Source: an uncultured bacterium (GTDB lineage: Bacteria > Desulfobacterota > Dissulfuribacteria > Dissulfuribacterales > UBA3076). Taken from it: DNA of 41,986 nt. The stretch is taken from the NCBI GenBank assembly GCA_965539945.1, contig CBETWD010000003.1, positions 1 through 41,986 on the forward strand. Direction: 5' to 3'. Positions 1-41,986 of this stretch are shown piece by piece; position 1 is the first letter of the stretch, and each line of letters begins with the position of its first letter. The notes beneath the pieces were generated by a model. The model was not told where the DNA came from. It ran no database searches and saw only the letters and a list, made by a program, of their open reading frames with translations. The translations under genes and the position numbers were made by a program.

Positions 1-2
1 AT

Positions 3-419
3 AACACCATCGATTTGCTGCTGACAAAATACATGAAAGCCTATATCAGTTATGAAGGCCTTCAGCGGGTGGAACGGTATCTTTTCCCCGCACCGGCATT
101 GCGGGAAGCCCTGCTCAATGCCGTCGTGCACAAGGACTACAGCAGTGGCAATCCCGTACAGATCAGCGTTTACGAAGATAAAATTATTTTCTGGAATGCG
201 GGACGACTGCCGGATGAGTTGTCGATAAAATTATTACAGAAAAAACATCCTTCCATTCCTTACAATCCGCTCATCGCCTCCGCATTTTTCCGGACTGGCT
301 ATATCGAAGCTTGGGGTCGGGGAATAGAAAAGATAAACAATGAGTGCAAGGTGGCCGGTGTTCCTGCCCCGGAGATCAGTTATAAATTTGCAGGGTTGAT
401 GCTTCAACGCTCATCATAA
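3..419 (+). pseudogene. C-terminal part of an ATP-binding transcriptional regulator (HATPase_c_4 / RecG C-terminal domain); runs off the left edge and appears truncated at its 3' end
   Basis: ALREALLNAVVHKDY, WNAGRLP, PYNPLIASAF and IEAWGRGIEKI are typical of this family. The frame is open from base 3. The usual C-terminal HTH is absent and the stop falls inside the IS21-like repeats. Confidence 0.75.
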
Positions 420-451
420 CTGACCTTTTGTGCTCATCATAACTGACCCAC
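400..451. mobile_element. IS21-family-like terminal repeat remnant
   Basis: TCAACG followed by two exact copies of GCTCATCATAACTGACC (409-425 and 432-448, 23-bp period), matching the repeated transposase-binding sites of IS21 ends. No istA/istB in the window. Confidence 0.6.
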
Positions 452-559
452 ATAATGCACATCAGTTTTCTGGCTCATCCATATTTCTTCCACTATCATC
501 CCTGCAATGTTACAATCCTATTCGACCTGTATTATAATTAAAAGTTACGGTGAAACGTC

Positions 560-853
560 ATGAACACAGCATTTGAAAGTATTAAACAGGGACTGACAGA
601 AGCTATTGATTTTGCCCAAGGGAAAACAAGCAAGGCTGTCGTACATGAATTTTCCCCTATAGATGTGAAGGCCATTCGGGAAAAAATCGGCATGAGTCAA
701 TCAGAATTTGCTTCAGCTTTTGGTATTAGCTTGGGCACACTTCGTCATTGGGAACGTGGGGATAGAAAGCCACGTGGACCAGCACTTGTATTATTAAATG
801 TAGTAGAAAAAGAACCAAGGGTAGTATTAAAAGCTTTGTCAGCAAGTACATGA
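560..853 (+). CDS. XRE-family HTH antitoxin (HigA-2/NadS-like), orphan
   Basis: AFESIKQGLTEAI N-terminus, HTH segment IREKIGMSQSEFA, and TLRHWERGDRKPRGPA. Confidence 0.85.
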   Translation: MNTAFESIKQGLTEAIDFAQGKTSKAVVHEFSPIDVKAIREKIGMSQSEFASAFGISLGTLRHWERGDRKPRGPALVLLNVVEKEPRVVLKALSAST

Positions 854-1173
854 GCTAATCGGGAGGTTTTGCTCCTCTCCTCCCCAGTTGAGGATGATCC
901 CTTTCTATGGAGGTGACGGGGTTACCGCTTCTGCAAGTGGTATGGGCTGCCAAGCCCGAAGAATTAGAAGAGGGTTAGAAGTATCTGTAAGTTCATTCAG
1001 AAGCAGCTCCCCACTTTAAAGTTGAAGGTTCAGTTTGCCATTTGTCTTCCCTTTCACCTGCGAGATAAGCTCGCATTTCATTCCGGAAGCCATAGCCGGC
1101 ACCACAATGCGCTTAACATGAATAAGAAGTCATTCGTCATCGGACTCTCTTATCGAAGATCAGCCGAAGTCAA

Positions 1174-4100
1174 TTAGCCATTACCGGTCCCCGAGTTACT
1201 CTTTGGAAAATTGCTTAAGTCTCCCGGGGCCGACACGCCGCAGATCAGGCCTGAAACCGGTAAGTGGATGAACCCGCCCAGGCACCTCTTGCCGGTTGCT
1301 CTAGCTATGGCCTGGATGTAGGCCTGAAGTTGCCCGGCATAGCCTTGGGCGTGTTCCACGGCCTGCTTACGATCACCGGGGAAGGCCTTGTGGTCGATCA
1401 CTGCAAACCCGTCGTCTGTCATGACAACCAGATCGGCAAATCCGCGCATCACAGTTCCTCCGGGCAAGCGATGAAAAATGGGCCACTCCGGATGCATCTC
1501 GGCCCCAGGCCAGCGTTGTCCGAGCCAGGCATGCAGGGCGTCGTTGGCTGCCACCATCTCTTCGGGTTTGAGGGCCTGCGGGATATGCCAACGGTTCAGC
1601 ACCTGCCGGGCCAAAGTAAGGCGCTCATTACGGTCCCAGGTAGTGCGGTCCGCGGCCAGGAAGGTGTGCAGGACCTCACCCAGTTCCAGCGGTTCGGCTT
1701 GGCCCGTCAGGGTCATCCTGGGTCCCAGCTCTATCTCCTCGGTAATAACTCCCAGTCCTTCTGCGGACGAGGGTGAAACAAAGGCCGGAGGATACTCTCT
1801 TGGTCCTGATGCCTGGTAATCGGAACCAGGCGAGTCCTTTACCTCGGAGGGAAGTGCCGGCTCCAATTCGCGGATCACGCAGTCCAGCTTGATGCCCGCC
1901 CAATTTACCGCCCCATCCCTGGGTTCGTTGAGCAACGGCTGAGCCTGCTCGCTTAAAAGGGCCAAGAGCCCGTTGCCAAATTTGTTGGGTGGACCGGCCA
2001 AAATAAGACGATCTCTTGCCCTTGTCCAACCCACGTACAACAGTCTTAACTCCTGCTGCTTTTCACGCTCATTCCGGTACAGGTAATTTTCGCTGGACAA
2101 TATGCGATCGCGGAATGGTATATTGTTTTTGCTCTTACCGTACGGGTAAGGCCGGTAGCGCACCCAGCGGTCGGCAAGAGGAGCGCTGACATCAAAGCCA
2201 TCCTCTCTGCCCATGACCACCACCCCGTCAATCCTGGCTTCGTAAGTCTTGTCCAGTTGGTGTAATACTGTAATCGGCCATTCCAGGCCCTTTGCAGCAT
2301 GCCAGGTGGAAATCGTCACTGCGTCGCGCCCCGGGTCCAGCCCCTGGCTGTCGGCTCCTTCAGACTGCAAATCAGCCAGGTAGTCAACCAACCCCGCTGT
2401 TGTGACACCGGCTCCTTCTGCCGAGGCCGAGTTTGCATAGACATGGCAATGACCACGCAACGCCTCCAGATTGGCAAGTCGGGCCTCGGTTTTGCCCCAG
2501 GCATGGCAGTAGTCTCTGACACCAGTGGCCTCAATCACCATATCCAGAGCGGTCACAGGTCCTGATGTAGGATTTTCGCTGGCCAACCTTTGCAGGTCAG
2601 CTACTTGGGGTAACGAGAAAAAGCATTCTGCGGATTTTGATTGGAGCAAAGCGGACAGCCATTTATCGGGCTGGTCGGAGTAGTGGATGAGCCTTGCAAT
2701 TTCGGAAGCTGCCAAGGTGTCCTTAGGATCAACCCAGAGCTTGAGACCGGCAAGAACCACCAAACCTTCCGGCATGGACATAAGACCGGGACGGGCGATC
2801 TGGGCCTGTATGCCGTGACATACCAAATAATCCGTCACCAGTTGACAGACGTCATTATTACGGCACAAAATGCCCACGTCTTGAGCACGGGCTTGACGCG
2901 TTGCCTTTGTGGTTTGATCACGTACCTTTACCGTCTTGTCATCCAGGAATTCCGCTACGCCTACAGCCACGGCGGAAGCCTGAGTATCTTTACTCTGCCG
3001 GCGGTCTCCGCTGCCAAGCACCCATCGCTCTAAAACAGGTCCCAGGTCCGGGTCGTCATCATCATGGGCAGGCTCCAAACGTACCAGATCTTCCCGGATG
3101 CCGTAGGCTGAAAATGCACGAGAAAATACCTCGGAGGTCAGCCTCACAAGAAATGGCCTGCTACGCCACGACCGATTAAGCGTTTCGACATTGTCACCCT
3201 TTGTCATGGCTTTCAAACAGGCATCCATGAGTGCCGAATCGGTCCCCCTGAAGGCATATATGGATTGCTTCTGGTCACCAACCCATACGGCCCTGCCGCA
3301 GGCTTCTGCCAGCTTGAGGAATATGGCCAGTTGGATGGGGCTGGTATCCTGGAATTCGTCAACCAGCAGAAGGTCCGATTCCTGGGAAAGGCGATCTATG
3401 ACTTTCGGGCGATTGAGCAGATCAAGGGCCAATGATTCCTGGTCCGCAAAGTCCATGGCCCCTCGCTGGCGCTTGTATTCCTGGTAATCCTCCAGGCCCT
3501 GGATCGCTAAATCGAAAACCAGTTCAATGGCCCTGCGCATGTCGTGGCGGAGACCAGGGTGGTTATCATGCGCGTGCCCGGCCGCTCGCACTTGGTTTAG
3601 CAAATCGTCGGATTTCTTGCCGGCCCTCAGTGTGCTGAGCTTTACCCAATTCGCCCACGTAAGATCCTGCCCCCCTTGCATTGTGTTGAGTAACTGTCCG
3701 GCAATGGACACAGTTTTATCTGTTGTTTTGGTGGTGTCGGCATCTTGGTCAACGTTGTTTAGAAAGGACTGGAGTGCGTCCTCCAATTGCGATTCAAGAG
3801 TTTTTTTGTCCTTTACCCGATCTCCGAAATGGCTGAGACAGGCATCCACACTGCGTACCCGGCAATCAGAGAGATCTTCCGGCCCCAAGCCGTTAGACCG
3901 GGCGGCTTCGACCAGGTTGCGCACAGCTCCCATCCAGTCGAATTCTACGAACCGCCGTTTAAGACCGGCGAGTTCTTTTTGAGTTTCCACAGTCAAGGTC
4001 GCATCAAGTGATCGCCCCAATTGCAGGCGTGATTGCTCTTCGTCCAGTATGGTTATGTCTGGAAATAACCCAAGATCAAAGGCAAAATCCTTGAGGATAC

Positions 4101-4350
4101 TGCCGCATACCGAATTCACCGTGCCCATGCGTGCAGCAGCAAGGCGCTGGGCTTCTTCAACAAGGCCTTTGGACAACAGAAGCCGGCGCACCCTTTCCTG
4201 CAACTCAGCCGCTGCCTTGTTCGTGAAAGTCGTGGCTATGATTCCCTCCGGCCGCACACGGCCGGAGGCCACATCTTGATATATTTCTTGGGCCAGGCGA
4301 TAGGTCTTGCCGCTACCGGCACTGGCAGAGATTATGTGGATATCAGCCAT
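1174..4350 (-). CDS. UvrD/AddA-like SF1 helicase with C-terminal PD-(D/E)XK nuclease
   Basis: ASAGSGKT Walker A, TFTNKAAAEL, LLVDEFQDTS, VGDQKQSIYAFRG, TWHAAKGLEW, LYVGWTRARD; nuclease motif GFADLV...VIDHK and QLQAY. Confidence 0.92.
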   Translation of the reverse strand: MADIHIISASAGSGKTYRLAQEIYQDVASGRVRPEGIIATTFTNKAAAELQERVRRLLLSKGLVEEAQRLAAARMGTVNSVCGSILKDFAFDLGLFPDITILDEEQSRLQLGRSLDATLTVETQKELAGLKRRFVEFDWMGAVRNLVEAARSNGLGPEDLSDCRVRSVDACLSHFGDRVKDKKTLESQLEDALQSFLNNVDQDADTTKTTDKTVSIAGQLLNTMQGGQDLTWANWVKLSTLRAGKKSDDLLNQVRAAGHAHDNHPGLRHDMRRAIELVFDLAIQGLEDYQEYKRQRGAMDFADQESLALDLLNRPKVIDRLSQESDLLLVDEFQDTSPIQLAIFLKLAEACGRAVWVGDQKQSIYAFRGTDSALMDACLKAMTKGDNVETLNRSWRSRPFLVRLTSEVFSRAFSAYGIREDLVRLEPAHDDDDPDLGPVLERWVLGSGDRRQSKDTQASAVAVGVAEFLDDKTVKVRDQTTKATRQARAQDVGILCRNNDVCQLVTDYLVCHGIQAQIARPGLMSMPEGLVVLAGLKLWVDPKDTLAASEIARLIHYSDQPDKWLSALLQSKSAECFFSLPQVADLQRLASENPTSGPVTALDMVIEATGVRDYCHAWGKTEARLANLEALRGHCHVYANSASAEGAGVTTAGLVDYLADLQSEGADSQGLDPGRDAVTISTWHAAKGLEWPITVLHQLDKTYEARIDGVVVMGREDGFDVSAPLADRWVRYRPYPYGKSKNNIPFRDRILSSENYLYRNEREKQQELRLLYVGWTRARDRLILAGPPNKFGNGLLALLSEQAQPLLNEPRDGAVNWAGIKLDCVIRELEPALPSEVKDSPGSDYQASGPREYPPAFVSPSSAEGLGVITEEIELGPRMTLTGQAEPLELGEVLHTFLAADRTTWDRNERLTLARQVLNRWHIPQALKPEEMVAANDALHAWLGQRWPGAEMHPEWPIFHRLPGGTVMRGFADLVVMTDDGFAVIDHKAFPGDRKQAVEHAQGYAGQLQAYIQAIARATGKRCLGGFIHLPVSGLICGVSAPGDLSNFPKSNSGTGNG

Positions 4351-4353
4351 GGC

Positions 4354-6921
4354 TCAACCTCCCAGCGCCACACCACAGAGCACTGCGTAATCACAGAAGC
4401 TGCATGAAGGATTCATGATCAATCCCTCTTCACTCAAGCAGCTTTCGCTCGGGCAGTCTTGGCCCGCGCCTGGGGCACGGATCTCACCGTTTGACAGCTC
4501 TCCGCGCCTTTGTTTTACCGCATCAACTATTCCTTTCCAGGTATCGACCAAATCGGTTCCTTCAATTACGTCCGCATGAGAAAACACGCCGGCACTCGCT
4601 GTAATCAGACGCGCCTCCTGTAGAATAAAGACGCCCGCAGGTGGAAAATTTCCCTTTTTGGTCGCACCGGCCAGCAAACGTCCATAACAAGCGAGTTGAA
4701 CAGCACTCCCTTTTGCTATGCGATTACTCCAATAGGTTGCCCCGCTTCGCTTAAAGTCCACCACCGCTTGGCCGGCCACCAAGTCCGGTCGGCCCGTGAG
4801 CCTGATCCCCAGTTCGGGAACTTCTGTTTCATGATCCTTTTCCATGGCTGTGGGCGCCAATCCAGCATCGCTTAGAAGCCTGACAATATGCCTGGCCGTG
4901 GTGACAAGCGCTCTACGGGTATCGGCCAGAGCTGCCTTAGAGCCCGGCTGGAACAAAGGCGCAGCCAATCGGGGACCTTGCTGCTCGAATAGCCGTCCAG
5001 CTTCGACAGCCGCCTGATCGGGTCCCAAGGGCCATCTACGAAAAACTCGGTATATCAATTCGTGTATAAGAGATCCTTCCAACACCGCACCAGAGGACAA
5101 GGCTTCGGTCCCGCCGGGCCATACTCCGCACAGGTAGGCCACCACCCAACGGAAAGGGCACGAAATCAACTTTTCCAGACTGCTTGCCGATTCGCTGTCC
5201 CTGTGGCGGATGGCAGCCGGGGGTGCCTTCCAGGTTTCCAGCTTACCCGGCACTGTAGTGGCTATTCTACCGTGCTTTTGGGGCGTATCCTTCAACACGG
5301 TGTTCTCCAAAAGCTTTGTACCATTCGAGGCCCGGGCGGACACCTCGTCCCATAGCGGGTGGGGGAACAGATTTTCTCCGTCTATGCCGGTGGCAGGACA
5401 TATAGCTATGAAAGTCTCAGCAGCCATGAACAAAGGCCTGCGCCAACGCTCGGCAAGCCAAATCGCCTCATCACCCGGGTCCTGGATTTGCACTCCCTCC
5501 CTGGAAAGTCCTTTTCGTTCTTCGATGGTAAGTGGTATTGAGACAGGACGCGGTGCTGATTCGCGTGTAAAACCCCACCAGATAACCCTGGGTGCAGGAC
5601 TCACCACGCATCCAGGTGCGTCCACAACCGTTGGTCCGGCTTGAGCTTCCATAAGGGGAGGCAGGGATATTTCACTCGTTGCATCCTGCACTGCTCGTCT
5701 GATTTGGGCTGCGCTTAATTCTCCGAGACCCGAAAGATCGACCAGGCGTGTGAGGTTTTCCAGTTGCCTGAGCACCGCCTGCCATGCCAAGCGTTCAGCA
5801 GGTCCTGTTGTGCTCAAACGGCCTCGGGCCCAATCCATGAGTATGCGGACACGGCGGTGAACCTCTTCAACCGGGTAGTTGCCACGGCTGACCGGCGAGG
5901 AAAAGATCACCTTAAGACGGTCCTCGACAGGCCCGCGCCTGCCCTGATCCTGTAAGTCATCCAGGCCTGTTGCCAGAGTTTCGCGCCATATGTCGGAATC
6001 CACCGCCGGCCAAGTTTGCATGGCCCTTGCCAGGCGATTTGCTATTCCACGTGGCACAGGACTGATAGTGAGTGTCAACAACTCCAGAGCGCGCTGCGGG
6101 TTTGGAGGATGCCAAGCCATTTCCAATACCAAAGGCAGCACCTGCAACAACGTGTTGTCACCCGTAGCGCCGGAGTGACCACTGGTAGGCAGGCCAAACC
6201 GCCTTAGGGCATGATCAAGCGCTGGATCCGGTCCAATAATCACTGTGCCTTCCAACGAATCCCGATCGGAAAGCCAGGCCGCCACCTCATGGGCCGCACC
6301 CAATGGACCGGCCGGCCGCAGAAGTTGAAGGGTGCCGTCACCACTAAGGGAAAAGCCTTCTTTGCGTGACTGTGCCAAGTCACCGTTGCTTTGGGACTCA
6401 ACAAGAGAGAGCGGCCTGACTATGGTGCCTTGTTTTTCAAGGCCGTCCAGCACGAACCGCCAGATCAGAGGTAACTGTTCCCGATCTTCGACATGGTTGA
6501 TTAAAGAAATGCCCGCCCGGCGGGTCTCCAAGGATTTGGAAACATCTTCAAGACGATCAGGGAAGCCGGATAGCACATTTGCCGTTACTTTACTTAGCTC
6601 TGTCAGCCGTCTGCTCACAGCCTGGCCACGCCAGCCTTGGAGCCGCAGACAATCGCGCCAGGTGAGCACCTTTCGGGCCGTGCCAAAGGGGTCCACATTC
6701 GCTGAATCGCTCCAGAAGGCGTCCATTGCTCGCAAAGCGGGTAGCAGGGCCGCTGCACGTACAGAGTCAGGATCTGCCGGGTAGCGCAGACCCAGGGCGG
6801 TCTCCAGCAAAGACAGGAAACCATGCTGGCCCAACCAAATTTCGCCGACAACTGCTTCCTTGTTTCTTAGTGGACCGGGCCAGCACCCTTGATCAAAATC
6901 AATGCCAAAGGTTATTTGCAT
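4354..6921 (-). CDS. AddB-like PD-(D/E)XK nuclease with probable Fe-S cysteines
   Basis: SASSLEKLISCPFRW, GRPDL...VVDFK, QLACY and C-terminal CSFCDYAVLC. Ends 3 bp before the helicase start. Confidence 0.85.
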   Translation of the reverse strand: MQITFGIDFDQGCWPGPLRNKEAVVGEIWLGQHGFLSLLETALGLRYPADPDSVRAAALLPALRAMDAFWSDSANVDPFGTARKVLTWRDCLRLQGWRGQAVSRRLTELSKVTANVLSGFPDRLEDVSKSLETRRAGISLINHVEDREQLPLIWRFVLDGLEKQGTIVRPLSLVESQSNGDLAQSRKEGFSLSGDGTLQLLRPAGPLGAAHEVAAWLSDRDSLEGTVIIGPDPALDHALRRFGLPTSGHSGATGDNTLLQVLPLVLEMAWHPPNPQRALELLTLTISPVPRGIANRLARAMQTWPAVDSDIWRETLATGLDDLQDQGRRGPVEDRLKVIFSSPVSRGNYPVEEVHRRVRILMDWARGRLSTTGPAERLAWQAVLRQLENLTRLVDLSGLGELSAAQIRRAVQDATSEISLPPLMEAQAGPTVVDAPGCVVSPAPRVIWWGFTRESAPRPVSIPLTIEERKGLSREGVQIQDPGDEAIWLAERWRRPLFMAAETFIAICPATGIDGENLFPHPLWDEVSARASNGTKLLENTVLKDTPQKHGRIATTVPGKLETWKAPPAAIRHRDSESASSLEKLISCPFRWVVAYLCGVWPGGTEALSSGAVLEGSLIHELIYRVFRRWPLGPDQAAVEAGRLFEQQGPRLAAPLFQPGSKAALADTRRALVTTARHIVRLLSDAGLAPTAMEKDHETEVPELGIRLTGRPDLVAGQAVVDFKRSGATYWSNRIAKGSAVQLACYGRLLAGATKKGNFPPAGVFILQEARLITASAGVFSHADVIEGTDLVDTWKGIVDAVKQRRGELSNGEIRAPGAGQDCPSESCLSEEGLIMNPSCSFCDYAVLCGVALGG

Positions 6922-6959
6922 AAGCCTACTCCCTTCATTTTAGGTCAGAAACAGCGCCC

Positions 6960-8153
6960 CTATTCCCGCACTTTAGCGCATGGAATCAATCCTTTTTCCC
7001 GCGTCAAAAGGATAAAAAACAAGATCCCGGCCGTCATTATCGTTGCCCCTAAGGAAAACGCGCTCCTGAGACCACAATAATCCATTATAATACCGGCAAA
7101 AAAAGAACCGAGCATCATTCCCAGACTGTGCCCCACTGTCAAAAGTCCCATGATTGACCCCATGGATTCGTTTTCATTACCTTTTATCACAGACAGCGCC
7201 ATCACCGGCGGTGTTGATAATCCGCCTCCCACTCCAAAAAGAATGTCCGCGATAATGATATCCCAGAATCCCTCTGCCCATGAAAATGAATATGTTGCAT
7301 ATGCGATTATCAGACAGCCGGATATAATCATGTACCTTTTGTTTAGCTTGTCAGCCAGTAAGCCCATCGGGACCTGCAGCATACCGCTTATACATACTCC
7401 GAGCATGACAAGAATCCCGATCAAAGAACTTGAAAACCCGAATTCTGAATCCGCGTAAACAGGCAGGAAACACCATATGATTCCAATGCAGATTATATAG
7501 GAAAACCGGACGATGAACAGCCCTGCTATAACCCTGTCCCTTAATAGCCTGGTAATCGACACCGGAGCCTTATCCTTCCAGACAATCCTTTCCGAACTAA
7601 CAGGCGGCAGTAAGAAAAAGCTTAAAAAGCAGCCTGCAGCCGCAAAAATCCCCATGGCCGCAAAAGCTGAATTCAGGCTGAATTTGTCATTGATCACTCC
7701 GCCTGCCAGAGGGCCAATACTCAGGCCCAGAAACATTGACAGGTTAAAAAGACCCATATAAAAGCCCTCTTTCCCTTCAGGCGTGATATCTCCGATATAG
7801 GCCTGTGCAACCGGCATGATCATGGCAGACGCAATACCCTGTAAAAATCGTACGACAATCAATGAATTGACATCGGCTGAAAACATGAATGCAATGGAAA
7901 CCAATGTATAGCCAAGCAGGCCTGCGACAATAAACGGCTTACGCCCTTTTTTGTCTGAAATCCTGCCGAAATACGGAAGGAGAAATGTTCGTGAAAGGGA
8001 AAATGCGCCGAAGATCAGACTGATATACAGACCGCTGGCTCCAAGATCATGGGCATACACCGGCAGAAGCGGGACTACTATCCCCACGCCTGTAACAGAC
8101 GTAAAAATGGAAAAGAAAATAGTAGCAAATATTTTTTTGTCAGATGAATTCAT
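6960..8153 (-). CDS. MFS transporter (DHA1-like)
   Basis: About 12 hydrophobic segments, motif A GRISDKKGRK, and RFLQGIASAM. Confidence 0.92.
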   Translation of the reverse strand: MNSSDKKIFATIFFSIFTSVTGVGIVVPLLPVYAHDLGASGLYISLIFGAFSLSRTFLLPYFGRISDKKGRKPFIVAGLLGYTLVSIAFMFSADVNSLIVVRFLQGIASAMIMPVAQAYIGDITPEGKEGFYMGLFNLSMFLGLSIGPLAGGVINDKFSLNSAFAAMGIFAAAGCFLSFFLLPPVSSERIVWKDKAPVSITRLLRDRVIAGLFIVRFSYIICIGIIWCFLPVYADSEFGFSSSLIGILVMLGVCISGMLQVPMGLLADKLNKRYMIISGCLIIAYATYSFSWAEGFWDIIIADILFGVGGGLSTPPVMALSVIKGNENESMGSIMGLLTVGHSLGMMLGSFFAGIIMDYCGLRSAFSLGATIMTAGILFFILLTREKGLIPCAKVRE

Positions 8154-8253
8154 ATGGAAGAGGAAAAGGGAAAGCCATTTCCTAATCCTTCTATCCGATT
8201 GGACTTGAGCTTTTCAGGATTCTTGATGCACCTCGTAGCGGTCAAGTTCCCAT

Positions 8254-8619
8254 TTATTCATGGGTTCTTACCGCTATGGCAGTGATGGTTCGATCTTCGT
8301 CGAATCGACTGCCAATATTGATCTCGGTATCCATTTGGGTGGTAAACCTCTTTTCGATGATCAGCGCATTCGCTCCTCGGGAGGCTGCCTCTTTTTGCAT
8401 CATCTGAAGCAATTGAGCCCAGGGATGGTTAAAATCGCCATCGGCAGTGACCCACCCGATCTCCTCGTATTTTATATCCGTGGGCGGGGTCGTATATATT
8501 TTCACCGGACCTTGGTAGGGTGGATAAACTTTTCCGGTGGGAGCAAAATTCACCCTTGCACAGCCACAGAAAATAAGGCTGACCAATATCAATACAAATA
8601 CCGCTTTTCCCCTTTTCAT
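8254..8619 (-). CDS. Lipoprotein with YbjQ-like/heavy-metal-binding-type fold
   Basis: Signal peptide with lipobox FCGC; YEEIGWV and KEAASRGANALI; GGAGG RBS upstream. Confidence 0.7.
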   Translation of the reverse strand: MKRGKAVFVLILVSLIFCGCARVNFAPTGKVYPPYQGPVKIYTTPPTDIKYEEIGWVTADGDFNHPWAQLLQMMQKEAASRGANALIIEKRFTTQMDTEINIGSRFDEDRTITAIAVRTHE

Positions 8620-8715
8620 CTTTACCTCCTTTCAGCCCGATGACACTAAGTTGTGGTCTATCTTCCTGCTTATCATTTATCACGTTCTCAGCTACTTTAC
8701 CATAATTAAGGCAAG

Positions 8716-8749
8716 TTTAATCCACAGATTTCGCAGATTACACCGATTA
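8716..8749. repeat. 9-bp tandem repeat (CACAGATTT/CGCAGATTA/CACCGATTA) overlapping the rnhA stop
   Basis: TCCACAGATTTCGCAGATTACACCGATTA; the final TTA (8747-8749) is the rnhA stop codon on the minus strand. Confidence 0.75.
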
Positions 8750-9226
8750 CTCTAATCTGCCTGTTCTGTCCTCTTCCAGACCTCCTGCCTGGCCTTCGGA
8801 AATGGCTTCCCTGGCCAGTTGATCAGCCAGTTCATTTTCCTCGTGTCCGGCATGACCCTTGGTCCATTCCCAGTGAACCTTGTGAAATTGACACAAAGAG
8901 TCAAGTGCCTGCCATAGATCCTTGTTTTTAACAGGCTTTTTGGCGGCAGTCTGCCACCCTCTGCGCTTCCATGCAGTTATCCACTCGGTTATACCCTGTT
9001 TTACGTATTTGGAGTCGGTGGTGATAATCACATCGCAGGCCCTTTTAAGGGCCTCAAGGGCCCGTATTGCTGCCAAGAGTTCCATCCGGTTGTTTGTGGT
9101 GTTTTTTGACCAGCCCTTGATGCACTTTCTTTGTTTGTCATACTGCAACATTGCCCCCCACCCACCGGGCCCAGGGTTTCCGGAGCAGGCACCATCAGTG
9201 AATATATGGACTATAATTGGCATCAT
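8747..9226 (-). CDS. rnhA: Ribonuclease HI
   Basis: [51 protein letters not shown]. Confidence 0.97.
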
Positions 9227-9375
9227 TCATTCACCAGTTTACACTTTCTTCAAAAAAACGCGCACTATCGAATTGAATGCCGAGGTCGAAACTGGAAATT
9301 CGAAATTCGAAATTAGGTAACGCATTTAAATCTTTATATTTTTCCCAATTTCAAATTTCAAATTTCAAATTTCGC
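9214..9375. repeat. Intergenic element with inverted GAAATTC/AATTTCA heptamer arms; partial second copy at 38111-38183
   Basis: GTCGAAACTGGAAATTCGAAATTCGAAATTAGGTAACGCAT is identical at both loci, and TTCATTCACC(A/G)GTTTACACTTT is also shared. Confidence 0.85.
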
Positions 9376-9383
9376 TATTAAAA

Positions 9384-10094
9384 CTATTTTCGCCCTGTAT
9401 ATAGTGTAACAATACCCATTGTCAGAGGTCTGTGCTTAACCTCTCGAAATCCCACATCTCTCATCATTGCGTCCAGGACCTCAGGTTCATAGAAGCTCTG
9501 AATGGAATCTGCCAGATAGCGATAGGCCTCTTTGTCGCCTGAGATAATGCCGGCCATAAAGGGGAGGAGTTTGTGAAGATAGAATTTGTATATCGGAGAA
9601 AAAAGGCGGTTCTTCGGACGCGAGAATTCGAGAATCGCAAGTTTCCCCCCTGTTTTCAGCACCCTTAACATCTCTCTGAGGCCCTGTTCCGGCCGGCTGA
9701 GATTCCTGACTCCAAAGGCTATTGTTATTCCTTGGAATTTCAAGTCATGGAGTGGCAAGTACTCTCCGTCACCGCATATGGGGACTATATATTTTGCCTT
9801 CTTGCTGCCATTTTCCAATTGAAGCGCCCCATGCCGAAGCATCTCATAACAGAAATCCACTGCCACCACCGGGCGCGCTATCTGCCTCACAATTTCAGCC
9901 GAAAGGGGCATGGTTCCGGCGCAGAGGTCCAGGATGGGGCCTTGTTTGAACTCATCAAACTCTCGCGTGGTTACCCATCTCCAGTAGTGGTCTATATAAA
10001 AACTTAGCAACTTGTTTAAGAGATCATATCTCCTTGAAACAGAGGCGAATTTGTCCCGGACAAAGCGCTTTTTCTCATTTCCTGTTGGTATCAT
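9384..10094 (-). CDS. menG: Ubiquinone/menaquinone biosynthesis C-methyltransferase (UbiE/MenG)
   Basis: FASVSRRYDLLNKLLS, ILDLCAGT, IAFGVRN, LEFSRP, AYRYLADSI. Confidence 0.93.
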   Translation of the reverse strand: MIPTGNEKKRFVRDKFASVSRRYDLLNKLLSFYIDHYWRWVTTREFDEFKQGPILDLCAGTMPLSAEIVRQIARPVVAVDFCYEMLRHGALQLENGSKKAKYIVPICGDGEYLPLHDLKFQGITIAFGVRNLSRPEQGLREMLRVLKTGGKLAILEFSRPKNRLFSPIYKFYLHKLLPFMAGIISGDKEAYRYLADSIQSFYEPEVLDAMMRDVGFREVKHRPLTMGIVTLYTGRK

Positions 10095-10104
10095 TATTTA
10101 TGGG

Positions 10105-10193
10105 CGTTCACGGTTCTGGGTTCAAAGGTTCTGGGTTCAAAGGTTCTGGGTTAGCTGATAGACTGATAGGAAAGCTGATAGACTGATAGGAAA
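10105..10193. repeat. Tandem GGTTCTG/GGTTCAAA array followed by a 20-bp direct repeat
   Basis: GGTTCTGGGTTCAAA repeated, then AGCTGATAGACTGATAGGAA twice. Confidence 0.85.
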
Positions 10194-10363
10194 TCGCTTT
10201 TTGCGATTTGGACTGAAACAGCACTTCCAGGCACCACACACTGACTTCTATAGCACTTTTGGAAGCTGCAGTGCGCTTTTCACCAAATATGTGCATTTTC
10301 TTAAGACCGTTAACATGACTTTCTGCTTAAACAAAGCAAACCTCAAAAAAAATATTTTCTAAC

Positions 10364-10379
10364 AGCAAATACCGTGCCA
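10364..10379 (-). promoter_or_regulatory. Sigma-54 (-24/-12) promoter facing menG
   Basis: Minus strand reads TGGCACGGTATTTGCT, an exact fit to TGGCACG-N4-TTGCW. Confidence 0.75.
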
Positions 10380-10390
10380 TTATCGGGCTC

Positions 10391-10453
10391 GTCCAACAAA
10401 CGGTTCAGATTGTGGTTTGCTCCGCTCACACAATCTAACCTTATTCGTTCTAC
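10391..10453 (-). mobile_element. Integron attC site (63 bp)
   Basis: Minus strand: R'' GTAGAAC ... GGTTAGATTGTG/CACAATCTGAACC palindrome ... R' GTTGGAC. Begins 12 bp after the stop of the zinc-ribbon gene. Confidence 0.85.
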
Positions 10454-10465
10454 CTGTCGATCATT

Positions 10466-10798
10466 TCACAGTTCTTCAATTAGCTTGTAATACTCCTTGA
10501 GAGTATGAATGGATTCCATCGTGCTTTGAAACAAGATCCAACTGAGAACAAGGATGCCTATTGTGAGTCCGATCTTCCATGCCCGCGTCGTTTGTGGACG
10601 CCACCAAATCAGGGGCAACGCCAGAGGCCCTATACAACAGACTGCGATGGCAATAAAGGATTTTCGGAAATACCATTGAATCTTTTCCTCTACAAAGCTT
10701 TGGTGGTTGGAGGTATCCAGAAACTCACCGCAGTGTTTACACTTTATCGCATCGTCTTGAATTTCTTCAGCGCAGAAGGGACACCTTTTCATTATCAT
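10466..10798 (-). CDS. Gene cassette: zinc-ribbon membrane protein
   Basis: CPFCAEEI...CKHCGE plus two transmembrane segments. Start placed at ATG 10798 (or 10792) because the longer ORF begins inside the attC. Cassette ends GTTCTAC and GTAGAAC are complementary. Confidence 0.85.
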   Translation of the reverse strand: MIMKRCPFCAEEIQDDAIKCKHCGEFLDTSNHQSFVEEKIQWYFRKSFIAIAVCCIGPLALPLIWWRPQTTRAWKIGLTIGILVLSWILFQSTMESIHTLKEYYKLIEEL

Positions 10799-10806
10799 CT
10801 CTCTTG

Positions 10807-10894
10807 GTAGAACGACCAGCATCACCAGCCGCGCCGGGATGCCTGATAGAAGTTAGCGTGCTGTTCGCGGTCTGCGTGAATGCGATTGTTAGCG
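10807..10894 (-). mobile_element. Integron attC site (88 bp)
   Basis: Minus strand: R'' CGCTAAC, L'' CATTCAC, stem CAGACCGCG/CGCGGCTG, L' GTGATG, R' GTTCTAC. Confidence 0.88.
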
Positions 10895-10949
10895 CTTGTA
10901 ATTGCTTTGTGAACCCAATAAGCAACTTCTTGAGATGATGTATGTTTTG

Positions 10950-11321
10950 CTATGTTGCTTGCAAGTTGTAAGGTTTTATTAGAATTTCAGCCGATATACC
11001 TAAACCATTTTGAAGTTTTCTTATCATAGTGATGGACAGGGACCTTTTTTTGTTTAAAATTTCTGACACTCGTGCCCTTGAGCCAATAAGTGGTATTAAG
11101 TCTTTACGGGATAGCCCCTGACTTTCCATTTGATGAATGATGGCTTCTACTGGTTCAGGTGGAAGTATTGGATGATGTTTTTCTTCGTATGCCTCTATTA
11201 AGGTAACCAATACATCAAGTTTGTCTCCTTCAGGAGTGTCTTTTTGAGCACTCATCAAATTTTCAACTTCTTGTAAAGCTGCATTGTAGTCAGTTTCTGA
11301 TTTAATAGGCTTGATATTCAT
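10950..11321 (-). CDS. higA: HigA-family antitoxin (cassette-borne)
   Basis: IKPIKSETDYNAAL, LVTLIEAYEEKH, IGSRARVSEILNKKRSLS. Confidence 0.92.
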   Translation of the reverse strand: MNIKPIKSETDYNAALQEVENLMSAQKDTPEGDKLDVLVTLIEAYEEKHHPILPPEPVEAIIHQMESQGLSRKDLIPLIGSRARVSEILNKKRSLSITMIRKLQNGLGISAEILIKPYNLQAT

Positions 11322-11329
11322 ATATCACC

Positions 11330-11623
11330 TCATATTGTTGTTGCATCAATTTTGTCATAAGCCTCATGGCTACCAACAAAGCGGATATAAATAATTCCGA
11401 AGTCATAATTAATTGCTGTCACGAGACGATATGTGTTGCCTTTTATGTTGAAAATAACTCGATTATTAGCAACAAAGCTGGCATTTCTATAATCGATTTT
11501 TATGTCGTTTGAAGTTTTCCATTCTGCTAATTTTACTTTTGCATGCCATGACTTTAAAGGTTGTTCAGCATCTGCATGGATTTTCCAAAATTCTCTTAAT
11601 GTCTTTTTTGAAATTATCCTCAT
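11330..11623 (-). CDS. higB: HigB-family mRNA interferase toxin (cassette-borne)
   Basis: MRIISKKTLREFW, RVIFNIKGNTYRL, IRFVGSHEAYDKID; toxin-first gene order. Confidence 0.93.
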   Translation of the reverse strand: MRIISKKTLREFWKIHADAEQPLKSWHAKVKLAEWKTSNDIKIDYRNASFVANNRVIFNIKGNTYRLVTAINYDFGIIYIRFVGSHEAYDKIDATTI

Positions 11624-11702
11624 GATATAGAGTATAGCCTGCTACCATTTTGGGATCAAGCTTTATTTTTGATGTGAGTCAGGAAGTACATTTTTGAGGC
11701 GC

Positions 11703-11905
11703 GACGCGGTAGGACGGCCAGTTACCCGACCGCCCCCGCACAGATCCCGGCGTGCGGAATTACCGCACCGGGCTCCTCAGTGATACTCGCTTCCGTAATC
11801 AGCAAAGACAATCCAAAAACCATATCTTGCCGGCCCCACGTTTATCGAATATCCGAGGCCTGGGCACATTGAACCTCTTTAACATCTCCTTGAATCCCTT
11901 CCAAA
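11703..11905 (-). mobile_element. Group II intron 3' remnant (maturase C-terminus, domain V, domain VI); not class IIC, probably bacterial class E
   Basis: D5 GAGCCCGGTGCGGTAATTCCGCACGCCGGGATC with AGC triad; D6 GCGGTCGGGTAACTGGCCGTCCTACCGCGTC; 11903-11799 translates WKGFKEMLKRFNVPRPRI...CLC*, resembling a maturase domain X end. Confidence 0.9.
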
Positions 11906-12014
11906 TGCGCCGAGATGGATTAGGGCGCTTCGAAATTTTGGATTTTTGCCGCAAGTTCAACAGGGTTGCTCTGCCTGCTAGGTTTGTCTCCGAAACAAAT
12001 CCTTCAATTTCATA

Positions 12015-12938
12015 TCACAATTTCCTCAATGACTGATGACCAATGTCGTCGGCAGGCAACATTTTCAACTCCGATATCCTGGGAAAACCACCGCGATCAT
12101 GTAGCAGCCTGAAGAAATGGAGCAGACCCTGCTGCTTTTTTTCTGAAAGATCGAGTTCTATGCCCTTAAGATATCCCAGACAGTCTGATGAGGTCATTGG
12201 TATCTTGTGGGCAACCAGATTACTTATACGTTCGAGTTCAATCAGGCCCTTGTGATAGCATTCGCTGAGGCGCTTATGGAGGAGACGAATTTTTTCCGGC
12301 CATGCAACCCAGATTTCTTCTCTGATGGCCCATACGGCAAATACAAAAGGCAGACCTGTATGGTCCAACCATATTTTGGCTAGATCCGACCGGAATAGAT
12401 TATCAGTGTTAGATCGCAGCCTCAGGGCCTCGTCCCCTATGGCGAGGTAGGCCTGGGCCACGGGATTTACCGACAGTTCCTTAAAATTTCCTGTCCTGAA
12501 TATGGGTCTCATTCCTAAAAAGTCTTCAAGTATTATATGCAAAAGGTTGACGGATGTTGCGGATTGAGGAGTTAATAGCACAAGTTTTTCATTGAGTTCT
12601 TCAATTGGGACCTTGCTGAGAAGGATCACGCTCCCCACAGGGCCGGTAGCACTTATACTCAGGTTTGGCAATATGTAGTATCTGTCTGCATTGAGGCCGT
12701 ATGCATAGGAGGAAACAATACCCGCATCCAGTTTCCCCTGGGCCAAATGGCTGTTCAAAAAGGTGGGCGGGCCCTCTTCCACCACCCATCCATTGAGAGG
12801 ACCCATTTCCTGCCAGGGGACATAGATCGGCGAGGTATTAATAAAGTTCACAATGCCCAGTTTGGCATACTGAATATTGCCGGCCTCCAACCCCTTTTTC
12901 ATTCCGGATTTTACCTCTTCAATCACCAAATCACCCAA
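12015..12938 (-). CDS. mqnA: Chorismate dehydratase MqnA (exact start uncertain)
   Basis: LGIVNFINTSPI, GPPTFLN, ISATGPVGSV, SATSVNL, LAIGDEAL, TGLPFVFAVW; lies in the mqn cluster. Confidence 0.9.
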   Translation of the reverse strand: MGDLVIEEVKSGMKKGLEAGNIQYAKLGIVNFINTSPIYVPWQEMGPLNGWVVEEGPPTFLNSHLAQGKLDAGIVSSYAYGLNADRYYILPNLSISATGPVGSVILLSKVPIEELNEKLVLLTPQSATSVNLLHIILEDFLGMRPIFRTGNFKELSVNPVAQAYLAIGDEALRLRSNTDNLFRSDLAKIWLDHTGLPFVFAVWAIREEIWVAWPEKIRLLHKRLSECYHKGLIELERISNLVAHKIPMTSSDCLGYLKGIELDLSEKKQQGLLHFFRLLHDRGGFPRISELKMLPADDIGHQSLRKL

Positions 12939-12957
12939 TCACCAAATCACCCAATCC
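12920..12957. repeat. 8-bp tandem repeat (AATCACCA/AATCACCC) at the deaminase-mqnA overlap
   Basis: CAATCACCAAATCACCCAATCACCAAATCACCCAATC; same unit at 37129-37167 and 38905-38950. Confidence 0.9.
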
Positions 12958-14217
12958 CCTGCATCCTTCATGGACAAGGAATTCCAGGATATCTTTATTG
13001 CCAATGGGACCCGACTCTACTGCCAAAAATGTTGCGGCTTTGCCCCTGGCCAGACTCCCCAATTCTTCAGAGATACCAAGGGCCCTTGCTCCACCATAAG
13101 TGCCTGCCCTGAAAATGGCCTCTGGAGGAAGACCGGGGGCCAGCTTTGAAAGGCTTGCCATTTCGGCGAAGATGGAAAGCCGGTCGTTGCTTGCAAGGCT
13201 ATCTGTACCAAGGGCCAATGGTATGCCTGAAGCATGAAGCTCTTCCACAGGAGCCACACCCACTCCAAGGAATACATTGCTCCTGGGACACAGACAAACG
13301 CCAGCCCCTGTTTTTGCCAGGATTGAGATGTCATCCCGGTCCACCTGGACACAGTGAACACAGACAGTATGCCTATCAAGTAGCCCCAAGGTTTCAAGAT
13401 ACCTCACAGGAGACGCTTTGGGGAGATCATAATTCAAGGGCCAGTGTCCTTTTTCTTTTAAGAGTTCTATTAGGGGACCCTGCCTACCTTGCAGGAACTC
13501 TATCTCCTCTTCTGATTCAGCCACGTGAATGGGAAACGGCATGCCATGGCTCTGATCCCATGCCTTAATGGCTTTAAGGACCGTCGGCGCCACAGAATAC
13601 GGGGCATGGGCGGAAAAGGCATAGCGAAAAGATGGCCCCAAGATGTCCATGGGTTCAGGAACTTTTTCATTTACAAAAAGGGGGCTGAGAGGGATTTCTT
13701 CCTCCGCTCCATTCGGTATCGGGCATACCAGTTCTTGAAAGAAGACGCCCCTGAAAGGCCATGTGCCATCTTTTTTGGAAGAAAAAAGCGGGATAACATC
13801 CAGATTTCCCACGTCTCCAACGGCAATTATCCCGTTTTTTTGCATCTCTTTTATCGCCTGACATATGGCCGGTTCCCATTCTTCAGGCCTGATCAGGTCG
13901 CGGGCCTCAATAAGCGCTCTTACCCAGTCAACAAAGGAACCGCTTGGAGAAAGACGCCACCTGAGGGGAGAGAGTTCAAGGTGAGAGTGGGTATTTATCA
14001 GGGCGGGACAAAGTATGGAGTCTCCATAGTCTTTTATCTCTGCCTGATAGCTTGCGCGGAGTTCCGATGCCGGTCCTACCCCTACTATTTTTCCTTCAAA
14101 GGTCGCTATTGCCCCATTTTCTATTGGAGGCCTTGAGACAGGAACCACCCATCTGGCTATGTGAAGATGGAAAGAACTTGGTGATTTGGTGTAGGGGTTC
14201 AGAGGTTCAGGGTTCAC
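12931..14217 (-). CDS. Amidohydrolase, probable aminodeoxyfutalosine deaminase
   Basis: INTHSHLEL, HAPYS, IHVAES, VHCV, LCPRSN, LGTDSLAS; lies between mqnC and mqnA. Both termini are repeat-derived. Confidence 0.8.
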   Translation of the reverse strand: MNPEPLNPYTKSPSSFHLHIARWVVPVSRPPIENGAIATFEGKIVGVGPASELRASYQAEIKDYGDSILCPALINTHSHLELSPLRWRLSPSGSFVDWVRALIEARDLIRPEEWEPAICQAIKEMQKNGIIAVGDVGNLDVIPLFSSKKDGTWPFRGVFFQELVCPIPNGAEEEIPLSPLFVNEKVPEPMDILGPSFRYAFSAHAPYSVAPTVLKAIKAWDQSHGMPFPIHVAESEEEIEFLQGRQGPLIELLKEKGHWPLNYDLPKASPVRYLETLGLLDRHTVCVHCVQVDRDDISILAKTGAGVCLCPRSNVFLGVGVAPVEELHASGIPLALGTDSLASNDRLSIFAEMASLSKLAPGLPPEAIFRAGTYGGARALGISEELGSLARGKAATFLAVESGPIGNKDILEFLVHEGCRGLGDLVIG

Positions 14218-14527
14218 CGTTCAGGGTTACCTTTCTGTAAGGGTTCAGAGGTTCAGAGGTTCAGGGTTCACAGGTTACATTGAAAGATGAACGTCGAACA
14301 TCCAACATCGAACGTCCAACGTCGAATGAAAAACAAATATCCAATACCGAACACACAACAGCTATTTCTATTTCTTCATCTTTTTCTTGACCCTTGCCCC
14401 CTGACCCTTGCCCCTCTGAACCCATGTTCTGTTTCTTCATCTTTTCCCATTCAAAATTCGATGTTGGACGTTCGATGTTCGATGTTCATCTTTTTTCTTG
14501 AACCCTGAACCCATTAACCCATTAACC
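14195..14527. repeat. Nested repeat element A, copy 1 (outer GGTTCAG/CTGAACC arms, inner AACATCG/CGATGTT arms)
   Basis: Core GAATGAAAAACAAATATCCAATACCGAACACACAACAGCTATTTCTATTTCTTCATCTTTT recurs inverted at about 18.76-18.82 kb. Confidence 0.92.
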
Positions 14528-15586
14528 GGATTCTCCAACTAAACTATAGTCCATCAGGCGCTGACGCGGTTCAAAGCCTGCATCGGTAACAATTCTACGT
14601 ATTTCTGCTTCCGAGAGTCGATGACTCACCCCGGCTGCTGCGACCACATTTTCCTCAATCATTGTGCTGCCAAAGTCATTTGCCCCAAAAAATAAGGCAA
14701 TCTGGGCCACTTTGGGACCTTGTGTGACCCATGAGGCCTGAAGATTCGGGAAGTTGTCAAGGACAATCCTGGCGATGGAAAGCAGTCTCAAATATTCCTG
14801 TCCGGTAGATGGCCTGACGTCAAGAGCGGTATTTTTGGGTTGAAAGGGCCAGGCAATAAAGGCTGTGAATCCGTTGGTGCGGTCTTGAAGGTCTCTAAGG
14901 CGTAAAAGGTGTTCAATTCTTTCCTCCGGTCGCTCCACGTGGCCGTACATCATAGTGGCAGTGGTCTTAAGCCCTAATTCGTGGGCAGTCTCCATTACAT
15001 TCAGCCACTCATCTGTTGTGGCCTTCCGTGGGGAGATCTGCTTTCTTACTCTGTCTGTCAGGATTTCCGCTCCACCGCCCGGGATGGAATCGAGTCCGGC
15101 CTTGATAAGCCTGACCAGGACCTCTTTTATAGACAGACTGGAAATATTGGCAAAGTGAACGATCTCAGGAGGAGAAAAGGCATGGCAATGGATTGCAAAA
15201 CCGTCTTTTATAAAAGAGAGCATTTCCTCGTAGAAAGTAAGGGGGAGATCAGGATGGAGCCCGCCTTGCAGCAGGATCTGTGTACCCCCAAGTGATTTTG
15301 TCTCCTCTAACTTCTCAGCCAGTTCTTTCCAGGAGAGTACATAGCCTGAAAGGTCACCCGGTGCGCAGTAATAAGCGCAGAACTTGCAACCGGAGATGCA
15401 TATATTGGTATAGTTAATGTTCCGGTCTATGACATATGTGACAATGGGTTTTGGATGCAGCCTTTGCCTTACTTCGTCAGCAAGTTGGCCCAGAATATTC
15501 AGGTCTGCCTCTTGATAAAGCAAGAGGGCATCATCTCCTGAAAGGCGCCTGCCGGCCCGGACCTTTGATATTATCGGATCAATCAT
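14522..15586 (-). CDS. mqnC: Cyclic dehypoxanthine futalosine synthase (radical SAM)
   Basis: DRNINYTNICISGCKFC, LLQGGLHP, QASWVTQG, GANDFGSTMIEENVV. Confidence 0.95.
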   Translation of the reverse strand: MIDPIISKVRAGRRLSGDDALLLYQEADLNILGQLADEVRQRLHPKPIVTYVIDRNINYTNICISGCKFCAYYCAPGDLSGYVLSWKELAEKLEETKSLGGTQILLQGGLHPDLPLTFYEEMLSFIKDGFAIHCHAFSPPEIVHFANISSLSIKEVLVRLIKAGLDSIPGGGAEILTDRVRKQISPRKATTDEWLNVMETAHELGLKTTATMMYGHVERPEERIEHLLRLRDLQDRTNGFTAFIAWPFQPKNTALDVRPSTGQEYLRLLSIARIVLDNFPNLQASWVTQGPKVAQIALFFGANDFGSTMIEENVVAAAGVSHRLSEAEIRRIVTDAGFEPRQRLMDYSLVGESG

Positions 15587-15600
15587 GGTGAAAAATGAGC

Positions 15601-16686
15601 TCAGACCGGCTCGTAGAGAGTGTCGCGCTCTACAGGCTTTCTCCCTGCCTGTCGGATAAGGTGCTCGATCTCACCACGGGTCATGGCCTGGGAGGTATCC
15701 GCCCCTGCCATGTGCGTAATCTTTTCTTCCAGCACAGTCCCGTCCAGATCATCCGCACCAAAGGACAGGGCGATCTGCGCAACTTTTGGCCCAAGCATCA
15801 CCCAATAGGCCTTGATATGTGAAAAGTTATCCAGCAGGAGTCGTGATACTGCAATACTCTTAAGATCATCCACCCCGCCTGTGGATGACAGGTATTCCAG
15901 TTTTGTATTCTTGGGGTGAAAAGCAAGAGGTATGTAACACAGAAATCCGCCTGTCTCGTCCTGGGCCTCTCTCAGGGCCAGCAGATGCTCTATCCGTTCA
16001 GATATTGTCTCAATATGGCCGTAGAGCATGGTGGCATTGGTCCTGAGACCTGCTCTATGGGCGGTTTTAGCAACTTCCAGCCAGTCCTTCCCAGGGAGCT
16101 TACCAGGGCAGAGCTTTTCCCGTATTCTGGTGCTGAAGACCTCTGCTCCGCCTCCGGGAATGGACCCCAGGCCGGCCTGCATAAGACCTTCCAATGTCTC
16201 GGCAATTGACTGACCCGAAATGGCTGCCAGATGGGCTATCTCTACACAGGTAAAGGCCTGGATATGGATCTCAGGTCTTTCAGCCTTTATGGCCTTCAGC
16301 ATGTCAATATAATACCCATAAGGGAGATCCGGGTGCAGGCCGCCGACAATGTGTACCTCTGTGACGGGTTCGGCATGCCTTTCCCTTATCTTGGAGACTA
16401 TCTCTTCTATGGACATTTCGTAGGCCTTCGGGTGGGTCTTTTCCTTTCCGAAGGCACAGAATTTACACAGATTTATACAGATATTAGAATAGTTTATGTG
16501 CTGATTATAGATATAATAGGCTTGGTTTCCGTTAAGCCTTTCTCTTACCATATTAGCCAGATAACCAAGGGCCGGCAGATGAGTAGTGGAGAAGAGCAGT
16601 TCTCCATCTTCAGCGCTTAAGCGAGTGTCGGACAGGATCTTTTCGTATATTTCAAAGAGTCCTGCTTCTTTAAGGGCTTTTTCCAT
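15601..16686 (-). CDS. mqnE: Aminofutalosine synthase (radical SAM)
   Basis: NYSNICINLCKFC, EVHIVGGLHP, HIKAYWVMLG, FGADDLDGTVLEEKITHMAG. Confidence 0.95.
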   Translation of the reverse strand: MEKALKEAGLFEIYEKILSDTRLSAEDGELLFSTTHLPALGYLANMVRERLNGNQAYYIYNQHINYSNICINLCKFCAFGKEKTHPKAYEMSIEEIVSKIRERHAEPVTEVHIVGGLHPDLPYGYYIDMLKAIKAERPEIHIQAFTCVEIAHLAAISGQSIAETLEGLMQAGLGSIPGGGAEVFSTRIREKLCPGKLPGKDWLEVAKTAHRAGLRTNATMLYGHIETISERIEHLLALREAQDETGGFLCYIPLAFHPKNTKLEYLSSTGGVDDLKSIAVSRLLLDNFSHIKAYWVMLGPKVAQIALSFGADDLDGTVLEEKITHMAGADTSQAMTRGEIEHLIRQAGRKPVERDTLYEPV

Positions 16687-16756
16687 AGTTTGCAGTTACC
16701 TTTACCCGGTTTAATCAAGAGGGAAGAAAGGTGGTGTTAGAAGGTTATTTCCTTTT

Positions 16757-16822
16757 TTAATTCAAAATTCAAAATTAAGAACTCAAAATTGTGTCTGAAC
16801 GGCCTTTTCGTTCAGGCACTAA
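16757..16822. repeat. AATTCAA heptamer arm plus 11-bp-stem hairpin abutting the slyD stop; second copy at 38259-38325
   Basis: CAAAATTGTGTCTGAACGGCCTTTTCGTTCAG(G/A)CACTAAT at both loci. Confidence 0.88.
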
Positions 16823-17289
16823 TTATCCTTTTGCGTCGTGGTAATGCGCACGTCTTTTACAAATACTTCAAAATGCAGGGTCTTGCCGGCCAGGGGATGG
16901 TTAAAGTCCAGCATCATGGCGCTTTCCCATATGGACTTGACAATAGCTGGTTGTCTTAAGCCAAATTCGTCAGGGGCCTTGACTACCTTGCCCACCTCCA
17001 CTTCTCCTGAAATTCTTTCAATGGCCACCAGTGATACCTTCCCGGGATCATAGCGCCCATAAGTGTAGTTTGGAGGGACAAATATTACCTTTCTTTCTCC
17101 AGGAGCAAGCCCGACAATATTTTCCTCAACAGGTTTTGGGAAATTACCCTTTCCGCATACAAAGGTTACCGGTCCCCCCGTCTTTTCAGAGGAATCCACT
17201 ACTTTTCCCGTGGATAGCCTGACCTGGTATTCCATTTCCACCAGTCTTCCATGTTCTACACGGAGTAGGACCTTTTTTGTAATATCCAT
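16819..17289 (-). CDS. slyD: FKBP-type peptidyl-prolyl isomerase (SlyD-like, no His-rich tail)
   Basis: VVDSS, PVTFVCGKG, YGRYD, LDFNHPLAGKTLHFEV. Confidence 0.85.
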   Translation of the reverse strand: MDITKKVLLRVEHGRLVEMEYQVRLSTGKVVDSSEKTGGPVTFVCGKGNFPKPVEENIVGLAPGERKVIFVPPNYTYGRYDPGKVSLVAIERISGEVEVGKVVKAPDEFGLRQPAIVKSIWESAMMLDFNHPLAGKTLHFEVFVKDVRITTTQKDN

Positions 17290-17296
17290 GGTTGCT

Positions 17297-17719
17297 TCAA
17301 TGACCCTTTGTAGAGGTTTTTTCCGGTACTGGAATTTTCATAAAGGAAATTCCTTCTTCCTTCAAAGTTTTTTCTTCCTCTGGTGTAGCAACACCTCTTA
17401 TGTTACGGTTTTCAGTCACACCGTAATGTATCTTGAGGGCCTCTTGCGCAAATGCCGTTCCTACGTCTTCTGTATTTTTTTCCACCACAGTGTAGATCTT
17501 ATTCAGCATCTCATTCAAGACAGCTTCCGAGGTGTCCCCGTCTTTGCCGACGGACCTGGTGCATACTGCAACTGCAGAGGGAGTTTTCCGGACATTATTA
17601 CTACCACAGACAGGACAAATCAGCAGACCCCTCTCCTTCTGTGTCTCAAACGCCTCCCCATCTTGAAACCAGGCTTCAAAGGTATGATCTTGATCGCAAC
17701 GCAAATCAAAGGCTATCAC
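17297..17719 (-). CDS. DUF1178 family zinc-ribbon protein
   Basis: MIAFDLRCDQDHTFEAWF, CPVCGS, EDVGTAFAQEALKIHYG. Confidence 0.9.
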   Translation of the reverse strand: MIAFDLRCDQDHTFEAWFQDGEAFETQKERGLLICPVCGSNNVRKTPSAVAVCTRSVGKDGDTSEAVLNEMLNKIYTVVEKNTEDVGTAFAQEALKIHYGVTENRNIRGVATPEEEKTLKEEGISFMKIPVPEKTSTKGH

Positions 17720-17793
17720 AATGTAAAATTGATAACATTTTGTGAATGGAAACGCAATCCGAACCCCTGAGCATGAAAATTAATTACTCAAAA

Positions 17794-17832
17794 TCAATCA
17801 CGAAAACACGAAGGTACGAAAACACGAAAAAA
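17794..17832. repeat. CACGAAAA-type 8/9-bp tandem repeat
   Basis: ATCACGAAAACACGAAGGTACGAAAACACGAAAA; the inverse TTTCGTGTTTTCGTGATTG occurs at about 34729-34747. Confidence 0.7.
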
Positions 17833-17908
17833 CAAGGCTGGATGAACCTCAAAAAATACTTTAATATTCGGACAAGGTATTGTTTTGTAGTTGAATGGAG
17901 GCCTAATT

Positions 17909-18613
17909 ATGCACAATGTGCGTTTATTTTACCTTTTGTTAGTTATAGTTATGGTATTTACTTTTGCTTCGAAGTCCCTGGCAGGAGGTCTTTCAGATCG
18001 TGGAAAAGATCTTGTGTCCCTGTTACAGAAAAAATACGAAACCACCACTGATATTACCTCTAACTTCGAGCAGGAGACGTTTGCTACCGGTTCTTCAGAG
18101 GGTCTCAAGGCAAAAGGAAAGGTCTATTTCAATCGTCCACACCAGATGCGCTGGGAATACAGTCAACCGGAACCGCAGCTTATTGTCACCAGCGGGCAAG
18201 AGGTATATGTGTATGAGGAGGAAGCCAATCAGGTAATGGTGCTTCCCAGGGATCAATTACTTTCAACTGAGATAAGCAAGGCCTTTTTTTTTGGAAAAGG
18301 TGACCTCAAGCGTTTTTTTATTGTAGAGCATCCTGTAGAAGGCCAACCGGATGCCAGGTGGATGCTGAAGCTTACCCCAAGGAATCCGGTACCGCAGGTA
18401 TGCACCATATGGATTGTCGTAGATTCTGATACCCATCTGGTAAAGGAGATGTGGCTGGAAGACCAGTTAGGTGGCAGGACACATCTTGTATTTAGCAATG
18501 TCAAGGTCAATAAAGGCCTTTCAGACGATCTTTTCCGGTTTGTTCCACCTCCAGGTGTGGAAATCTACCGTACAGATGATTCTGAGGTTCTAGGTTCAGA
18601 GGTTCAGGGTTGA
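17909..18613 (+). CDS. lolA: Outer-membrane lipoprotein carrier LolA
   Basis: Signal peptide, FEQ, GKVYFNRPHQMRWEY, FRFVPPPGV; GGAGG RBS before ATG 17909. The C-terminal SEVLGSEVQG* is repeat-derived. Confidence 0.9.
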   Translation: MHNVRLFYLLLVIVMVFTFASKSLAGGLSDRGKDLVSLLQKKYETTTDITSNFEQETFATGSSEGLKAKGKVYFNRPHQMRWEYSQPEPQLIVTSGQEVYVYEEEANQVMVLPRDQLLSTEISKAFFFGKGDLKRFFIVEHPVEGQPDARWMLKLTPRNPVPQVCTIWIVVDSDTHLVKEMWLEDQLGGRTHLVFSNVKVNKGLSDDLFRFVPPPGVEIYRTDDSEVLGSEVQG

Positions 18614-18903
18614 GGGTTCAAGAAAAAAATGAACATCGAACATCGAACGTCCAACATCGAATGTTGAATGGGGAAAAATGAAGAAACAGAACATGGGTTC
18701 AAAGGGGCAAGGGGCAAGAAAAAAATGAACATCGAACGTCCAACATTGAACATCGAATGGGAAAAGATGAAGAAATAGAAATAGCTGTTGTGTGTTCGGT
18801 ATTGGATATTTGTTTTTCATTCGATGTTGGACGTTCGATGTTCGATGTTGGACGTTCATCTTTCAGTACAACCTGTGAACGGTGAACCCTGAACCTTTGA
18901 ACG
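18580..18903. repeat. Nested repeat element A, copy 2 (inverted relative to copy 1, with an extra AACATCG arm)
   Basis: Near-identical to 14195-14527 on the opposite strand; both translate to the spurious MKNKYPIPNTQQLFLFLHLF. Confidence 0.92.
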
Positions 18904-18923
18904 TCTACAATCAGGAGAACAAA

Positions 18924-19838
18924 ATGTCCAATGAAAGTTTAGCTGAAGAAATCCGTGCATTGGCACAGGAAAAAAACGCTATCATTCTTGCTCACAATTA
19001 CCAGGTGCCGGAGGTCCAGGATATTGCGGACCTTACCGGGGATTCTCTGGCCCTGAGTATCCAGGCATCAGAGACCGAAGCCGATATCATAATATTTTGC
19101 GGAGTCCGTTTTATGGCTGAGACCGCGGCCATTGTTTGTCCGGATAAAAAAGTAATACTGCCTGTTAAAGAGGCAGGCTGTGGTATGGCGGATATGCTGA
19201 ACGCCGCGGAGCTGATGGCTGAGAAAGCAAAGTATCCAGGCGTGCCTGTGGTCACATATGTGAATTCTACAGCCGAAGTAAAGGCGGAAAGCGATATCTG
19301 CTGTACCTCAGCCAACGCGGTGCAGGTCGTTAAATCCTTAAAGACTCCTGAAGTCCTTATGACCCCGGACAAGAATCTGGCAATGTGGGCACAGAGACAC
19401 ACAGATCAAAAAGTCCATTACTGGCTTGGTTACTGTCCAATTCATGATGATCTCACAGTTGCCCAAGTCAAGGAGGCGAAAGCCGCTCACCCCGAGGCCT
19501 TGCTGATGGCCCATCCCGAGTGCCTTCCAGAGGTGCTGGACATGGCGGATGCGGTAAGAAGCACCAGCGGCATGCTGACCTTTGCAGCAGAATCCAAGGC
19601 AAAGGAATTCATTGTTGCCACAGAGATCGGGCTTTTACATCCGTTGAAAAAGCAAAATCCAGGAAAGAAATTTTACGCTGCTTCTCCTGAGATGGTCTGT
19701 ATAGACATGAAAAAAACAGGCCTGAAGGAGGTGTTGCAGGCCCTTCAGACAGAAGGGCCTGTGATTATTGTGCCCGAACCGATTCGTTTAAAGGCCCTCA
19801 AGGCTGTTGAACGTATGATGGCCGTGCCGCGGGACTGA
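18924..19838 (+). CDS. nadA: Quinolinate synthase
   Basis: ILAHNYQ, FCGVRFMAE, AGCGMA, YVNS, CCTSANA, CPIH, AHPEC, CIDMK; AGGAG RBS before ATG 18924. Confidence 0.97.
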   Translation: MSNESLAEEIRALAQEKNAIILAHNYQVPEVQDIADLTGDSLALSIQASETEADIIIFCGVRFMAETAAIVCPDKKVILPVKEAGCGMADMLNAAELMAEKAKYPGVPVVTYVNSTAEVKAESDICCTSANAVQVVKSLKTPEVLMTPDKNLAMWAQRHTDQKVHYWLGYCPIHDDLTVAQVKEAKAAHPEALLMAHPECLPEVLDMADAVRSTSGMLTFAAESKAKEFIVATEIGLLHPLKKQNPGKKFYAASPEMVCIDMKKTGLKEVLQALQTEGPVIIVPEPIRLKALKAVERMMAVPRD

Positions 19839-19960
19839 ACTTTTCCAAACAGTCACATTTTGCATGATCGATAAATACCTAACCCGGACAAGCCGGAACC
19901 AAACAGGATTGAAGATAAAAAAATTGACAGGATCAGGGAGAACCTGGGGGAGGTTATTGA

Positions 19961-22900
19961 TCAAGATCCCGGACTTTCCACCAGGTCTACCGAAACCAGT
20001 CTTGACACCCCTTTATCCTCCATAGTAACTCCATAAAGGACATCAGCAATCTCCATCACCTTCTGGTTATGAGTAACAAGCATTACCTGGGACTGCTCTG
20101 ATATCTTTTTTATAAACCGGTTAAATCGTACGGTATTGGCTTCATCAAGTGCGGCATCTACTTCATCCAGCAGGCAGAAAGGACCGGGCTTTATGAAATA
20201 GATGGCAAGAATCAGGGCCATTGCAGCTAATGCCTTCTCCCCTCCTGAAAGAAGATTCAGATACTGGATTCTTTTTCCGGGAAGCTGTATCAAATAGTCT
20301 ATCCCCGAATCCAGTATATCGTCAGCCGATGTCAAATTCAGTTTAGCAGTCCCCCCTTCAAAGAGTAAAGGAAAGACCTTGGAAAGGCTCTCGTTTACTG
20401 AGTCCAGGGCCTCTTTAAACCTGGTCCTGCAGGTACGATTGATCCTGCCTATGGCCTGTTCGAGGTCTTCGATTGAGCTGATAAGGTCGTCTTTCTGGGA
20501 ATTAAGATAGTTCCATCTGTCTTCAAGCTCTTTGTATTCTTCAACAGCGGCAAGGTTCACAGACCCAAGGCGATCTACCTTGCGGCCTATATCACTGATC
20601 CGGTCCCTTGCCTCATCAGGAGAAAATGGAGAAATGCGCCATTTATCACAAAATTCTTCTATGTCGGCCCGGTGGCGATCCATAGCTGTTTTTTTCAGAT
20701 ACACAAGGCCCTGTTCCACTTCGGAAAGGGCAAGCTCATTTTGATGAACCTGCTCTTCAATAGCTCTGAGCCGGGTCTGTAAATCATTGATCTTGCCTTG
20801 CAATCCGGCAACAGCCTGCCGGGTGTGATCGTATTTTGTTTCGACCTCTTCCAGATGCCTTTTTTCAATCAGGACATTGTTCTCTTTGGCCTCAACTCTC
20901 AGCCGCACATCTTTGAGAGACCCTGCCCTGTTCTTAAGTTGGATTGCCAGGCGTTGCTTTTCTACCAGCATCGTTTCCCGATCCCGGACTATCTGGTCCT
21001 TTCTATCAGCAAGCCTTCCAAGCTCCTGTTCCCTTTCCTGAAGCTGAGTCTGAACGCGGACCATTTTTATTCTATATTCCTCAAGGGCCTTTCTCCTGCG
21101 GGAAAGCACCTGTTCCTGCAGTCTCAAGGCATCCTCACGGCCCTTTATCTGCCCTTCAGCTTCAACCCTGGCTGAAACGGCAACTTCAACAGCTTCTTCC
21201 AACCCTTCAAGGGACACCTCTACATCAAGTATTTCCTCTTCGGCCTCTTCAATCTCCAAATCTATGCGTTGTGACCTCTCTTTTTGAGCCTCAATTTCCA
21301 TGAGTAAGCTGTCTACTTCCTGTTTATGACCAGCCAGGTCTTCAAAAATCCGGCTCTTTTTCTTATTGACTTCCTTGAGTTTGGTCTCAGCCTTTAAGAG
21401 TTCTTTGCTTATCTCATCTTCCTCACTACAGATCTGCATGTAAGATTCATGAAGTTCCTTTTCGCGTACAGTTAATGTGGAAACCTCAGCCTTTCTTGCA
21501 AGTATTCCTGAAGATGCCTTGTCTTTGTCCCCAAAGACCAGTTCACCCCATGGAGTGAGGATCTCACCATCCAGTGTGATGTAAAAAAGGGCTTTATTGT
21601 CAGTATTGCGCAGTTTAAAAGCAGTCTTCAAATCCGGCGCCACCTTCCAATGGATCAGGATATCGGCCACGACCTTGTCAACGGGATGTCTCGCACTGAC
21701 AAACTCAAGAAGGGTGTTATCCTTTTTTTCTTCCACCTTGCAGCGGTCCTTACCGGGTATAATCAGACTTGCTCTTCCCGCCGGCTGGTCCTTAAGAAAG
21801 GACATGGCCCTATCACATGCCTCCATGTCAGGGACTATCAAAGCCTGAATTCCGTGTCCAAGGGCTATCTCTACTAAATGTTCCCAGCCCGGCTCTACTT
21901 CCAGAAAATCAGCAAGTACCCCCAATGTGGAAACATCGGAGCTGATCAACTTATTAGTGGCCCTGCTGAAGCCCTCACCTGATGCATCAATAGTCTTCAG
22001 TGCATTAAGCCTGGCTCTGCATGATGCCAGTTCCGAGTCTGCTTTATGCCTTTTTTCCACAGTGGCTGAAAGACGGCCTCTCAGATTAGAAACAACACCT
22101 TCAAGTGCTTTTTCATCATGAGACAAGGAATCCAATTCAGTCCGGGTTTCCGCTACCTTATCCTCATGCCTTTTCAGATCACCTTGCAGACCCTTTACAT
22201 GCTCTGATATACCCTGCAGCTCATTCCGCCTCTGGTCCAGACGGCGCCTGAGTCTATCCTCCCGGTCTCTTAAGCCATTGCGTTTACTGTCCAGCCTCGC
22301 GTGCCTGGCTGCCGCATCTACGAGCTGCACCTTTACTGCCTCAAGAGACTCTTTTACTTGGTCCCTGGCTGCCTTTGATTCCTCTATCCATTTTTCCCGG
22401 TCGGACACATCAACCAGGTATGATGACTCCTCTGTCTTGAGGGCCTTGATATCTTTCTGAAGCCCTTCACGGCTGCGTTCTATTAATGCCCCTTTTTCTT
22501 CAAATTCCAACAAGGTCTTCTCGGCAGATTGCAGCCTGTTTTCTTCCTTAATTAAGGACTTTTCATGCTGCGAGGCCTCTTCCCTGAGCTCCTGAAGGCT
22601 GTTTTCCGCATCAGTCAGGCCCTTACGAATCGCAGCCAAGGCCTCTTCCGCCTCGAGGACTTCCAGTTCAAGCCTTTCCCGATCTGCGACATTTTTAGAA
22701 AGCTCTGCCTGCACACCGGACAGGTCGGCAGAGAGACAATCTTTCTCTTTTTCCAGATCCGTTCTTCGTCCCAACTCAGCAAACCACGCATGGGCAAGGA
22801 GTGCCTGATCCAGTTGGTCCTGTTCTCTCCGCAGCTTCAGGTAGCGCTCTGTTCTTTTTGCCTGTCTGGAGAGAAATTTGCGTTGACGTTCCACCTCGAC

Positions 22901-23491
22901 CAAGAGGTCTTCCAGCCTCTCAAGGTTTTGTTTTGTCTGAGCCATGCGGCGCTCGGCCTCGCTACGCTTGGCCCTGAACCTGGAGATACCCGCCACCTCC
23001 TCAATCAAAAGACGACGATCTCCCGGTACCATGTCAATAAAAGCACTAACCTGACCTTGATCAAAAATGGAGTATGCCCTGGCACCAACCCCTGTATCCA
23101 TAAAGAGGTAGTGGATGTCCTTCAGCCTGCAACTCTTGCCGTTAATACGATATTCCGTGTCCCCTGATCTATGGATACGACGCATTATTTCGATCTCAGG
23201 GGTATTTTCATACCCCGGCGGGACAAAAGAACCTCTGTTTTCCACGACCAATCGGACCTCAGCCAGGTCTGCGCGCCTGTCATTATTTCCATTGTAAAGC
23301 ACGTCGTCCATTTTCTTGGCCCTGAGCATGCTGGGGCTCTGCTCCCCCAGTACCCATCTGATGGCGTCAACAATGTTGGATTTGCCGCACCCATTGGGCC
23401 CGACAATGGCGATAACACCTTGGGTGAATGACAGTTTTGTGCGCGCAGGAAAGGATTTGAAGCCGAAAAGTGTCAGAGAATTAAGTCGCAT
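19961..23491 (-). CDS. smc: Chromosome segregation protein SMC
   Basis: GFKSF, GPNGCGKSN, long coiled coils with hinge, LSGGEK, LLDEVDAALD. Confidence 0.97.
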   Translation of the reverse strand: MRLNSLTLFGFKSFPARTKLSFTQGVIAIVGPNGCGKSNIVDAIRWVLGEQSPSMLRAKKMDDVLYNGNNDRRADLAEVRLVVENRGSFVPPGYENTPEIEIMRRIHRSGDTEYRINGKSCRLKDIHYLFMDTGVGARAYSIFDQGQVSAFIDMVPGDRRLLIEEVAGISRFRAKRSEAERRMAQTKQNLERLEDLLVEVERQRKFLSRQAKRTERYLKLRREQDQLDQALLAHAWFAELGRRTDLEKEKDCLSADLSGVQAELSKNVADRERLELEVLEAEEALAAIRKGLTDAENSLQELREEASQHEKSLIKEENRLQSAEKTLLEFEEKGALIERSREGLQKDIKALKTEESSYLVDVSDREKWIEESKAARDQVKESLEAVKVQLVDAAARHARLDSKRNGLRDREDRLRRRLDQRRNELQGISEHVKGLQGDLKRHEDKVAETRTELDSLSHDEKALEGVVSNLRGRLSATVEKRHKADSELASCRARLNALKTIDASGEGFSRATNKLISSDVSTLGVLADFLEVEPGWEHLVEIALGHGIQALIVPDMEACDRAMSFLKDQPAGRASLIIPGKDRCKVEEKKDNTLLEFVSARHPVDKVVADILIHWKVAPDLKTAFKLRNTDNKALFYITLDGEILTPWGELVFGDKDKASSGILARKAEVSTLTVREKELHESYMQICSEEDEISKELLKAETKLKEVNKKKSRIFEDLAGHKQEVDSLLMEIEAQKERSQRIDLEIEEAEEEILDVEVSLEGLEEAVEVAVSARVEAEGQIKGREDALRLQEQVLSRRRKALEEYRIKMVRVQTQLQEREQELGRLADRKDQIVRDRETMLVEKQRLAIQLKNRAGSLKDVRLRVEAKENNVLIEKRHLEEVETKYDHTRQAVAGLQGKINDLQTRLRAIEEQVHQNELALSEVEQGLVYLKKTAMDRHRADIEEFCDKWRISPFSPDEARDRISDIGRKVDRLGSVNLAAVEEYKELEDRWNYLNSQKDDLISSIEDLEQAIGRINRTCRTRFKEALDSVNESLSKVFPLLFEGGTAKLNLTSADDILDSGIDYLIQLPGKRIQYLNLLSGGEKALAAMALILAIYFIKPGPFCLLDEVDAALDEANTVRFNRFIKKISEQSQVMLVTHNQKVMEIADVLYGVTMEDKGVSRLVSVDLVESPGS

Positions 23492-23496
23492 AACCC

Positions 23497-23642
23497 AACC
23501 CGGATAAACCGGAATAGTGCCTAAAGTGAACTAAAGTTATAAGTGCCTAAAGTTAAGGTGTCGCTTCGCTCCATCCATTTATATCAACCGCGCTGAAAGC
23601 GCGCACCACAATTTTAGGCACTTTAGCGCACTTTAGGCACTT
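23497..23642. repeat. AACCCGGATAAACCGGAA motif plus element with inverted AGTGCCTAA/TTAGGCACT nonamer arms
   Basis: AGTGCCTAAAGTGAACTAAAGTTATAAGTGCCTAAAGTT ... TTTTAGGCACTTTAGCGCACTTTAGGCACTT; the left arm recurs at 37198-37222. Confidence 0.88.
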
Positions 23643-23680
23643 CAAACTCAATAAAAAGTAATGCAGTTATTGATTATGAG

Positions 23681-25438
23681 CTATCTATACCGGATATCTT
23701 TCAGCCTTAGCTCGAGTTGCTTTCGCCCTTGCCATACATTGATACAAGGCATGCAGGCAAGCTCAAGCTCCTCCCAGGGAAGACCTACCTTATCTCCTTG
23801 CCCCCATCCCACCAGATCCATTTTTCCTCTCATGTACTCATTTTTCAAACCGGTCCGGGATATGAGAGAAAGTTTCAAGTGGCCGTTTCCAACAACTCTT
23901 GACTGACGGACTGAGAAATCCCGAACTGCAAACAGAGGGGCCGGATAACCCGCGCCAAAGGGCTCCAGATGTTCATAGAACCGGGAAAAACCCGGATCAA
24001 TGAGTTCATCAATACCGGCAGTGCAATCAACCATAAGCCTGGGACAGATATCGTTTTGCTCCAGAACCGAGGCCACGACTTTTTGAAAGTCCGTGCAGAA
24101 TCCTTCTACTGAATCGGATGGCAGCCTCATCCCGGCAGCAGCCCTGTGGCCGCCAAAGGAACTAAGGTGGCCGGAACAGGCACAAAGAGACTCGTAGAGA
24201 TTGATTCCTTCAGGACTGCGGCCCGAACCGTGGGCCTCATCTCCGTCCAGGGCAAGAAGAATCACAGGCCTATGAAATTGTTCTACCAGTCTGGATGCAA
24301 CTATACCTATAATGCCTATTTTCCATTTAGGGCTCGCCAAGACATAGGCGGACTGCTTTTCAAGGGATCGGATTTTATCTAATGCCTCATTAAATATATG
24401 CTTTTCTTCCGCCTGGCGATCCCGATTGAGCAGATGTAATTCGTCGGCAAGCTTCTTCGCCTCTGACTCATCATCTGTAACGAGCAACCTGAAAGCTTTA
24501 TCCGCATGAGCCATCCGCCCTGCGGCATTTATTCGCGGGCCGATGCGAAAGGCAATATCCGTGGAGGTAATACCGGAATCCAGGGAACATACTGCCTTCA
24601 ATGCCTTGATCCCCGGCCTGTCGGATCTACCAAGCACCTCAAGTCCCGCCCGGACCAGTATGCGATTGTCCCCCAAAAGCGGTACCACATCCGCCACAGT
24701 CCCCATGGCTACAAAATCTAGATATTCTTTGAGATTGGGCACCTGCCCAGCGTTCCAGTGTCCAAGCTCATAAAGACGACGTCTTAATGCCATGACAAGA
24801 TTAAAGGCCACACCTACGCCGGCAAGTTCTTTAAAAGCAAAGGCGCAATCAGAACGCTTGGGATCCAGCACTGCCAGGGCCCTGGGAAGGGAATCAGGGG
24901 GCTCGTGGTGGTCGGTGATAATGACATCCATCCCAAGTTCCCCTGCCAGGGCGACTTCTTCGCTATCTGATATGCCACAATCAACTGTAATCAGAAGCTT
25001 GCAGCCTCTGGATGCGAGATTCCTTAATCCCTCTGCACTAAGTCCATAGCCCTCGTTCTCCCTGTGGGGGATATAGACTGTCACCTTTAGTCCAAGCCCC
25101 TCAAGAAATCCAAAGACTAAGGCTGCGGAGGTTACACCGTCGACATCATAATCACCAAATACGCCCACATGTTCCCCCTGAGCTACTGCCTTGACCAGCC
25201 GGTCAACAGCCCTGTCCATGTCCATCATCTTCCAGGGATCGCTGAGAGATTTAAGCGCAGGACTGAGGTGTTGAGCAACGGCCTCCGGCGTACTTATCCC
25301 ACGCTGATACAGAAACTTGGCAATAATATCCGGGACCCCTGACTTACCGGCAAGTTCCTCAATTGCCAACGTATTCAAAGAGGCAAAATCCCACGGCTGT
25401 TCGAGGATCACAGAGCTCATGATCAGGAGCCTAATCAT
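23681..25438 (-). CDS. recJ: ssDNA-specific exonuclease RecJ
   Basis: GDYDVDG, ITVDCG, TDHH, GTVADVVPL, PRINAAGR, GSGRS, GGHRAAAG. Confidence 0.97.
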   Translation of the reverse strand: MIRLLIMSSVILEQPWDFASLNTLAIEELAGKSGVPDIIAKFLYQRGISTPEAVAQHLSPALKSLSDPWKMMDMDRAVDRLVKAVAQGEHVGVFGDYDVDGVTSAALVFGFLEGLGLKVTVYIPHRENEGYGLSAEGLRNLASRGCKLLITVDCGISDSEEVALAGELGMDVIITDHHEPPDSLPRALAVLDPKRSDCAFAFKELAGVGVAFNLVMALRRRLYELGHWNAGQVPNLKEYLDFVAMGTVADVVPLLGDNRILVRAGLEVLGRSDRPGIKALKAVCSLDSGITSTDIAFRIGPRINAAGRMAHADKAFRLLVTDDESEAKKLADELHLLNRDRQAEEKHIFNEALDKIRSLEKQSAYVLASPKWKIGIIGIVASRLVEQFHRPVILLALDGDEAHGSGRSPEGINLYESLCACSGHLSSFGGHRAAAGMRLPSDSVEGFCTDFQKVVASVLEQNDICPRLMVDCTAGIDELIDPGFSRFYEHLEPFGAGYPAPLFAVRDFSVRQSRVVGNGHLKLSLISRTGLKNEYMRGKMDLVGWGQGDKVGLPWEELELACMPCINVWQGRKQLELRLKDIRYR

Positions 25439-25464
25439 GCCTCAGGGGACTGTCAATTTGTTCC

Positions 25465-25643
25465 TTATGCTTAAATTGAGCAATTAGCCTTTAGCGGTTA
25501 GCTATTAGTTAAATGATTACAGGATGTTTTGCTATTACAAACTTTCACCAGTTGGGTGCTATTTCTAAGTAACGTAATGCCTTGATTTTTCAAAGCTAAA
25601 CGCTAATGGCTAACAGCTAATCGCTCAACTTAGATTATGCTTA
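25465..25643. mobile_element. MITE-like element with inverted TTAGCNN/NNGCTAA heptamer arms and flanking direct repeat
   Basis: Left TAAATTGAGCAATTAGC pairs with right GCTAATCGCTCAACTTA; TTATGCTTA at 25465-25473 and 25635-25643. Confidence 0.75.
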
Positions 25644-25828
25644 CACCGGTTTATCCAGGTTAATTTTTTTTTGCTATTAAAATTTTTTAAAGAAAAGCGC
25701 TTCATTTTTTACCTTCTCAGAATTCACACAGATAATATTTTAAACTACCCTTTGTTGAAAAAGTTTAATTACTTGATATTCCAGCATATTTTAAACGTCC
25801 TATGTCTGTGTATCCGTGACGCAAGAGC

Positions 25829-25844
25829 TGGCACATCCATTGCT
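25829..25844 (+). promoter_or_regulatory. Sigma-54 promoter
   Basis: TGGCACATCCATTGCT with correct -24/-12 spacing, about 65 bp before the 25909 start. Confidence 0.75.
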
Positions 25845-25908
25845 GCTTCAAGTTCTAATTCCTAACCTTCCCCAAATATTGAAAAAAATTTAAAAAGGAT
25901 GTAGTGCA

Positions 25909-27552
25909 GTGAAAAGCTCAATATATTTCATAAGACACGGAGAGACGCATGCAAACGAGCAAAACTACCTTGCCGGAGGTATTGATGTCCCGCTCTCTGA
26001 TCTTGGGAAGAGGCAAGCAAAAGAAGCAGGGCAGATGATATTGAAAAAGGGACTTAAGTTTGACGAAGTTCACACTTCGGATCTTACTCGAACCAAAATA
26101 ACGGCCTTAATTGCATTAAGAGAATCAGGACAGGAAAACATCCCGTTTATCGAATCTCCGGAAGTAAGAGAAAGAGATTTTGGTATATTTGCAAAAATGA
26201 ATAAAAATTTACTCAAGAAATCCCTCGGTTATAGGGGCTATGACAGAAAGCTCCATTCTCCTATTGAATGTCCAGACTCTGGGGAGACCTTTAAAGATAT
26301 GTATAGGAGAGTTCACAAATACTATTACAATGTATTACTCCCCAAAATTAAATCAGGGAAATCGATTCTGGTTGTGTGCCATAAGTATATTATTGAGATG
26401 TTTGCCTTGATTTTAGCTGGGCTTAAGATGGATAATTACTTTGATTTTCGTCTTCCAAATGCCAAGCCAATGAGCGAAAAGGATTTGGTAGGTTATATAA
26501 AGTCTGAATCAAAGCTCTTGAAAGAGATTTCCGATCGTCTTACTTATCATTCTTCCTGGATAATCATTGCAGCCGCCCTTTTTGGCATTTTAGCAAAGAC
26601 TGCCATTGGCCTTCCATTTAATAGCTTTGCTTTTTTGATAATAACAAGCATACTTCTTGGTATTAGTACTTTCTTTATTACACTTGGCCTAAACACAAAT
26701 TCTATAATAGATTCTTTTAATTTAAAAAAGCGATTCTTGTTTCTTTGGTGTTTAAAGTTTGGCTTAGCCGGAAGTTTGTTTCTATTAATGAAAGATAATG
26801 TAACATCAAATTTGGCAATGCTTTTTCTTATGCCACCGGCATTTACAGCGCCTATACTCTCTCTGCTTTGGGGCGGGAGTCTGTACTTGGCTATTGAAAA
26901 AACGTTTTTACTCTCTCTCTTGTCTCCTTTGGTTATAGCCGGGCTCTTGTGTTTTGGTGACATTTCATTCTATATTATATTTATGCCCTTTCTCGCTGTT
27001 ATGATTATTTCCATGATTGTGCCTACATGTATAGCTCAAGCTATCCGGATAAGAAAGCCGGTTGAGAGTAGTAAATTTGCCGAACACTGGAAATGGCTCG
27101 GCATACTTTCAATCATCCTGGTATCTTTTATAAGCACATACCGTTTTACTCCGGCCAACATATTTGATCTAATATTAGGGAACTTAGAAAATTCAAGTAT
27201 TTTTCTTACGCAAGGGATAACAGTGTGTTCAATGCTTTTATTAATTAAATTTTTTGCCTACTCTGCCAGTAAATTCAGTAAAAAGGATGCCCCACAGACT
27301 ACCGACATTTATATAACTCATTCTACACCCAATATCTTCTTATGGATCAACTGCATTTCTTTCCAGGCTGATATAGTTTATATTGGATTTTGGGCTTCTA
27401 TTGCATTTTTTGTGGGAATATTGCTGGACGAAATCTATTTTGTTTATAAATTTAATGGAATCATGTCTTCCAAAAAGAGCAGGATCACCTATATGAAACC
27501 TGCCCGAGTGAACTCTATCACCGGCCTGGAATCGTGCCCCGTACCTGCATGA
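25909..27552 (+). CDS. Histidine phosphatase (dPGM-like) fused to a multi-TM, BASS/SBF-like transporter domain
   Basis: RHGET, SDLTRTKIT, ERDFG, SGETF, VVCH; then about 9-10 hydrophobic segments including MPPAFTAPILSLLWGGS. Confidence 0.75.
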   Translation: MKSSIYFIRHGETHANEQNYLAGGIDVPLSDLGKRQAKEAGQMILKKGLKFDEVHTSDLTRTKITALIALRESGQENIPFIESPEVRERDFGIFAKMNKNLLKKSLGYRGYDRKLHSPIECPDSGETFKDMYRRVHKYYYNVLLPKIKSGKSILVVCHKYIIEMFALILAGLKMDNYFDFRLPNAKPMSEKDLVGYIKSESKLLKEISDRLTYHSSWIIIAAALFGILAKTAIGLPFNSFAFLIITSILLGISTFFITLGLNTNSIIDSFNLKKRFLFLWCLKFGLAGSLFLLMKDNVTSNLAMLFLMPPAFTAPILSLLWGGSLYLAIEKTFLLSLLSPLVIAGLLCFGDISFYIIFMPFLAVMIISMIVPTCIAQAIRIRKPVESSKFAEHWKWLGILSIILVSFISTYRFTPANIFDLILGNLENSSIFLTQGITVCSMLLLIKFFAYSASKFSKKDAPQTTDIYITHSTPNIFLWINCISFQADIVYIGFWASIAFFVGILLDEIYFVYKFNGIMSSKKSRITYMKPARVNSITGLESCPVPA

Positions 27553-27567
27553 GCGATCTTTTTCAAC

Positions 27568-27597
27568 CTTTGAACCCTGAACCCTGAACCTGGAACC
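27568..27597. repeat. CTGAACC heptamer array between convergent genes
   Basis: CTTTGAACCCTGAACCCTGAACCTGGAACC. Confidence 0.85.
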
Positions 27598-27604
27598 GAT
27601 CCTT

Positions 27605-30190
27605 TTAGTTTTTATTCAGTGCTTTCCGGATGGTCGTGGCGAGGTCATGCGTAGTAATAGGCTTCATGACATACTCCCGAATGCCGATCGCCTGGGCCTT
27701 CTTTTCTGAAATCGCCTCGCTGAATCCAGTGCAAAGAATAATCGGAATGTCGGGCCTGATGTCAATGAGCCTCTTAGCCAACTCAGTGCCTGTCATATTC
27801 GGCATGGTCAGGTCGGTTATCACCAGATCAAACTTTTCCGGTTGCGCCTGGAATGCCTCCAGGGCCTCAACGCTGCTTGTGCGCGCCGCAACATGGTAAC
27901 CGAGTCGCTCTAAAATTTGTTGCACCACATTAATGATCTGCTCATCGTCATCCACGAACAGGATATATTCTTCACCCTTTGGAGCCGGCTCGGTGGAAAT
28001 GGCATCAGGTACCTTTGCATTGACTTCGATTCGGGGTAGATAGATATGAAAAGTAGTCCCCTCACCAGGCTCACTATAAACAGTGATATATCCATCATGG
28101 CTCCTGACAATCCCGTGTACCACGGAAAGACCCAGTCCTGTACCTTCACCCGGGCCCTTGGTGGTGAAATAAGGGTCAAAGATCCGTTCCACGACAGTGC
28201 GGTCCATGCCATGGCCCGTATCACTCACGGCGAGTCTCAGGTATTGCCCCGGGTTCAGATCCAGATTGGGGATTAAATCAGGAGAATCAATATCCACCTC
28301 TGTCAGAGTCACTTCCAATATCCCGCCTTTTTCGCGCATGGCATGATAGGCGTTGGTACAGAGGTTCATCATCACCTGATAGATCTGTGTGGGGTCGGCC
28401 AGGATGACCCCACACTTGTTGTCTATGTTCTGACGGATCTCAATGGTGGATGGTAATGATGCCCTCAGCAGTTTGAGCGATTCTTTTATGATGGGTTGAA
28501 TCATCAGTGGCTTACGTTCTTTTTCACTCTGACGGCTGAATGTGAGAATCTGCTGGACCAGACCCTTTGCGAGTTCCGCTGCCTTGAGGACTTCTCCCAG
28601 GTTTTTTCGGATCAGGCTGTCTTGAGGCACATCGGTTATAGCCATCTCAGTATATCCGATGATAGGAAGGAGAATGTTGTTGAAATCGTGGGCAACACCA
28701 CCGGCCAGAGTTCCGATGGCCTCCATCTTTTGTGCATTTTGGAGTTGGGTTTGGAGTTCCCTTTTTTCTTCCCGCGCCTGTTTTTGCTCCGTGACATCCA
28801 TTACATTCACAAGGATTGCCTGTTTGCCTACTTCCTCGATTCGTGTAGCCTGGAGCTCTACCCAGACGGGCCGGCCATCTTTACGGATCCAATGGATCTC
28901 CCAGCCTTTCTGCATGCCTTGCCTTAAATAGTTCTCTCCTGCTTGGCGCATCCTGTCCTGTTCATCTGCGCTGACCATGTCCCAGAAATTCATTGAACAA
29001 AGATCCGCCTGGCTGTAATCCGTGATTTCTTCCAGGGTCTGATTGGCAAAAATGACCTTCCAGTCCTTATCCGTGGACAGGATCCCGATGGGGCTTGTTT
29101 CCACAAGGCTTCGGTATCTCTTTTCTGAGGCATCAAGTTCCTTTGCCCTTCTCTGCAATTTCTCCTGGGTCTCCAAAAGGCTTATCAGGACTTGATTGAA
29201 CGCATGGGCCAGGTCATGGAACTCAACATACTCAAGTTTTCCCTCTTGAAGCTGTAGGGAAGGGCTTGATGGTTCTCTGGCAATCTCCAAAGCTTGATTG
29301 GCCATACTTTCAAGAGGATTACTCACCTTTCGGACGATCAGAAAGGAGACCAGAAGGGTCAAAAGAAAAATCCCGGCGCAGAGAAAAACAAGTTTAAAGA
29401 TCAGAGATGATTTTTCCTTTTGGAGGGATTCGGAGGAAGCTGCATAAAAAAGGCCGGGAAACGTTTCCAAAGGAATAAGATTCTCGCCAGGAAACAGATC
29501 TGTCAGGGGATGATCAGATCCGTTGGCTGTGAGATCCCGGATTCCTTCAGGGATGGTTCTGCTCCGGCCTGTACGTATATCCATAAGATGCCCTGGAGTC
29601 TGAATAAGCAATTTGGAATGGGATTTCCCGAGAATTCGTTGCAAAAAATGCGTATCCTGGGACAGGTCATACAAGACATAGGCCGTGCCCAGACGATCGT
29701 CCTTTCTGTTGATGGGAATGGAAAAAAGCGAGAAAAACAGACCATCTCCAAAATCCTGGAATTCGATTTTTTGCAAATCCTTTTTCTGACAAAGTTTTTG
29801 CAAATATGGTTTCAGGGCCACCAAACTCCCCGGCAATTCAGGGATGAACGTAGATCCATCCCTTTCTTGGACAAAAAAGAAACTCCCATTGGCAAACGGA
29901 TATTGCCTTACCACAAGTTCCAGAAGCTGATTTTTCATTCCAAGCATCAGGCTTACCCGAACCGCATTGTTCAAGCTGATCTCCCGAATGCGTGTTTCCA
30001 ACTGGTTCAAGCGATCGCTAAGGGCCATGCTCACTTCTTTTTCCTGTACCTGGAGCTTATTGTAAAACTCATGGTCCATGCTACTGCTGAGGGTAGCGTA
30101 AAGGATACCCACGACCAGGGTGAGGGATACCCCTTGGAATATAACCAGGGTCCAGGCAATAAACCTTGAAAATTTTTTCTTTGAAGCCAT
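27605..30190 (-). CDS. Hybrid sensor histidine kinase (TM-periplasmic-HAMP-PAS-HisKA-HATPase-REC)
   Basis: AGGVAHDFNN, MNLCTNA, DTGHG, FDPYFTTK, GTGLGL, FVDDD, TDLTMP. Start moved to ATG 30190, which has a GGAG RBS. Confidence 0.93.
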   Translation of the reverse strand: MASKKKFSRFIAWTLVIFQGVSLTLVVGILYATLSSSMDHEFYNKLQVQEKEVSMALSDRLNQLETRIREISLNNAVRVSLMLGMKNQLLELVVRQYPFANGSFFFVQERDGSTFIPELPGSLVALKPYLQKLCQKKDLQKIEFQDFGDGLFFSLFSIPINRKDDRLGTAYVLYDLSQDTHFLQRILGKSHSKLLIQTPGHLMDIRTGRSRTIPEGIRDLTANGSDHPLTDLFPGENLIPLETFPGLFYAASSESLQKEKSSLIFKLVFLCAGIFLLTLLVSFLIVRKVSNPLESMANQALEIAREPSSPSLQLQEGKLEYVEFHDLAHAFNQVLISLLETQEKLQRRAKELDASEKRYRSLVETSPIGILSTDKDWKVIFANQTLEEITDYSQADLCSMNFWDMVSADEQDRMRQAGENYLRQGMQKGWEIHWIRKDGRPVWVELQATRIEEVGKQAILVNVMDVTEQKQAREEKRELQTQLQNAQKMEAIGTLAGGVAHDFNNILLPIIGYTEMAITDVPQDSLIRKNLGEVLKAAELAKGLVQQILTFSRQSEKERKPLMIQPIIKESLKLLRASLPSTIEIRQNIDNKCGVILADPTQIYQVMMNLCTNAYHAMREKGGILEVTLTEVDIDSPDLIPNLDLNPGQYLRLAVSDTGHGMDRTVVERIFDPYFTTKGPGEGTGLGLSVVHGIVRSHDGYITVYSEPGEGTTFHIYLPRIEVNAKVPDAISTEPAPKGEEYILFVDDDEQIINVVQQILERLGYHVAARTSSVEALEAFQAQPEKFDLVITDLTMPNMTGTELAKRLIDIRPDIPIILCTGFSEAISEKKAQAIGIREYVMKPITTHDLATTIRKALNKN

Positions 30191-30204
30191 TTGGTCTCCC
30201 TGAG

Positions 30205-30318
30205 CTACGGACTGTCTAAAACCACCTCGTCTGCGGCCATGAGAATGTCTGAAGGAATTTTGATGCCCAGTTGACCGGCCTGGCAACCCATGGAGTAAAA
30301 ATCCACAGCCGCACGCAT
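30205..30318 (-). pseudogene. C-terminal remnant of an ABC_sub_bind-type substrate-binding protein gene
   Basis: Translates AAVDFYSMGCQAG-QLGIKIPSDILMAADEVVLDSP*; stop lies 14 bp before the kinase start. Confidence 0.65.
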
Positions 30319-30422
30319 CTTGCGGTTTCGTCACACATCATTTCCCTGCCACGTGCGAATAATGTCTTACTTGTCTTTTTAAGTTGTCGGAATATTTGTG
30401 GATAAAGCTTAAATGATTTGTA

Positions 30423-30488
30423 ACCGTTCAGGGGTTCAAAGGTTCAAGGGTTAAGAGGTTCGGGGTTTACCAAAAATCTGAACCGTTG
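30423..30488. repeat. GGTTCA(A/G) tandem array
   Basis: CGTTCAGGGGTTCAAAGGTTCAAGGGTTAAGAGGTTCGGGGTT...CTGAACCG. Confidence 0.75.
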
Positions 30489-30766
30489 ATTTGTGGGTTC
30501 TGAATGGAGAAGGCATGAGAAAAAAACGAGGAGAGCATATGTCATACCTCCCTAAATTTGAGTTCCTTATCCATTTTTATTAATTAACCCGAAAAGGAAC
30601 TTGTAAGGTAACTTATTTCAACATCGTCTTTGAAAAGAAAACTGTTCTGTGAAAAGACATGGGTTCAGTCCAAAATCGACTGTGACTGATCGAAAAACAA
30701 GAGCAAATTACGACCAAACGCTGCTGTAAAACCGTTGATTTAAAAAAAACTTTGAGGGAGGAAAAA

Positions 30767-31081
30767 ATGATAATCACAAACATCGAGACAGTTCCAGGCA
30801 AAACCATTGTCGAACATTTCGGCCTGGTGTCCGGCAGCACGATCCGGGCAAAGCATATTGGCAGAGATATCATGGCAAGCTTGAAAAATCTGGTAGGTGG
30901 AGAGCTTAAGGGCTATACCCAGCTTTTGCAGGAATCCCGCAATCAAGCAATTGACCGGATGGTTGAGCATGCACGCCAAATGGGTGCCAATGCCATTGTT
31001 AATGTCAGATTTTCCACTTCCTCAGTTGCACAGGGTGCTGCTGAACTCTATGCGTATGGCACGGCTGTTCGGGTCCAATAA
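30767..31081 (+). CDS. YbjQ (UPF0145) family protein
   Basis: GLVSGSTIRAKHIGRD, LKNLVGGELKGY, GANAIVNVRF, AYGTAV. Confidence 0.95.
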   Translation: MIITNIETVPGKTIVEHFGLVSGSTIRAKHIGRDIMASLKNLVGGELKGYTQLLQESRNQAIDRMVEHARQMGANAIVNVRFSTSSVAQGAAELYAYGTAVRVQ

Positions 31082-31095
31082 AAGGAGACTTGCCC

Positions 31096-31545
31096 ATGTA
31101 TGATCTGTTAATTTTCCTGACACTGATTGCGGTGGGTTACTCGGTTGGCACACTGTTGGAAAAAAGGCATTACCGCTCTATCCATAAGCGTGAAAAAGCC
31201 TTTCTTTATCTGCCTGCTGTTACCATTAAAGCCGTCGATTACCCCGAGGAGAAGGTTAGGTCAGCTGAATTAGTATATGGCAGTGTGGTGATTTCCATTG
31301 ATTATTTCAAAAAGATCCTCGCAGGCCTTCGCAATATTTTCGGCGGCACGGTCAAGTCGTACGAAAGCCTGGTTGACAGGGCTCGTCGGGAAGCGTTGCT
31401 GCGGATGAAGGAAATGGCCGGGGATGCAACAGTGATTGTTAATGTCCGCATCGAAACATCCACGATCGCTAGAAAAGCCAACAAGAAAGGAGTAGGGTGT
31501 CTTGAAGCCATTGCATACGGAACTGCCCTGACACTTGAGAAATAG
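31096..31545 (+). CDS. Membrane-anchored YbjQ family protein
   Basis: N-terminal TM segment, GSVVISIDYFK, FGGTVKSYESLVDRARREA, AYGTA. Confidence 0.9.
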   Translation: MYDLLIFLTLIAVGYSVGTLLEKRHYRSIHKREKAFLYLPAVTIKAVDYPEEKVRSAELVYGSVVISIDYFKKILAGLRNIFGGTVKSYESLVDRARREALLRMKEMAGDATVIVNVRIETSTIARKANKKGVGCLEAIAYGTALTLEK

Positions 31546-32373
31546 ATGAAGTATACGCCCCGGCAGCCCAAATCCAATGTTAATGTGACACACACTTCAC
31601 ACATTCGGGATTTTTTTGTGCTTGCCGGGGGATTGCTGGGCTTAATAGTTGTTGTTTATCTCATGCTGGGGCTGGCGGTGGATCTAATGGTGCCGCATAT
31701 CTCCATCGACCTTGAAAACAAAATGGGGGTTCATTTTTTTCAGTCAATGGGTGGCAAAGATGCGGATTCGCAAAGGGAATATTATGTCCAATCCCTGATG
31801 GATGATTTGCAGGAGCGGTGCGCTAAATTGCCTTACCGGTTTAAGATCCATGTCCGCAAAGCCCCCACAGTCAACGCCATGGCCCTGCCCGGAGGGCATG
31901 TTATAGTATTTACAGGACTCCTGGATAAAGTGAGTTCTGAAAACGAATTGGCCTTTGTCTTGGCCCATGAGATGGGGCACTATGCCCACAGGGATCATCT
32001 CCGGGCTGGAGGCCGGACTGTTGTGTTAATGACGTTTTCCGCTTTATTGTTCGGTGTGGACAGCAGCGTCAGCAAAGTACTGGGCCATACATTGAACATA
32101 ACGGAGTTAAGCTTTTCCCGGAAACAGGAAACCCGGGCGGATGAGTTTGCACTTGAAACAGTAAATTGTGCCTATGGTCATGTCGGCGGTGCAACTGATT
32201 TTTTCGAAAAGATTCCCAAGGAACAGGACCCTGGCAAATTCGGCCATTACTTTGCCTCACATCCGGAAACCCGTTCCCGGATATCTCACCTTAATAACAT
32301 AATCCGGTCCAGAGGATTTAATCCGGCAAAAAGGAAACCGCTGCCCGAAGCCATATGGAAGTCTATCCCATGA
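31546..32373 (+). CDS. M48 family metallopeptidase
   Basis: VNAMALPGG, LAHEMGH (HEXXH), FSRKQETRAD, ASHP. Confidence 0.93.
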   Translation: MKYTPRQPKSNVNVTHTSHIRDFFVLAGGLLGLIVVVYLMLGLAVDLMVPHISIDLENKMGVHFFQSMGGKDADSQREYYVQSLMDDLQERCAKLPYRFKIHVRKAPTVNAMALPGGHVIVFTGLLDKVSSENELAFVLAHEMGHYAHRDHLRAGGRTVVLMTFSALLFGVDSSVSKVLGHTLNITELSFSRKQETRADEFALETVNCAYGHVGGATDFFEKIPKEQDPGKFGHYFASHPETRSRISHLNNIIRSRGFNPAKRKPLPEAIWKSIP

Positions 32374-32426
32374 GCACTAAGGACCCGTAAAGGAATAAAT
32401 CGTTGGAATTTGCGCCGAATGGACTA

Positions 32427-32490
32427 ATGAACATCGAACATCGAACGTCCAACATCGAATGTTGAATGAAAAAAGATGAGGAAACAGGAT
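32427..32490. repeat. Single AACATCG arm of element A directly upstream of the radical SAM gene
   Basis: ATGAACATCGAACATCGAACGTCCAACATCGAATGTTGAATG is identical to about 18629-18670. Confidence 0.9.
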
Positions 32491-32492
32491 TT

Positions 32493-34082
32493 ATGAAATG
32501 GACAGAAGAGGCAAAAAAGGCCTTTGAGGCGGTACCGCCTTTTGTGAGGCCTATGGCCAAAAAAGGAGTAGAGGCCTATGCCCGGTCCATGGGGCAAAAA
32601 ATCATCACCCCTGAGCTCCTTAAAGACGCCAAAAGAAATCTCATGGGAAGACATGGGATGAAATCAACGGATTCCCAAGTCAACAAGGAAAAACCGGACA
32701 GGAAGGCTTCGGTCCTTACGACTCAACATCCAAACAAATTTTTTGCCAGAGAAGGGGTGGACCCACTGAAGTACGCCTTTGATCGCAAGATCGCTGTTCA
32801 TGCAGGGGCCGGAGGACAAACGCTTTCTGCTGAAGATGCCTTGCCTACCTGGCAGGCACTTTGTATTAAGCCTGACAGTTCGTCCCGAAGGGCAGTCTAT
32901 ATCCATGTCCCCTTCTGCCAAAGCCGGTGTCTCTATTGCGGCTTCTTCATGCATACCTTGCGCCGGGGTGACAGCACCCGTTACACTGATGCCCTCCTCA
33001 AGGAGATAGAACAGACCTCGGGACTTCCGGCCGTGGCCGGCCACCCCATACATGCAGTCTATCTGGGAGGCGGGACACCTACTGCATTGGATGCAGGGGA
33101 TCTCAAGCGGCTGATCGAGACTGTCTGCCGCCTGTTCCCCCTGGCCGATGACTGCGAAATCACAGTGGAAGGCAGGGTGGCTGATTTTGGGCAGGACAAG
33201 ATGCAGGCCTGCGTGGCCGGAGGTGCCAACCGTTTTTCCATAGGTGTCCAGAGCTTTAATACCAAAGTCCGGCAGGACGTTGGACGTATAGCGGACAGGG
33301 CCGAGGTCCTGAAAATGCTTACCACCTTGACTGACCTGGATAATGGGGCCGCAATTATTGACCTCATCTACGGACTTCCAGGCCAGACCATGGCTGTCTG
33401 GGAAGATGACTTGAGGACCCTGATTGAAGAGACAAAGCTGGATGGCGCTGATCTCTATCAGTTGAGTGTCTTTAAGGGCAGCCTTTTGAGCCGGGCTGTA
33501 GATCAGGGTAAGCTCCAGTCCCCTGCGGACATCCCTACCCAGGCAGAGATGTTTTTAAAGGGCAGGGAGATGATGACCGCGGCTTGTTTCAGACGCCTCT
33601 CCATGTCCCATTGGGGCCGCACTCCCAAGGAACGCAACCGTTACAACACCTTTATCCGCTATGGGGCCACCTGCATCCCACTGGGCTGTGGTGCAGGAGG
33701 GCGCCTTCACGGCCACTATTTCTTCCAGGAGGGGAATCTGAAGACCTACTATAGGCGTGTCAACGCAGGGGAAAAACCAGTGGCCACGGCCATTCTCCTG
33801 CCTGCGCACTCCCCTCTTTTTAGAAACCTTGTTGGGCAGATGGAAAATGGCAGAGTGAGTCTCACTGCCCTTGGAGAAAAGCACGGTTTTGACTTAGAGG
33901 CAGTCTTTTCCCCGCTCCTTGAGCAATGGGAGCATGCGGGCCTGATACGGCGTCCGGGGGAGGGGTGGATTGAGCTTACAGTGGCTGGGGAGTTCTGGAA
34001 TGTCAACCTGGCCCAGGCCCTTATTGATTACTTCCAGCACTATCATCAGGAAGATGCCCGGCCAGGTTCCATGGCACTTTAA
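32493..34082 (+). CDS. HutW/ChuW-like class C radical SAM enzyme with N-terminal PCP_red domain
   Basis: WTEEAKKAFEAVPPFVRPMAKKGVE (PCP_red); YIHVPFCQSRCLYC, YLGGGTPT, EITVEGR, HWGRTPKERNRYN, GCGAGG, AGEFWNVNLAQ. Confidence 0.85.
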   Translation: MKWTEEAKKAFEAVPPFVRPMAKKGVEAYARSMGQKIITPELLKDAKRNLMGRHGMKSTDSQVNKEKPDRKASVLTTQHPNKFFAREGVDPLKYAFDRKIAVHAGAGGQTLSAEDALPTWQALCIKPDSSSRRAVYIHVPFCQSRCLYCGFFMHTLRRGDSTRYTDALLKEIEQTSGLPAVAGHPIHAVYLGGGTPTALDAGDLKRLIETVCRLFPLADDCEITVEGRVADFGQDKMQACVAGGANRFSIGVQSFNTKVRQDVGRIADRAEVLKMLTTLTDLDNGAAIIDLIYGLPGQTMAVWEDDLRTLIEETKLDGADLYQLSVFKGSLLSRAVDQGKLQSPADIPTQAEMFLKGREMMTAACFRRLSMSHWGRTPKERNRYNTFIRYGATCIPLGCGAGGRLHGHYFFQEGNLKTYYRRVNAGEKPVATAILLPAHSPLFRNLVGQMENGRVSLTALGEKHGFDLEAVFSPLLEQWEHAGLIRRPGEGWIELTVAGEFWNVNLAQALIDYFQHYHQEDARPGSMAL

Positions 34083-34115
34083 ACCCAGCAAGACTTATCA
34101 TATCGGAGGACAATC

Positions 34116-34646
34116 ATGAAAACCCTAATCATATGTGCGAGCAAGTACGGTTCCACCCTTGAAATCGGAAAATGGCTGGCGGAAAGACTGGGCGGCGTTT
34201 GCCTTGTGGATAAGGCTGAATCCATGCCTGACCCGGCAGATGCAGATCTTGTCATCCTGGGATCTGGTATCTACAACCACCATGTATTGCCCTCTGTGCA
34301 GGAATATGTGAACCGCTTCAAGGATGCGCTGAAAGGCAAAAAGACCGTGGTCTTTGGAGTCGCCATGGACACAACAGGGGTCTTTGTGCAGGGAAAGGTC
34401 CACGGTGGATGGAACTATATCCTGCCTTTGATTAAGAGCCTGCCAAAACCCCCGATCCATGCCGGACTCCTGGGCGGGGAGATAAATCCGGACAAGCTGG
34501 ATGCCAAGGATACTGAAGGACTTAAGCGGTTCTACAAGATGCTTTACGGCCGGGAGACTTCCATACCCTATAAGACATGGATGGACAAGAAAAAGGTCTG
34601 GGCCTTTGCGGAAAAGATACTGGAGCGTCTTGAAAGACCGATTTAA
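34116..34646 (+). CDS. Flavodoxin-domain protein (HemG/Flavodoxin_5-like)
   Basis: ASKYGSTLEIGKWLA, ILGSGIY, C-terminal DKKKVWAFA. Confidence 0.85.
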   Translation: MKTLIICASKYGSTLEIGKWLAERLGGVCLVDKAESMPDPADADLVILGSGIYNHHVLPSVQEYVNRFKDALKGKKTVVFGVAMDTTGVFVQGKVHGGWNYILPLIKSLPKPPIHAGLLGGEINPDKLDAKDTEGLKRFYKMLYGRETSIPYKTWMDKKKVWAFAEKILERLERPI

Positions 34647-34785
34647 TCAGCCACAGACCCACACTGACACACACAGATATTTTACCTCTTGGTAAGGACA
34701 GGCAAATGGATACCCCCCTTTTGTTTTATTTCGTGTTTTCGTGATTGTGTTTCAGAATTTTCTGCCAGAAAAAACGTAAAAATAG

Positions 34786-34863
34786 GTAACTTCTCAATAA
34801 GTCCAGGCAAATCATATTTTGCGACCATCCAGTGACTGTTACCCAGACTTATTGAGAAATTAC
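34786..34863. mobile_element. 78-bp MITE with 18-bp terminal inverted repeats and 5-bp flanking direct repeat
   Basis: GTAACTTCTCAATAAGTC ... GACTTATTGAGAAATTAC (17/18 match); AATAG at 34781-34785 and 34864-34868. Confidence 0.85.
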
Positions 34864-35359
34864 AATAGTGCCTGAATTTTATTTCATTGGATAACTGTTT
34901 GTAAGCTGCTTGCCAATTTCCCTTTACTCCCGTTTGAACAGCTTTGTTTTGCGCTGAATCACGCTTACTGGTGTCAATCTGTAATTTTGATTGCAAAGGG
35001 GCTGCCCGATACGAATTTTGTGTCTCGCTAATACCCTTTGGTTTTGGTGGATGTTTGGGCAGTTCACTTGTATTATTACTGGGTTTTGATCTGATTAATT
35101 CGCAATAAATATGGATTGCTTCATTGGCTTGTTTTTGCTGTGCGTCGGTCTGCCTCTTTTCTTTTAATTTCCGGATAAAATTGGGCAGACTCTGGGAGTT
35201 TGATTCACTGAACCGGTATCTTTGACAGAAACCTAAATAGTATCGTAACCATTTTAAATAATGGTTATGAAATTTTTGGGGTATTTTGTTTTTGACCAAT
35301 AAAGCGTCGAACTGTGCATTTAGGGCGGCGGAAATCTTTCTCATTGTGTTTATCCGCAT
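34864..35359 (-). pseudogene. intI: Integron integrase N-terminal fragment (long N-terminal form), truncated at EIKFRHY
   Basis: YLKWLRYYLGFC, FIRKLKEKRQT, QANEAI, WQAAYKQLSNEIKFRHY (start of the SAM-like domain); divergent from an attI and cassette; no catalytic domain. Confidence 0.8.
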
Positions 35360-35464
35360 ACGTCTATCTTCATTTATTTAGTGTTAAGCGATTAGATAAA
35401 AACATAAGTAATTATTTTTTTCTTGTTAACATTTTTTATTTTTGGTATTTAAATGCAAGATAAC

Positions 35465-35492
35465 CGTAAAATCATATAATCACTTGTTAGCC
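35465..35492 (+). mobile_element. Putative attI site (core GTTAGCC at 35486-35492)
   Basis: The core is the exact complement of GGCTAAC at the cassette end (36093-36099) and lies upstream of intI in an AT-rich spacer. Confidence 0.8.
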
Positions 35493-35507
35493 TCAACATA
35501 GAACGGA

Positions 35508-36098
35508 ATGCATGTGAGACATCTAAACAATATAGGGATTATTTTTGGAATAGTTGGGGTCTTATTTGCAATTTACGTAAATTTCAATCCTTTTACGGAG
35601 GAGAAGCATGATAATCGATATATCGGTATATGGTTTAGTGAATATAGCTATCCATATGCAGGTGGGAAAGTTTCAGTAAAAGGTACAACTGAATATTTTG
35701 AGACAGGTTTTTATAATTTTGTTGGTGATATGGAGATCAACGGAAAAGCAAATGGCAAATTAGTAAACGTAGTATATGCGTTAGACCTTTCTGGGCAATG
35801 GAATGGCAACTCAAACCAACTTACGGTTCAGATTGTTGATATCAAGTCAACGCCGATAGTTTTAAAGATAGATTCTGATGTAAAAGATGTAGTAGCTCTC
35901 AGAAACATTTTAAGCGTTTCCGGGGGCTCTTTTCCTTCTGTGGAAGATTTTGTGCCACGCGGCATAACTGAACAGTACGACGTTGTGCGATTAACAGATA
36001 GCTCTATGCGCGTTCGGGTAGATGATCCTGAAGGAAACCATTTCGAATATGATAGTATGAAACAGAAATTTCGCTATCAAAGACAGCCAAGAGGCTAA
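35508..36098 (+). CDS. Gene cassette: hypothetical membrane-anchored, beta-rich protein
   Basis: AT-rich ORF with N-terminal TM segment; its stop TAA lies within R'' GGCTAAC. Confidence 0.8.
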   Translation: MHVRHLNNIGIIFGIVGVLFAIYVNFNPFTEEKHDNRYIGIWFSEYSYPYAGGKVSVKGTTEYFETGFYNFVGDMEINGKANGKLVNVVYALDLSGQWNGNSNQLTVQIVDIKSTPIVLKIDSDVKDVVALRNILSVSGGSFPSVEDFVPRGITEQYDVVRLTDSSMRVRVDDPEGNHFEYDSMKQKFRYQRQPRG

Positions 36099-36177
36099 CA
36101 ATGGCATAAACACTGAGGCAAAACAGCTGGTTTCTTTAAAGGTTATCAGTGTAATCAAGCATCTTGCTTTCCTTTAA
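36093..36177 (+). mobile_element. Truncated attC (left half only)
   Basis: R'' GGCTAAC and L''-like CATAAAC; no matching L'/R' before the zinc-finger fragment. Confidence 0.6.
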
Positions 36178-36360
36178 TTATTGCGCAGCGGTCAACACAC
36201 CGCAATGGTAAAGGTACGTGCTGAAATTTGCCTTCATTGTGGTGAGCGTCTGTACACTAAAGACACTGTCAGTCATTTTGAGCAAATTCGAGCCAAGTTG
36301 GCCCGACAAGATGTTGCAGATTTTCAACCTATGGGGCAAACATTTCAAGTTGTGGGATAG
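36178..36360 (+). pseudogene. 5'-truncated YgiT-type zinc-finger protein (not in the ORF track)
   Basis: Translates LLRSGQHTAMVKVRAEICLHCGERLYTKDTVSHFEQIRAKLARQDVADFQPMGQTFQVVG*; the first CxxC is missing. Confidence 0.75.
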
Positions 36361-36373
36361 TGCTCCAAACTCT

Positions 36374-37177
36374 TCATTGCCCTGCAACGGCTGAACGAAC
36401 TGCATCCAGATCCTCCGGTGTGTCCACTTCCAGCGGGGCCTCTTCAACCCTCACAACTCCGATCGAGTAGCCATTTTCAAGGGCCCTGAGCTGTTCCAGC
36501 CGTTCTATCTGTTCGAGTTTCCCCGGAGGGAGAGTAACAAAGGTCTGAAGAAAATTCTGCCTATAGGCGTATAGGCCCAGGTGCCTGAGATAGTCATGGC
36601 CTGATCCTTTGGGCAGGTCTCCCACTGTATCAGCGTCTCTGTAGTATGGAATCATGGCCCTGGAGAAGTAGAGGGCCTTCCGGTTATTGTCCACTACCAC
36701 CTTAACCCGGTTGGGATTCAGGGCCTCCCGGGCCTCAAGAGGACATGCAGGAGTTGTCATGGCAAAATCAGGAACCTCAAGGAGCATTTTTATAATTTCA
36801 ACTACTGGTCGCGAATCAAGCAGGGGCTGGTCTCCCTGGATATTAACCACGACATCATTGTCTGAAAGTTCGAGAAGCCTAGCCACCTCTGCAATCCGGT
36901 CCGTCCCGGAAGGATGGCCGGGGTCTGTCATAAAAACCCTTCCACCGGCTGTTTCCACGCACTCTGCAATCCTCGAATCATCAGTCGCCACTACTACCTG
37001 ATCAATGCCGGGGACCTCCAGTGCCCTCTGGTACACATGGAGAATCATCGGGCGGCCCTGAATCTTTGCAAGGGGTTTCCCCGGAAATCTGGATGAGCCA
37101 AAACGTGCCGGGATTATGGCAAACACTTTGATTTGGTGATTTGGTGATTGGGTGATTTGGTGATTGGAAAGATTCAT
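36374..37177 (-). CDS. kdsB: 3-deoxy-manno-octulosonate cytidylyltransferase
   Basis: IIPARFGSSRFPGKPL, VATDD, SGTDR, NIQGDQP, ALYFSR, LEQLRALENG. The N-terminal NHQITQSPNHQI is repeat-derived. Confidence 0.97.
   Translation of the reverse strand: MNLSNHQITQSPNHQIKVFAIIPARFGSSRFPGKPLAKIQGRPMILHVYQRALEVPGIDQVVVATDDSRIAECVETAGGRVFMTDPGHPSGTDRIAEVARLLELSDNDVVVNIQGDQPLLDSRPVVEIIKMLLEVPDFAMTTPACPLEAREALNPNRVKVVVDNNRKALYFSRAMIPYYRDADTVGDLPKGSGHDYLRHLGLYAYRQNFLQTFVTLPPGKLEQIERLEQLRALENGYSIGVVRVEEAPLEVDTPEDLDAVRSAVAGQ
37129..37167. repeat. TGGTGATT octamer array inside the kdsB 5' end
   Basis: TGATTTGGTGATTTGGTGATTGGGTGATTTGGTGATTGG. Confidence 0.9.
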
Positions 37178-37218
37178 GTGATTTACCTAGGGTCAAAAGT
37201 GCCTAAAGTGAGCTAAAG

Positions 37219-38121
37219 TTATGGAATGGTGTCTCCCGGCAACCCCCTGGACTGGCTGTCTTTCTGTTTGATCTCCAGGGCAAGCGGATATACCTGGCTC
37301 TTGGTCATACCGGTAAGGCGGACCAAAAGATCCACACTATCCCTGATTGACAAGCTCTTTTCTGAAATCAGGTGCTGAAGCGCCTTTCCTACTGCCTCCG
37401 GATCCCGGCAGGATTTCCTGTGTCTATCCTCATCCGCCCCTTCTATCACTAAGGTAATCTCACCTTTCACACGTCCCTTTGAAAGCTGCTCTATAATACC
37501 TGATACTAAGCCGGATATTACAGTCTCATACATCTTTGTGAGCTCCCTGGCCATTACCATTCTCCTATCCCCTAAAACACCCAGGATATCTTCCAGGGCA
37601 TCAAGCAGGCGATGGGGTGCCTCGAAAATTACGATTGTGTGAGGGATTTCTGCCAGTTGCTCAAGGGTCTTGCGTCTTTCAGCCCGCTTGTTTGGAAGAA
37701 AGCCAGCGAAAAAAAATGAGTCTGCCGGCATGGCTGCCACGCTCAGGGCCGCAACAATAGCAGATGCCCCTGGTACCGGAACTACGCTGAAACCAGCCTC
37801 CCTGACGAGTTTTACCAGGCCTGCACCCGGGTCTGAGAGTGCAGGGGTGCCGGCATCTGATACCAGAGCCACGTCCTTCCCTTCTGCAAGCAAGGTAATG
37901 ACCTTTTTGGCACTGGTCCTTTCATTGTGCTTGTGGCAGCTCAAGAGGCCGGCCTTGATGCCCATATGAGTGAGTAGCTTTCTGGTACCCCTTGTATCTT
38001 CCGCCGCAACAAGAGAAACCTCACCAAGGACCTCTTTTGCCCTTATACTAATGTCTTTAAGATTTCCAATGGGAGTGCCTACTACATAGAGGACCCCTTT
38101 ATTTGGTGATTTAATCGGCAT
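37219..38121 (-). CDS. rsmI: 16S rRNA C1402 2'-O-methyltransferase
   Basis: LYVVGTPIGNL, AEDTR, VSDAGTPALSDPG, FEAPHR, ARELTKMYE, KGEI. Confidence 0.97.
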   Translation of the reverse strand: MPIKSPNKGVLYVVGTPIGNLKDISIRAKEVLGEVSLVAAEDTRGTRKLLTHMGIKAGLLSCHKHNERTSAKKVITLLAEGKDVALVSDAGTPALSDPGAGLVKLVREAGFSVVPVPGASAIVAALSVAAMPADSFFFAGFLPNKRAERRKTLEQLAEIPHTIVIFEAPHRLLDALEDILGVLGDRRMVMARELTKMYETVISGLVSGIIEQLSKGRVKGEITLVIEGADEDRHRKSCRDPEAVGKALQHLISEKSLSIRDSVDLLVRLTGMTKSQVYPLALEIKQKDSQSRGLPGDTIP

Positions 38122-38325
38122 TCTTCATTCACCGGTTTACACTTTTCCCGAAGTCGAAACTGGAAATTCGAAATTCGAAATTAGGTAACGCATCCCTTTA
38201 TAGACAATGTTGAATGCTAAATGCTGAATTGTGGAATAAGATTTAAAAGACATATACCTTAATTCAAAATTTAGAATTTAGAATTCAAAATTGTGTCTGA
38301 ACGGCCTTTTCGTTCAGACACTAAT
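38111..38325. repeat. Composite intergenic repeat: GAAATTC arm, then TGAAT(G/T)(C/T)/AATTCAA arms and hairpin
   Basis: The left part matches 9214-9325 and the right part matches 16757-16822. Confidence 0.88.
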
Positions 38326-38920
38326 CACTTGATTGTCTGTATACATGAAAAATACGCTGCAGGGCGGTTATGTGCGTAAAAATTGCGATAATTACCAGAA
38401 CCGGATAAATCCATCCGAAGACAAGGCCCACAACAAGGATGAATATACGTTCAAACCTGGTAAGCACTCCCACCTTACAGCTAAAACCCAGGGCCTCTGC
38501 CCTTGCCCTGGTGTAGCTGACAAGGAGAGACCCTGTCATTGCGGAAAGTACAAGGGCCGCTTCGACCAAACCGCCCTGCCTGTGCAGCATCAGATAGGCC
38601 ATCAGCCCCAGAAAGAGAAAGAATTCAGCATACCTGTCCACTGTTGAGTCAAGAAAGGCGCCAAAGGGGCTGACCCGTCCCTGCTCCCTGGCGAGCAGTC
38701 CATCAACAGCATCCAGGGGTCCGAATACGACAAGCAGCCAACCGGCAGCCGCCGGATGACCCATGCCAAGTACCATGCCGCTTGCTCCATAGGCAATAAG
38801 CCCGATGATGCTGACCATGTTGGGAGATAGACCGAGCTTTCCCAAAAAACGGGCCACTAAAAGCAGATAGGGCCTGAACCGGTCACGACACCAATCGCTG
38901 AAAGACCAATCAATCACCAA
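38321..38920 (-). CDS. CDP-alcohol phosphatidyltransferase (phosphatidylinositol-phosphate synthase-like)
   Basis: SPNMVS, DAVDGLLAR...GAFLDSTVDRYAE, SLLVSYTRARAEALG, RFERI. Confidence 0.88.
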   Translation of the reverse strand: MVIDWSFSDWCRDRFRPYLLLVARFLGKLGLSPNMVSIIGLIAYGASGMVLGMGHPAAAGWLLVVFGPLDAVDGLLAREQGRVSPFGAFLDSTVDRYAEFFLFLGLMAYLMLHRQGGLVEAALVLSAMTGSLLVSYTRARAEALGFSCKVGVLTRFERIFILVVGLVFGWIYPVLVIIAIFTHITALQRIFHVYRQSSD

Positions 38921-38950
38921 ATCACCAAATCACTCAATCACCAAATCACT
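38905..38950. repeat. AATCACCA octamer array spanning the ileS stop and the next start
   Basis: ACCAATCAATCACCAAATCACCAAATCACTCAATCACCAAATCACT. Confidence 0.9.
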
Positions 38951-41758
38951 CAGCACTCTTGAACACCGGCCGCATACATCAGGCCATGAAGGGTCTTTGC
39001 CCACATCTTCACTCCAGGTCCAACACCTGGCGCATTTTTCACCCGCTGCCTGGATAACCTTGACAGCAAGCCCTTCTATCTCATCGCTCTGCCATACAGT
39101 ACTGTCCCCTGAGTCAAGTTCCCCACTCAAGTCAAGCTGGGAAACAATGGTAATAGTCCTTAGTAGTTCCCTGTGTTCTTCCATGAAGTCTGCCATATTT
39201 TCAGGAGGCCTTATCAGGACCTTTGCATCCAGGGCAAGGCCTATCCGTTTTTCTTTCCTGGCAAGTTCCAGTGCCTTTGTAACTTCTCCCCGGATTTTCC
39301 ATAGGAGTTCCCATTCAGCATTGAACGATTTATCAATGGAAATGGACGGGGGATCAGGCAACTCAGCCAGAAAAATACTCTCAGTCCCAGCGCTTGGCAG
39401 GTGGCTCCAGGCCTCCTCAGCAGTAAATGAAAGTATCGGGGCCATAAGAAGCACTATATCATGGACAATACGGTAAATGGCTGTCTGGGCAGAACGGCGG
39501 ATACGGCCCTCCGGGTGCTCACAGTAGAGTCTGTCTTTTAAGATATCCAGATAGAGTGCGCTCAGGTCAACTATGCAGAACTGTTGTATTTGGCGGAACA
39601 CACCGTGGAAATTAAACTCCTTATAGGCATGTTTGACGCTTGTAGTTATTTCTCCAAGCCTCACCAGGGCCCAGCGATCAAGGGCTTCCAGTCGGTCAAA
39701 ATCCAAAGAGTGCTTATCCGGGTCAAAATCAGACAGGTTGCTGAGAAGATAACGGATAGTATTGCGGATCTTCCTGTATGCCTCAGTCAGGCGCTGAAGT
39801 ATCTCGTTTGAGATCTTTATATCATCCTGGTAGTCCTCTGCTGAGACCCAGAGCCTCAGCACCTCTGCTCCGTATTTCTTGATGACATCAGCCGGCGGGA
39901 TAACATTACCCACTGACTTGGACATCTTTTTCCCCTTTCCGTCCACAACAAAACCATGGGTAAGCACTGCCTCGTAGGGTGCCTTGTGTCTGGTCGCAAC
40001 GCTGGTAAGAAGTGAACTCTGGAACCATCCCCTGTGCTGATCACTTCCTTCCAGATAAAGGGCAGCCGGAGAGGAAAGCCCTTCCCGGGTCTCCAGGACC
40101 GCTGCATGGCTCACCCCTGAATCAAACCAGACATCCAGTATATCGATCTCTTTGCGAACTCTTGTGCCTCCACACTTTGGACAAGCAGTTCCAGGAGGAA
40201 GGAATTCCTCTGCCTCCCTTGCAAACCACGCATCAGAGCCTTCTTTTTCAAAGATTTCTACCAGGCGATCCGCTATTGCCCGGTCCATTACAGGTTCTTC
40301 GCAATCCTCACAGATAAGGACCGTAAGGGGAATACCCCAAGCCCTCTGTCTGGAAATGCACCAATCAGGCCTTGTCTCTATCATTCCGTAAATACGCTCT
40401 TTTCCCCAGTCCGGAATCCATCTGACGGTCTCAATGGCGCGAAGGGCCTCTTCACGCAACGCCCCTGCCTCCATGGAGATGAACCACTGCGCGGTTGCTC
40501 GAAAAATTACCGGCTTTTTGCAACGCCAGCAGTGGGGATAGCTGTGCTCAATGGTCTCATGAGCCACAAGGCTGCCCTTATCTCGCAGCATTTCAACAAT
40601 CTTGTCATTTGCATTAAAAATGTTTTCTCCCTCGAATTCCTTTACCTCTGATGTAAACCTGCCGTAGTCGTCCACAGGGGAATAGATATCAAGGCCGTAT
40701 CTGATGCCGCTTTCATAGTCATCCGCTCCGTGGCCCGGAGCTGTGTGAACACAGCCTGTGCCTGTATCAAGCGTAACATAAGGGGCGATAATGATGAGAC
40801 TATCCCTTTCAAGGAAGGGGTGTTTTACATGCATTCCTTCAATATCTCCGCCCCTGAATGTACCGAGGACTTTGGCATCTTTCTGCTCAAGACCAGCATC
40901 AATCAGGGTAGAAAGCAACCTTCCCTCTGCCAGTATCCAGACTTCTTTTTCCCCACCAACCTGGACCTCAACAGCCACATAGTCAAAGTCAGGGTGCAGC
41001 GCCACCGCCAGGTTGGCAGGCAGAGTCCAGGGAGTAGTGGTCCAGATAAGCGCAAAGGCAGGACCGGCCAACATTCCAAAACGATCCTCAAGCCACTGTT
41101 TGAGGACATCTCCGGCTGCAAATCTTACTGTAATTGAAGGAGACTTGTGTGGGGCGTACTCTACCTCAGCCTCTGCCAGTGCAGTCACACAAGTAGGACA
41201 CCAATAGACTGGTTTTTTACTCTTAATGACATGACCATCCATAAATATGTGACAGAACTCTCTACAGATGGCGGCTTCGTAGTCGTATGTCATTGTGAGA
41301 TAAGGGTTATCCCAGTCTCCCAATATTCCAAGCCTTGAGAATTCTTCTTTCTGTATGCGTACAAATTTTTCCGCATAGCGCCGGCACGCCTTACGCACGG
41401 CCAACTTGCTCATCTTGGACCTCTTGGACCCCAAGTCTTTCTCAACGTTGTGCTCAATGGGCAGTCCGTGGCAGTCCCACCCCGGCACATACGGCGTATC
41501 AAACCCCATCATATGGTGAGATTTTACAATTATGTCCTTCAGGACCTTATTGATCGCATGCCCCAGGTGTATGTGGCCATTTGCATAGGGAGGGCCGTCA
41601 TGAAGTATGAAAGGGGGCCGTCCCTGTCCTTGTTCTCTCAGGTGCCCATAAAGGTCCATGGCCTTCCAGCGCTTGAGCATTTCAGGCTCCCGCTGAGCGA
41701 GATTTGCCTTCATTGGAAAGCGTGTCTTAGGAAGGCTTAGTGTCTTTTTGTATTCCAT
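38930..41758 (-). CDS. ileS: Isoleucine--tRNA ligase (type 1)
   Basis: LHDGPPYANG, HLGH, GWDCHGLP, WTTTPWT, KMSKS, C-terminal CARCW...CGRC. Confidence 0.98.
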   Translation of the reverse strand: MEYKKTLSLPKTRFPMKANLAQREPEMLKRWKAMDLYGHLREQGQGRPPFILHDGPPYANGHIHLGHAINKVLKDIIVKSHHMMGFDTPYVPGWDCHGLPIEHNVEKDLGSKRSKMSKLAVRKACRRYAEKFVRIQKEEFSRLGILGDWDNPYLTMTYDYEAAICREFCHIFMDGHVIKSKKPVYWCPTCVTALAEAEVEYAPHKSPSITVRFAAGDVLKQWLEDRFGMLAGPAFALIWTTTPWTLPANLAVALHPDFDYVAVEVQVGGEKEVWILAEGRLLSTLIDAGLEQKDAKVLGTFRGGDIEGMHVKHPFLERDSLIIIAPYVTLDTGTGCVHTAPGHGADDYESGIRYGLDIYSPVDDYGRFTSEVKEFEGENIFNANDKIVEMLRDKGSLVAHETIEHSYPHCWRCKKPVIFRATAQWFISMEAGALREEALRAIETVRWIPDWGKERIYGMIETRPDWCISRQRAWGIPLTVLICEDCEEPVMDRAIADRLVEIFEKEGSDAWFAREAEEFLPPGTACPKCGGTRVRKEIDILDVWFDSGVSHAAVLETREGLSSPAALYLEGSDQHRGWFQSSLLTSVATRHKAPYEAVLTHGFVVDGKGKKMSKSVGNVIPPADVIKKYGAEVLRLWVSAEDYQDDIKISNEILQRLTEAYRKIRNTIRYLLSNLSDFDPDKHSLDFDRLEALDRWALVRLGEITTSVKHAYKEFNFHGVFRQIQQFCIVDLSALYLDILKDRLYCEHPEGRIRRSAQTAIYRIVHDIVLLMAPILSFTAEEAWSHLPSAGTESIFLAELPDPPSISIDKSFNAEWELLWKIRGEVTKALELARKEKRIGLALDAKVLIRPPENMADFMEEHRELLRTITIVSQLDLSGELDSGDSTVWQSDEIEGLAVKVIQAAGEKCARCWTWSEDVGKDPSWPDVCGRCSRVLSDLVIE

Positions 41759-41789
41759 TGTTTAGTCCTCTGGATTATTTTGTATCTAT

Positions 41790-41960
41790 GGATTGATGAT
41801 TGTTGATTGTTGATTGCTCTATTGTTCTATTCTCATGCCTTCTCCCCTGCCCTTGACCCTTGACCCTTGACCCTTGACCTTTTGCCCCACTACGAACTAC
41901 GAACTATACACACTACGAACTATAATTTCCTTTGCTCTCTGCCCCCTGCCCCCTGCCCTA
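41790..41960. repeat. Stack of several different heptamer arrays upstream of ileS
   Basis: GATTGTT repeats, CCCTTGA x4, CTACGAA repeats and GCCCCCT repeats in succession. Confidence 0.9.
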
Positions 41961-41986
41961 ATCCGACCTCAAATACGGATTGAAAT

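Follow-up and report, generated by a model that had tools for sequence, protein, structure and literature searches.

Among the small mobile elements of bacteria, MITEs such as Correia/NEMIS of Neisseria and Nezha of cyanobacteria come close to the sequences analysed here, with which they share small size, lack of coding capacity, terminal inverted repeats, target duplication, dispersal, intergenic and nested placement and polymorphism between strains. A second relative is the intervening sequence with an S23p ORF that interrupts the 23S rRNA of Leptospira, Coxiella and others, in which terminal inverted repeats form a long stem with a PF05635 / TIGR02436 ORF in the loop; in the excerpted text of PMC4990558 these sequences are already suspected to be selfish or mobile, and their ORF might serve mobility. 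Tandem repeats known as STRR heptamers of cyanobacteria, long simple-sequence repeats (SSRs), TAACTGA repeats and GGGAATC arrays likewise lie between genes, near starts or stops, often in convergent pairs and with a patchy distribution, and have been treated as slippage products or regulatory sites; as far as the excerpts of these reports extend, they relate the arrays neither to a flanked gene family nor to termini or target duplications (PMC4679880, PMC4692102). In the literature searched, we found nothing that links heptamer arrays to the TIGR02436 gene family.

Here, we analysed a stretch of 41,986 nucleotides (GCA_965539945.1 CBETWD010000003.1:1-41986), hereafter the window, from a SEEP-SRB2-like Thermodesulfobacteriota MAG (92% complete, 317 contigs; G000). 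A preliminary description of positions 8,716 to 41,960 had proposed that 7-9-bp tandem arrays accumulate throughout the window at gene boundaries, and these arrays proved real: of the 49 rows that TRF returned over the whole window, 36 have period 7-9, compared with a mean of 2.8 and a maximum of 7 in 30 Markov-3 shuffles, and all of the nine repeat units named before were located (9/9). The 9-mers at 8724-8750 score below the TRF score threshold of 30 and were read directly. The features are as follows (strand unassigned unless given).

8724-8750: three tandem 9-mers (CRCNGATTW), the final one containing the rnhA stop (TAA on the minus strand, 8747-8749).
9219-9380: S element with tip GGCATCATTCATTCACCAGTTTACACTTT, GAAATTC array (9286-9314) and its inverted partner, an AATTTCA array (9347-9373); read on the minus strand, the tip ends in GGTGAATGAATGATGCC and gives the rnhA ATG(s) at 9221-9226.
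10104-10193: MITE-tip-like GGGCGTTCAC, GGTTCTG/GGTTCAAA array (10112-10152) and two copies of a 20-bp repeat (10153-10193), upstream of the start (10094) of a ubiE/menG-type methyltransferase gene.
12920-12956: AATCACCA 8-mer array in which lie both the stop of the deaminase gene (12931-12933) and the TTG (12938) that starts the longest ORF of an MqnA-family gene.
14170-14530: nested composite element including TTGGTGAT units, with inverted outer GGTTCAG arms (14195-14276 and 14500-14527), inverted inner GAACATC arms (14289-14326 and 14457-14487) and a CCCTTGA array (14386-14419); the mqnC stop (14522-14524) sits in a GGTTAAT unit, and the RNA fold has z = -5.7.
16702-16821, minus strand: T module 3' of slyD, with TAG (16819-16821), hairpin GTGCCTGAACG-loop-CGTTCAGACAC (about 16786-16818), AATTTTG array (16759-16790), then AAAAAAGGAAATA.
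17799-17830: CACGAAAA 8-mer array between the starts of a DUF1178 gene and lolA.
18580-18910: second nested composite, 81% identical in opposite orientation to 14243-14527, with inverted arms at 18580-18622 and ~18880-18900 and at 18631-18757 and 18820-18857; the GGTTCAG arm contains the stop of lolA (18611-18613).
23524-23642: inverted AGTGCCTAA 9-mer arms (23524-23555 and 23613-23642), flanked by the start of smc (23491) and the stop of recJ (23681).
27571-27597: TGAACCC array between convergent gene ends (27552 and 27605).
30425-30580, plus strand: truncated GGTTCAG-armed MITE with tip TAACCGTTCA, in which codons 1-8 (MSYLPKFE) of a TIGR02436 gene survive, beginning at 30539.
32429-32468, plus strand: solo GAACATC arm, with the ATG (32466) of a HutW-like gene in its inner GAATGAAAAA motif.
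37129-37221: TGATTTGG 8-mer array (37129-37165) within the 5' end of kdsB as given by its longest ORF; the stop of rsmI (37219-37221) falls in an AAAGTGMCT array (37196-37219).
38122-38323, minus strand: stacked insertion between the phosphatidyltransferase gene and rsmI, in three parts: a T module that comprises TAG (38321-38323), a hairpin and an AATTTTG array; a module with a GAATGCT/ATTCAAC hairpin; and half an S element, from whose tip rsmI (start 38121) takes an in-frame ATG CCG.
38912-38949: AATCACCA 8-mer array that adjoins the phosphatidyltransferase start (38920) and has the stop of ileS (38930-38932) inside it.
41791-41958: four stacked arrays (GATTGTT, CCCTTGA, ACTACGA, CTGCCCC) upstream of the ileS start (41758).

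The same pattern extends over the whole genome, in which 603 intergenic period-7 rows were counted (8 in one shuffle), 6.4% of the intergenic sequence consists of arrays and only 55 of 716 period-7 arrays lie at least 60 nt within a confident ORF. There are 421 different canonical units, and among 1265 arrays same-unit partners within 2.5 kb were inverted in 217 cases versus direct in 65, with 168 of the inverted partners at most 200 bp away. With 287 period-7 rows per Mb in this genome, 198 in G001, 90 in G013 and 10 in G022, the bloom of arrays is lineage-specific. A CRISPR array was rejected, since the units of 7-9 bp abut directly, whereas CRISPR consists of repeats of ~24-48 bp with unique spacers; an Rfam 15 scan of the window gave no match at gathering score.

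Many arrays turned out to be parts of larger, defined units. In the copies inspected of one MITE family, the termini are perfect and inverted (GTAACCGTTCAC...GTGAACGGTTAC), and the genome has 165 tip motifs on one strand and 150 on the other, where about 5 would be expected. Left and right tips pair 77 times at a spacing of 100-300 bp, and 17 of 63 outermost pairs are bordered by a perfect 8/8 target-site duplication, with another 3 matching at 7/8 and 5 at 6/8, while a shifted control reached at most 5/8; the duplicated 8-bp targets have no consensus that is obvious by eye. None of 67 copies lies within an ORF called with our own crude ORF caller, the crudeness of which makes distances to starts unreliable. 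The family is thus small and non-coding, with many dispersed copies, terminal inverted repeats, a target duplication of fixed length and empty sites, and near-identical composite copies are spread over many contigs.

Orthologous junctions in close relatives supplied these empty sites. The junctions at 14192-14523 and 38122-38320 vary among 17 congeners: the composite at 14170-14530 is missing or reduced in eight of them (G007, G005, G017, G011, G002, G014, G010, G003), and the site at 38122-38323 is empty in G001, G007, G004, G014 and G008, where the two genes overlap as GTGATTAA, carries only the T module in G002 and G011, and holds both modules in G000 and G003. Contigs assembled from RNA runs, which represent another strain, have 38 other letters in place of 16702-16819, and one contig joins 18587 to 18911 via 7 letters. 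In ~255 kb aligned with congener G001, 72 of 75 collinear junctions differ by at least 15 bp, 70 of these 72 differences being intergenic. Among them are 37 clean presence/absence cases (25 filled in G000, 12 in G001), with a flank overlap of at least 5 nt in 17. Elements of 100-460 bp are present or absent as wholes, and the idea that the arrays are footprints of inserted elements was borne out. A single shared insertion system, as also proposed, does not fit several unrelated families and clean insertions of which 16 contain arrays and 21 contain none.

These observations contradict slippage as the sole explanation. That the arrays are ordinary long SSRs, made in place by polymerase slippage and without any mobile element, is a highly improbable reading, even though in many bacteria no class of long SSR is commoner than heptamers, which have been ascribed to slippage (Mrazek et al. 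2007, via PMC4679880). Head-to-tail units do vary in number: TTGGTGAT occurs once or four times at two junctions, and one strain has exactly one extra 8-mer unit at 14177 (contigs of 3 runs). An origin in place, lacking termini, duplications and dispersed flanks, is at odds with the perfect termini and 8-bp target duplications, the near-identical composites on many contigs, the presence or absence of whole elements at orthologous sites, the large excess of inverted over direct partners and a gene enclosed between arms. The arrays are more than plain microsatellites, and most are arms of small mobile elements.

The enclosed gene is the one gene in the full-length form of the MITE family and encodes a TIGR02436 four-helix-bundle protein ("23S rRNA intervening-sequence protein"). 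All four full-length TIGR02436 genes of the genome stand between inverted arrays, each with a different unit; the proteins on contigs C107, C25 and C98 score 89-115 bits (cut-off 24) and the one on C157 101 bits in the genome search. The C98 copy bears the MITE tips; its orthologous site is empty in G003, G016 and G010, the element lies at other positions in G004, G002 and G008, and its target duplication is ambiguous (either 8 bp with one mismatch, or none). Applied to 34 gene-bearing loci, an automated search for target duplications performed no better than its control. MITEs that retain the start of the gene are represented by 11 copies of the remnant motif, including the one at 30539, so that the earlier statement that the window lacks such a gene needs this qualification. 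The earlier suggestion that similar arms flank TIGR02436 genes in other bacteria proved right. Among 201 genomes sampled from the phylum, 117 have the family, and inverted same-unit arrays flank 20 of 30 loci, at least one side being occupied in 28 (shifted controls 0/26), where the loci are the best-scoring matches, one per genome, hence non-random and several of them mutually related. Plasmid loci (12 from Cyanobacteria, one each from Azospirillum and Gemmatirosa) gave 12 of 14 (controls 1/28). The architecture of arms plus gene thus holds in four phyla, with a fixed polarity, the G-rich arm being 5'. In 9 of 13 protein pairs of at least 59.8% identity the unit is kept within one mismatch, for which we calculated a chance of ~2% per pair.

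Arm, TIGR02436 gene and inverted arm together have the layout of the 23S rRNA intervening sequences, to which they also correspond in length (about 430-450 nt), in the inverted-repeat stem, here a long stem of complementary termini around the ORF, and in carrying a single PF05635 / TIGR02436 ORF, as far as the excerpts of PMC4990558 allow the comparison. The intervening sequences sit in a helix of the 23S rRNA, whereas all copies studied here lie between protein-coding genes; the present elements further differ in having arms of tandem 7-9-bp arrays and many gene-less derivatives, and 8-bp target duplications and empty sites were observed for them.

Taken together, the arrays are probably for the most part the arms of a mixture of small mobile elements that invaded the very short spacers between genes in this lineage, with at least some of the families founded by a TIGR02436-bearing element. 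The founding form of such families would be ~450 bp long and consist of an outer tip, a heptamer arm, the TIGR02436 / PF05635 gene and an inverted arm. Internal deletion would yield gene-less, MITE-like copies, which would insert with 8-bp target-site duplication, presumably by an enzyme that acts in trans or involves the cargo protein. Copies would nest in one another, and arm copy number would then drift by slippage. Only insertions that leave both neighbouring genes functional would survive such a selective filter, and therefore elements would accumulate at stop/start junctions, where tips that by chance contain TAA, TAG or SD+ATG could be co-opted as a new stop or, occasionally, a new start.

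How often, then, do the elements supply such signals? Direct reading placed the stops of rnhA, deaminase, mqnC, lolA, rsmI and ileS in arrays, and those of slyD and the phosphatidyltransferase next to element structures (the slyD stop abuts the hairpin, the phosphatidyltransferase TAG overlaps it), all as previously described. The claims on starts survived in part: the ATGs of rnhA and rsmI do lie inside element tips, but the MqnA-family and kdsB 'starts' near arrays are longest-ORF starts only (the Pfam match begins at residue 26 and the family models at residue 17, respectively), the smc start is 33 nt from the nearest array, and the HutW-like ATG lies 7 nt past its array. Genome-wide, the TAA of the GTAA tip of the MITE family is the neighbour's stop for 7 of 53 stop-side neighbours, a stop being within 10 nt in 21 of 53, and 15 of 52 T hairpins share their first base with a TAG. 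Element tips therefore supply stop codons often and starts rarely.

An adaptive version of this relationship would be 'junction cassettes' directed to stop/start junctions and designed to put back terminator, stop, SD and start, so that placement reflects targeting plus function, much as the preliminary description had it. The T module indeed resembles a fixed cassette of stop, hairpin, AATTTTG array, SD and an 8-codon mini-ORF (MLIVxDLN, 27 copies). The insertion at 38122-38320 split two genes that overlap as GTGATTAA in five congeners, gave a TAG to one and an in-frame SD+ATG to the other, and occurs in two module combinations. Array blocks within 5 nt of the stop side occupy 64 of 287 tandem spacers compared with 22.5 expected under uniform placement, about three times more, with 18 on the start side. 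We nevertheless regard purpose-built cassettes as unlikely. Of 18 S-type tips in the genome only two, both in the window, feed a long ORF (the copy at 9219 continues into a 158-codon ORF), at least 28 of 52 T hairpins abut no long ORF, a simple terminator scan did not score the T hairpin as terminator-like, and the duplicated 8-mers lack a motif. Moreover, where no array is present, the median length of co-directional spacers is only 16-21 bp, and surviving insertions must therefore sit at junctions. Survival in very short spacers thus explains the placement better than targeting, which becomes unneeded, and the apparent rebuilding of signals looks like survivorship; overall, the earlier interpretation is partly supported.

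Another reading takes the arrays as cis-regulatory sites, bound by an RNA- or DNA-binding regulator or forming structures, that are kept for gene control while mobility is incidental. There are precedents in TAACTGA repeats just upstream of starts, proposed as translational regulator sites in Beggiatoaceae (PMC4679880, in excerpt), and in the GGGAATC arrays of Xanthomonas, which include 70-75 in convergent pairs and were investigated as G-quadruplex regulators (PMC4692102, in excerpt), and units persist even where the flanked proteins are down to about 60% identity. Set against 421 different units within one genome and presence or absence at housekeeping junctions that varies among close strains, we consider regulation as the reason for the arrays very unlikely.

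A matching transposase was not found among 7 DDE or Y1 families plus RVT_1 searched in the 92%-complete, 317-contig MAG: IS256, ISL3, DDE_Tnp_1 and rve families gave no match in the genome, the IS66 match was sub-threshold and the IS1595 copy in G000 is decayed. IS1595 was rejected as partner, as intact congener copies have other terminal repeats. The elements hence differ from MITEs in that neither this MAG nor the congener IS1595 provided a parent insertion sequence with shared termini, and also in their iterated-heptamer arms and in a four-helix-bundle protein as the only internal gene. Y1_Tnp matches are located on C225 and C141. REP and REPIN sequences, short palindromes repeated between genes, likewise spread through a genome, as the excerpt of PMC3116915 describes. 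They come with RAYT transposases, and a Y1_Tnp gene is present in this genome as well. To our knowledge, an 8-bp target duplication is not expected for the REP/RAYT mechanism.

TIGR02436 / PF05635 four-helix-bundle proteins are relatives of Avd of diversity-generating retroelements. We tentatively consider, as a rather doubtful possibility, that these proteins recognise their own heptamer arms and drive mobility, gene and arms forming a minimal autonomous mobile element of a new kind. Hints in this direction are that a protein of 120-130 aa is the only gene product observed within the termini, the occurrence in four phyla, the own unit of each element, conservation down to ~60% identity and the fixed polarity. 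If true, one type of element would be the common origin of ORF-bearing 23S rRNA intervening sequences and of heptamer repeats in cyanobacteria, Beggiatoaceae, xanthomonads and the present lineage, and the source of a large share of the MITEs in those lineages.

Some families, namely T module, S element, GAACATC element and solo TTGGTGAT x4 arrays, show no link to a gene-bearing parent, and some arrays may be pure slippage products. The earlier remark that arrays spare conserved domains has one exception, a weak period-10 array at 16455-16482 within the MqnE domain.

Arrays of short tandem repeats abound in the genome under study (G000), a 2.6-Mb MAG of 317 contigs that is 92% complete; the IleS encoded in the window, its contig C3, is 92–96% identical to IleS of Deltaproteobacteria / Thermodesulfobacteriota MAGs, several of them labelled SeepSRB2. 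We recovered all nine repeat units named in the preliminary description, and TRF reported 49 rows in the window, 36 of which have a period of 7–9 compared to a mean of 2.8 (maximum 7) in 30 Markov-3 shuffles. Genome-wide, TRF gave 2075 rows (period 7, 747; period 8, 349; period 9, 219), and 603 period-7 rows lie in intergenic DNA versus 8 in a shuffle. The arrays represent 421 canonical units, the commonest being GGTTCAG, GAACATT, TGGTGATT, GAACATC and GAATTTT. Positions relative to genes rest on a crude ORF caller: by its calls, 889 of the 1441 merged arrays of period 6–10 are wholly intergenic, 132 partly so and 420 fall within ORFs, and 6.4% of intergenic bases are occupied by arrays. Only counting arrays that lie at least 60 nt inside a confident ORF, we obtained 55 of 716 for period 7 versus 92 of 217 for period 9. 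The earlier statement that no array was seen inside conserved domains has an exception at 16455–16482, where the MqnE coding region contains 2.7 copies of CACAGATTTA, a weak array of period 10. Arrays were present in 469 of the 1863 spacers of G000, and co-directional spacers have a median length of 177–190 bp with arrays versus 16–21 bp without. Within the 287 array-bearing co-directional spacers, an array block is found no more than 5 nt from the stop side in 64 cases (22.5 expected under uniform placement) and no more than 5 nt from the start side in 18.

The proposal that such arrays are footprints of insertions gained support from empty orthologous sites, since junctions were found filled or empty among 17 congeners. 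The junction at 14192–14523 is filled in G008, G015, G001 and G016, has 1–4 bp left in G007, G005 and G017, and holds ~30 bp in G011, G002, G014 and G010 and 45 bp in G003. At 38122–38320 no insertion is present in G001, G007, G004, G014 and G008, whose two genes overlap as GTGATTAA; four genomes have four copies of TTGGTGAT at this junction, G002 and G011 have a single module, and G000 and G003 have two. A comparison of G000 with G001 (~255 kb aligned, 91.5% identity) revealed differences of at least 15 bp at 72 of 75 collinear junctions, 70 of the 72 being intergenic. Clean presence or absence was seen in 37 cases (filled in G000 in 25, in G001 in 12), with arrays in 16 and a flank overlap of at least 5 nt in 17 of the 37. 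Contigs of other strains, assembled from four cold-seep RNA runs of which two are probably DNA, lack 16702–16819 and 18588–18910 and have one additional TTGGTGAT unit. The contigs from these runs break at elements; that the elements break assemblies is a practical point for genome work.

The two large intergenic blocks at 14195–14530 and 18580–18910 are 81% identical in opposite orientation, and inverted arms are nested in each (RNA fold z = −5.7). Among 1265 arrays of period 7–9, an inverted partner of the same unit was found within 2.5 kb for 217 and a direct partner for 65. At the site in G016 orthologous to 14192–14523 (locus L095, G016:C3), a further insertion of ~190 bp, which has terminal repeats of its own (AGAGATCACAAGAAATG...), is nested in the GAACATC-armed element.

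Exact termini were obtained for a family of gene-less elements (MITEs). Their tip TAA[CG]CGTT[CT]AC was counted 165 times on one strand and 150 times on the other compared to ~5 expected, and 77 pairs of left and right tips lie 100–300 bp apart. Inspected copies run from GTAACCGTTCAC to GTGAACGGTTAC between perfect 8-bp duplications, and an 8/8 target duplication was present in 17 of the 63 outermost tip pairs (control maximum 5/8). The GGTTCAG arrays turned out to be the inner portion of the MITE terminal repeats, and no called ORF contains any of the 67 copies checked. Only one of the long tip pairs spans less than 2 kb (contig C29, 1.9 kb), and between its tips lies an ordinary ATPase-type gene of ~440 aa that by eye resembles Rho. 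Comparison of the window with Rfam gave no match. A palindromic unit of 107–108 bp, GTAAGCGTTCACAGGGCACC...GGTGCCCTGTGAACGCTTAC, occurs in dozens of copies on many G000 contigs, e.g. C1:13006–13115, and is often nested within a 157-bp form bearing the GTAACCGTTCAC tip. The density of period-7 rows and MITE tips was determined in four genomes and shows a bloom specific to the lineage.

Period-7 rows and MITE tips per Mb.
G000, genome under study: 287 period-7 rows; 121 MITE tips
G001, same genus: 198 period-7 rows; 88 MITE tips
G013, same genus: 90 period-7 rows; 5 MITE tips
G022, another family: 10 period-7 rows; 0 MITE tips

Genes enclosed by such arms were found elsewhere in the genome as well: all four full-length genes of the four-helix-bundle family TIGR02436 (PF05635, '23S rRNA intervening-sequence protein') in G000 lie between inverted arrays, with a different array unit around each, and one further weak match was detected. 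The gene-bearing element on contig C98 has MITE tips, and 11 MITEs, including the one at window position 30539, retain the first codons of a TIGR02436 gene. No copy of the C98 element is present at the orthologous site in G003, G016 and G010, G011 has another, 55-bp array element there, and gene-bearing C98-type elements occupy other positions in G004, G002 and G008. An automated target-duplication test of 34 gene-bearing loci performed no better than the control, their outer ends being too poorly defined. The gene-less family has clear target duplications, but those of gene-bearing copies are not secure. A single small cargo candidate outside TIGR02436 was seen, a 103-aa ORF between inverted ATTTGGTG arrays (G000:C100:4535–4883) whose N-terminus is predicted to be membrane-like and which matches nothing in NCBIfam. 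The four-helix-bundle protein on contig C25 weakly matches Avd (E = 1.7e-6), a relative of PF05635 (PMC10053308).

Beyond the genus, a sample of 201 genomes from the phylum included 117 with TIGR02436. In the 30 best matches, one per genome and some of them mutual relatives, inverted arrays of the same unit flank the gene in 20 and an array is present on at least one side in 28, compared to 0 of 26 shifted controls. Across phyla, the test covered plasmid loci: tblastn yielded 25 records, of which at least 22 have cyanobacterial genus names, and inverted same-unit arrays were found at 12 of 14 loci, with a 13th by eye, versus 1 of 28 controls. Genes with heptamer arms lie within cas operons, separating cas6 from cas4 on a Pseudanabaena and an Anabaena sp. 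90 plasmid (L217 and L227) and cmr2 from cmr3 in Picosynechococcus (L228), and at another plasmid locus the gene separates the two ribonucleotide reductase subunits. Of 13 protein pairs with at least 59.8% identity, nine share the array unit with no more than one mismatch; as the pairs represent about four clades, they are not independent. The arms have a fixed polarity, the 5' arm being rich in G and the 3' arm rich in C whichever strand is read. In G000, G exceeds C in the 5' arm of 131 pairs and C exceeds G in 24; the corresponding numbers are 18 and 4 for gene-bearing loci (L142–L171) and 11 and 0 for plasmid loci (L217–L230). Many 5' arm units resemble SD sequences (AGGGA, GGAG, GGTGA).

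Previous studies describe heptamer arrays close to gene ends in Beggiatoaceae, cyanobacteria and Bacteroidetes (PMC4679880), heptamer arrays including convergent pairs in Xanthomonas and Nostoc (PMC4692102), and ORF-bearing IVS elements with terminal stems in Coxiella and Leptospira, whose origin is stated as unclear (PMC4990558). In a search of mostly open-access main texts, we found no published link of heptamer arrays to four-helix-bundle or IVS-protein genes, and a prior description may exist. The lineage of G000 ties together three decades-old puzzles: the frequency of heptamer tandem repeats in some bacteria, the nature of 'S23p' ORF-bearing rRNA intervening sequences, and the role of the widespread PF05635 / TIGR02436 proteins outside diversity-generating retroelements. 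Because the lineage offers close relatives whose sites are either filled or empty, together with exact termini and duplicated targets, it becomes possible to test directly whether the elements move and what the small protein does. A survey of CRISPR systems lists the '23S rRNA IVP' among array-linked proteins (PMC10910872); we speculate that array finders may take heptamer arms for CRISPR arrays.

A search for a mobilising enzyme gave no match to IS256, ISL3, DDE_Tnp_1 or rve in G000, which is 92% complete and, being a MAG, has under-assembled repeats and insertion sequences. IS66 matched below threshold, Y1_Tnp matched twice, and two reverse-transcriptase genes were found (C37:4559–5128 and C75:1411–1758, open frames of 417 and 1015 aa). 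IS1595 is present in one decayed copy, and intact copies in three congeners have unrelated termini. Inspection of G000/G001 indels of 0.7–2.3 kb for an autonomous element revealed no transposase, only ordinary genes or a vapBC-like pair. The latter (AbrB-like and PIN, by eye) occupies a ~1-kb insertion in G000 relative to G001 (C19:13771–14797), with a GGTTCAG-type array at one border and MITE units at the opposite one.

The elements rewrite gene ends, including C-terminal tails, stop codons and occasional starts. Depending on the state of the junction at 14192–14523, mqnC of the congeners ends in ..SGN*, ..SGERL*, ..SGEP* or ..SG*. The gene names of the preliminary description were upheld, as were the array-internal stops of rnhA, the deaminase, mqnC, lolA, rsmI and ileS, and the stops of slyD and the phosphatidyltransferase adjoin or overlap a hairpin. 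Starts are less secure: the ATGs of rnhA and rsmI lie within an element tip, but those claimed for the MqnA-family gene and kdsB are longest-ORF starts only, the family models beginning at residues 26 and 17, respectively. A recurrent module (T, 52 copies) consists of stop, hairpin, AATTTTG array, SD and an 8-codon mini-ORF; 24 hairpin sides adjoin an ORF of at least 80 codons, and TAG overlaps the first hairpin base in 15 of those. A simple terminator scan did not call this hairpin. Of 53 stop-side neighbours, 7 take their TAA stop from the GTAA tip, and the ATG-supplying tip of the S element (GAAATTC/AATTTCA arms), ending in ...GGTGAATGAAGGATGCC, runs into a long ORF in only 2 of 18 copies, both in the window. 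We read this supply of stops and starts as co-option under selection, not as design. After the hairpin and AATTTTG array, AAAAAGGAAATAACCTTAATATG occurs in 27 copies across G000 (e.g. window 16702–16760, minus strand), most of them followed by the conserved 8-codon mini-ORF MLIV[HP]DLN* with a good SD, perhaps a leader or a device for re-initiation. Finally, the HutW/ChuW-type radical SAM protein (window 32466–34082) is extended at its N-terminus by ~60 aa that resemble the C-terminal end of protochlorophyllide reductase subunit B (E ~1e-9).

Follow-up and report, generated by a model that had tools for sequence, protein, structure and literature searches.

How did the 3′ end of a group II intron come to lie directly in front of a higBA gene cassette in an uncultured member of the Desulfobacterota, and what kind of site had its parent intron recognised? 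The window (the whole stretch of 41,986 nt that was analysed) carries, on its minus strand, a short segment that resembles intron domains 5 and 6 and is followed at once by GCGC. The original prediction held that it belonged to an intron lineage other than the IIC-attC introns, inserted in an integron core split as GTTA^GCGC and read in the same direction as the cassettes. Here, that observation is confirmed and its interpretation is supported: we put at roughly 0.8 the probability that the intron sat between GTTA and GCGC at the start of the higBA cassette, that its lineage homes by means of EBS1, and that this copy was later truncated.

As read from the sequence, the remnant extends from 11904 to 11703 on the minus strand and preserves 34 C-terminal codons of the intron protein together with domains 5 and 6 and the intron 3′ terminus. 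The reverse transcriptase/maturase tail (11799..11903, minus strand; codons 11903->11802, TGA stop at 11801-11799) translates as WKGFKEMLKRFNVPRPRIFDKRGAGKIWFLDCLC* and was recognised by homology to two relatives. It is identical at 26 of 34 positions (76%) to residues 412-445 of P0001, a 445-aa group II reverse transcriptase/maturase (TIGR04416, 327 bits against a cut-off of 300), and shows 75% identity to residues 131-170 of L044, a fragment from a genome of the same order. Next come the 3′ arm of domain 4 with the linker to domain 5 (11777..11798, minus strand), for which the relatives have homologous sequence, and domain 5 itself (11742..11776, minus strand), with an AGC triad (A11774, G11773, and C11772), a G.A opposition, an AC bulge, and the 5-nt loop UAAUU. 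Domain 6 (11705..11740, minus strand), joined on through a UGU linker, has a GUAA loop and a bulged branch-point adenosine, A11710. The intron closes with UC (11703..11704, minus strand), placed by an alignment of 32 sequences, so that its 3′ terminus reads ...CUACCGCGUC at C11703. The penultimate base, T11704, is A in the other 31 of the 32 aligned sequences; the L044 and L047 copies carry the same T.

Across these 32 sequences, the window row included, the fold of domains 5 and 6 has 28 pairs, 15 of which show compensatory changes. The opposed G and A in the triad helix of domain 5 are invariant (32/32), and the idea that they mark a defect of this copy was dropped. The features by which group II introns are recognised are therefore present in the part that survives, namely a domain 5 with the triad and a 2-nt bulge, then a domain 6 with a bulged A, together with a reverse transcriptase/maturase encoded in domain 4, of which the last 34 codons are left. 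A complete ribozyme is absent: domains 1-3 and the 5′ GUGYG are missing, and intron homology begins at 11904, inside the protein tail. Rfam gave no match at the locus, either at gathering scores or with E-values up to 10, and no D1-D4 model matched anywhere in the window; a whole-genome search with RF00029, the model of domains 5 and 6, returned matches elsewhere in the genome and none at the remnant. The cut-off of that model was reached by five of 11 relatives. The identification is thus based on homology and structure, with Rfam silent, and on these grounds the element is confirmed as a group II intron tail, with the AGC triad that had been noted in it.

The surroundings of the remnant show what the intron stood next to. 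The 3′ exon starts with GCGC (11699..11702, minus strand; 11702->11699), which directly abuts the intron end at C11703. It is followed by a promoter-like TTGATC-17-TATACT, noted by eye, and by higB (11330-11623, minus strand; PF09907 at 4e-30) and higA (10950-11321, minus strand; HTH_3), a gene pair (10950..11623) whose GC content is about 0.33 vs 0.45-0.5 in its surroundings. The higBA cassette is closed by attC-1 (10807..10895, minus strand), which was recognised by its boxes and by a bottom-strand fold with single-base bulges (z -1.2). Its R'' box is GCGCTAAC at 10895->10888, exactly the cassette ending that had been noted, with the spacer AATCG; L'' is CAT[T]CAC[G]CAG[A]CCGCG, with three extrahelical bases, and L' (CGCGGCTGGTGATG), the spacer CTGGTC, and R' (GTTCTAC) complete the site. 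The next cassette begins TTCTAC, encodes a zinc-ribbon protein (10466..10792, minus strand; ATG at 10792), and is followed by attC-2 (10391..10453, minus strand), whose boxes are R'' GTAGAAC, L'' GGTTAGATTGTG, L' CACAATCTGAACC, and R' GTTGGAC and whose fold scored z -1.8 and -1.95. The z-scores of the attC folds are modest (-1.2 to -1.95).

The first bases of an integron cassette are the complement of the cassette's own R'' box. This rule is obeyed within the array, where the tail of the attC-1 R' box, TTCTAC, is the exact complement of GTAGAA in the attC-2 R'' box. With two attC sites downstream that conform to it, the predicted insertion in an integron core finds support, and so does the predicted co-orientation, since the intron, the attC top strands, and the genes all lie on the minus strand. 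No integron integrase was found among 16 open reading frames scanned at 6960-19838; a match to TIGR02249 above its cut-off lies on another contig (C88) of the same genome.

The array resembles a small cluster without an integrase, set among core genes. In a genome of the same genus (L048), both flanks are kept at 92-94% identity (window 8207-10271 and 11904-14190) and the DNA between them is unrelated; the region 10272-11903 is thus a variable insert between core genes. Upstream of the flank, 12015 is the last position of a minus-strand mqnA-like gene that belongs to a futalosine-type menaquinone operon. The run of futalosine-pathway genes (12015-16686, minus strand) includes a VitK2_biosynth/MqnA-like gene, an amidohydrolase gene, and two radical SAM genes of the CofH/MqnC type, and it stands directly upstream of the cassette cluster, although attC sites do not usually have such genes as neighbours. 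At its distal edge, the variable region carries a conserved module (window 10120-10271, minus strand; 2611-2702 and 4218-4309 in L048), which consists of a promoter-like TTGACC-17-TATAGA whose -35 element is missing in the window copy, followed by GTTTCAGTCCAAATCGCAAAAAGCGATTTCC, which includes a small palindrome, and then by runs of octamers of the CTATCAGC type and three repeats resembling CCCAGAACCTTTGAA. Its 92-nt core is present twice in L048 and has no match in Rfam.

Since the attC site of the higBA cassette begins GCGCTAAC, the cassette should start (G)TTAGCGC. The GCGC at the intron boundary is the RRRY part of such a core, split as GTTA^GCGC, and matches the complement of the cassette's own R'' box, 807 nt downstream, over 4 nt. 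We infer the GTTA half in the window rather than see it, the 5′ half of the target being gone.

Of 69 genomes of the order that were scored, which include the window's own (G000), 10 others matched the intron part of the remnant at 83-96% identity, and 11 order-level copies were examined for the same relation. A clear R'' match is present in the window and in two further copies: in L041 the 3′ exon begins GCCT and matches the cassette's own R'' box, AGGCTAAC, over 4 nt, and in L044 it begins GCAGG and matches CCTGCTATC over 5 nt, with the same AATCG spacer after the box. A weaker match of 3 nt only is seen in L039 (GGC against GCCAAAC, followed by AATAG), which keeps both intron ends, in the form ...CCGGTC GTTC / GUGCGCC...GCGAC / GGC. 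For L043, a 5-nt match lies far downstream and may be due to chance; L047 has too little downstream DNA for the comparison, and in five of the 11 copies (L040, L042, L045, L046, and L021) no R'' match was found. In L039 (2178-2318), the R'' box of an upstream attC (GCGCAAAAC) can pair with GTTC plus the first intron bases, GUGCGC, so that the displaced R' half may have a substitute in the intron 5′ end.

The L044 copy continues upstream into an open frame that includes the X domain and a RGYYNYYG-type maturase motif. Searches for an intact protein closer to home gave little: the window's own genome (92% complete, 317 contigs) gave no match to GIIM (PF08388), and a search of the 69 genomes of the order with the 170-aa fragment retrieved only the window's genome and G058 (2/69) and no full-length copy. 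A candidate for a fuller copy, G058:C75, was rejected as another small fragment. Several remnants in related genomes, such as L037 (G060:C79), L041 (G050:C235), L044 (G058:C156), and L042 (G041:C214), are broken differently, with domains 5 and 6 missing, domain 5 partly deleted, or the intron truncated in domain 4, and this variety suggests many independent decays in these arrays. Most of the related remnants lie just before toxin-antitoxin cassettes (RelBE, Phd/YefM, PIN, and HicB-like).

The 5′ limit of the remnant is sharp. The upstream flank (11904..11979, minus strand), recognised by homology to related genomes, is a conserved stretch of 76 nt downstream of the mqnA-like gene; its homology to the orthologous locus stops at 11904, where intron homology starts. 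The two share only T11904, a 1-nt overlap, and a 3-nt ATT microhomology considered for this point was rejected accordingly. The limit at 11904/11905 is therefore a true junction, at which codon 412 of the intron protein is joined to local sequence, away from the G^TT point of integrase crossover, a configuration that points to abortive reverse transcription or to deletion at a later time.

The flank itself was considered as an attC or attI site and rejected: a folding test of 11904-11979 gave no canonical attC fold, and the R'' box predicted from its GTTGCAC was not found in L048. The site invaded by the intron may thus have been an attC or another GTT site. The 76-nt flank recurs as a repeat at several contig ends in genomes of the same genus (L026, L036, L028, L038, and L048). 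Where it is intact in related genomes, it continues ACGTTGCAC...CTACCGTT for 45 nt further, at the place where the intron stands here; beyond CTACCGTT, the sequences of L038 and L048 part from each other in the manner of a recombination junction.

The surviving 201 nt of intron are fused, with the 1-nt overlap, to local conserved sequence. The copy has lost about 1.75 kb, which took in domains 1 to 3 and all but the 3′ end of the reverse transcriptase gene, and the upstream half of the target site is gone as well. The loss may have occurred by abortive reverse transcription during retrohoming or by later deletion. We infer that insertion came first and truncation followed. As had been suspected, this copy is inactive: without domains 1 to 3 and a reverse transcriptase, and with T for A at the penultimate base, it is incapable of splicing or moving, and it has no likely function. 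It survives as a fossil at the boundary of a cassette, which it marks.

A distinctly less probable account agrees on the nature of the element and differs only on where the truncation happened. It holds that the remnant came into this genome already shortened, as the 5′ leader of the higBA cassette, so that no insertion event took place here. The position of the insertion point, 3 nt inside the cassette, lends itself to this, because intron and cassette would form one movable unit; moreover, remnants precede unrelated toxin-antitoxin cassettes in several genomes, and L044 and L047 share the penultimate T of the window copy. The 5′ junction speaks against it, however, since a junction made by integrase would read ...G/TTA followed by the intron 5′ end, whereas codon 412 is joined here to local sequence, with an overlap of 1 nt and not at G^TT. 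We therefore favour insertion at the higBA cassette followed by truncation.

For the target habit of the lineage, full-length relatives were needed. Metagenome contigs searched with P0001, which itself comes from a contig of 2346 nt, yielded 80 loci with 51-62% protein identity; the 3′ end was recognised by its pattern in 50 of them, and the 5′ motif together with some exon was available in 28 as well. The 5′ exon ends in GTTN in 20 of these 28 loci (GTTA in 16, GTTG in three, and GTTC in one), against an expectation of 1 in 64; the remaining eight end in GCTA (twice) or in GTAA, GGTA, TCGC, TCTA, CTTA, or CCTA (once each). The first base of the 3′ exon is T or G in 45 of 50. Such relatives had been proposed as the way to examine the GTTA^GCGC reading, which their exon ends bear out.

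The intron side of the target recognition could be located as well. In a MAFFT alignment of domain 1, the reverse complement of at least the last five exon bases occurs at one and the same column in 22 of 29 rows, and the loop at that column is UAACG, which pairs with CGTTA, in 20 of 29. If G.U pairs are allowed, at least five contiguous pairs from the splice site are formed in 24 of 29 rows. Seven rows with other targets carry compensatory changes in the loop (target/loop): GCGTTG/CAACGC in L208, CGGTA/TACCG in L209, CGCTA/TAGCG in both L210 and L237, GTTCGC/GCGAAC in L215, ACTTCTTA/TAAGAAGT in L221, and TTCCTA/TAGGAA in L226. This single loop of domain 1 is EBS1, and the EBS1/IBS1 pairing that had been suggested as a check is found together with covariation. 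L039, the order-level copy with both intron ends, also carries UAACG. An early hairpin of domain 1 that holds UAAC was considered as EBS1 and dropped because it does not covary with the targets. A crude search for EBS2 in the relatives gave no consistent column, so that 5 to 7 bp alone appear too little for specificity.

If these targets are attC cores, an R'' box should follow downstream. The 8-mer predicted for each locus, made by complementing the four bases at the start of the 3′ exon and adding TAAC, is present downstream in 12 of the 32 loci with at least 400 nt of downstream sequence, compared with 177 of 8160 (2.2%) for controls in which all other 4-mers were used. The binomial P of 1.6e-12 is too optimistic, since loci of one clade are related. 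In matching loci, the complementarity spans 4 to 8 nt. A gene on the same strand starts within 150 nt in 21 of the 32 loci, and the downstream genes of the relatives include toxin-antitoxin genes and others. The last 100 nt of the 5′ exon fold moderately better than shuffled sequences (mean z -1.72, n=17), and the first 100 nt of the 3′ exon fold no better than shuffles (mean z -0.10, n=18).

These data also weigh on the view that both the GCGC match and its position are coincidental and that the lineage homes to ordinary sites, terminators, or the promoter regions of toxin-antitoxin operons. The match in the window covers 4 nt only, five order-level copies have no R'' match, L021 lies beside tRNA genes, and the targets of the sister clade are diverse, all of which such a view would accommodate. 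Against it stand the 5′ exons, 20 of 28 ending in GTTN where 1 in 64 is expected, the covariation of EBS1 with the target, the predicted R'' box, which is present in 12 of 32 loci (controls, 2.2%) and shows complementarity over 4 to 8 nt, and the fact that the downstream genes are not toxin-antitoxin genes alone. Coincidence is thus strongly disfavoured and, in our opinion, very improbable, and we retain homing to the attC core through EBS1 as the explanation.

The end pattern of domains 5 and 6 was found in more than 121 places in many phyla, the majority in a sister group whose 5′ end differs and in which about one of 17 plausible junctions ends in GTTN and the targets are diverse. By a quick maximum-likelihood phylogeny of 43 rows, with SH-aLRT as the sole support measure, P0001, the closest full-length protein, falls in a clade of 34 rows (SH-aLRT 100) that holds 20 GTTN rows, and the sister clade of nine rows has a single one. 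The reverse transcriptase phylogeny proposed earlier as a check thus places P0001 with the GTTN-targeting introns.

Among full-length introns of both clades, 10 of 11 score with RF02005 (group-II-D1D4-6). In the relatives, full introns measure 1912-2194 nt and ORF-less copies 646-750 nt, with ribozymes of about 600-750 nt, and the protein, as seen in the L044 fragment and in P0001, ends just after the X domain, without an endonuclease. An endonuclease-less protein combined with a ribozyme in the region of 450-700 nt is characteristic of classes IIE and IIF and is found in these relatives, as is the 5-nt loop of domain 5, another mark of IIE/IIF, which is UAAUU here and occurs throughout the alignment. 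Further marks of IIE/IIF are an alpha' carried at the tip of a DId3 stem-loop and an additional bulge loop; the window copy has no domain 1. P0001 is equally far from the solved IIC, IIA, and IIB enzymes (all near E 1e-35). Ribozyme size and the domain 5 loop speak against IIC, and the lineage looks IIE/IIF-like, an assignment set by the domain 5 loop, the protein, and the ribozyme.

It is accordingly hard to credit that the remnant is a fragment of an ordinary IIC-attC intron whose strand was misread. IIC-attC introns are, in the available text of two sources (PMC4424553 and PMC3001079), the textbook attC-targeting introns. Against such an identity, the minus strand carries domain 5, domain 6, and the protein tail, and it is also the strand of the cassette genes and of the attC sites read R''->R'; the 5-nt loop of domain 5 is described as a IIE/IIF oddity (PMC3753933, part available); the ribozymes of the relatives measure about 600-750 nt and match RF02005; and P0001 is no closer to the solved IIC enzymes than to those of IIA or IIB.

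Taken together, the sequence data show how such introns find their sites and suggest how they might use them. The lineage locates the target by pairing of EBS1, 5'-UAACG, with 5'-CGTTA of the R' core of attC, and inserts after the A, 3 nt beyond the point of integrase crossover, in the top strand and in sense to the genes. In the window, the insertion point would lie 3 nt downstream of the integrase crossover G^TT, just inside the 5′ end of the higBA cassette, and the direction of insertion would be that of the cassette genes. Endonuclease-less introns are generally held to use single-stranded DNA at replication forks (PMC4424553, in the text available to us), and the present lineage may do likewise. 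Because 5 to 7 bp are too little, the attC hairpin or the intron protein might add specificity. As the insertion point falls within the downstream cassette, transcription of that cassette would include the intron, which could splice out of the transcripts and would travel with the cassette when the latter is moved by integrase.

On balance, we think it probable that a widespread environmental clade of IIE/IIF-like, endonuclease-less introns has independently evolved homing to the top strand of attC R' boxes, by which an intron that pairs through UAACG with CGTTA settles 3 nt inside the downstream cassette, is cotranscribed with it, splices without silencing it, and is carried by it. If this is true, integrons and retroelements would have formed an alliance a second time and by a distinct mechanism, and decayed remnants would be markers of old cassette boundaries. 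The lineage predicts introns that do not block cassette expression and ride with cassettes, and it offers a short, programmable EBS1 rule for IIE/IIF, a class hardly studied for mobility. For annotation, remnants of this type account for odd GC-rich hairpins where cassettes begin and aid in locating cassette boundaries.

The known kind to which these introns belong is that of attC-homing group II introns, within which the intact relatives are a barely described lineage; beyond the accounts cited here, no other description of such attC-homing introns was found in a literature search. Reviews, in the portion of text available, list homing sites, terminators, and attC sites as the target habits of bacterial group II introns and credit the last two to class C only (PMC4424553). 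The class C introns of integrons were stated by Leon et al. 2010 (PMC3001079, available in part) to insert in the bottom strand, opposite to cassette transcription, as the original prediction had stated, and its proposal of a different lineage is borne out by both strand and position.

Group IIC-attC introns (S.ma.I2 and relatives; Leon et al. 2010, PMC3001079; Zimmerly and Semper 2015, PMC4424553) resemble the present ones in lacking an endonuclease and in homing specifically to attC. As far as the available text of these sources describes them, they differ in strand (bottom and antisense to the cassettes, compared with top and sense here), in class (class C with a small IIC ribozyme, compared with a IIE/IIF-like domain 5 and a larger ribozyme), and in position, the lineage here inserting 3 nt past the crossover in R'. 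A sense-oriented intron in an Enterobacter cloacae class 1 integron is mentioned as an 'unusual' IIC intron, a single case of class C (via the part of PMC7923331 available).

Closer parallels were reported by Sonbol and Siam 2021 (Mob DNA 12:8, PMC7923331), whose text was available in part. Two introns of Halorhodospira halochloris, H.ha.F1 and H.ha.F2, are 5′-truncated IIB-type elements with endonuclease-less class E proteins; like the remnant described here, they retain only domains 5 and 6 and part of the ORF, and they lie in an integrase-less attC cluster with toxin-antitoxin cassettes and attC-like structures upstream. A further intron, UHB.I2, is of CL1, has the orientation of the cassettes, and stands immediately after an attC; poor exon conservation was reported for it, and a role of the hairpin was speculated upon. 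The portion of that report available names no fixed insertion point, EBS1-R' pairing, or clade-wide habit. Compared with these three introns by description, the present lineage differs in its fixed GTTA^ insertion point, in an EBS1 mapped with covariation, and in the quantified cassette rule.

The class features were taken from Nagy et al. 2013 (RNA 19:1266, PMC3753933), in the text available of which IIE/IIF introns have a 5-nt loop in domain 5 instead of GNRA, a small IIB-like ribozyme (450-700 nt without the ORF), and no endonuclease domain, features that the present lineage shares. The EBS1-IBS1 pairing was found there to be crucial and EBS2 dispensable for splicing. The introns studied were homing-site introns, and that text mentions no integron target.

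Other group II introns were encountered in the course of the searches. At the Photorhabdus locus L077, considered as a class E reference, no ORF was found. On a contig of an Acidobacteriota MAG (L084/L085), an ORF-less sister-group intron of 750 nt is present in three head-to-tail copies; the three matches lie 750 nt apart, and each starts with GUGCGCC right after the preceding ...CGCGAC end. The genome of the window itself contains a second, unrelated, and apparently ORF-less group II intron (G000:C13, approximately 2400-3170; L009, about 800-1577), which scores 51.6 bits with RF00029, has a classical domain 5 with AGC, and is followed on the same strand by a small antitoxin-like gene.

What the first reader, a model, noticed from the sequence alone, without database searches (positions are those of the whole stretch)
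12920..12957. TGGTGATT octamer acts as a stop/RBS/start unit at coupled gene junctions
Seen: at deaminase-mqnA and at ileS-phosphatidyltransferase (38905-38950) the coding strand is (TTGGTGAT)n. The proteins end GDLVIG* and SDLVIE*, and the next ORFs begin within the array. An 8-bp unit shifts frame with each copy, so three copies place TGA, GGTGA and TTG/GTG in every frame. In the reverse orientation (kdsB, 37129-37167) the array has no stop and is translated as NHQITQSPNHQI. Inference: the unit permits insertion without breaking operon translation, and copy-number change could frameshift kdsB.
Basis: partly seen in the sequence, partly recalled or inferred. Interest (0 to 1): 0.7.

Follow-up and report, generated by a model that had tools for sequence, protein, structure and literature searches.

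The report
Octamer repeat filling operon gene junctions
An 8-base tandem repeat found almost only in one genus of uncultured seep bacteria sits only inside genes or in tight gaps between genes of an operon, where one strand ends the upstream gene and probably offers a ribosome-binding site to the next, while the other strand is simply translated.

Summary
Three (TGGTGATT)n arrays lie at the stated places (12 two-unit matches against 0.05 expected). The amidohydrolase and IleRS do end in an array, as GDLVIG* and SDLVIE*.

- **Stops:** in relatives of the genus the stop lies in repeat-derived sequence in all 14 loci of junction 1, and in most of the 13 readable loci of junction 2.
- **Starts:** only 1 of 7 compared junctions starts inside the array (the phosphatidyltransferase, GTG in the last unit). 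mqnA starts at a conserved ATG 18 nt downstream. In five others a conserved ATG lies 0-8 nt after the array with no canonical Shine-Dalgarno between.
- **RBS:** the unit pairs with this genome's 16S 3' tail as well as AGGAGG does (-9.4 against -9.2 kcal/mol), so an RBS role is plausible. It is inferred, not shown.
- **Orientation:** genome-wide it follows position strictly. All 20 TGA-bearing arrays lie in spacers; 39 of 40 stop-free arrays are translated.
- **Niche:** among 851 short tandem arrays of all families, this is the only large family that lives in ORFs and tight operon junctions.
- **kdsB:** the array is translated. Its length changes only in 3-unit steps across 17 species, so frameshift variants are purged and not used as a switch.

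Close precedents are TAACTGA repeats and MIRUs. The scan had already reported the in-frame blocks elsewhere in this genome (e1-3891557).

The parts
12921..12956 (-). Octamer array, 4.5 units, TGA-bearing strand on the mRNA. It fills the amidohydrolase-to-mqnA junction.
   Evidence: Repeat-derived sequence is present at the same site in all 14 genus loci; it is degenerate in 4 of them (L010-L013).
12931..12933 (-). TGA stop of the amidohydrolase (aminofutalosine-deaminase-like), inside the array
   Evidence: the stop lies in repeat-derived sequence in all 14 genus loci. G011, with only 2.5 units, ends 7 residues earlier (EGCR*), so the repeat-coded tail is dispensable.
12914..12920 (-). GAAGAGG, a Shine-Dalgarno-like motif of mqnA lying outside the array
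   Evidence: Conserved next to the array in the genus loci. Duplex with the 16S tail is -7.4 kcal/mol.
12900..12902 (-). ATG, the likely true start of mqnA
   Evidence: Conserved ATG (or an ATG 2 codons later) in the 14 genus loci. It lies 18 nt after the array end. The Pfam VitK2_biosynth match begins at residue 26 of the longest ORF.
38912..38950 (-). Octamer array, about 4.8 units, TGA-bearing strand on the mRNA. It fills the ileS-to-phosphatidyltransferase junction.
38930..38932 (-). TGA stop of ileS, inside the array
   Evidence: across the genus the tails after the zinc finger vary (SDLVIE*, GNLVIE*, SDLVI*, NKFSD*...). Outgroups end with unrelated tails.
38915..38917 (-). GTG in the last array unit, the likely start of the CDP-alcohol phosphatidyltransferase (alternative: TTG 38918-38920)
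   Evidence: the sequence GTGATT(A/G)ATTGGTCT stands before the ORF in all 15 genus loci where the upstream sequence could be read. In G007 the ileS TGA overlaps this GTG as GTGA. Outgroups start 1-3 codons before WSFSDW.
37128..37165 (-). Octamer array in the stop-free orientation, translated as residues 5-16 of KdsB
   Evidence: The distance from ATG to the conserved core is 9, 17, 25 or 33 codons in 17 genus loci. An X1 contig spans the array with 0 differences.
37175..37177 (-). ATG start of kdsB, 4 codons before the array
   Evidence: Conserved in 16 of 17 genus loci and always in frame. No SD-like sequence lies between the array and GTG 37126.
37124..37126 (-). GTG codon (Val18) where similarity to array-free outgroup N-termini (MK(V/I)VAIIPAR) begins

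Best explanation
The arrays belong to an octamer microsatellite-like repeat (unit TTGGTGAT, most often 4.5 units = 36 nt). It was common in this genus and nearly unseen in a sample of the rest of the phylum, and it lives only inside transcription units.

Its two strands have opposite coding properties, and these decide where each orientation can persist.
- The AAATCACC strand has no stop and no start in any frame. It is read through as an in-frame NHQITKSP-type peptide in loops, linkers and N-terminal tails. kdsB is one case.
- The TGGTGATT strand carries TGA in every frame within three units. It can survive only at the very end of a cistron.

At such an end the array does three things.
- It terminates the upstream ORF, adding at most about 8 dispensable residues.
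- It fills the short spacer.
- It places GGUGAU, complementary to the 16S 3' tail, 0-8 nt before the next start codon. Each unit also holds a GTGA stop/start overlap.

The downstream gene is then most likely translated by ordinary initiation or termination-reinitiation on that motif. The start is usually a native ATG just past the array, and in the phosphatidyltransferase it is the GTG of the last unit.

The repeat is a tolerated passenger whose sequence happens to be compatible with operon junctions. It is not an evolved regulatory cassette.

Shown: positions, orientation rule, conservation, copy-number behaviour, complementarity to the 16S tail. Inferred: ribosome binding, coupling, and how the repeat spreads.
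For: Census:
- My scan of the 2.6 Mb genome finds 60 arrays.
- 20 TGA-bearing arrays lie in 16 spacers, 15 between co-directional genes and 1 convergent.
- The upstream stop is inside the array in 9 of the 16 spacers, 1-4 nt before it in 6, and far away in 1.
- 39 of 40 stop-free arrays lie inside ORFs. The last one abuts an ATG.
- Pfam places the 11 in-ORF arrays I checked, in 10 proteins, inside real genes, for example LeuRS, LpxB, GpsA, SelB, MurG, a class III aminotransferase and DnaE.

Special niche:
- Of 851 short tandem arrays of all families, the octamer (40 by TRF) has 30 in ORFs and none in convergent spacers, divergent spacers or contig ends. The larger families have 0-4 in ORFs.
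- Among arrays whose sense strand has stops in 3 frames, 13 of 15 octamer arrays begin within 5 nt of the upstream stop, against 44 of 147 for other families (Fisher p 2.6e-5).
- 10 of those 15 lie in spacers of 80 nt or less, against 14 of 147 (p 1.5e-6).

Comparative evidence at 7 sense junctions:
- The start is inside the array at 1 junction, 18 nt after it with its own GAGG at 1, and a conserved ATG 0-8 nt after it with no GGAG, GAGG or AGGA between at 5.
- Larger insertions of 120-230 nt in relatives always leave the last units next to the start.

Ribosome pairing:
- The 16S rRNA ends GGATCACCTCCTTTCT.
- Duplex energy with that tail is -9.4 kcal/mol for the unit, -9.2 for AGGAGG and -2.0 for the other strand.

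Copy number:
- Translated arrays change only in 3-unit steps. kdsB measures 9/17/25/33 codons in 17 loci. The in-ORF array at C100:4534 is in frame in 12 of 12 loci, and its length classes differ by 24 nt (24/48 and 39/63), apart from a 9-nt difference in the flank.
- Junction arrays change by one or two units, for example 19/27/35/43/53 nt, 27 to 75 nt, and 2.5 to 8.5 units.

Distribution: a 24-mer of three units occurs in 3 of 301 genomes sampled across the phylum. One of the three is this genome, which holds 97 of the 100 matches.
Against: - No expression or ribosome data exist, so the RBS role rests on complementarity and position only.
- GGTGAT is not a common SD in this genome. It occurs in 10 of 1240 upstream regions near starts against 6 in a control window, whereas GGAGG occurs in 117 against 5.
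- Two other repeat families pair with the 16S tail about as well (-11.1 and -9.8 kcal/mol), and none of their arrays in that pairing orientation lies within 20 nt of a start (0 of 0 and 0 of 14 tandem-junction arrays). Complementarity alone therefore does not explain the niche.
- A pure filter on random insertion predicts many arrays in long, neutral spacers, and almost none are there. Some bias in where the repeat arises is needed and remains unexplained.
- Genes were called with my own crude ORF caller, so starts outside the 7 compared junctions are approximate.
- Relatives are kin, and arrays in one spacer are not independent, so the p-values overstate.
Confidence: 0.65

Rival explanations
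1. The strong form of the first reader's idea. The octamer is an evolved, portable stop/RBS/start cassette. Ribosomes are handed through the array by successive GTGA stop-start overlaps, so the repeat can colonise coupled junctions without loss of coupling. Slippage in kdsB acts as an on/off switch.
For: - Every unit contains GTGA, an NTGA overlap, preceded by a 16S-complementary motif.
- In G007 the ileS-transferase junction is a plain GTGA overlap made of repeat units.
- The octamer is the only large family in tight junctions.
- Outgroup junctions were overlapping or 4 nt apart in 4 of 5 loci.
- A review says MIRUs insert at start codons with a coupled internal ORF (PMC12548453, passages read).
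Against: - The relay geometry occurs in 7 of 15 spacers. That is the last GTG open into the downstream frame (3) or its mini-ORF ending in an ATGA overlap (4). Rough chance expectation is about 0.47.
- Stop-to-start distance in junction 1 ranges from 19 to 207 nt among species, so tight coupling is not held.
- All 5 kdsB length variants among 17 loci are in frame.
- Starts lie outside the array in 6 of 7 junctions.
Confidence: 0.1
2. The repeat is a purely neutral microsatellite with no part in translation. Downstream genes are initiated without any contribution from the repeat, and the pattern only reflects where disruption is not lethal.
For: - Copy number drifts freely in junctions.
- Repeat-coded tails are dispensable (G011 lacks the one on the amidohydrolase).
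- mqnA keeps its own SD-like motif.
- More than 100 other repeat families populate the same genome.
Against: - In 5 of 7 junctions the array is the only SD-like sequence within 20 nt of a conserved ATG.
- In relatives without the array at C100:4884 a different spacer ending in TAGGTATAAAATT is present.
- Insertions never separate the last units from the start.
- Only 1 stop-free array lies in a spacer, in 1 spacer, against the 16 spacers that hold TGA-bearing arrays.
Confidence: 0.2
3. The arrays are ends or footprints of a small mobile composite element, in which two octamer arrays flank a module of about 30 nt rich in GTCTGTG. The target choice of that element, not translation, sets the distribution.
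For: - In the ileS-transferase junction 10 of the 14 genus relatives with both anchors (11 of 15 with G000) carry the module or a degenerate copy between two arrays (one of them only partly readable). G000, G001, G004 and G007 have arrays alone.
- The same module follows or precedes arrays at 5 other places in G000.
Against: - Most arrays (about 55 of 60) have no module next to them.
- No inverted repeats and no fold beyond shuffles were found (z 0.25, -0.32, -0.59).
- Step series of single units, and one-unit proto-sites at native stops in divergent relatives, fit local slippage better.
Confidence: 0.15
4. The arrays are an assembly or sequencing artefact of a metagenome bin.
For: The genome is a 317-contig draft, and public run contigs break at the arrays.
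Against: - The same arrays stand at the same sites in up to 17 separately assembled genomes of the genus.
- Reading frames are kept.
- An X1 contig spans the kdsB array with 0 differences.
Confidence: 0.01

Closest known systems
TAACTGA heptamer direct repeats of marine Beggiatoaceae, some Cyanobacteria and Bacteroidetes (MacGregor 2015, PMC4679880; abstract and passages read)
   Same: - Short tandem direct repeats of 2-6 copies.
- The forward strand has stops in all three frames, so it can only overlap the end of an ORF (13 such cases in that paper).
- Most sit a few nucleotides before a start codon, where the RBS is expected.
- Reverse copies occur inside ORFs and are translated.
- Indels come in unit steps between strains.
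- A role in translation was proposed there but not shown.
   Different: - The unit here is 8 nt with an unrelated sequence.
- TAACTGA has, in the author's words, little SD character, whereas this unit pairs with the 16S tail as well as AGGAGG does.
- Most copies here (39 of 60) are inside ORFs, whereas TAACTGA is mostly intergenic.
- The modal length is 36 nt, which is 12 codons.
- The host lineage is different.
MIRUs, mycobacterial interspersed repetitive units (as summarised in the translational-coupling review PMC12548453; passage read; the original papers were not read)
   Same: - Repeats inside operons, placed at start codons.
- They carry their own stop/start overlaps, so expression of the flanking gene is little disturbed.
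- Copy number varies.
   Different: MIRU units are tens of bases long and contain a small ORF (recalled, not checked here). Here the unit is 8 nt, the mini-ORFs are 3 codons, and the same repeat is also translated in frame in the other orientation.
Phase-variable simple sequence repeats (contingency loci) of Neisseria and Haemophilus (recalled, no paper read)
   Same: A tandem repeat whose unit length is not a multiple of three lies inside an ORF, so single-unit slippage shifts the frame.
   Different: No out-of-frame allele was seen in 17 species for kdsB or in 12 loci for the C100 gene. The genes concerned are housekeeping genes, not surface or restriction genes.
Rickettsia palindromic elements and similar in-frame repeat insertions
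   Same: Repeats tolerated in frame inside essential genes.
   Different: Those elements are palindromic MITE-like units. Here the repeat is a direct tandem repeat with no fold.
Ordinary NTGA stop/start overlaps of coupled genes (PMC12548453, passages read)
   Same: Each unit contains GTGA, and the G007 form of the ileS-transferase junction is exactly such an overlap.
   Different: The overlap is multiplied in tandem, and it occurs at many unrelated junctions with the same 8 bases.

Membership tests
TAACTGA-type / STRR-type short tandem direct repeats | Tandem direct repeats of a 7-8 nt unit, a few copies, at many places in the genome | tested here: met
   60 arrays, mode 4.5 copies. 851 arrays of all families.
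TAACTGA-type / STRR-type short tandem direct repeats | The unit sequence is TAACTGA (or a cyanobacterial STRR heptamer) | tested here: not met
   The unit is TTGGTGAT. This is the same kind of repeat but not the same family.
TAACTGA-type / STRR-type short tandem direct repeats | One strand has stops in all frames and the other is open; forward copies lie at ORF ends just before starts | tested here: met
   Starts lie 0-8 nt after the array in 5 of 7 compared junctions.
TAACTGA-type / STRR-type short tandem direct repeats | Mostly intergenic | tested here: not met
   39 of 60 arrays are inside ORFs.
Shine-Dalgarno element | Complementary to the 3' tail of the organism's own 16S rRNA | tested here: met
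   The tail was read from the genome. Duplex energy is -9.4 kcal/mol against -9.2 for AGGAGG.
Shine-Dalgarno element | Placed a few nucleotides before the start codon | tested here: met
   The last GGTGAT ends 2-9 nt before the start in 6 of 7 compared junctions. For mqnA the distance is 19 nt.
Shine-Dalgarno element | Binds ribosomes and raises initiation | not testable with these tools
   No ribosome or reporter data exist. The organism is uncultured.
Translationally coupled junction | Stop and start overlap or lie within about 25 nt | tested here: met
   From stop to start there are 12 nt (transferase) and 28 nt (mqnA) in the window. Among relatives the range is 19-207 nt. The spacing range for coupling comes from PMC12548453.
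Translationally coupled junction | Downstream translation depends on upstream translation | not testable with these tools
   This needs a two-cistron reporter.
Phase-variable contingency locus | Alleles that differ by non-multiples of three bases and switch the ORF on and off | tested here: not met
   Between species, kdsB measures 9/17/25/33 codons in 17 loci and C100:4534 is in frame in 12 of 12 loci. Within populations this could not be tested, because only contigs were available.
MITE / REP / RPE-type mobile repeat | Inverted repeats or a stable hairpin | tested here: not met
   Fold z-scores are 0.25, -0.32 and -0.59. No Rfam family matched in the window.

The most novel reading that the evidence does not exclude
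The octamer is a repeat adapted to life inside operons. It spreads between sites that carry a TGATT or GGTGA seed. On one strand it is a ready-made stop plus anti-SD-pairing site (and sometimes the start) that can replace the whole spacer of a coupled gene pair. On the other strand it is a 12-codon neutral linker. Because GGUGAU arrays bind the 16S tail, their copy number could tune how much of the downstream protein is made, giving a heritable, slippage-driven dial on operon stoichiometry.
Probability: 0.15. Interest if true: 0.7.

Novelty: new variant of a known kind. Interest (0 to 1): 0.45.

Why it matters
The case shows how the sequence of a spreading repeat decides where it can live. Among more than 100 repeat families in one small genome, the only large one that occupies ORFs and tight operon junctions combines three properties: a stop in every frame, a strong match to the ribosome's 16S tail, and a stop-free complementary strand.

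It also gives a natural experiment. Translated copies change length only in steps of three units, while untranslated copies change by one or two. That contrast can be used to tell translated from untranslated sequence in uncultured organisms.

For annotation, starts called inside such arrays are mostly wrong (6 of 7 compared here), and protein ends inside them are real.

Tried and rejected
- **Read-level copy-number variation.** The one search for runs gave only Logan contigs. Laid on 36900-39100, they break at the arrays and list no indels. This says nothing for or against heterogeneity.
- **RNA structure of the arrays.** No fold beyond shuffles.
- **Rfam on the window.** No match.
- **Ribosome relay through GTGA overlaps into the downstream start.** The geometry is present in 7 of 15 spacers, about what chance gives, so I do not count it as evidence.
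- **Long-range pairing of the two inverted arrays (37128-37165 and 38912-38950) in one mRNA.** A terminator-like hairpin after the transferase gene makes a common transcript doubtful. The similar pair at C100 is not kept together in relatives.
- **SD complementarity as the sole reason for the niche.** Rejected, because the CAGAGGTT and CAGGGGTT families pair about as well and no array of theirs in that orientation lies within 20 nt of a start.
- **Earlier notes.** The look-up by sequence found nothing.
- **Literature.** Searches for 'Seep-SRB2' with 'tandem repeat' and for the 16-mer string found 0 papers. 'AAATCACC' alone gave 1,720 unrelated hits.
Full report
**1. The observation**

Tandem Repeats Finder reports the following:

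| Position | Copies | Matches |
|---|---|---|
| 12921-12956 | 4.5 | 89% (100% as period 16) |
| 37129-37165 | 4.6 | 93% |
| 38912-38949 | 4.8 | 86% |

A two-unit 16-mer with up to 2 mismatches matches 12 times in the window, against 0.05 expected. None of 100 shuffles reaches 12.

All five genes concerned lie on the minus strand. Pfam names them as an amidohydrolase, an MqnA-family protein, IleRS, a CDP-alcohol phosphatidyltransferase and a KdsB-type cytidylyltransferase.
- On that strand the first and third arrays read (TGGTGATT)n. The amidohydrolase ends ...GLGDLVIG and IleRS ends ...VLSDLVIE, each with a TGA inside the array.
- The kdsB array reads (AATCACCA)n. The ORF from ATG 37177 gives MNLSNHQITQSPNHQIKVFAIIPAR.
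- The frame arithmetic is right. One strand gives FGDLVIW* in every frame, with TTG and GTG in each. The other gives NHQITKSP with no stop and no start.

**2. Setting**

The window is contig C3 of a draft genome of 2.6 Mb, 317 contigs and 47% G+C. Earlier notes of this scan call the organism a methane-seep sulfate reducer (Seep-SRB2). I did not check that name. The public runs that hold the stretch are marine-sediment and cold-seep metagenomes.

The genome is full of short tandem repeats.
- TRF gives 2075 rows, mostly of period 7 and 8.
- After merging, there are 851 arrays of period 6-10 with at least 3 copies.
- The octamer is the commonest period-8 family.

My own scan finds 60 octamer arrays. 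Their lengths peak at 35-42 nt, typically AATT followed by four units.

Three units in a row (up to 2 mismatches) occur in 3 of 301 genomes sampled across the phylum. This genome is one of the three and holds 97 of the 100 matches. None of the 9 sampled genomes of other families of the order has a match.

Within the genus, 13 of 17 relatives give dozens of array matches. The four most divergent (G004, G009, G012, G013) give only 1-11.

**3. Orientation against position**

I used my own ORF caller (2182 genes, 83% coding). Its starts are approximate.

TGA-bearing arrays:
- The 20 arrays whose TGA strand matches the neighbouring genes lie in 16 spacers, 15 between co-directional genes and 1 convergent.
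- The upstream stop is inside the array in 9 of the 16 spacers, 1-4 nt before it in 6, and far away in 1.

Stop-free arrays:
- Of the 40, 39 lie inside ORFs and 1 abuts an ATG.
- 14 of the 39 are within 120 nt of the ORF's 5' end. In 8 of these the array sits 1-8 codons after an ATG, with no later start available.
- 24 are deep inside the ORF, and 1 is at the 3' end.

Pfam shows that the in-ORF arrays I checked (11 arrays in 10 proteins) lie in real genes and often inside domains. Examples are the LeuRS editing domain, LpxB, GpsA, a SelB winged helix, MurG, a class III aminotransferase and the N-terminus of DnaE.

**4. The octamer is not like the other repeat families**

By TRF, 30 of 40 octamer arrays are in ORFs and 10 are at co-directional junctions (9 with the TGA strand as sense). 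None is in a convergent spacer, a divergent spacer or a contig end. The larger families (46-69 arrays each) have 0-4 in ORFs and are found in all kinds of spacer. This holds even for families that also have a stop-free strand.

| Arrays whose sense strand has stops in all 3 frames | Octamer | Other families | Fisher p |
|---|---|---|---|
| Begin within 5 nt of the upstream stop | 13 of 15 | 44 of 147 | 2.6e-5 |
| Lie in spacers of 80 nt or less | 10 of 15 | 14 of 147 | 1.5e-6 |

Only about 6% of co-directional intergenic bases lie in spacers that short. Arrays within one spacer are not independent, so these p-values are generous. The difference is still large.

**5. The three window sites in relatives**

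*Junction 1, amidohydrolase to mqnA.*
- All 14 genus loci have repeat-derived sequence at the site, and the stop lies inside it in all. It is degenerate in 4 loci (L010-L013), where the stop is TGA or TAA.
- Clean arrays hold 2.5, 4.5, 6.5 or 8.5 units. One locus has about 150 nt of extra sequence.
- The distance from the stop to the mqnA start is 19-207 nt.
- G011 has 2.5 units and ends EGCR*, so the repeat-coded tail is dispensable.
- mqnA starts at a conserved ATG (12902, or 2 codons later), behind a conserved GAAGAGG and 18 nt after the array. The TTG at 12938 is a by-product of taking the longest ORF.
- In 5 outgroup loci there is no array. There the genes overlap or lie 4 nt apart in 4 loci, and 38 nt apart in 1. 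These distances are extrapolated from alignments.

*Junction 2, ileS to the phosphatidyltransferase.*
- The transferase N-terminus WSFSDW is conserved. Outgroups start with ATG or GTG 1-3 codons before it.
- In the genus the only start codons available are the GTG (38917) or the TTG (38920) of the last unit. The sequence GTGATT(A/G)ATTGGTCT stands before the ORF in all 15 genus loci where I could read it.
- In G007 the ileS TGA overlaps that GTG as GTGA. So this gene does start in the array.
- In 10 of the 14 relatives with both anchors, a module of about 30 nt rich in GTCTGTG (degenerate in two, only partly readable in one) splits the array in two. One further relative (G017) has an unrelated insert of about 180 nt.

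*kdsB.*
- Outgroups begin MK(V/I)VAIIPAR. In the genus the array lies between the ATG and that core.
- The distance from the ATG to the core is 17 codons in 12 of 17 loci, 25 in 2, 33 in 1 and 9 in 2.
- All five departures are multiples of 3 units (24 nt). That is what a translated array must do, and what an untranslated one need not do.

**6. Five more TGA-strand junctions compared in the genus**

| Junction | Sequence from last unit to start | Bases between array end and ATG |
|---|---|---|
| C100:4884 | GGTGATTGAATT-ATG | 5 |
| C280:622 | GGTGATTT-ATG | 0-1 |
| C38:8537 | GGTGATTGGTAGACT-ATG | 8 |
| C11:7452 | GGTGATTGC-ATG | 2 |
| C24:996 | GGTGATTGTCTCGC-ATG | 7 |

- In each case the ATG is conserved across species, and there is no GGAG, GAGG or AGGA between the array and the ATG.
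- The native stop lies 0-4 nt before the array or in its first unit.
- Spacer lengths form unit series, for example 19/27/35/43/53 nt at C38 and 27 to 75 nt at C11.
- At C280, C38 and C24 some of the divergent species (and G017 at C280) carry only one unit or a degenerate stretch at the native stop, such as ...TTGGTGATTT-ATG or ATTCAGTGACC. The arrays therefore seem to grow from a stop or SD-like seed.
- Where relatives have bigger insertions (120-230 nt), the insertions always lie upstream of the last units, which stay next to the start.
- At C100:4884, relatives without the array have a longer spacer that ends in TAGGTATAAAATT before the same ATG.

**7. Ribosome pairing**

The genome's 16S rRNA ends GGATCACCTCCTTTCT.

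| Sequence | Duplex energy with the 16S tail, kcal/mol |
|---|---|
| One repeat unit | -9.4 |
| AGGAGG | -9.2 |
| mqnA's own motif (GAAGAGG...) | -7.4 |
| The stop-free strand | -2.0 |

GGUGAU pairs with the part of the tail just inside CCUCC. From my own knowledge of aligned spacing, not from a call, a short distance of 1-6 nt to the start is therefore what one would expect.

Against this, three points:
- The genome mostly uses GGAGG. It occurs in 117 of 1240 upstream regions near starts against 5 in a control window, while GGTGAT occurs in 10 against 6.
- Two other repeat families pair about as well, and no array of theirs in that orientation lies within 20 nt of a start.
- The arrays have no fold beyond shuffles.

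**8. What I conclude**

*Shown.* This is a repeat, common in this genus and nearly unseen in the phylum sample, that lives only in ORFs and tight operon junctions. Its orientation is dictated by stop content. Its stops are the real stops of upstream genes. It occupies the RBS position of several downstream genes and supplies the start of one. Its copy number is quantised where it is translated and free where it is not.

*Inferred.* The last units act as the ribosome-binding site, or hold a terminating ribosome for reinitiation. The repeat spreads to, or grows at, sites with a matching seed. Selection removes copies that break a frame or separate a start from its RBS.

The scarcity of stop-free copies in spacers (1 spacer, against 16 with TGA-strand copies) fits the last point. 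A stop-free copy in front of a start would push the RBS away and offers none of its own.

*Unexplained.* The repeat is almost absent from long neutral spacers.

**9. Rivals**

- A purpose-built relay cassette is not needed. The relay geometry occurs in 7 of 15 spacers, near chance, and stop-to-start distances drift widely.
- A phase switch in kdsB finds no support between species.
- A composite mobile element with a GTCTGTG-rich core may explain some sites but not most.
- An assembly artefact is excluded by conservation at the same sites in separately assembled genomes, and by a run contig that spans the kdsB array unchanged.

**10. Known relatives of the idea**

- MacGregor (2015, PMC4679880; abstract and passages read) described TAACTGA repeats with the same strand logic. 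They also overlap upstream stops and sit at the RBS position of downstream genes. She proposed a translational role.
- A 2025 review (PMC12548453; passages read) says MIRUs insert at start codons with a coupled internal ORF, which likely limits harm. It also reports one study in which coupling efficiency did not change for spacings from -4 to +25 nt.

The present repeat is a new variant of this kind. It is an octamer, it matches the anti-SD region, it is mostly genic, and its copy number is quantised.

I found no paper that holds the two-unit string (0 hits). The search pairing Seep-SRB2 with tandem repeats also found none. Subscription journals and supplements were not searched.

**11. Limits**

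- There are no raw reads, no RNA ends and no ribosome data.
- Gene calls are my own.
- Relatives are kin.
- Only 7 of 16 sense spacers were compared across species.

Noticed in passing
L046, L052, L054 (G010, G011, G016), orthologous to window 37126-37260: In three relatives the spacer between the upstream tetrapyrrole-methylase-family gene and kdsB is gone. One open frame of 568-596 aa runs through both genes and the translated array. This could be a real fusion protein, or a lost stop with an internal start.
   Followed up: no
window 38112-38321: A contig of run X11 (depth about 200) joins 38111 directly to 38322. The 210-nt spacer with two heptamer arrays between the transferase gene and the methylase gene is therefore absent in another population (table 5).
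   Followed up: no
L022-L036 (ileS-transferase junction of relatives); G000 C1:25638-25670, C1:27830-27859, C18:21670-21705, C38:3189-3220: A module of about 30 nt rich in GTCTGTG, ending in GGCTAAA, sits between two octamer arrays at several sites, including inside ORFs. It may be part of a small mobile element.
   Followed up: partly
G000 C107:7161-7199, C50:10778-10821, C26:14452-14496, C212:1435-1486, C80:8779-8828, C27:7112-7163, C35:15102-15160: Stop-free arrays sit 1-8 codons after the ATG of housekeeping genes (for example DnaE, and a pilin-like leader), with no later start codon. N-terminal tails seem to be a favoured place, whereas only 1 array is at a C-terminal end.
   Followed up: partly
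window 14178-14193 and 14195-14527: A two-unit octamer in the stop-free orientation lies near the 5' end of the amidohydrolase ORF. Next to it is a 330-nt island of five different tandem repeat families. The longest-ORF start, GTG 14217, lies in that island and is probably not the real start.
   Followed up: no
L161 (G008) and L165 (G013), junction orthologous to G000 C24:996-1022; also L014 (G006) and L033 (G017): Inserts of about 150-230 nt lie inside octamer junctions. The G008 and G013 inserts look alike although the species are distant in the genus. The others are different sequences.
   Followed up: no
window 37128-37165 and 38912-38950: The two arrays form an inverted pair 1.75 kb apart. 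Run contigs show joints between them (table 5), which most likely reflects the shared repeat in the assembly graph and not a real inversion.
   Followed up: partly
window 38293-38321, minus strand: A terminator-like hairpin (11 pairs, 6 G-C, T-rich tail) lies right after the phosphatidyltransferase gene.
   Followed up: no
window 11330-11623, minus strand: A small ORF with a HigB/RelE-type toxin domain (Pfam E 4e-30), with a neighbouring small ORF at 10950-11321. This is probably a toxin-antitoxin pair.
   Followed up: no
L012, L013 (G012, G013), orthologous to window 12921-12956: In the divergent species the junction-1 repeat has decayed at the DNA level, yet the protein tail keeps a similar pattern (VGDWVIG*, LGYWIIG*). 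Outgroup tails end in loosely similar hydrophobic stretches (CHLING*, CYWIED...). This could be chance or a weak constraint on the last strand.
   Followed up: no
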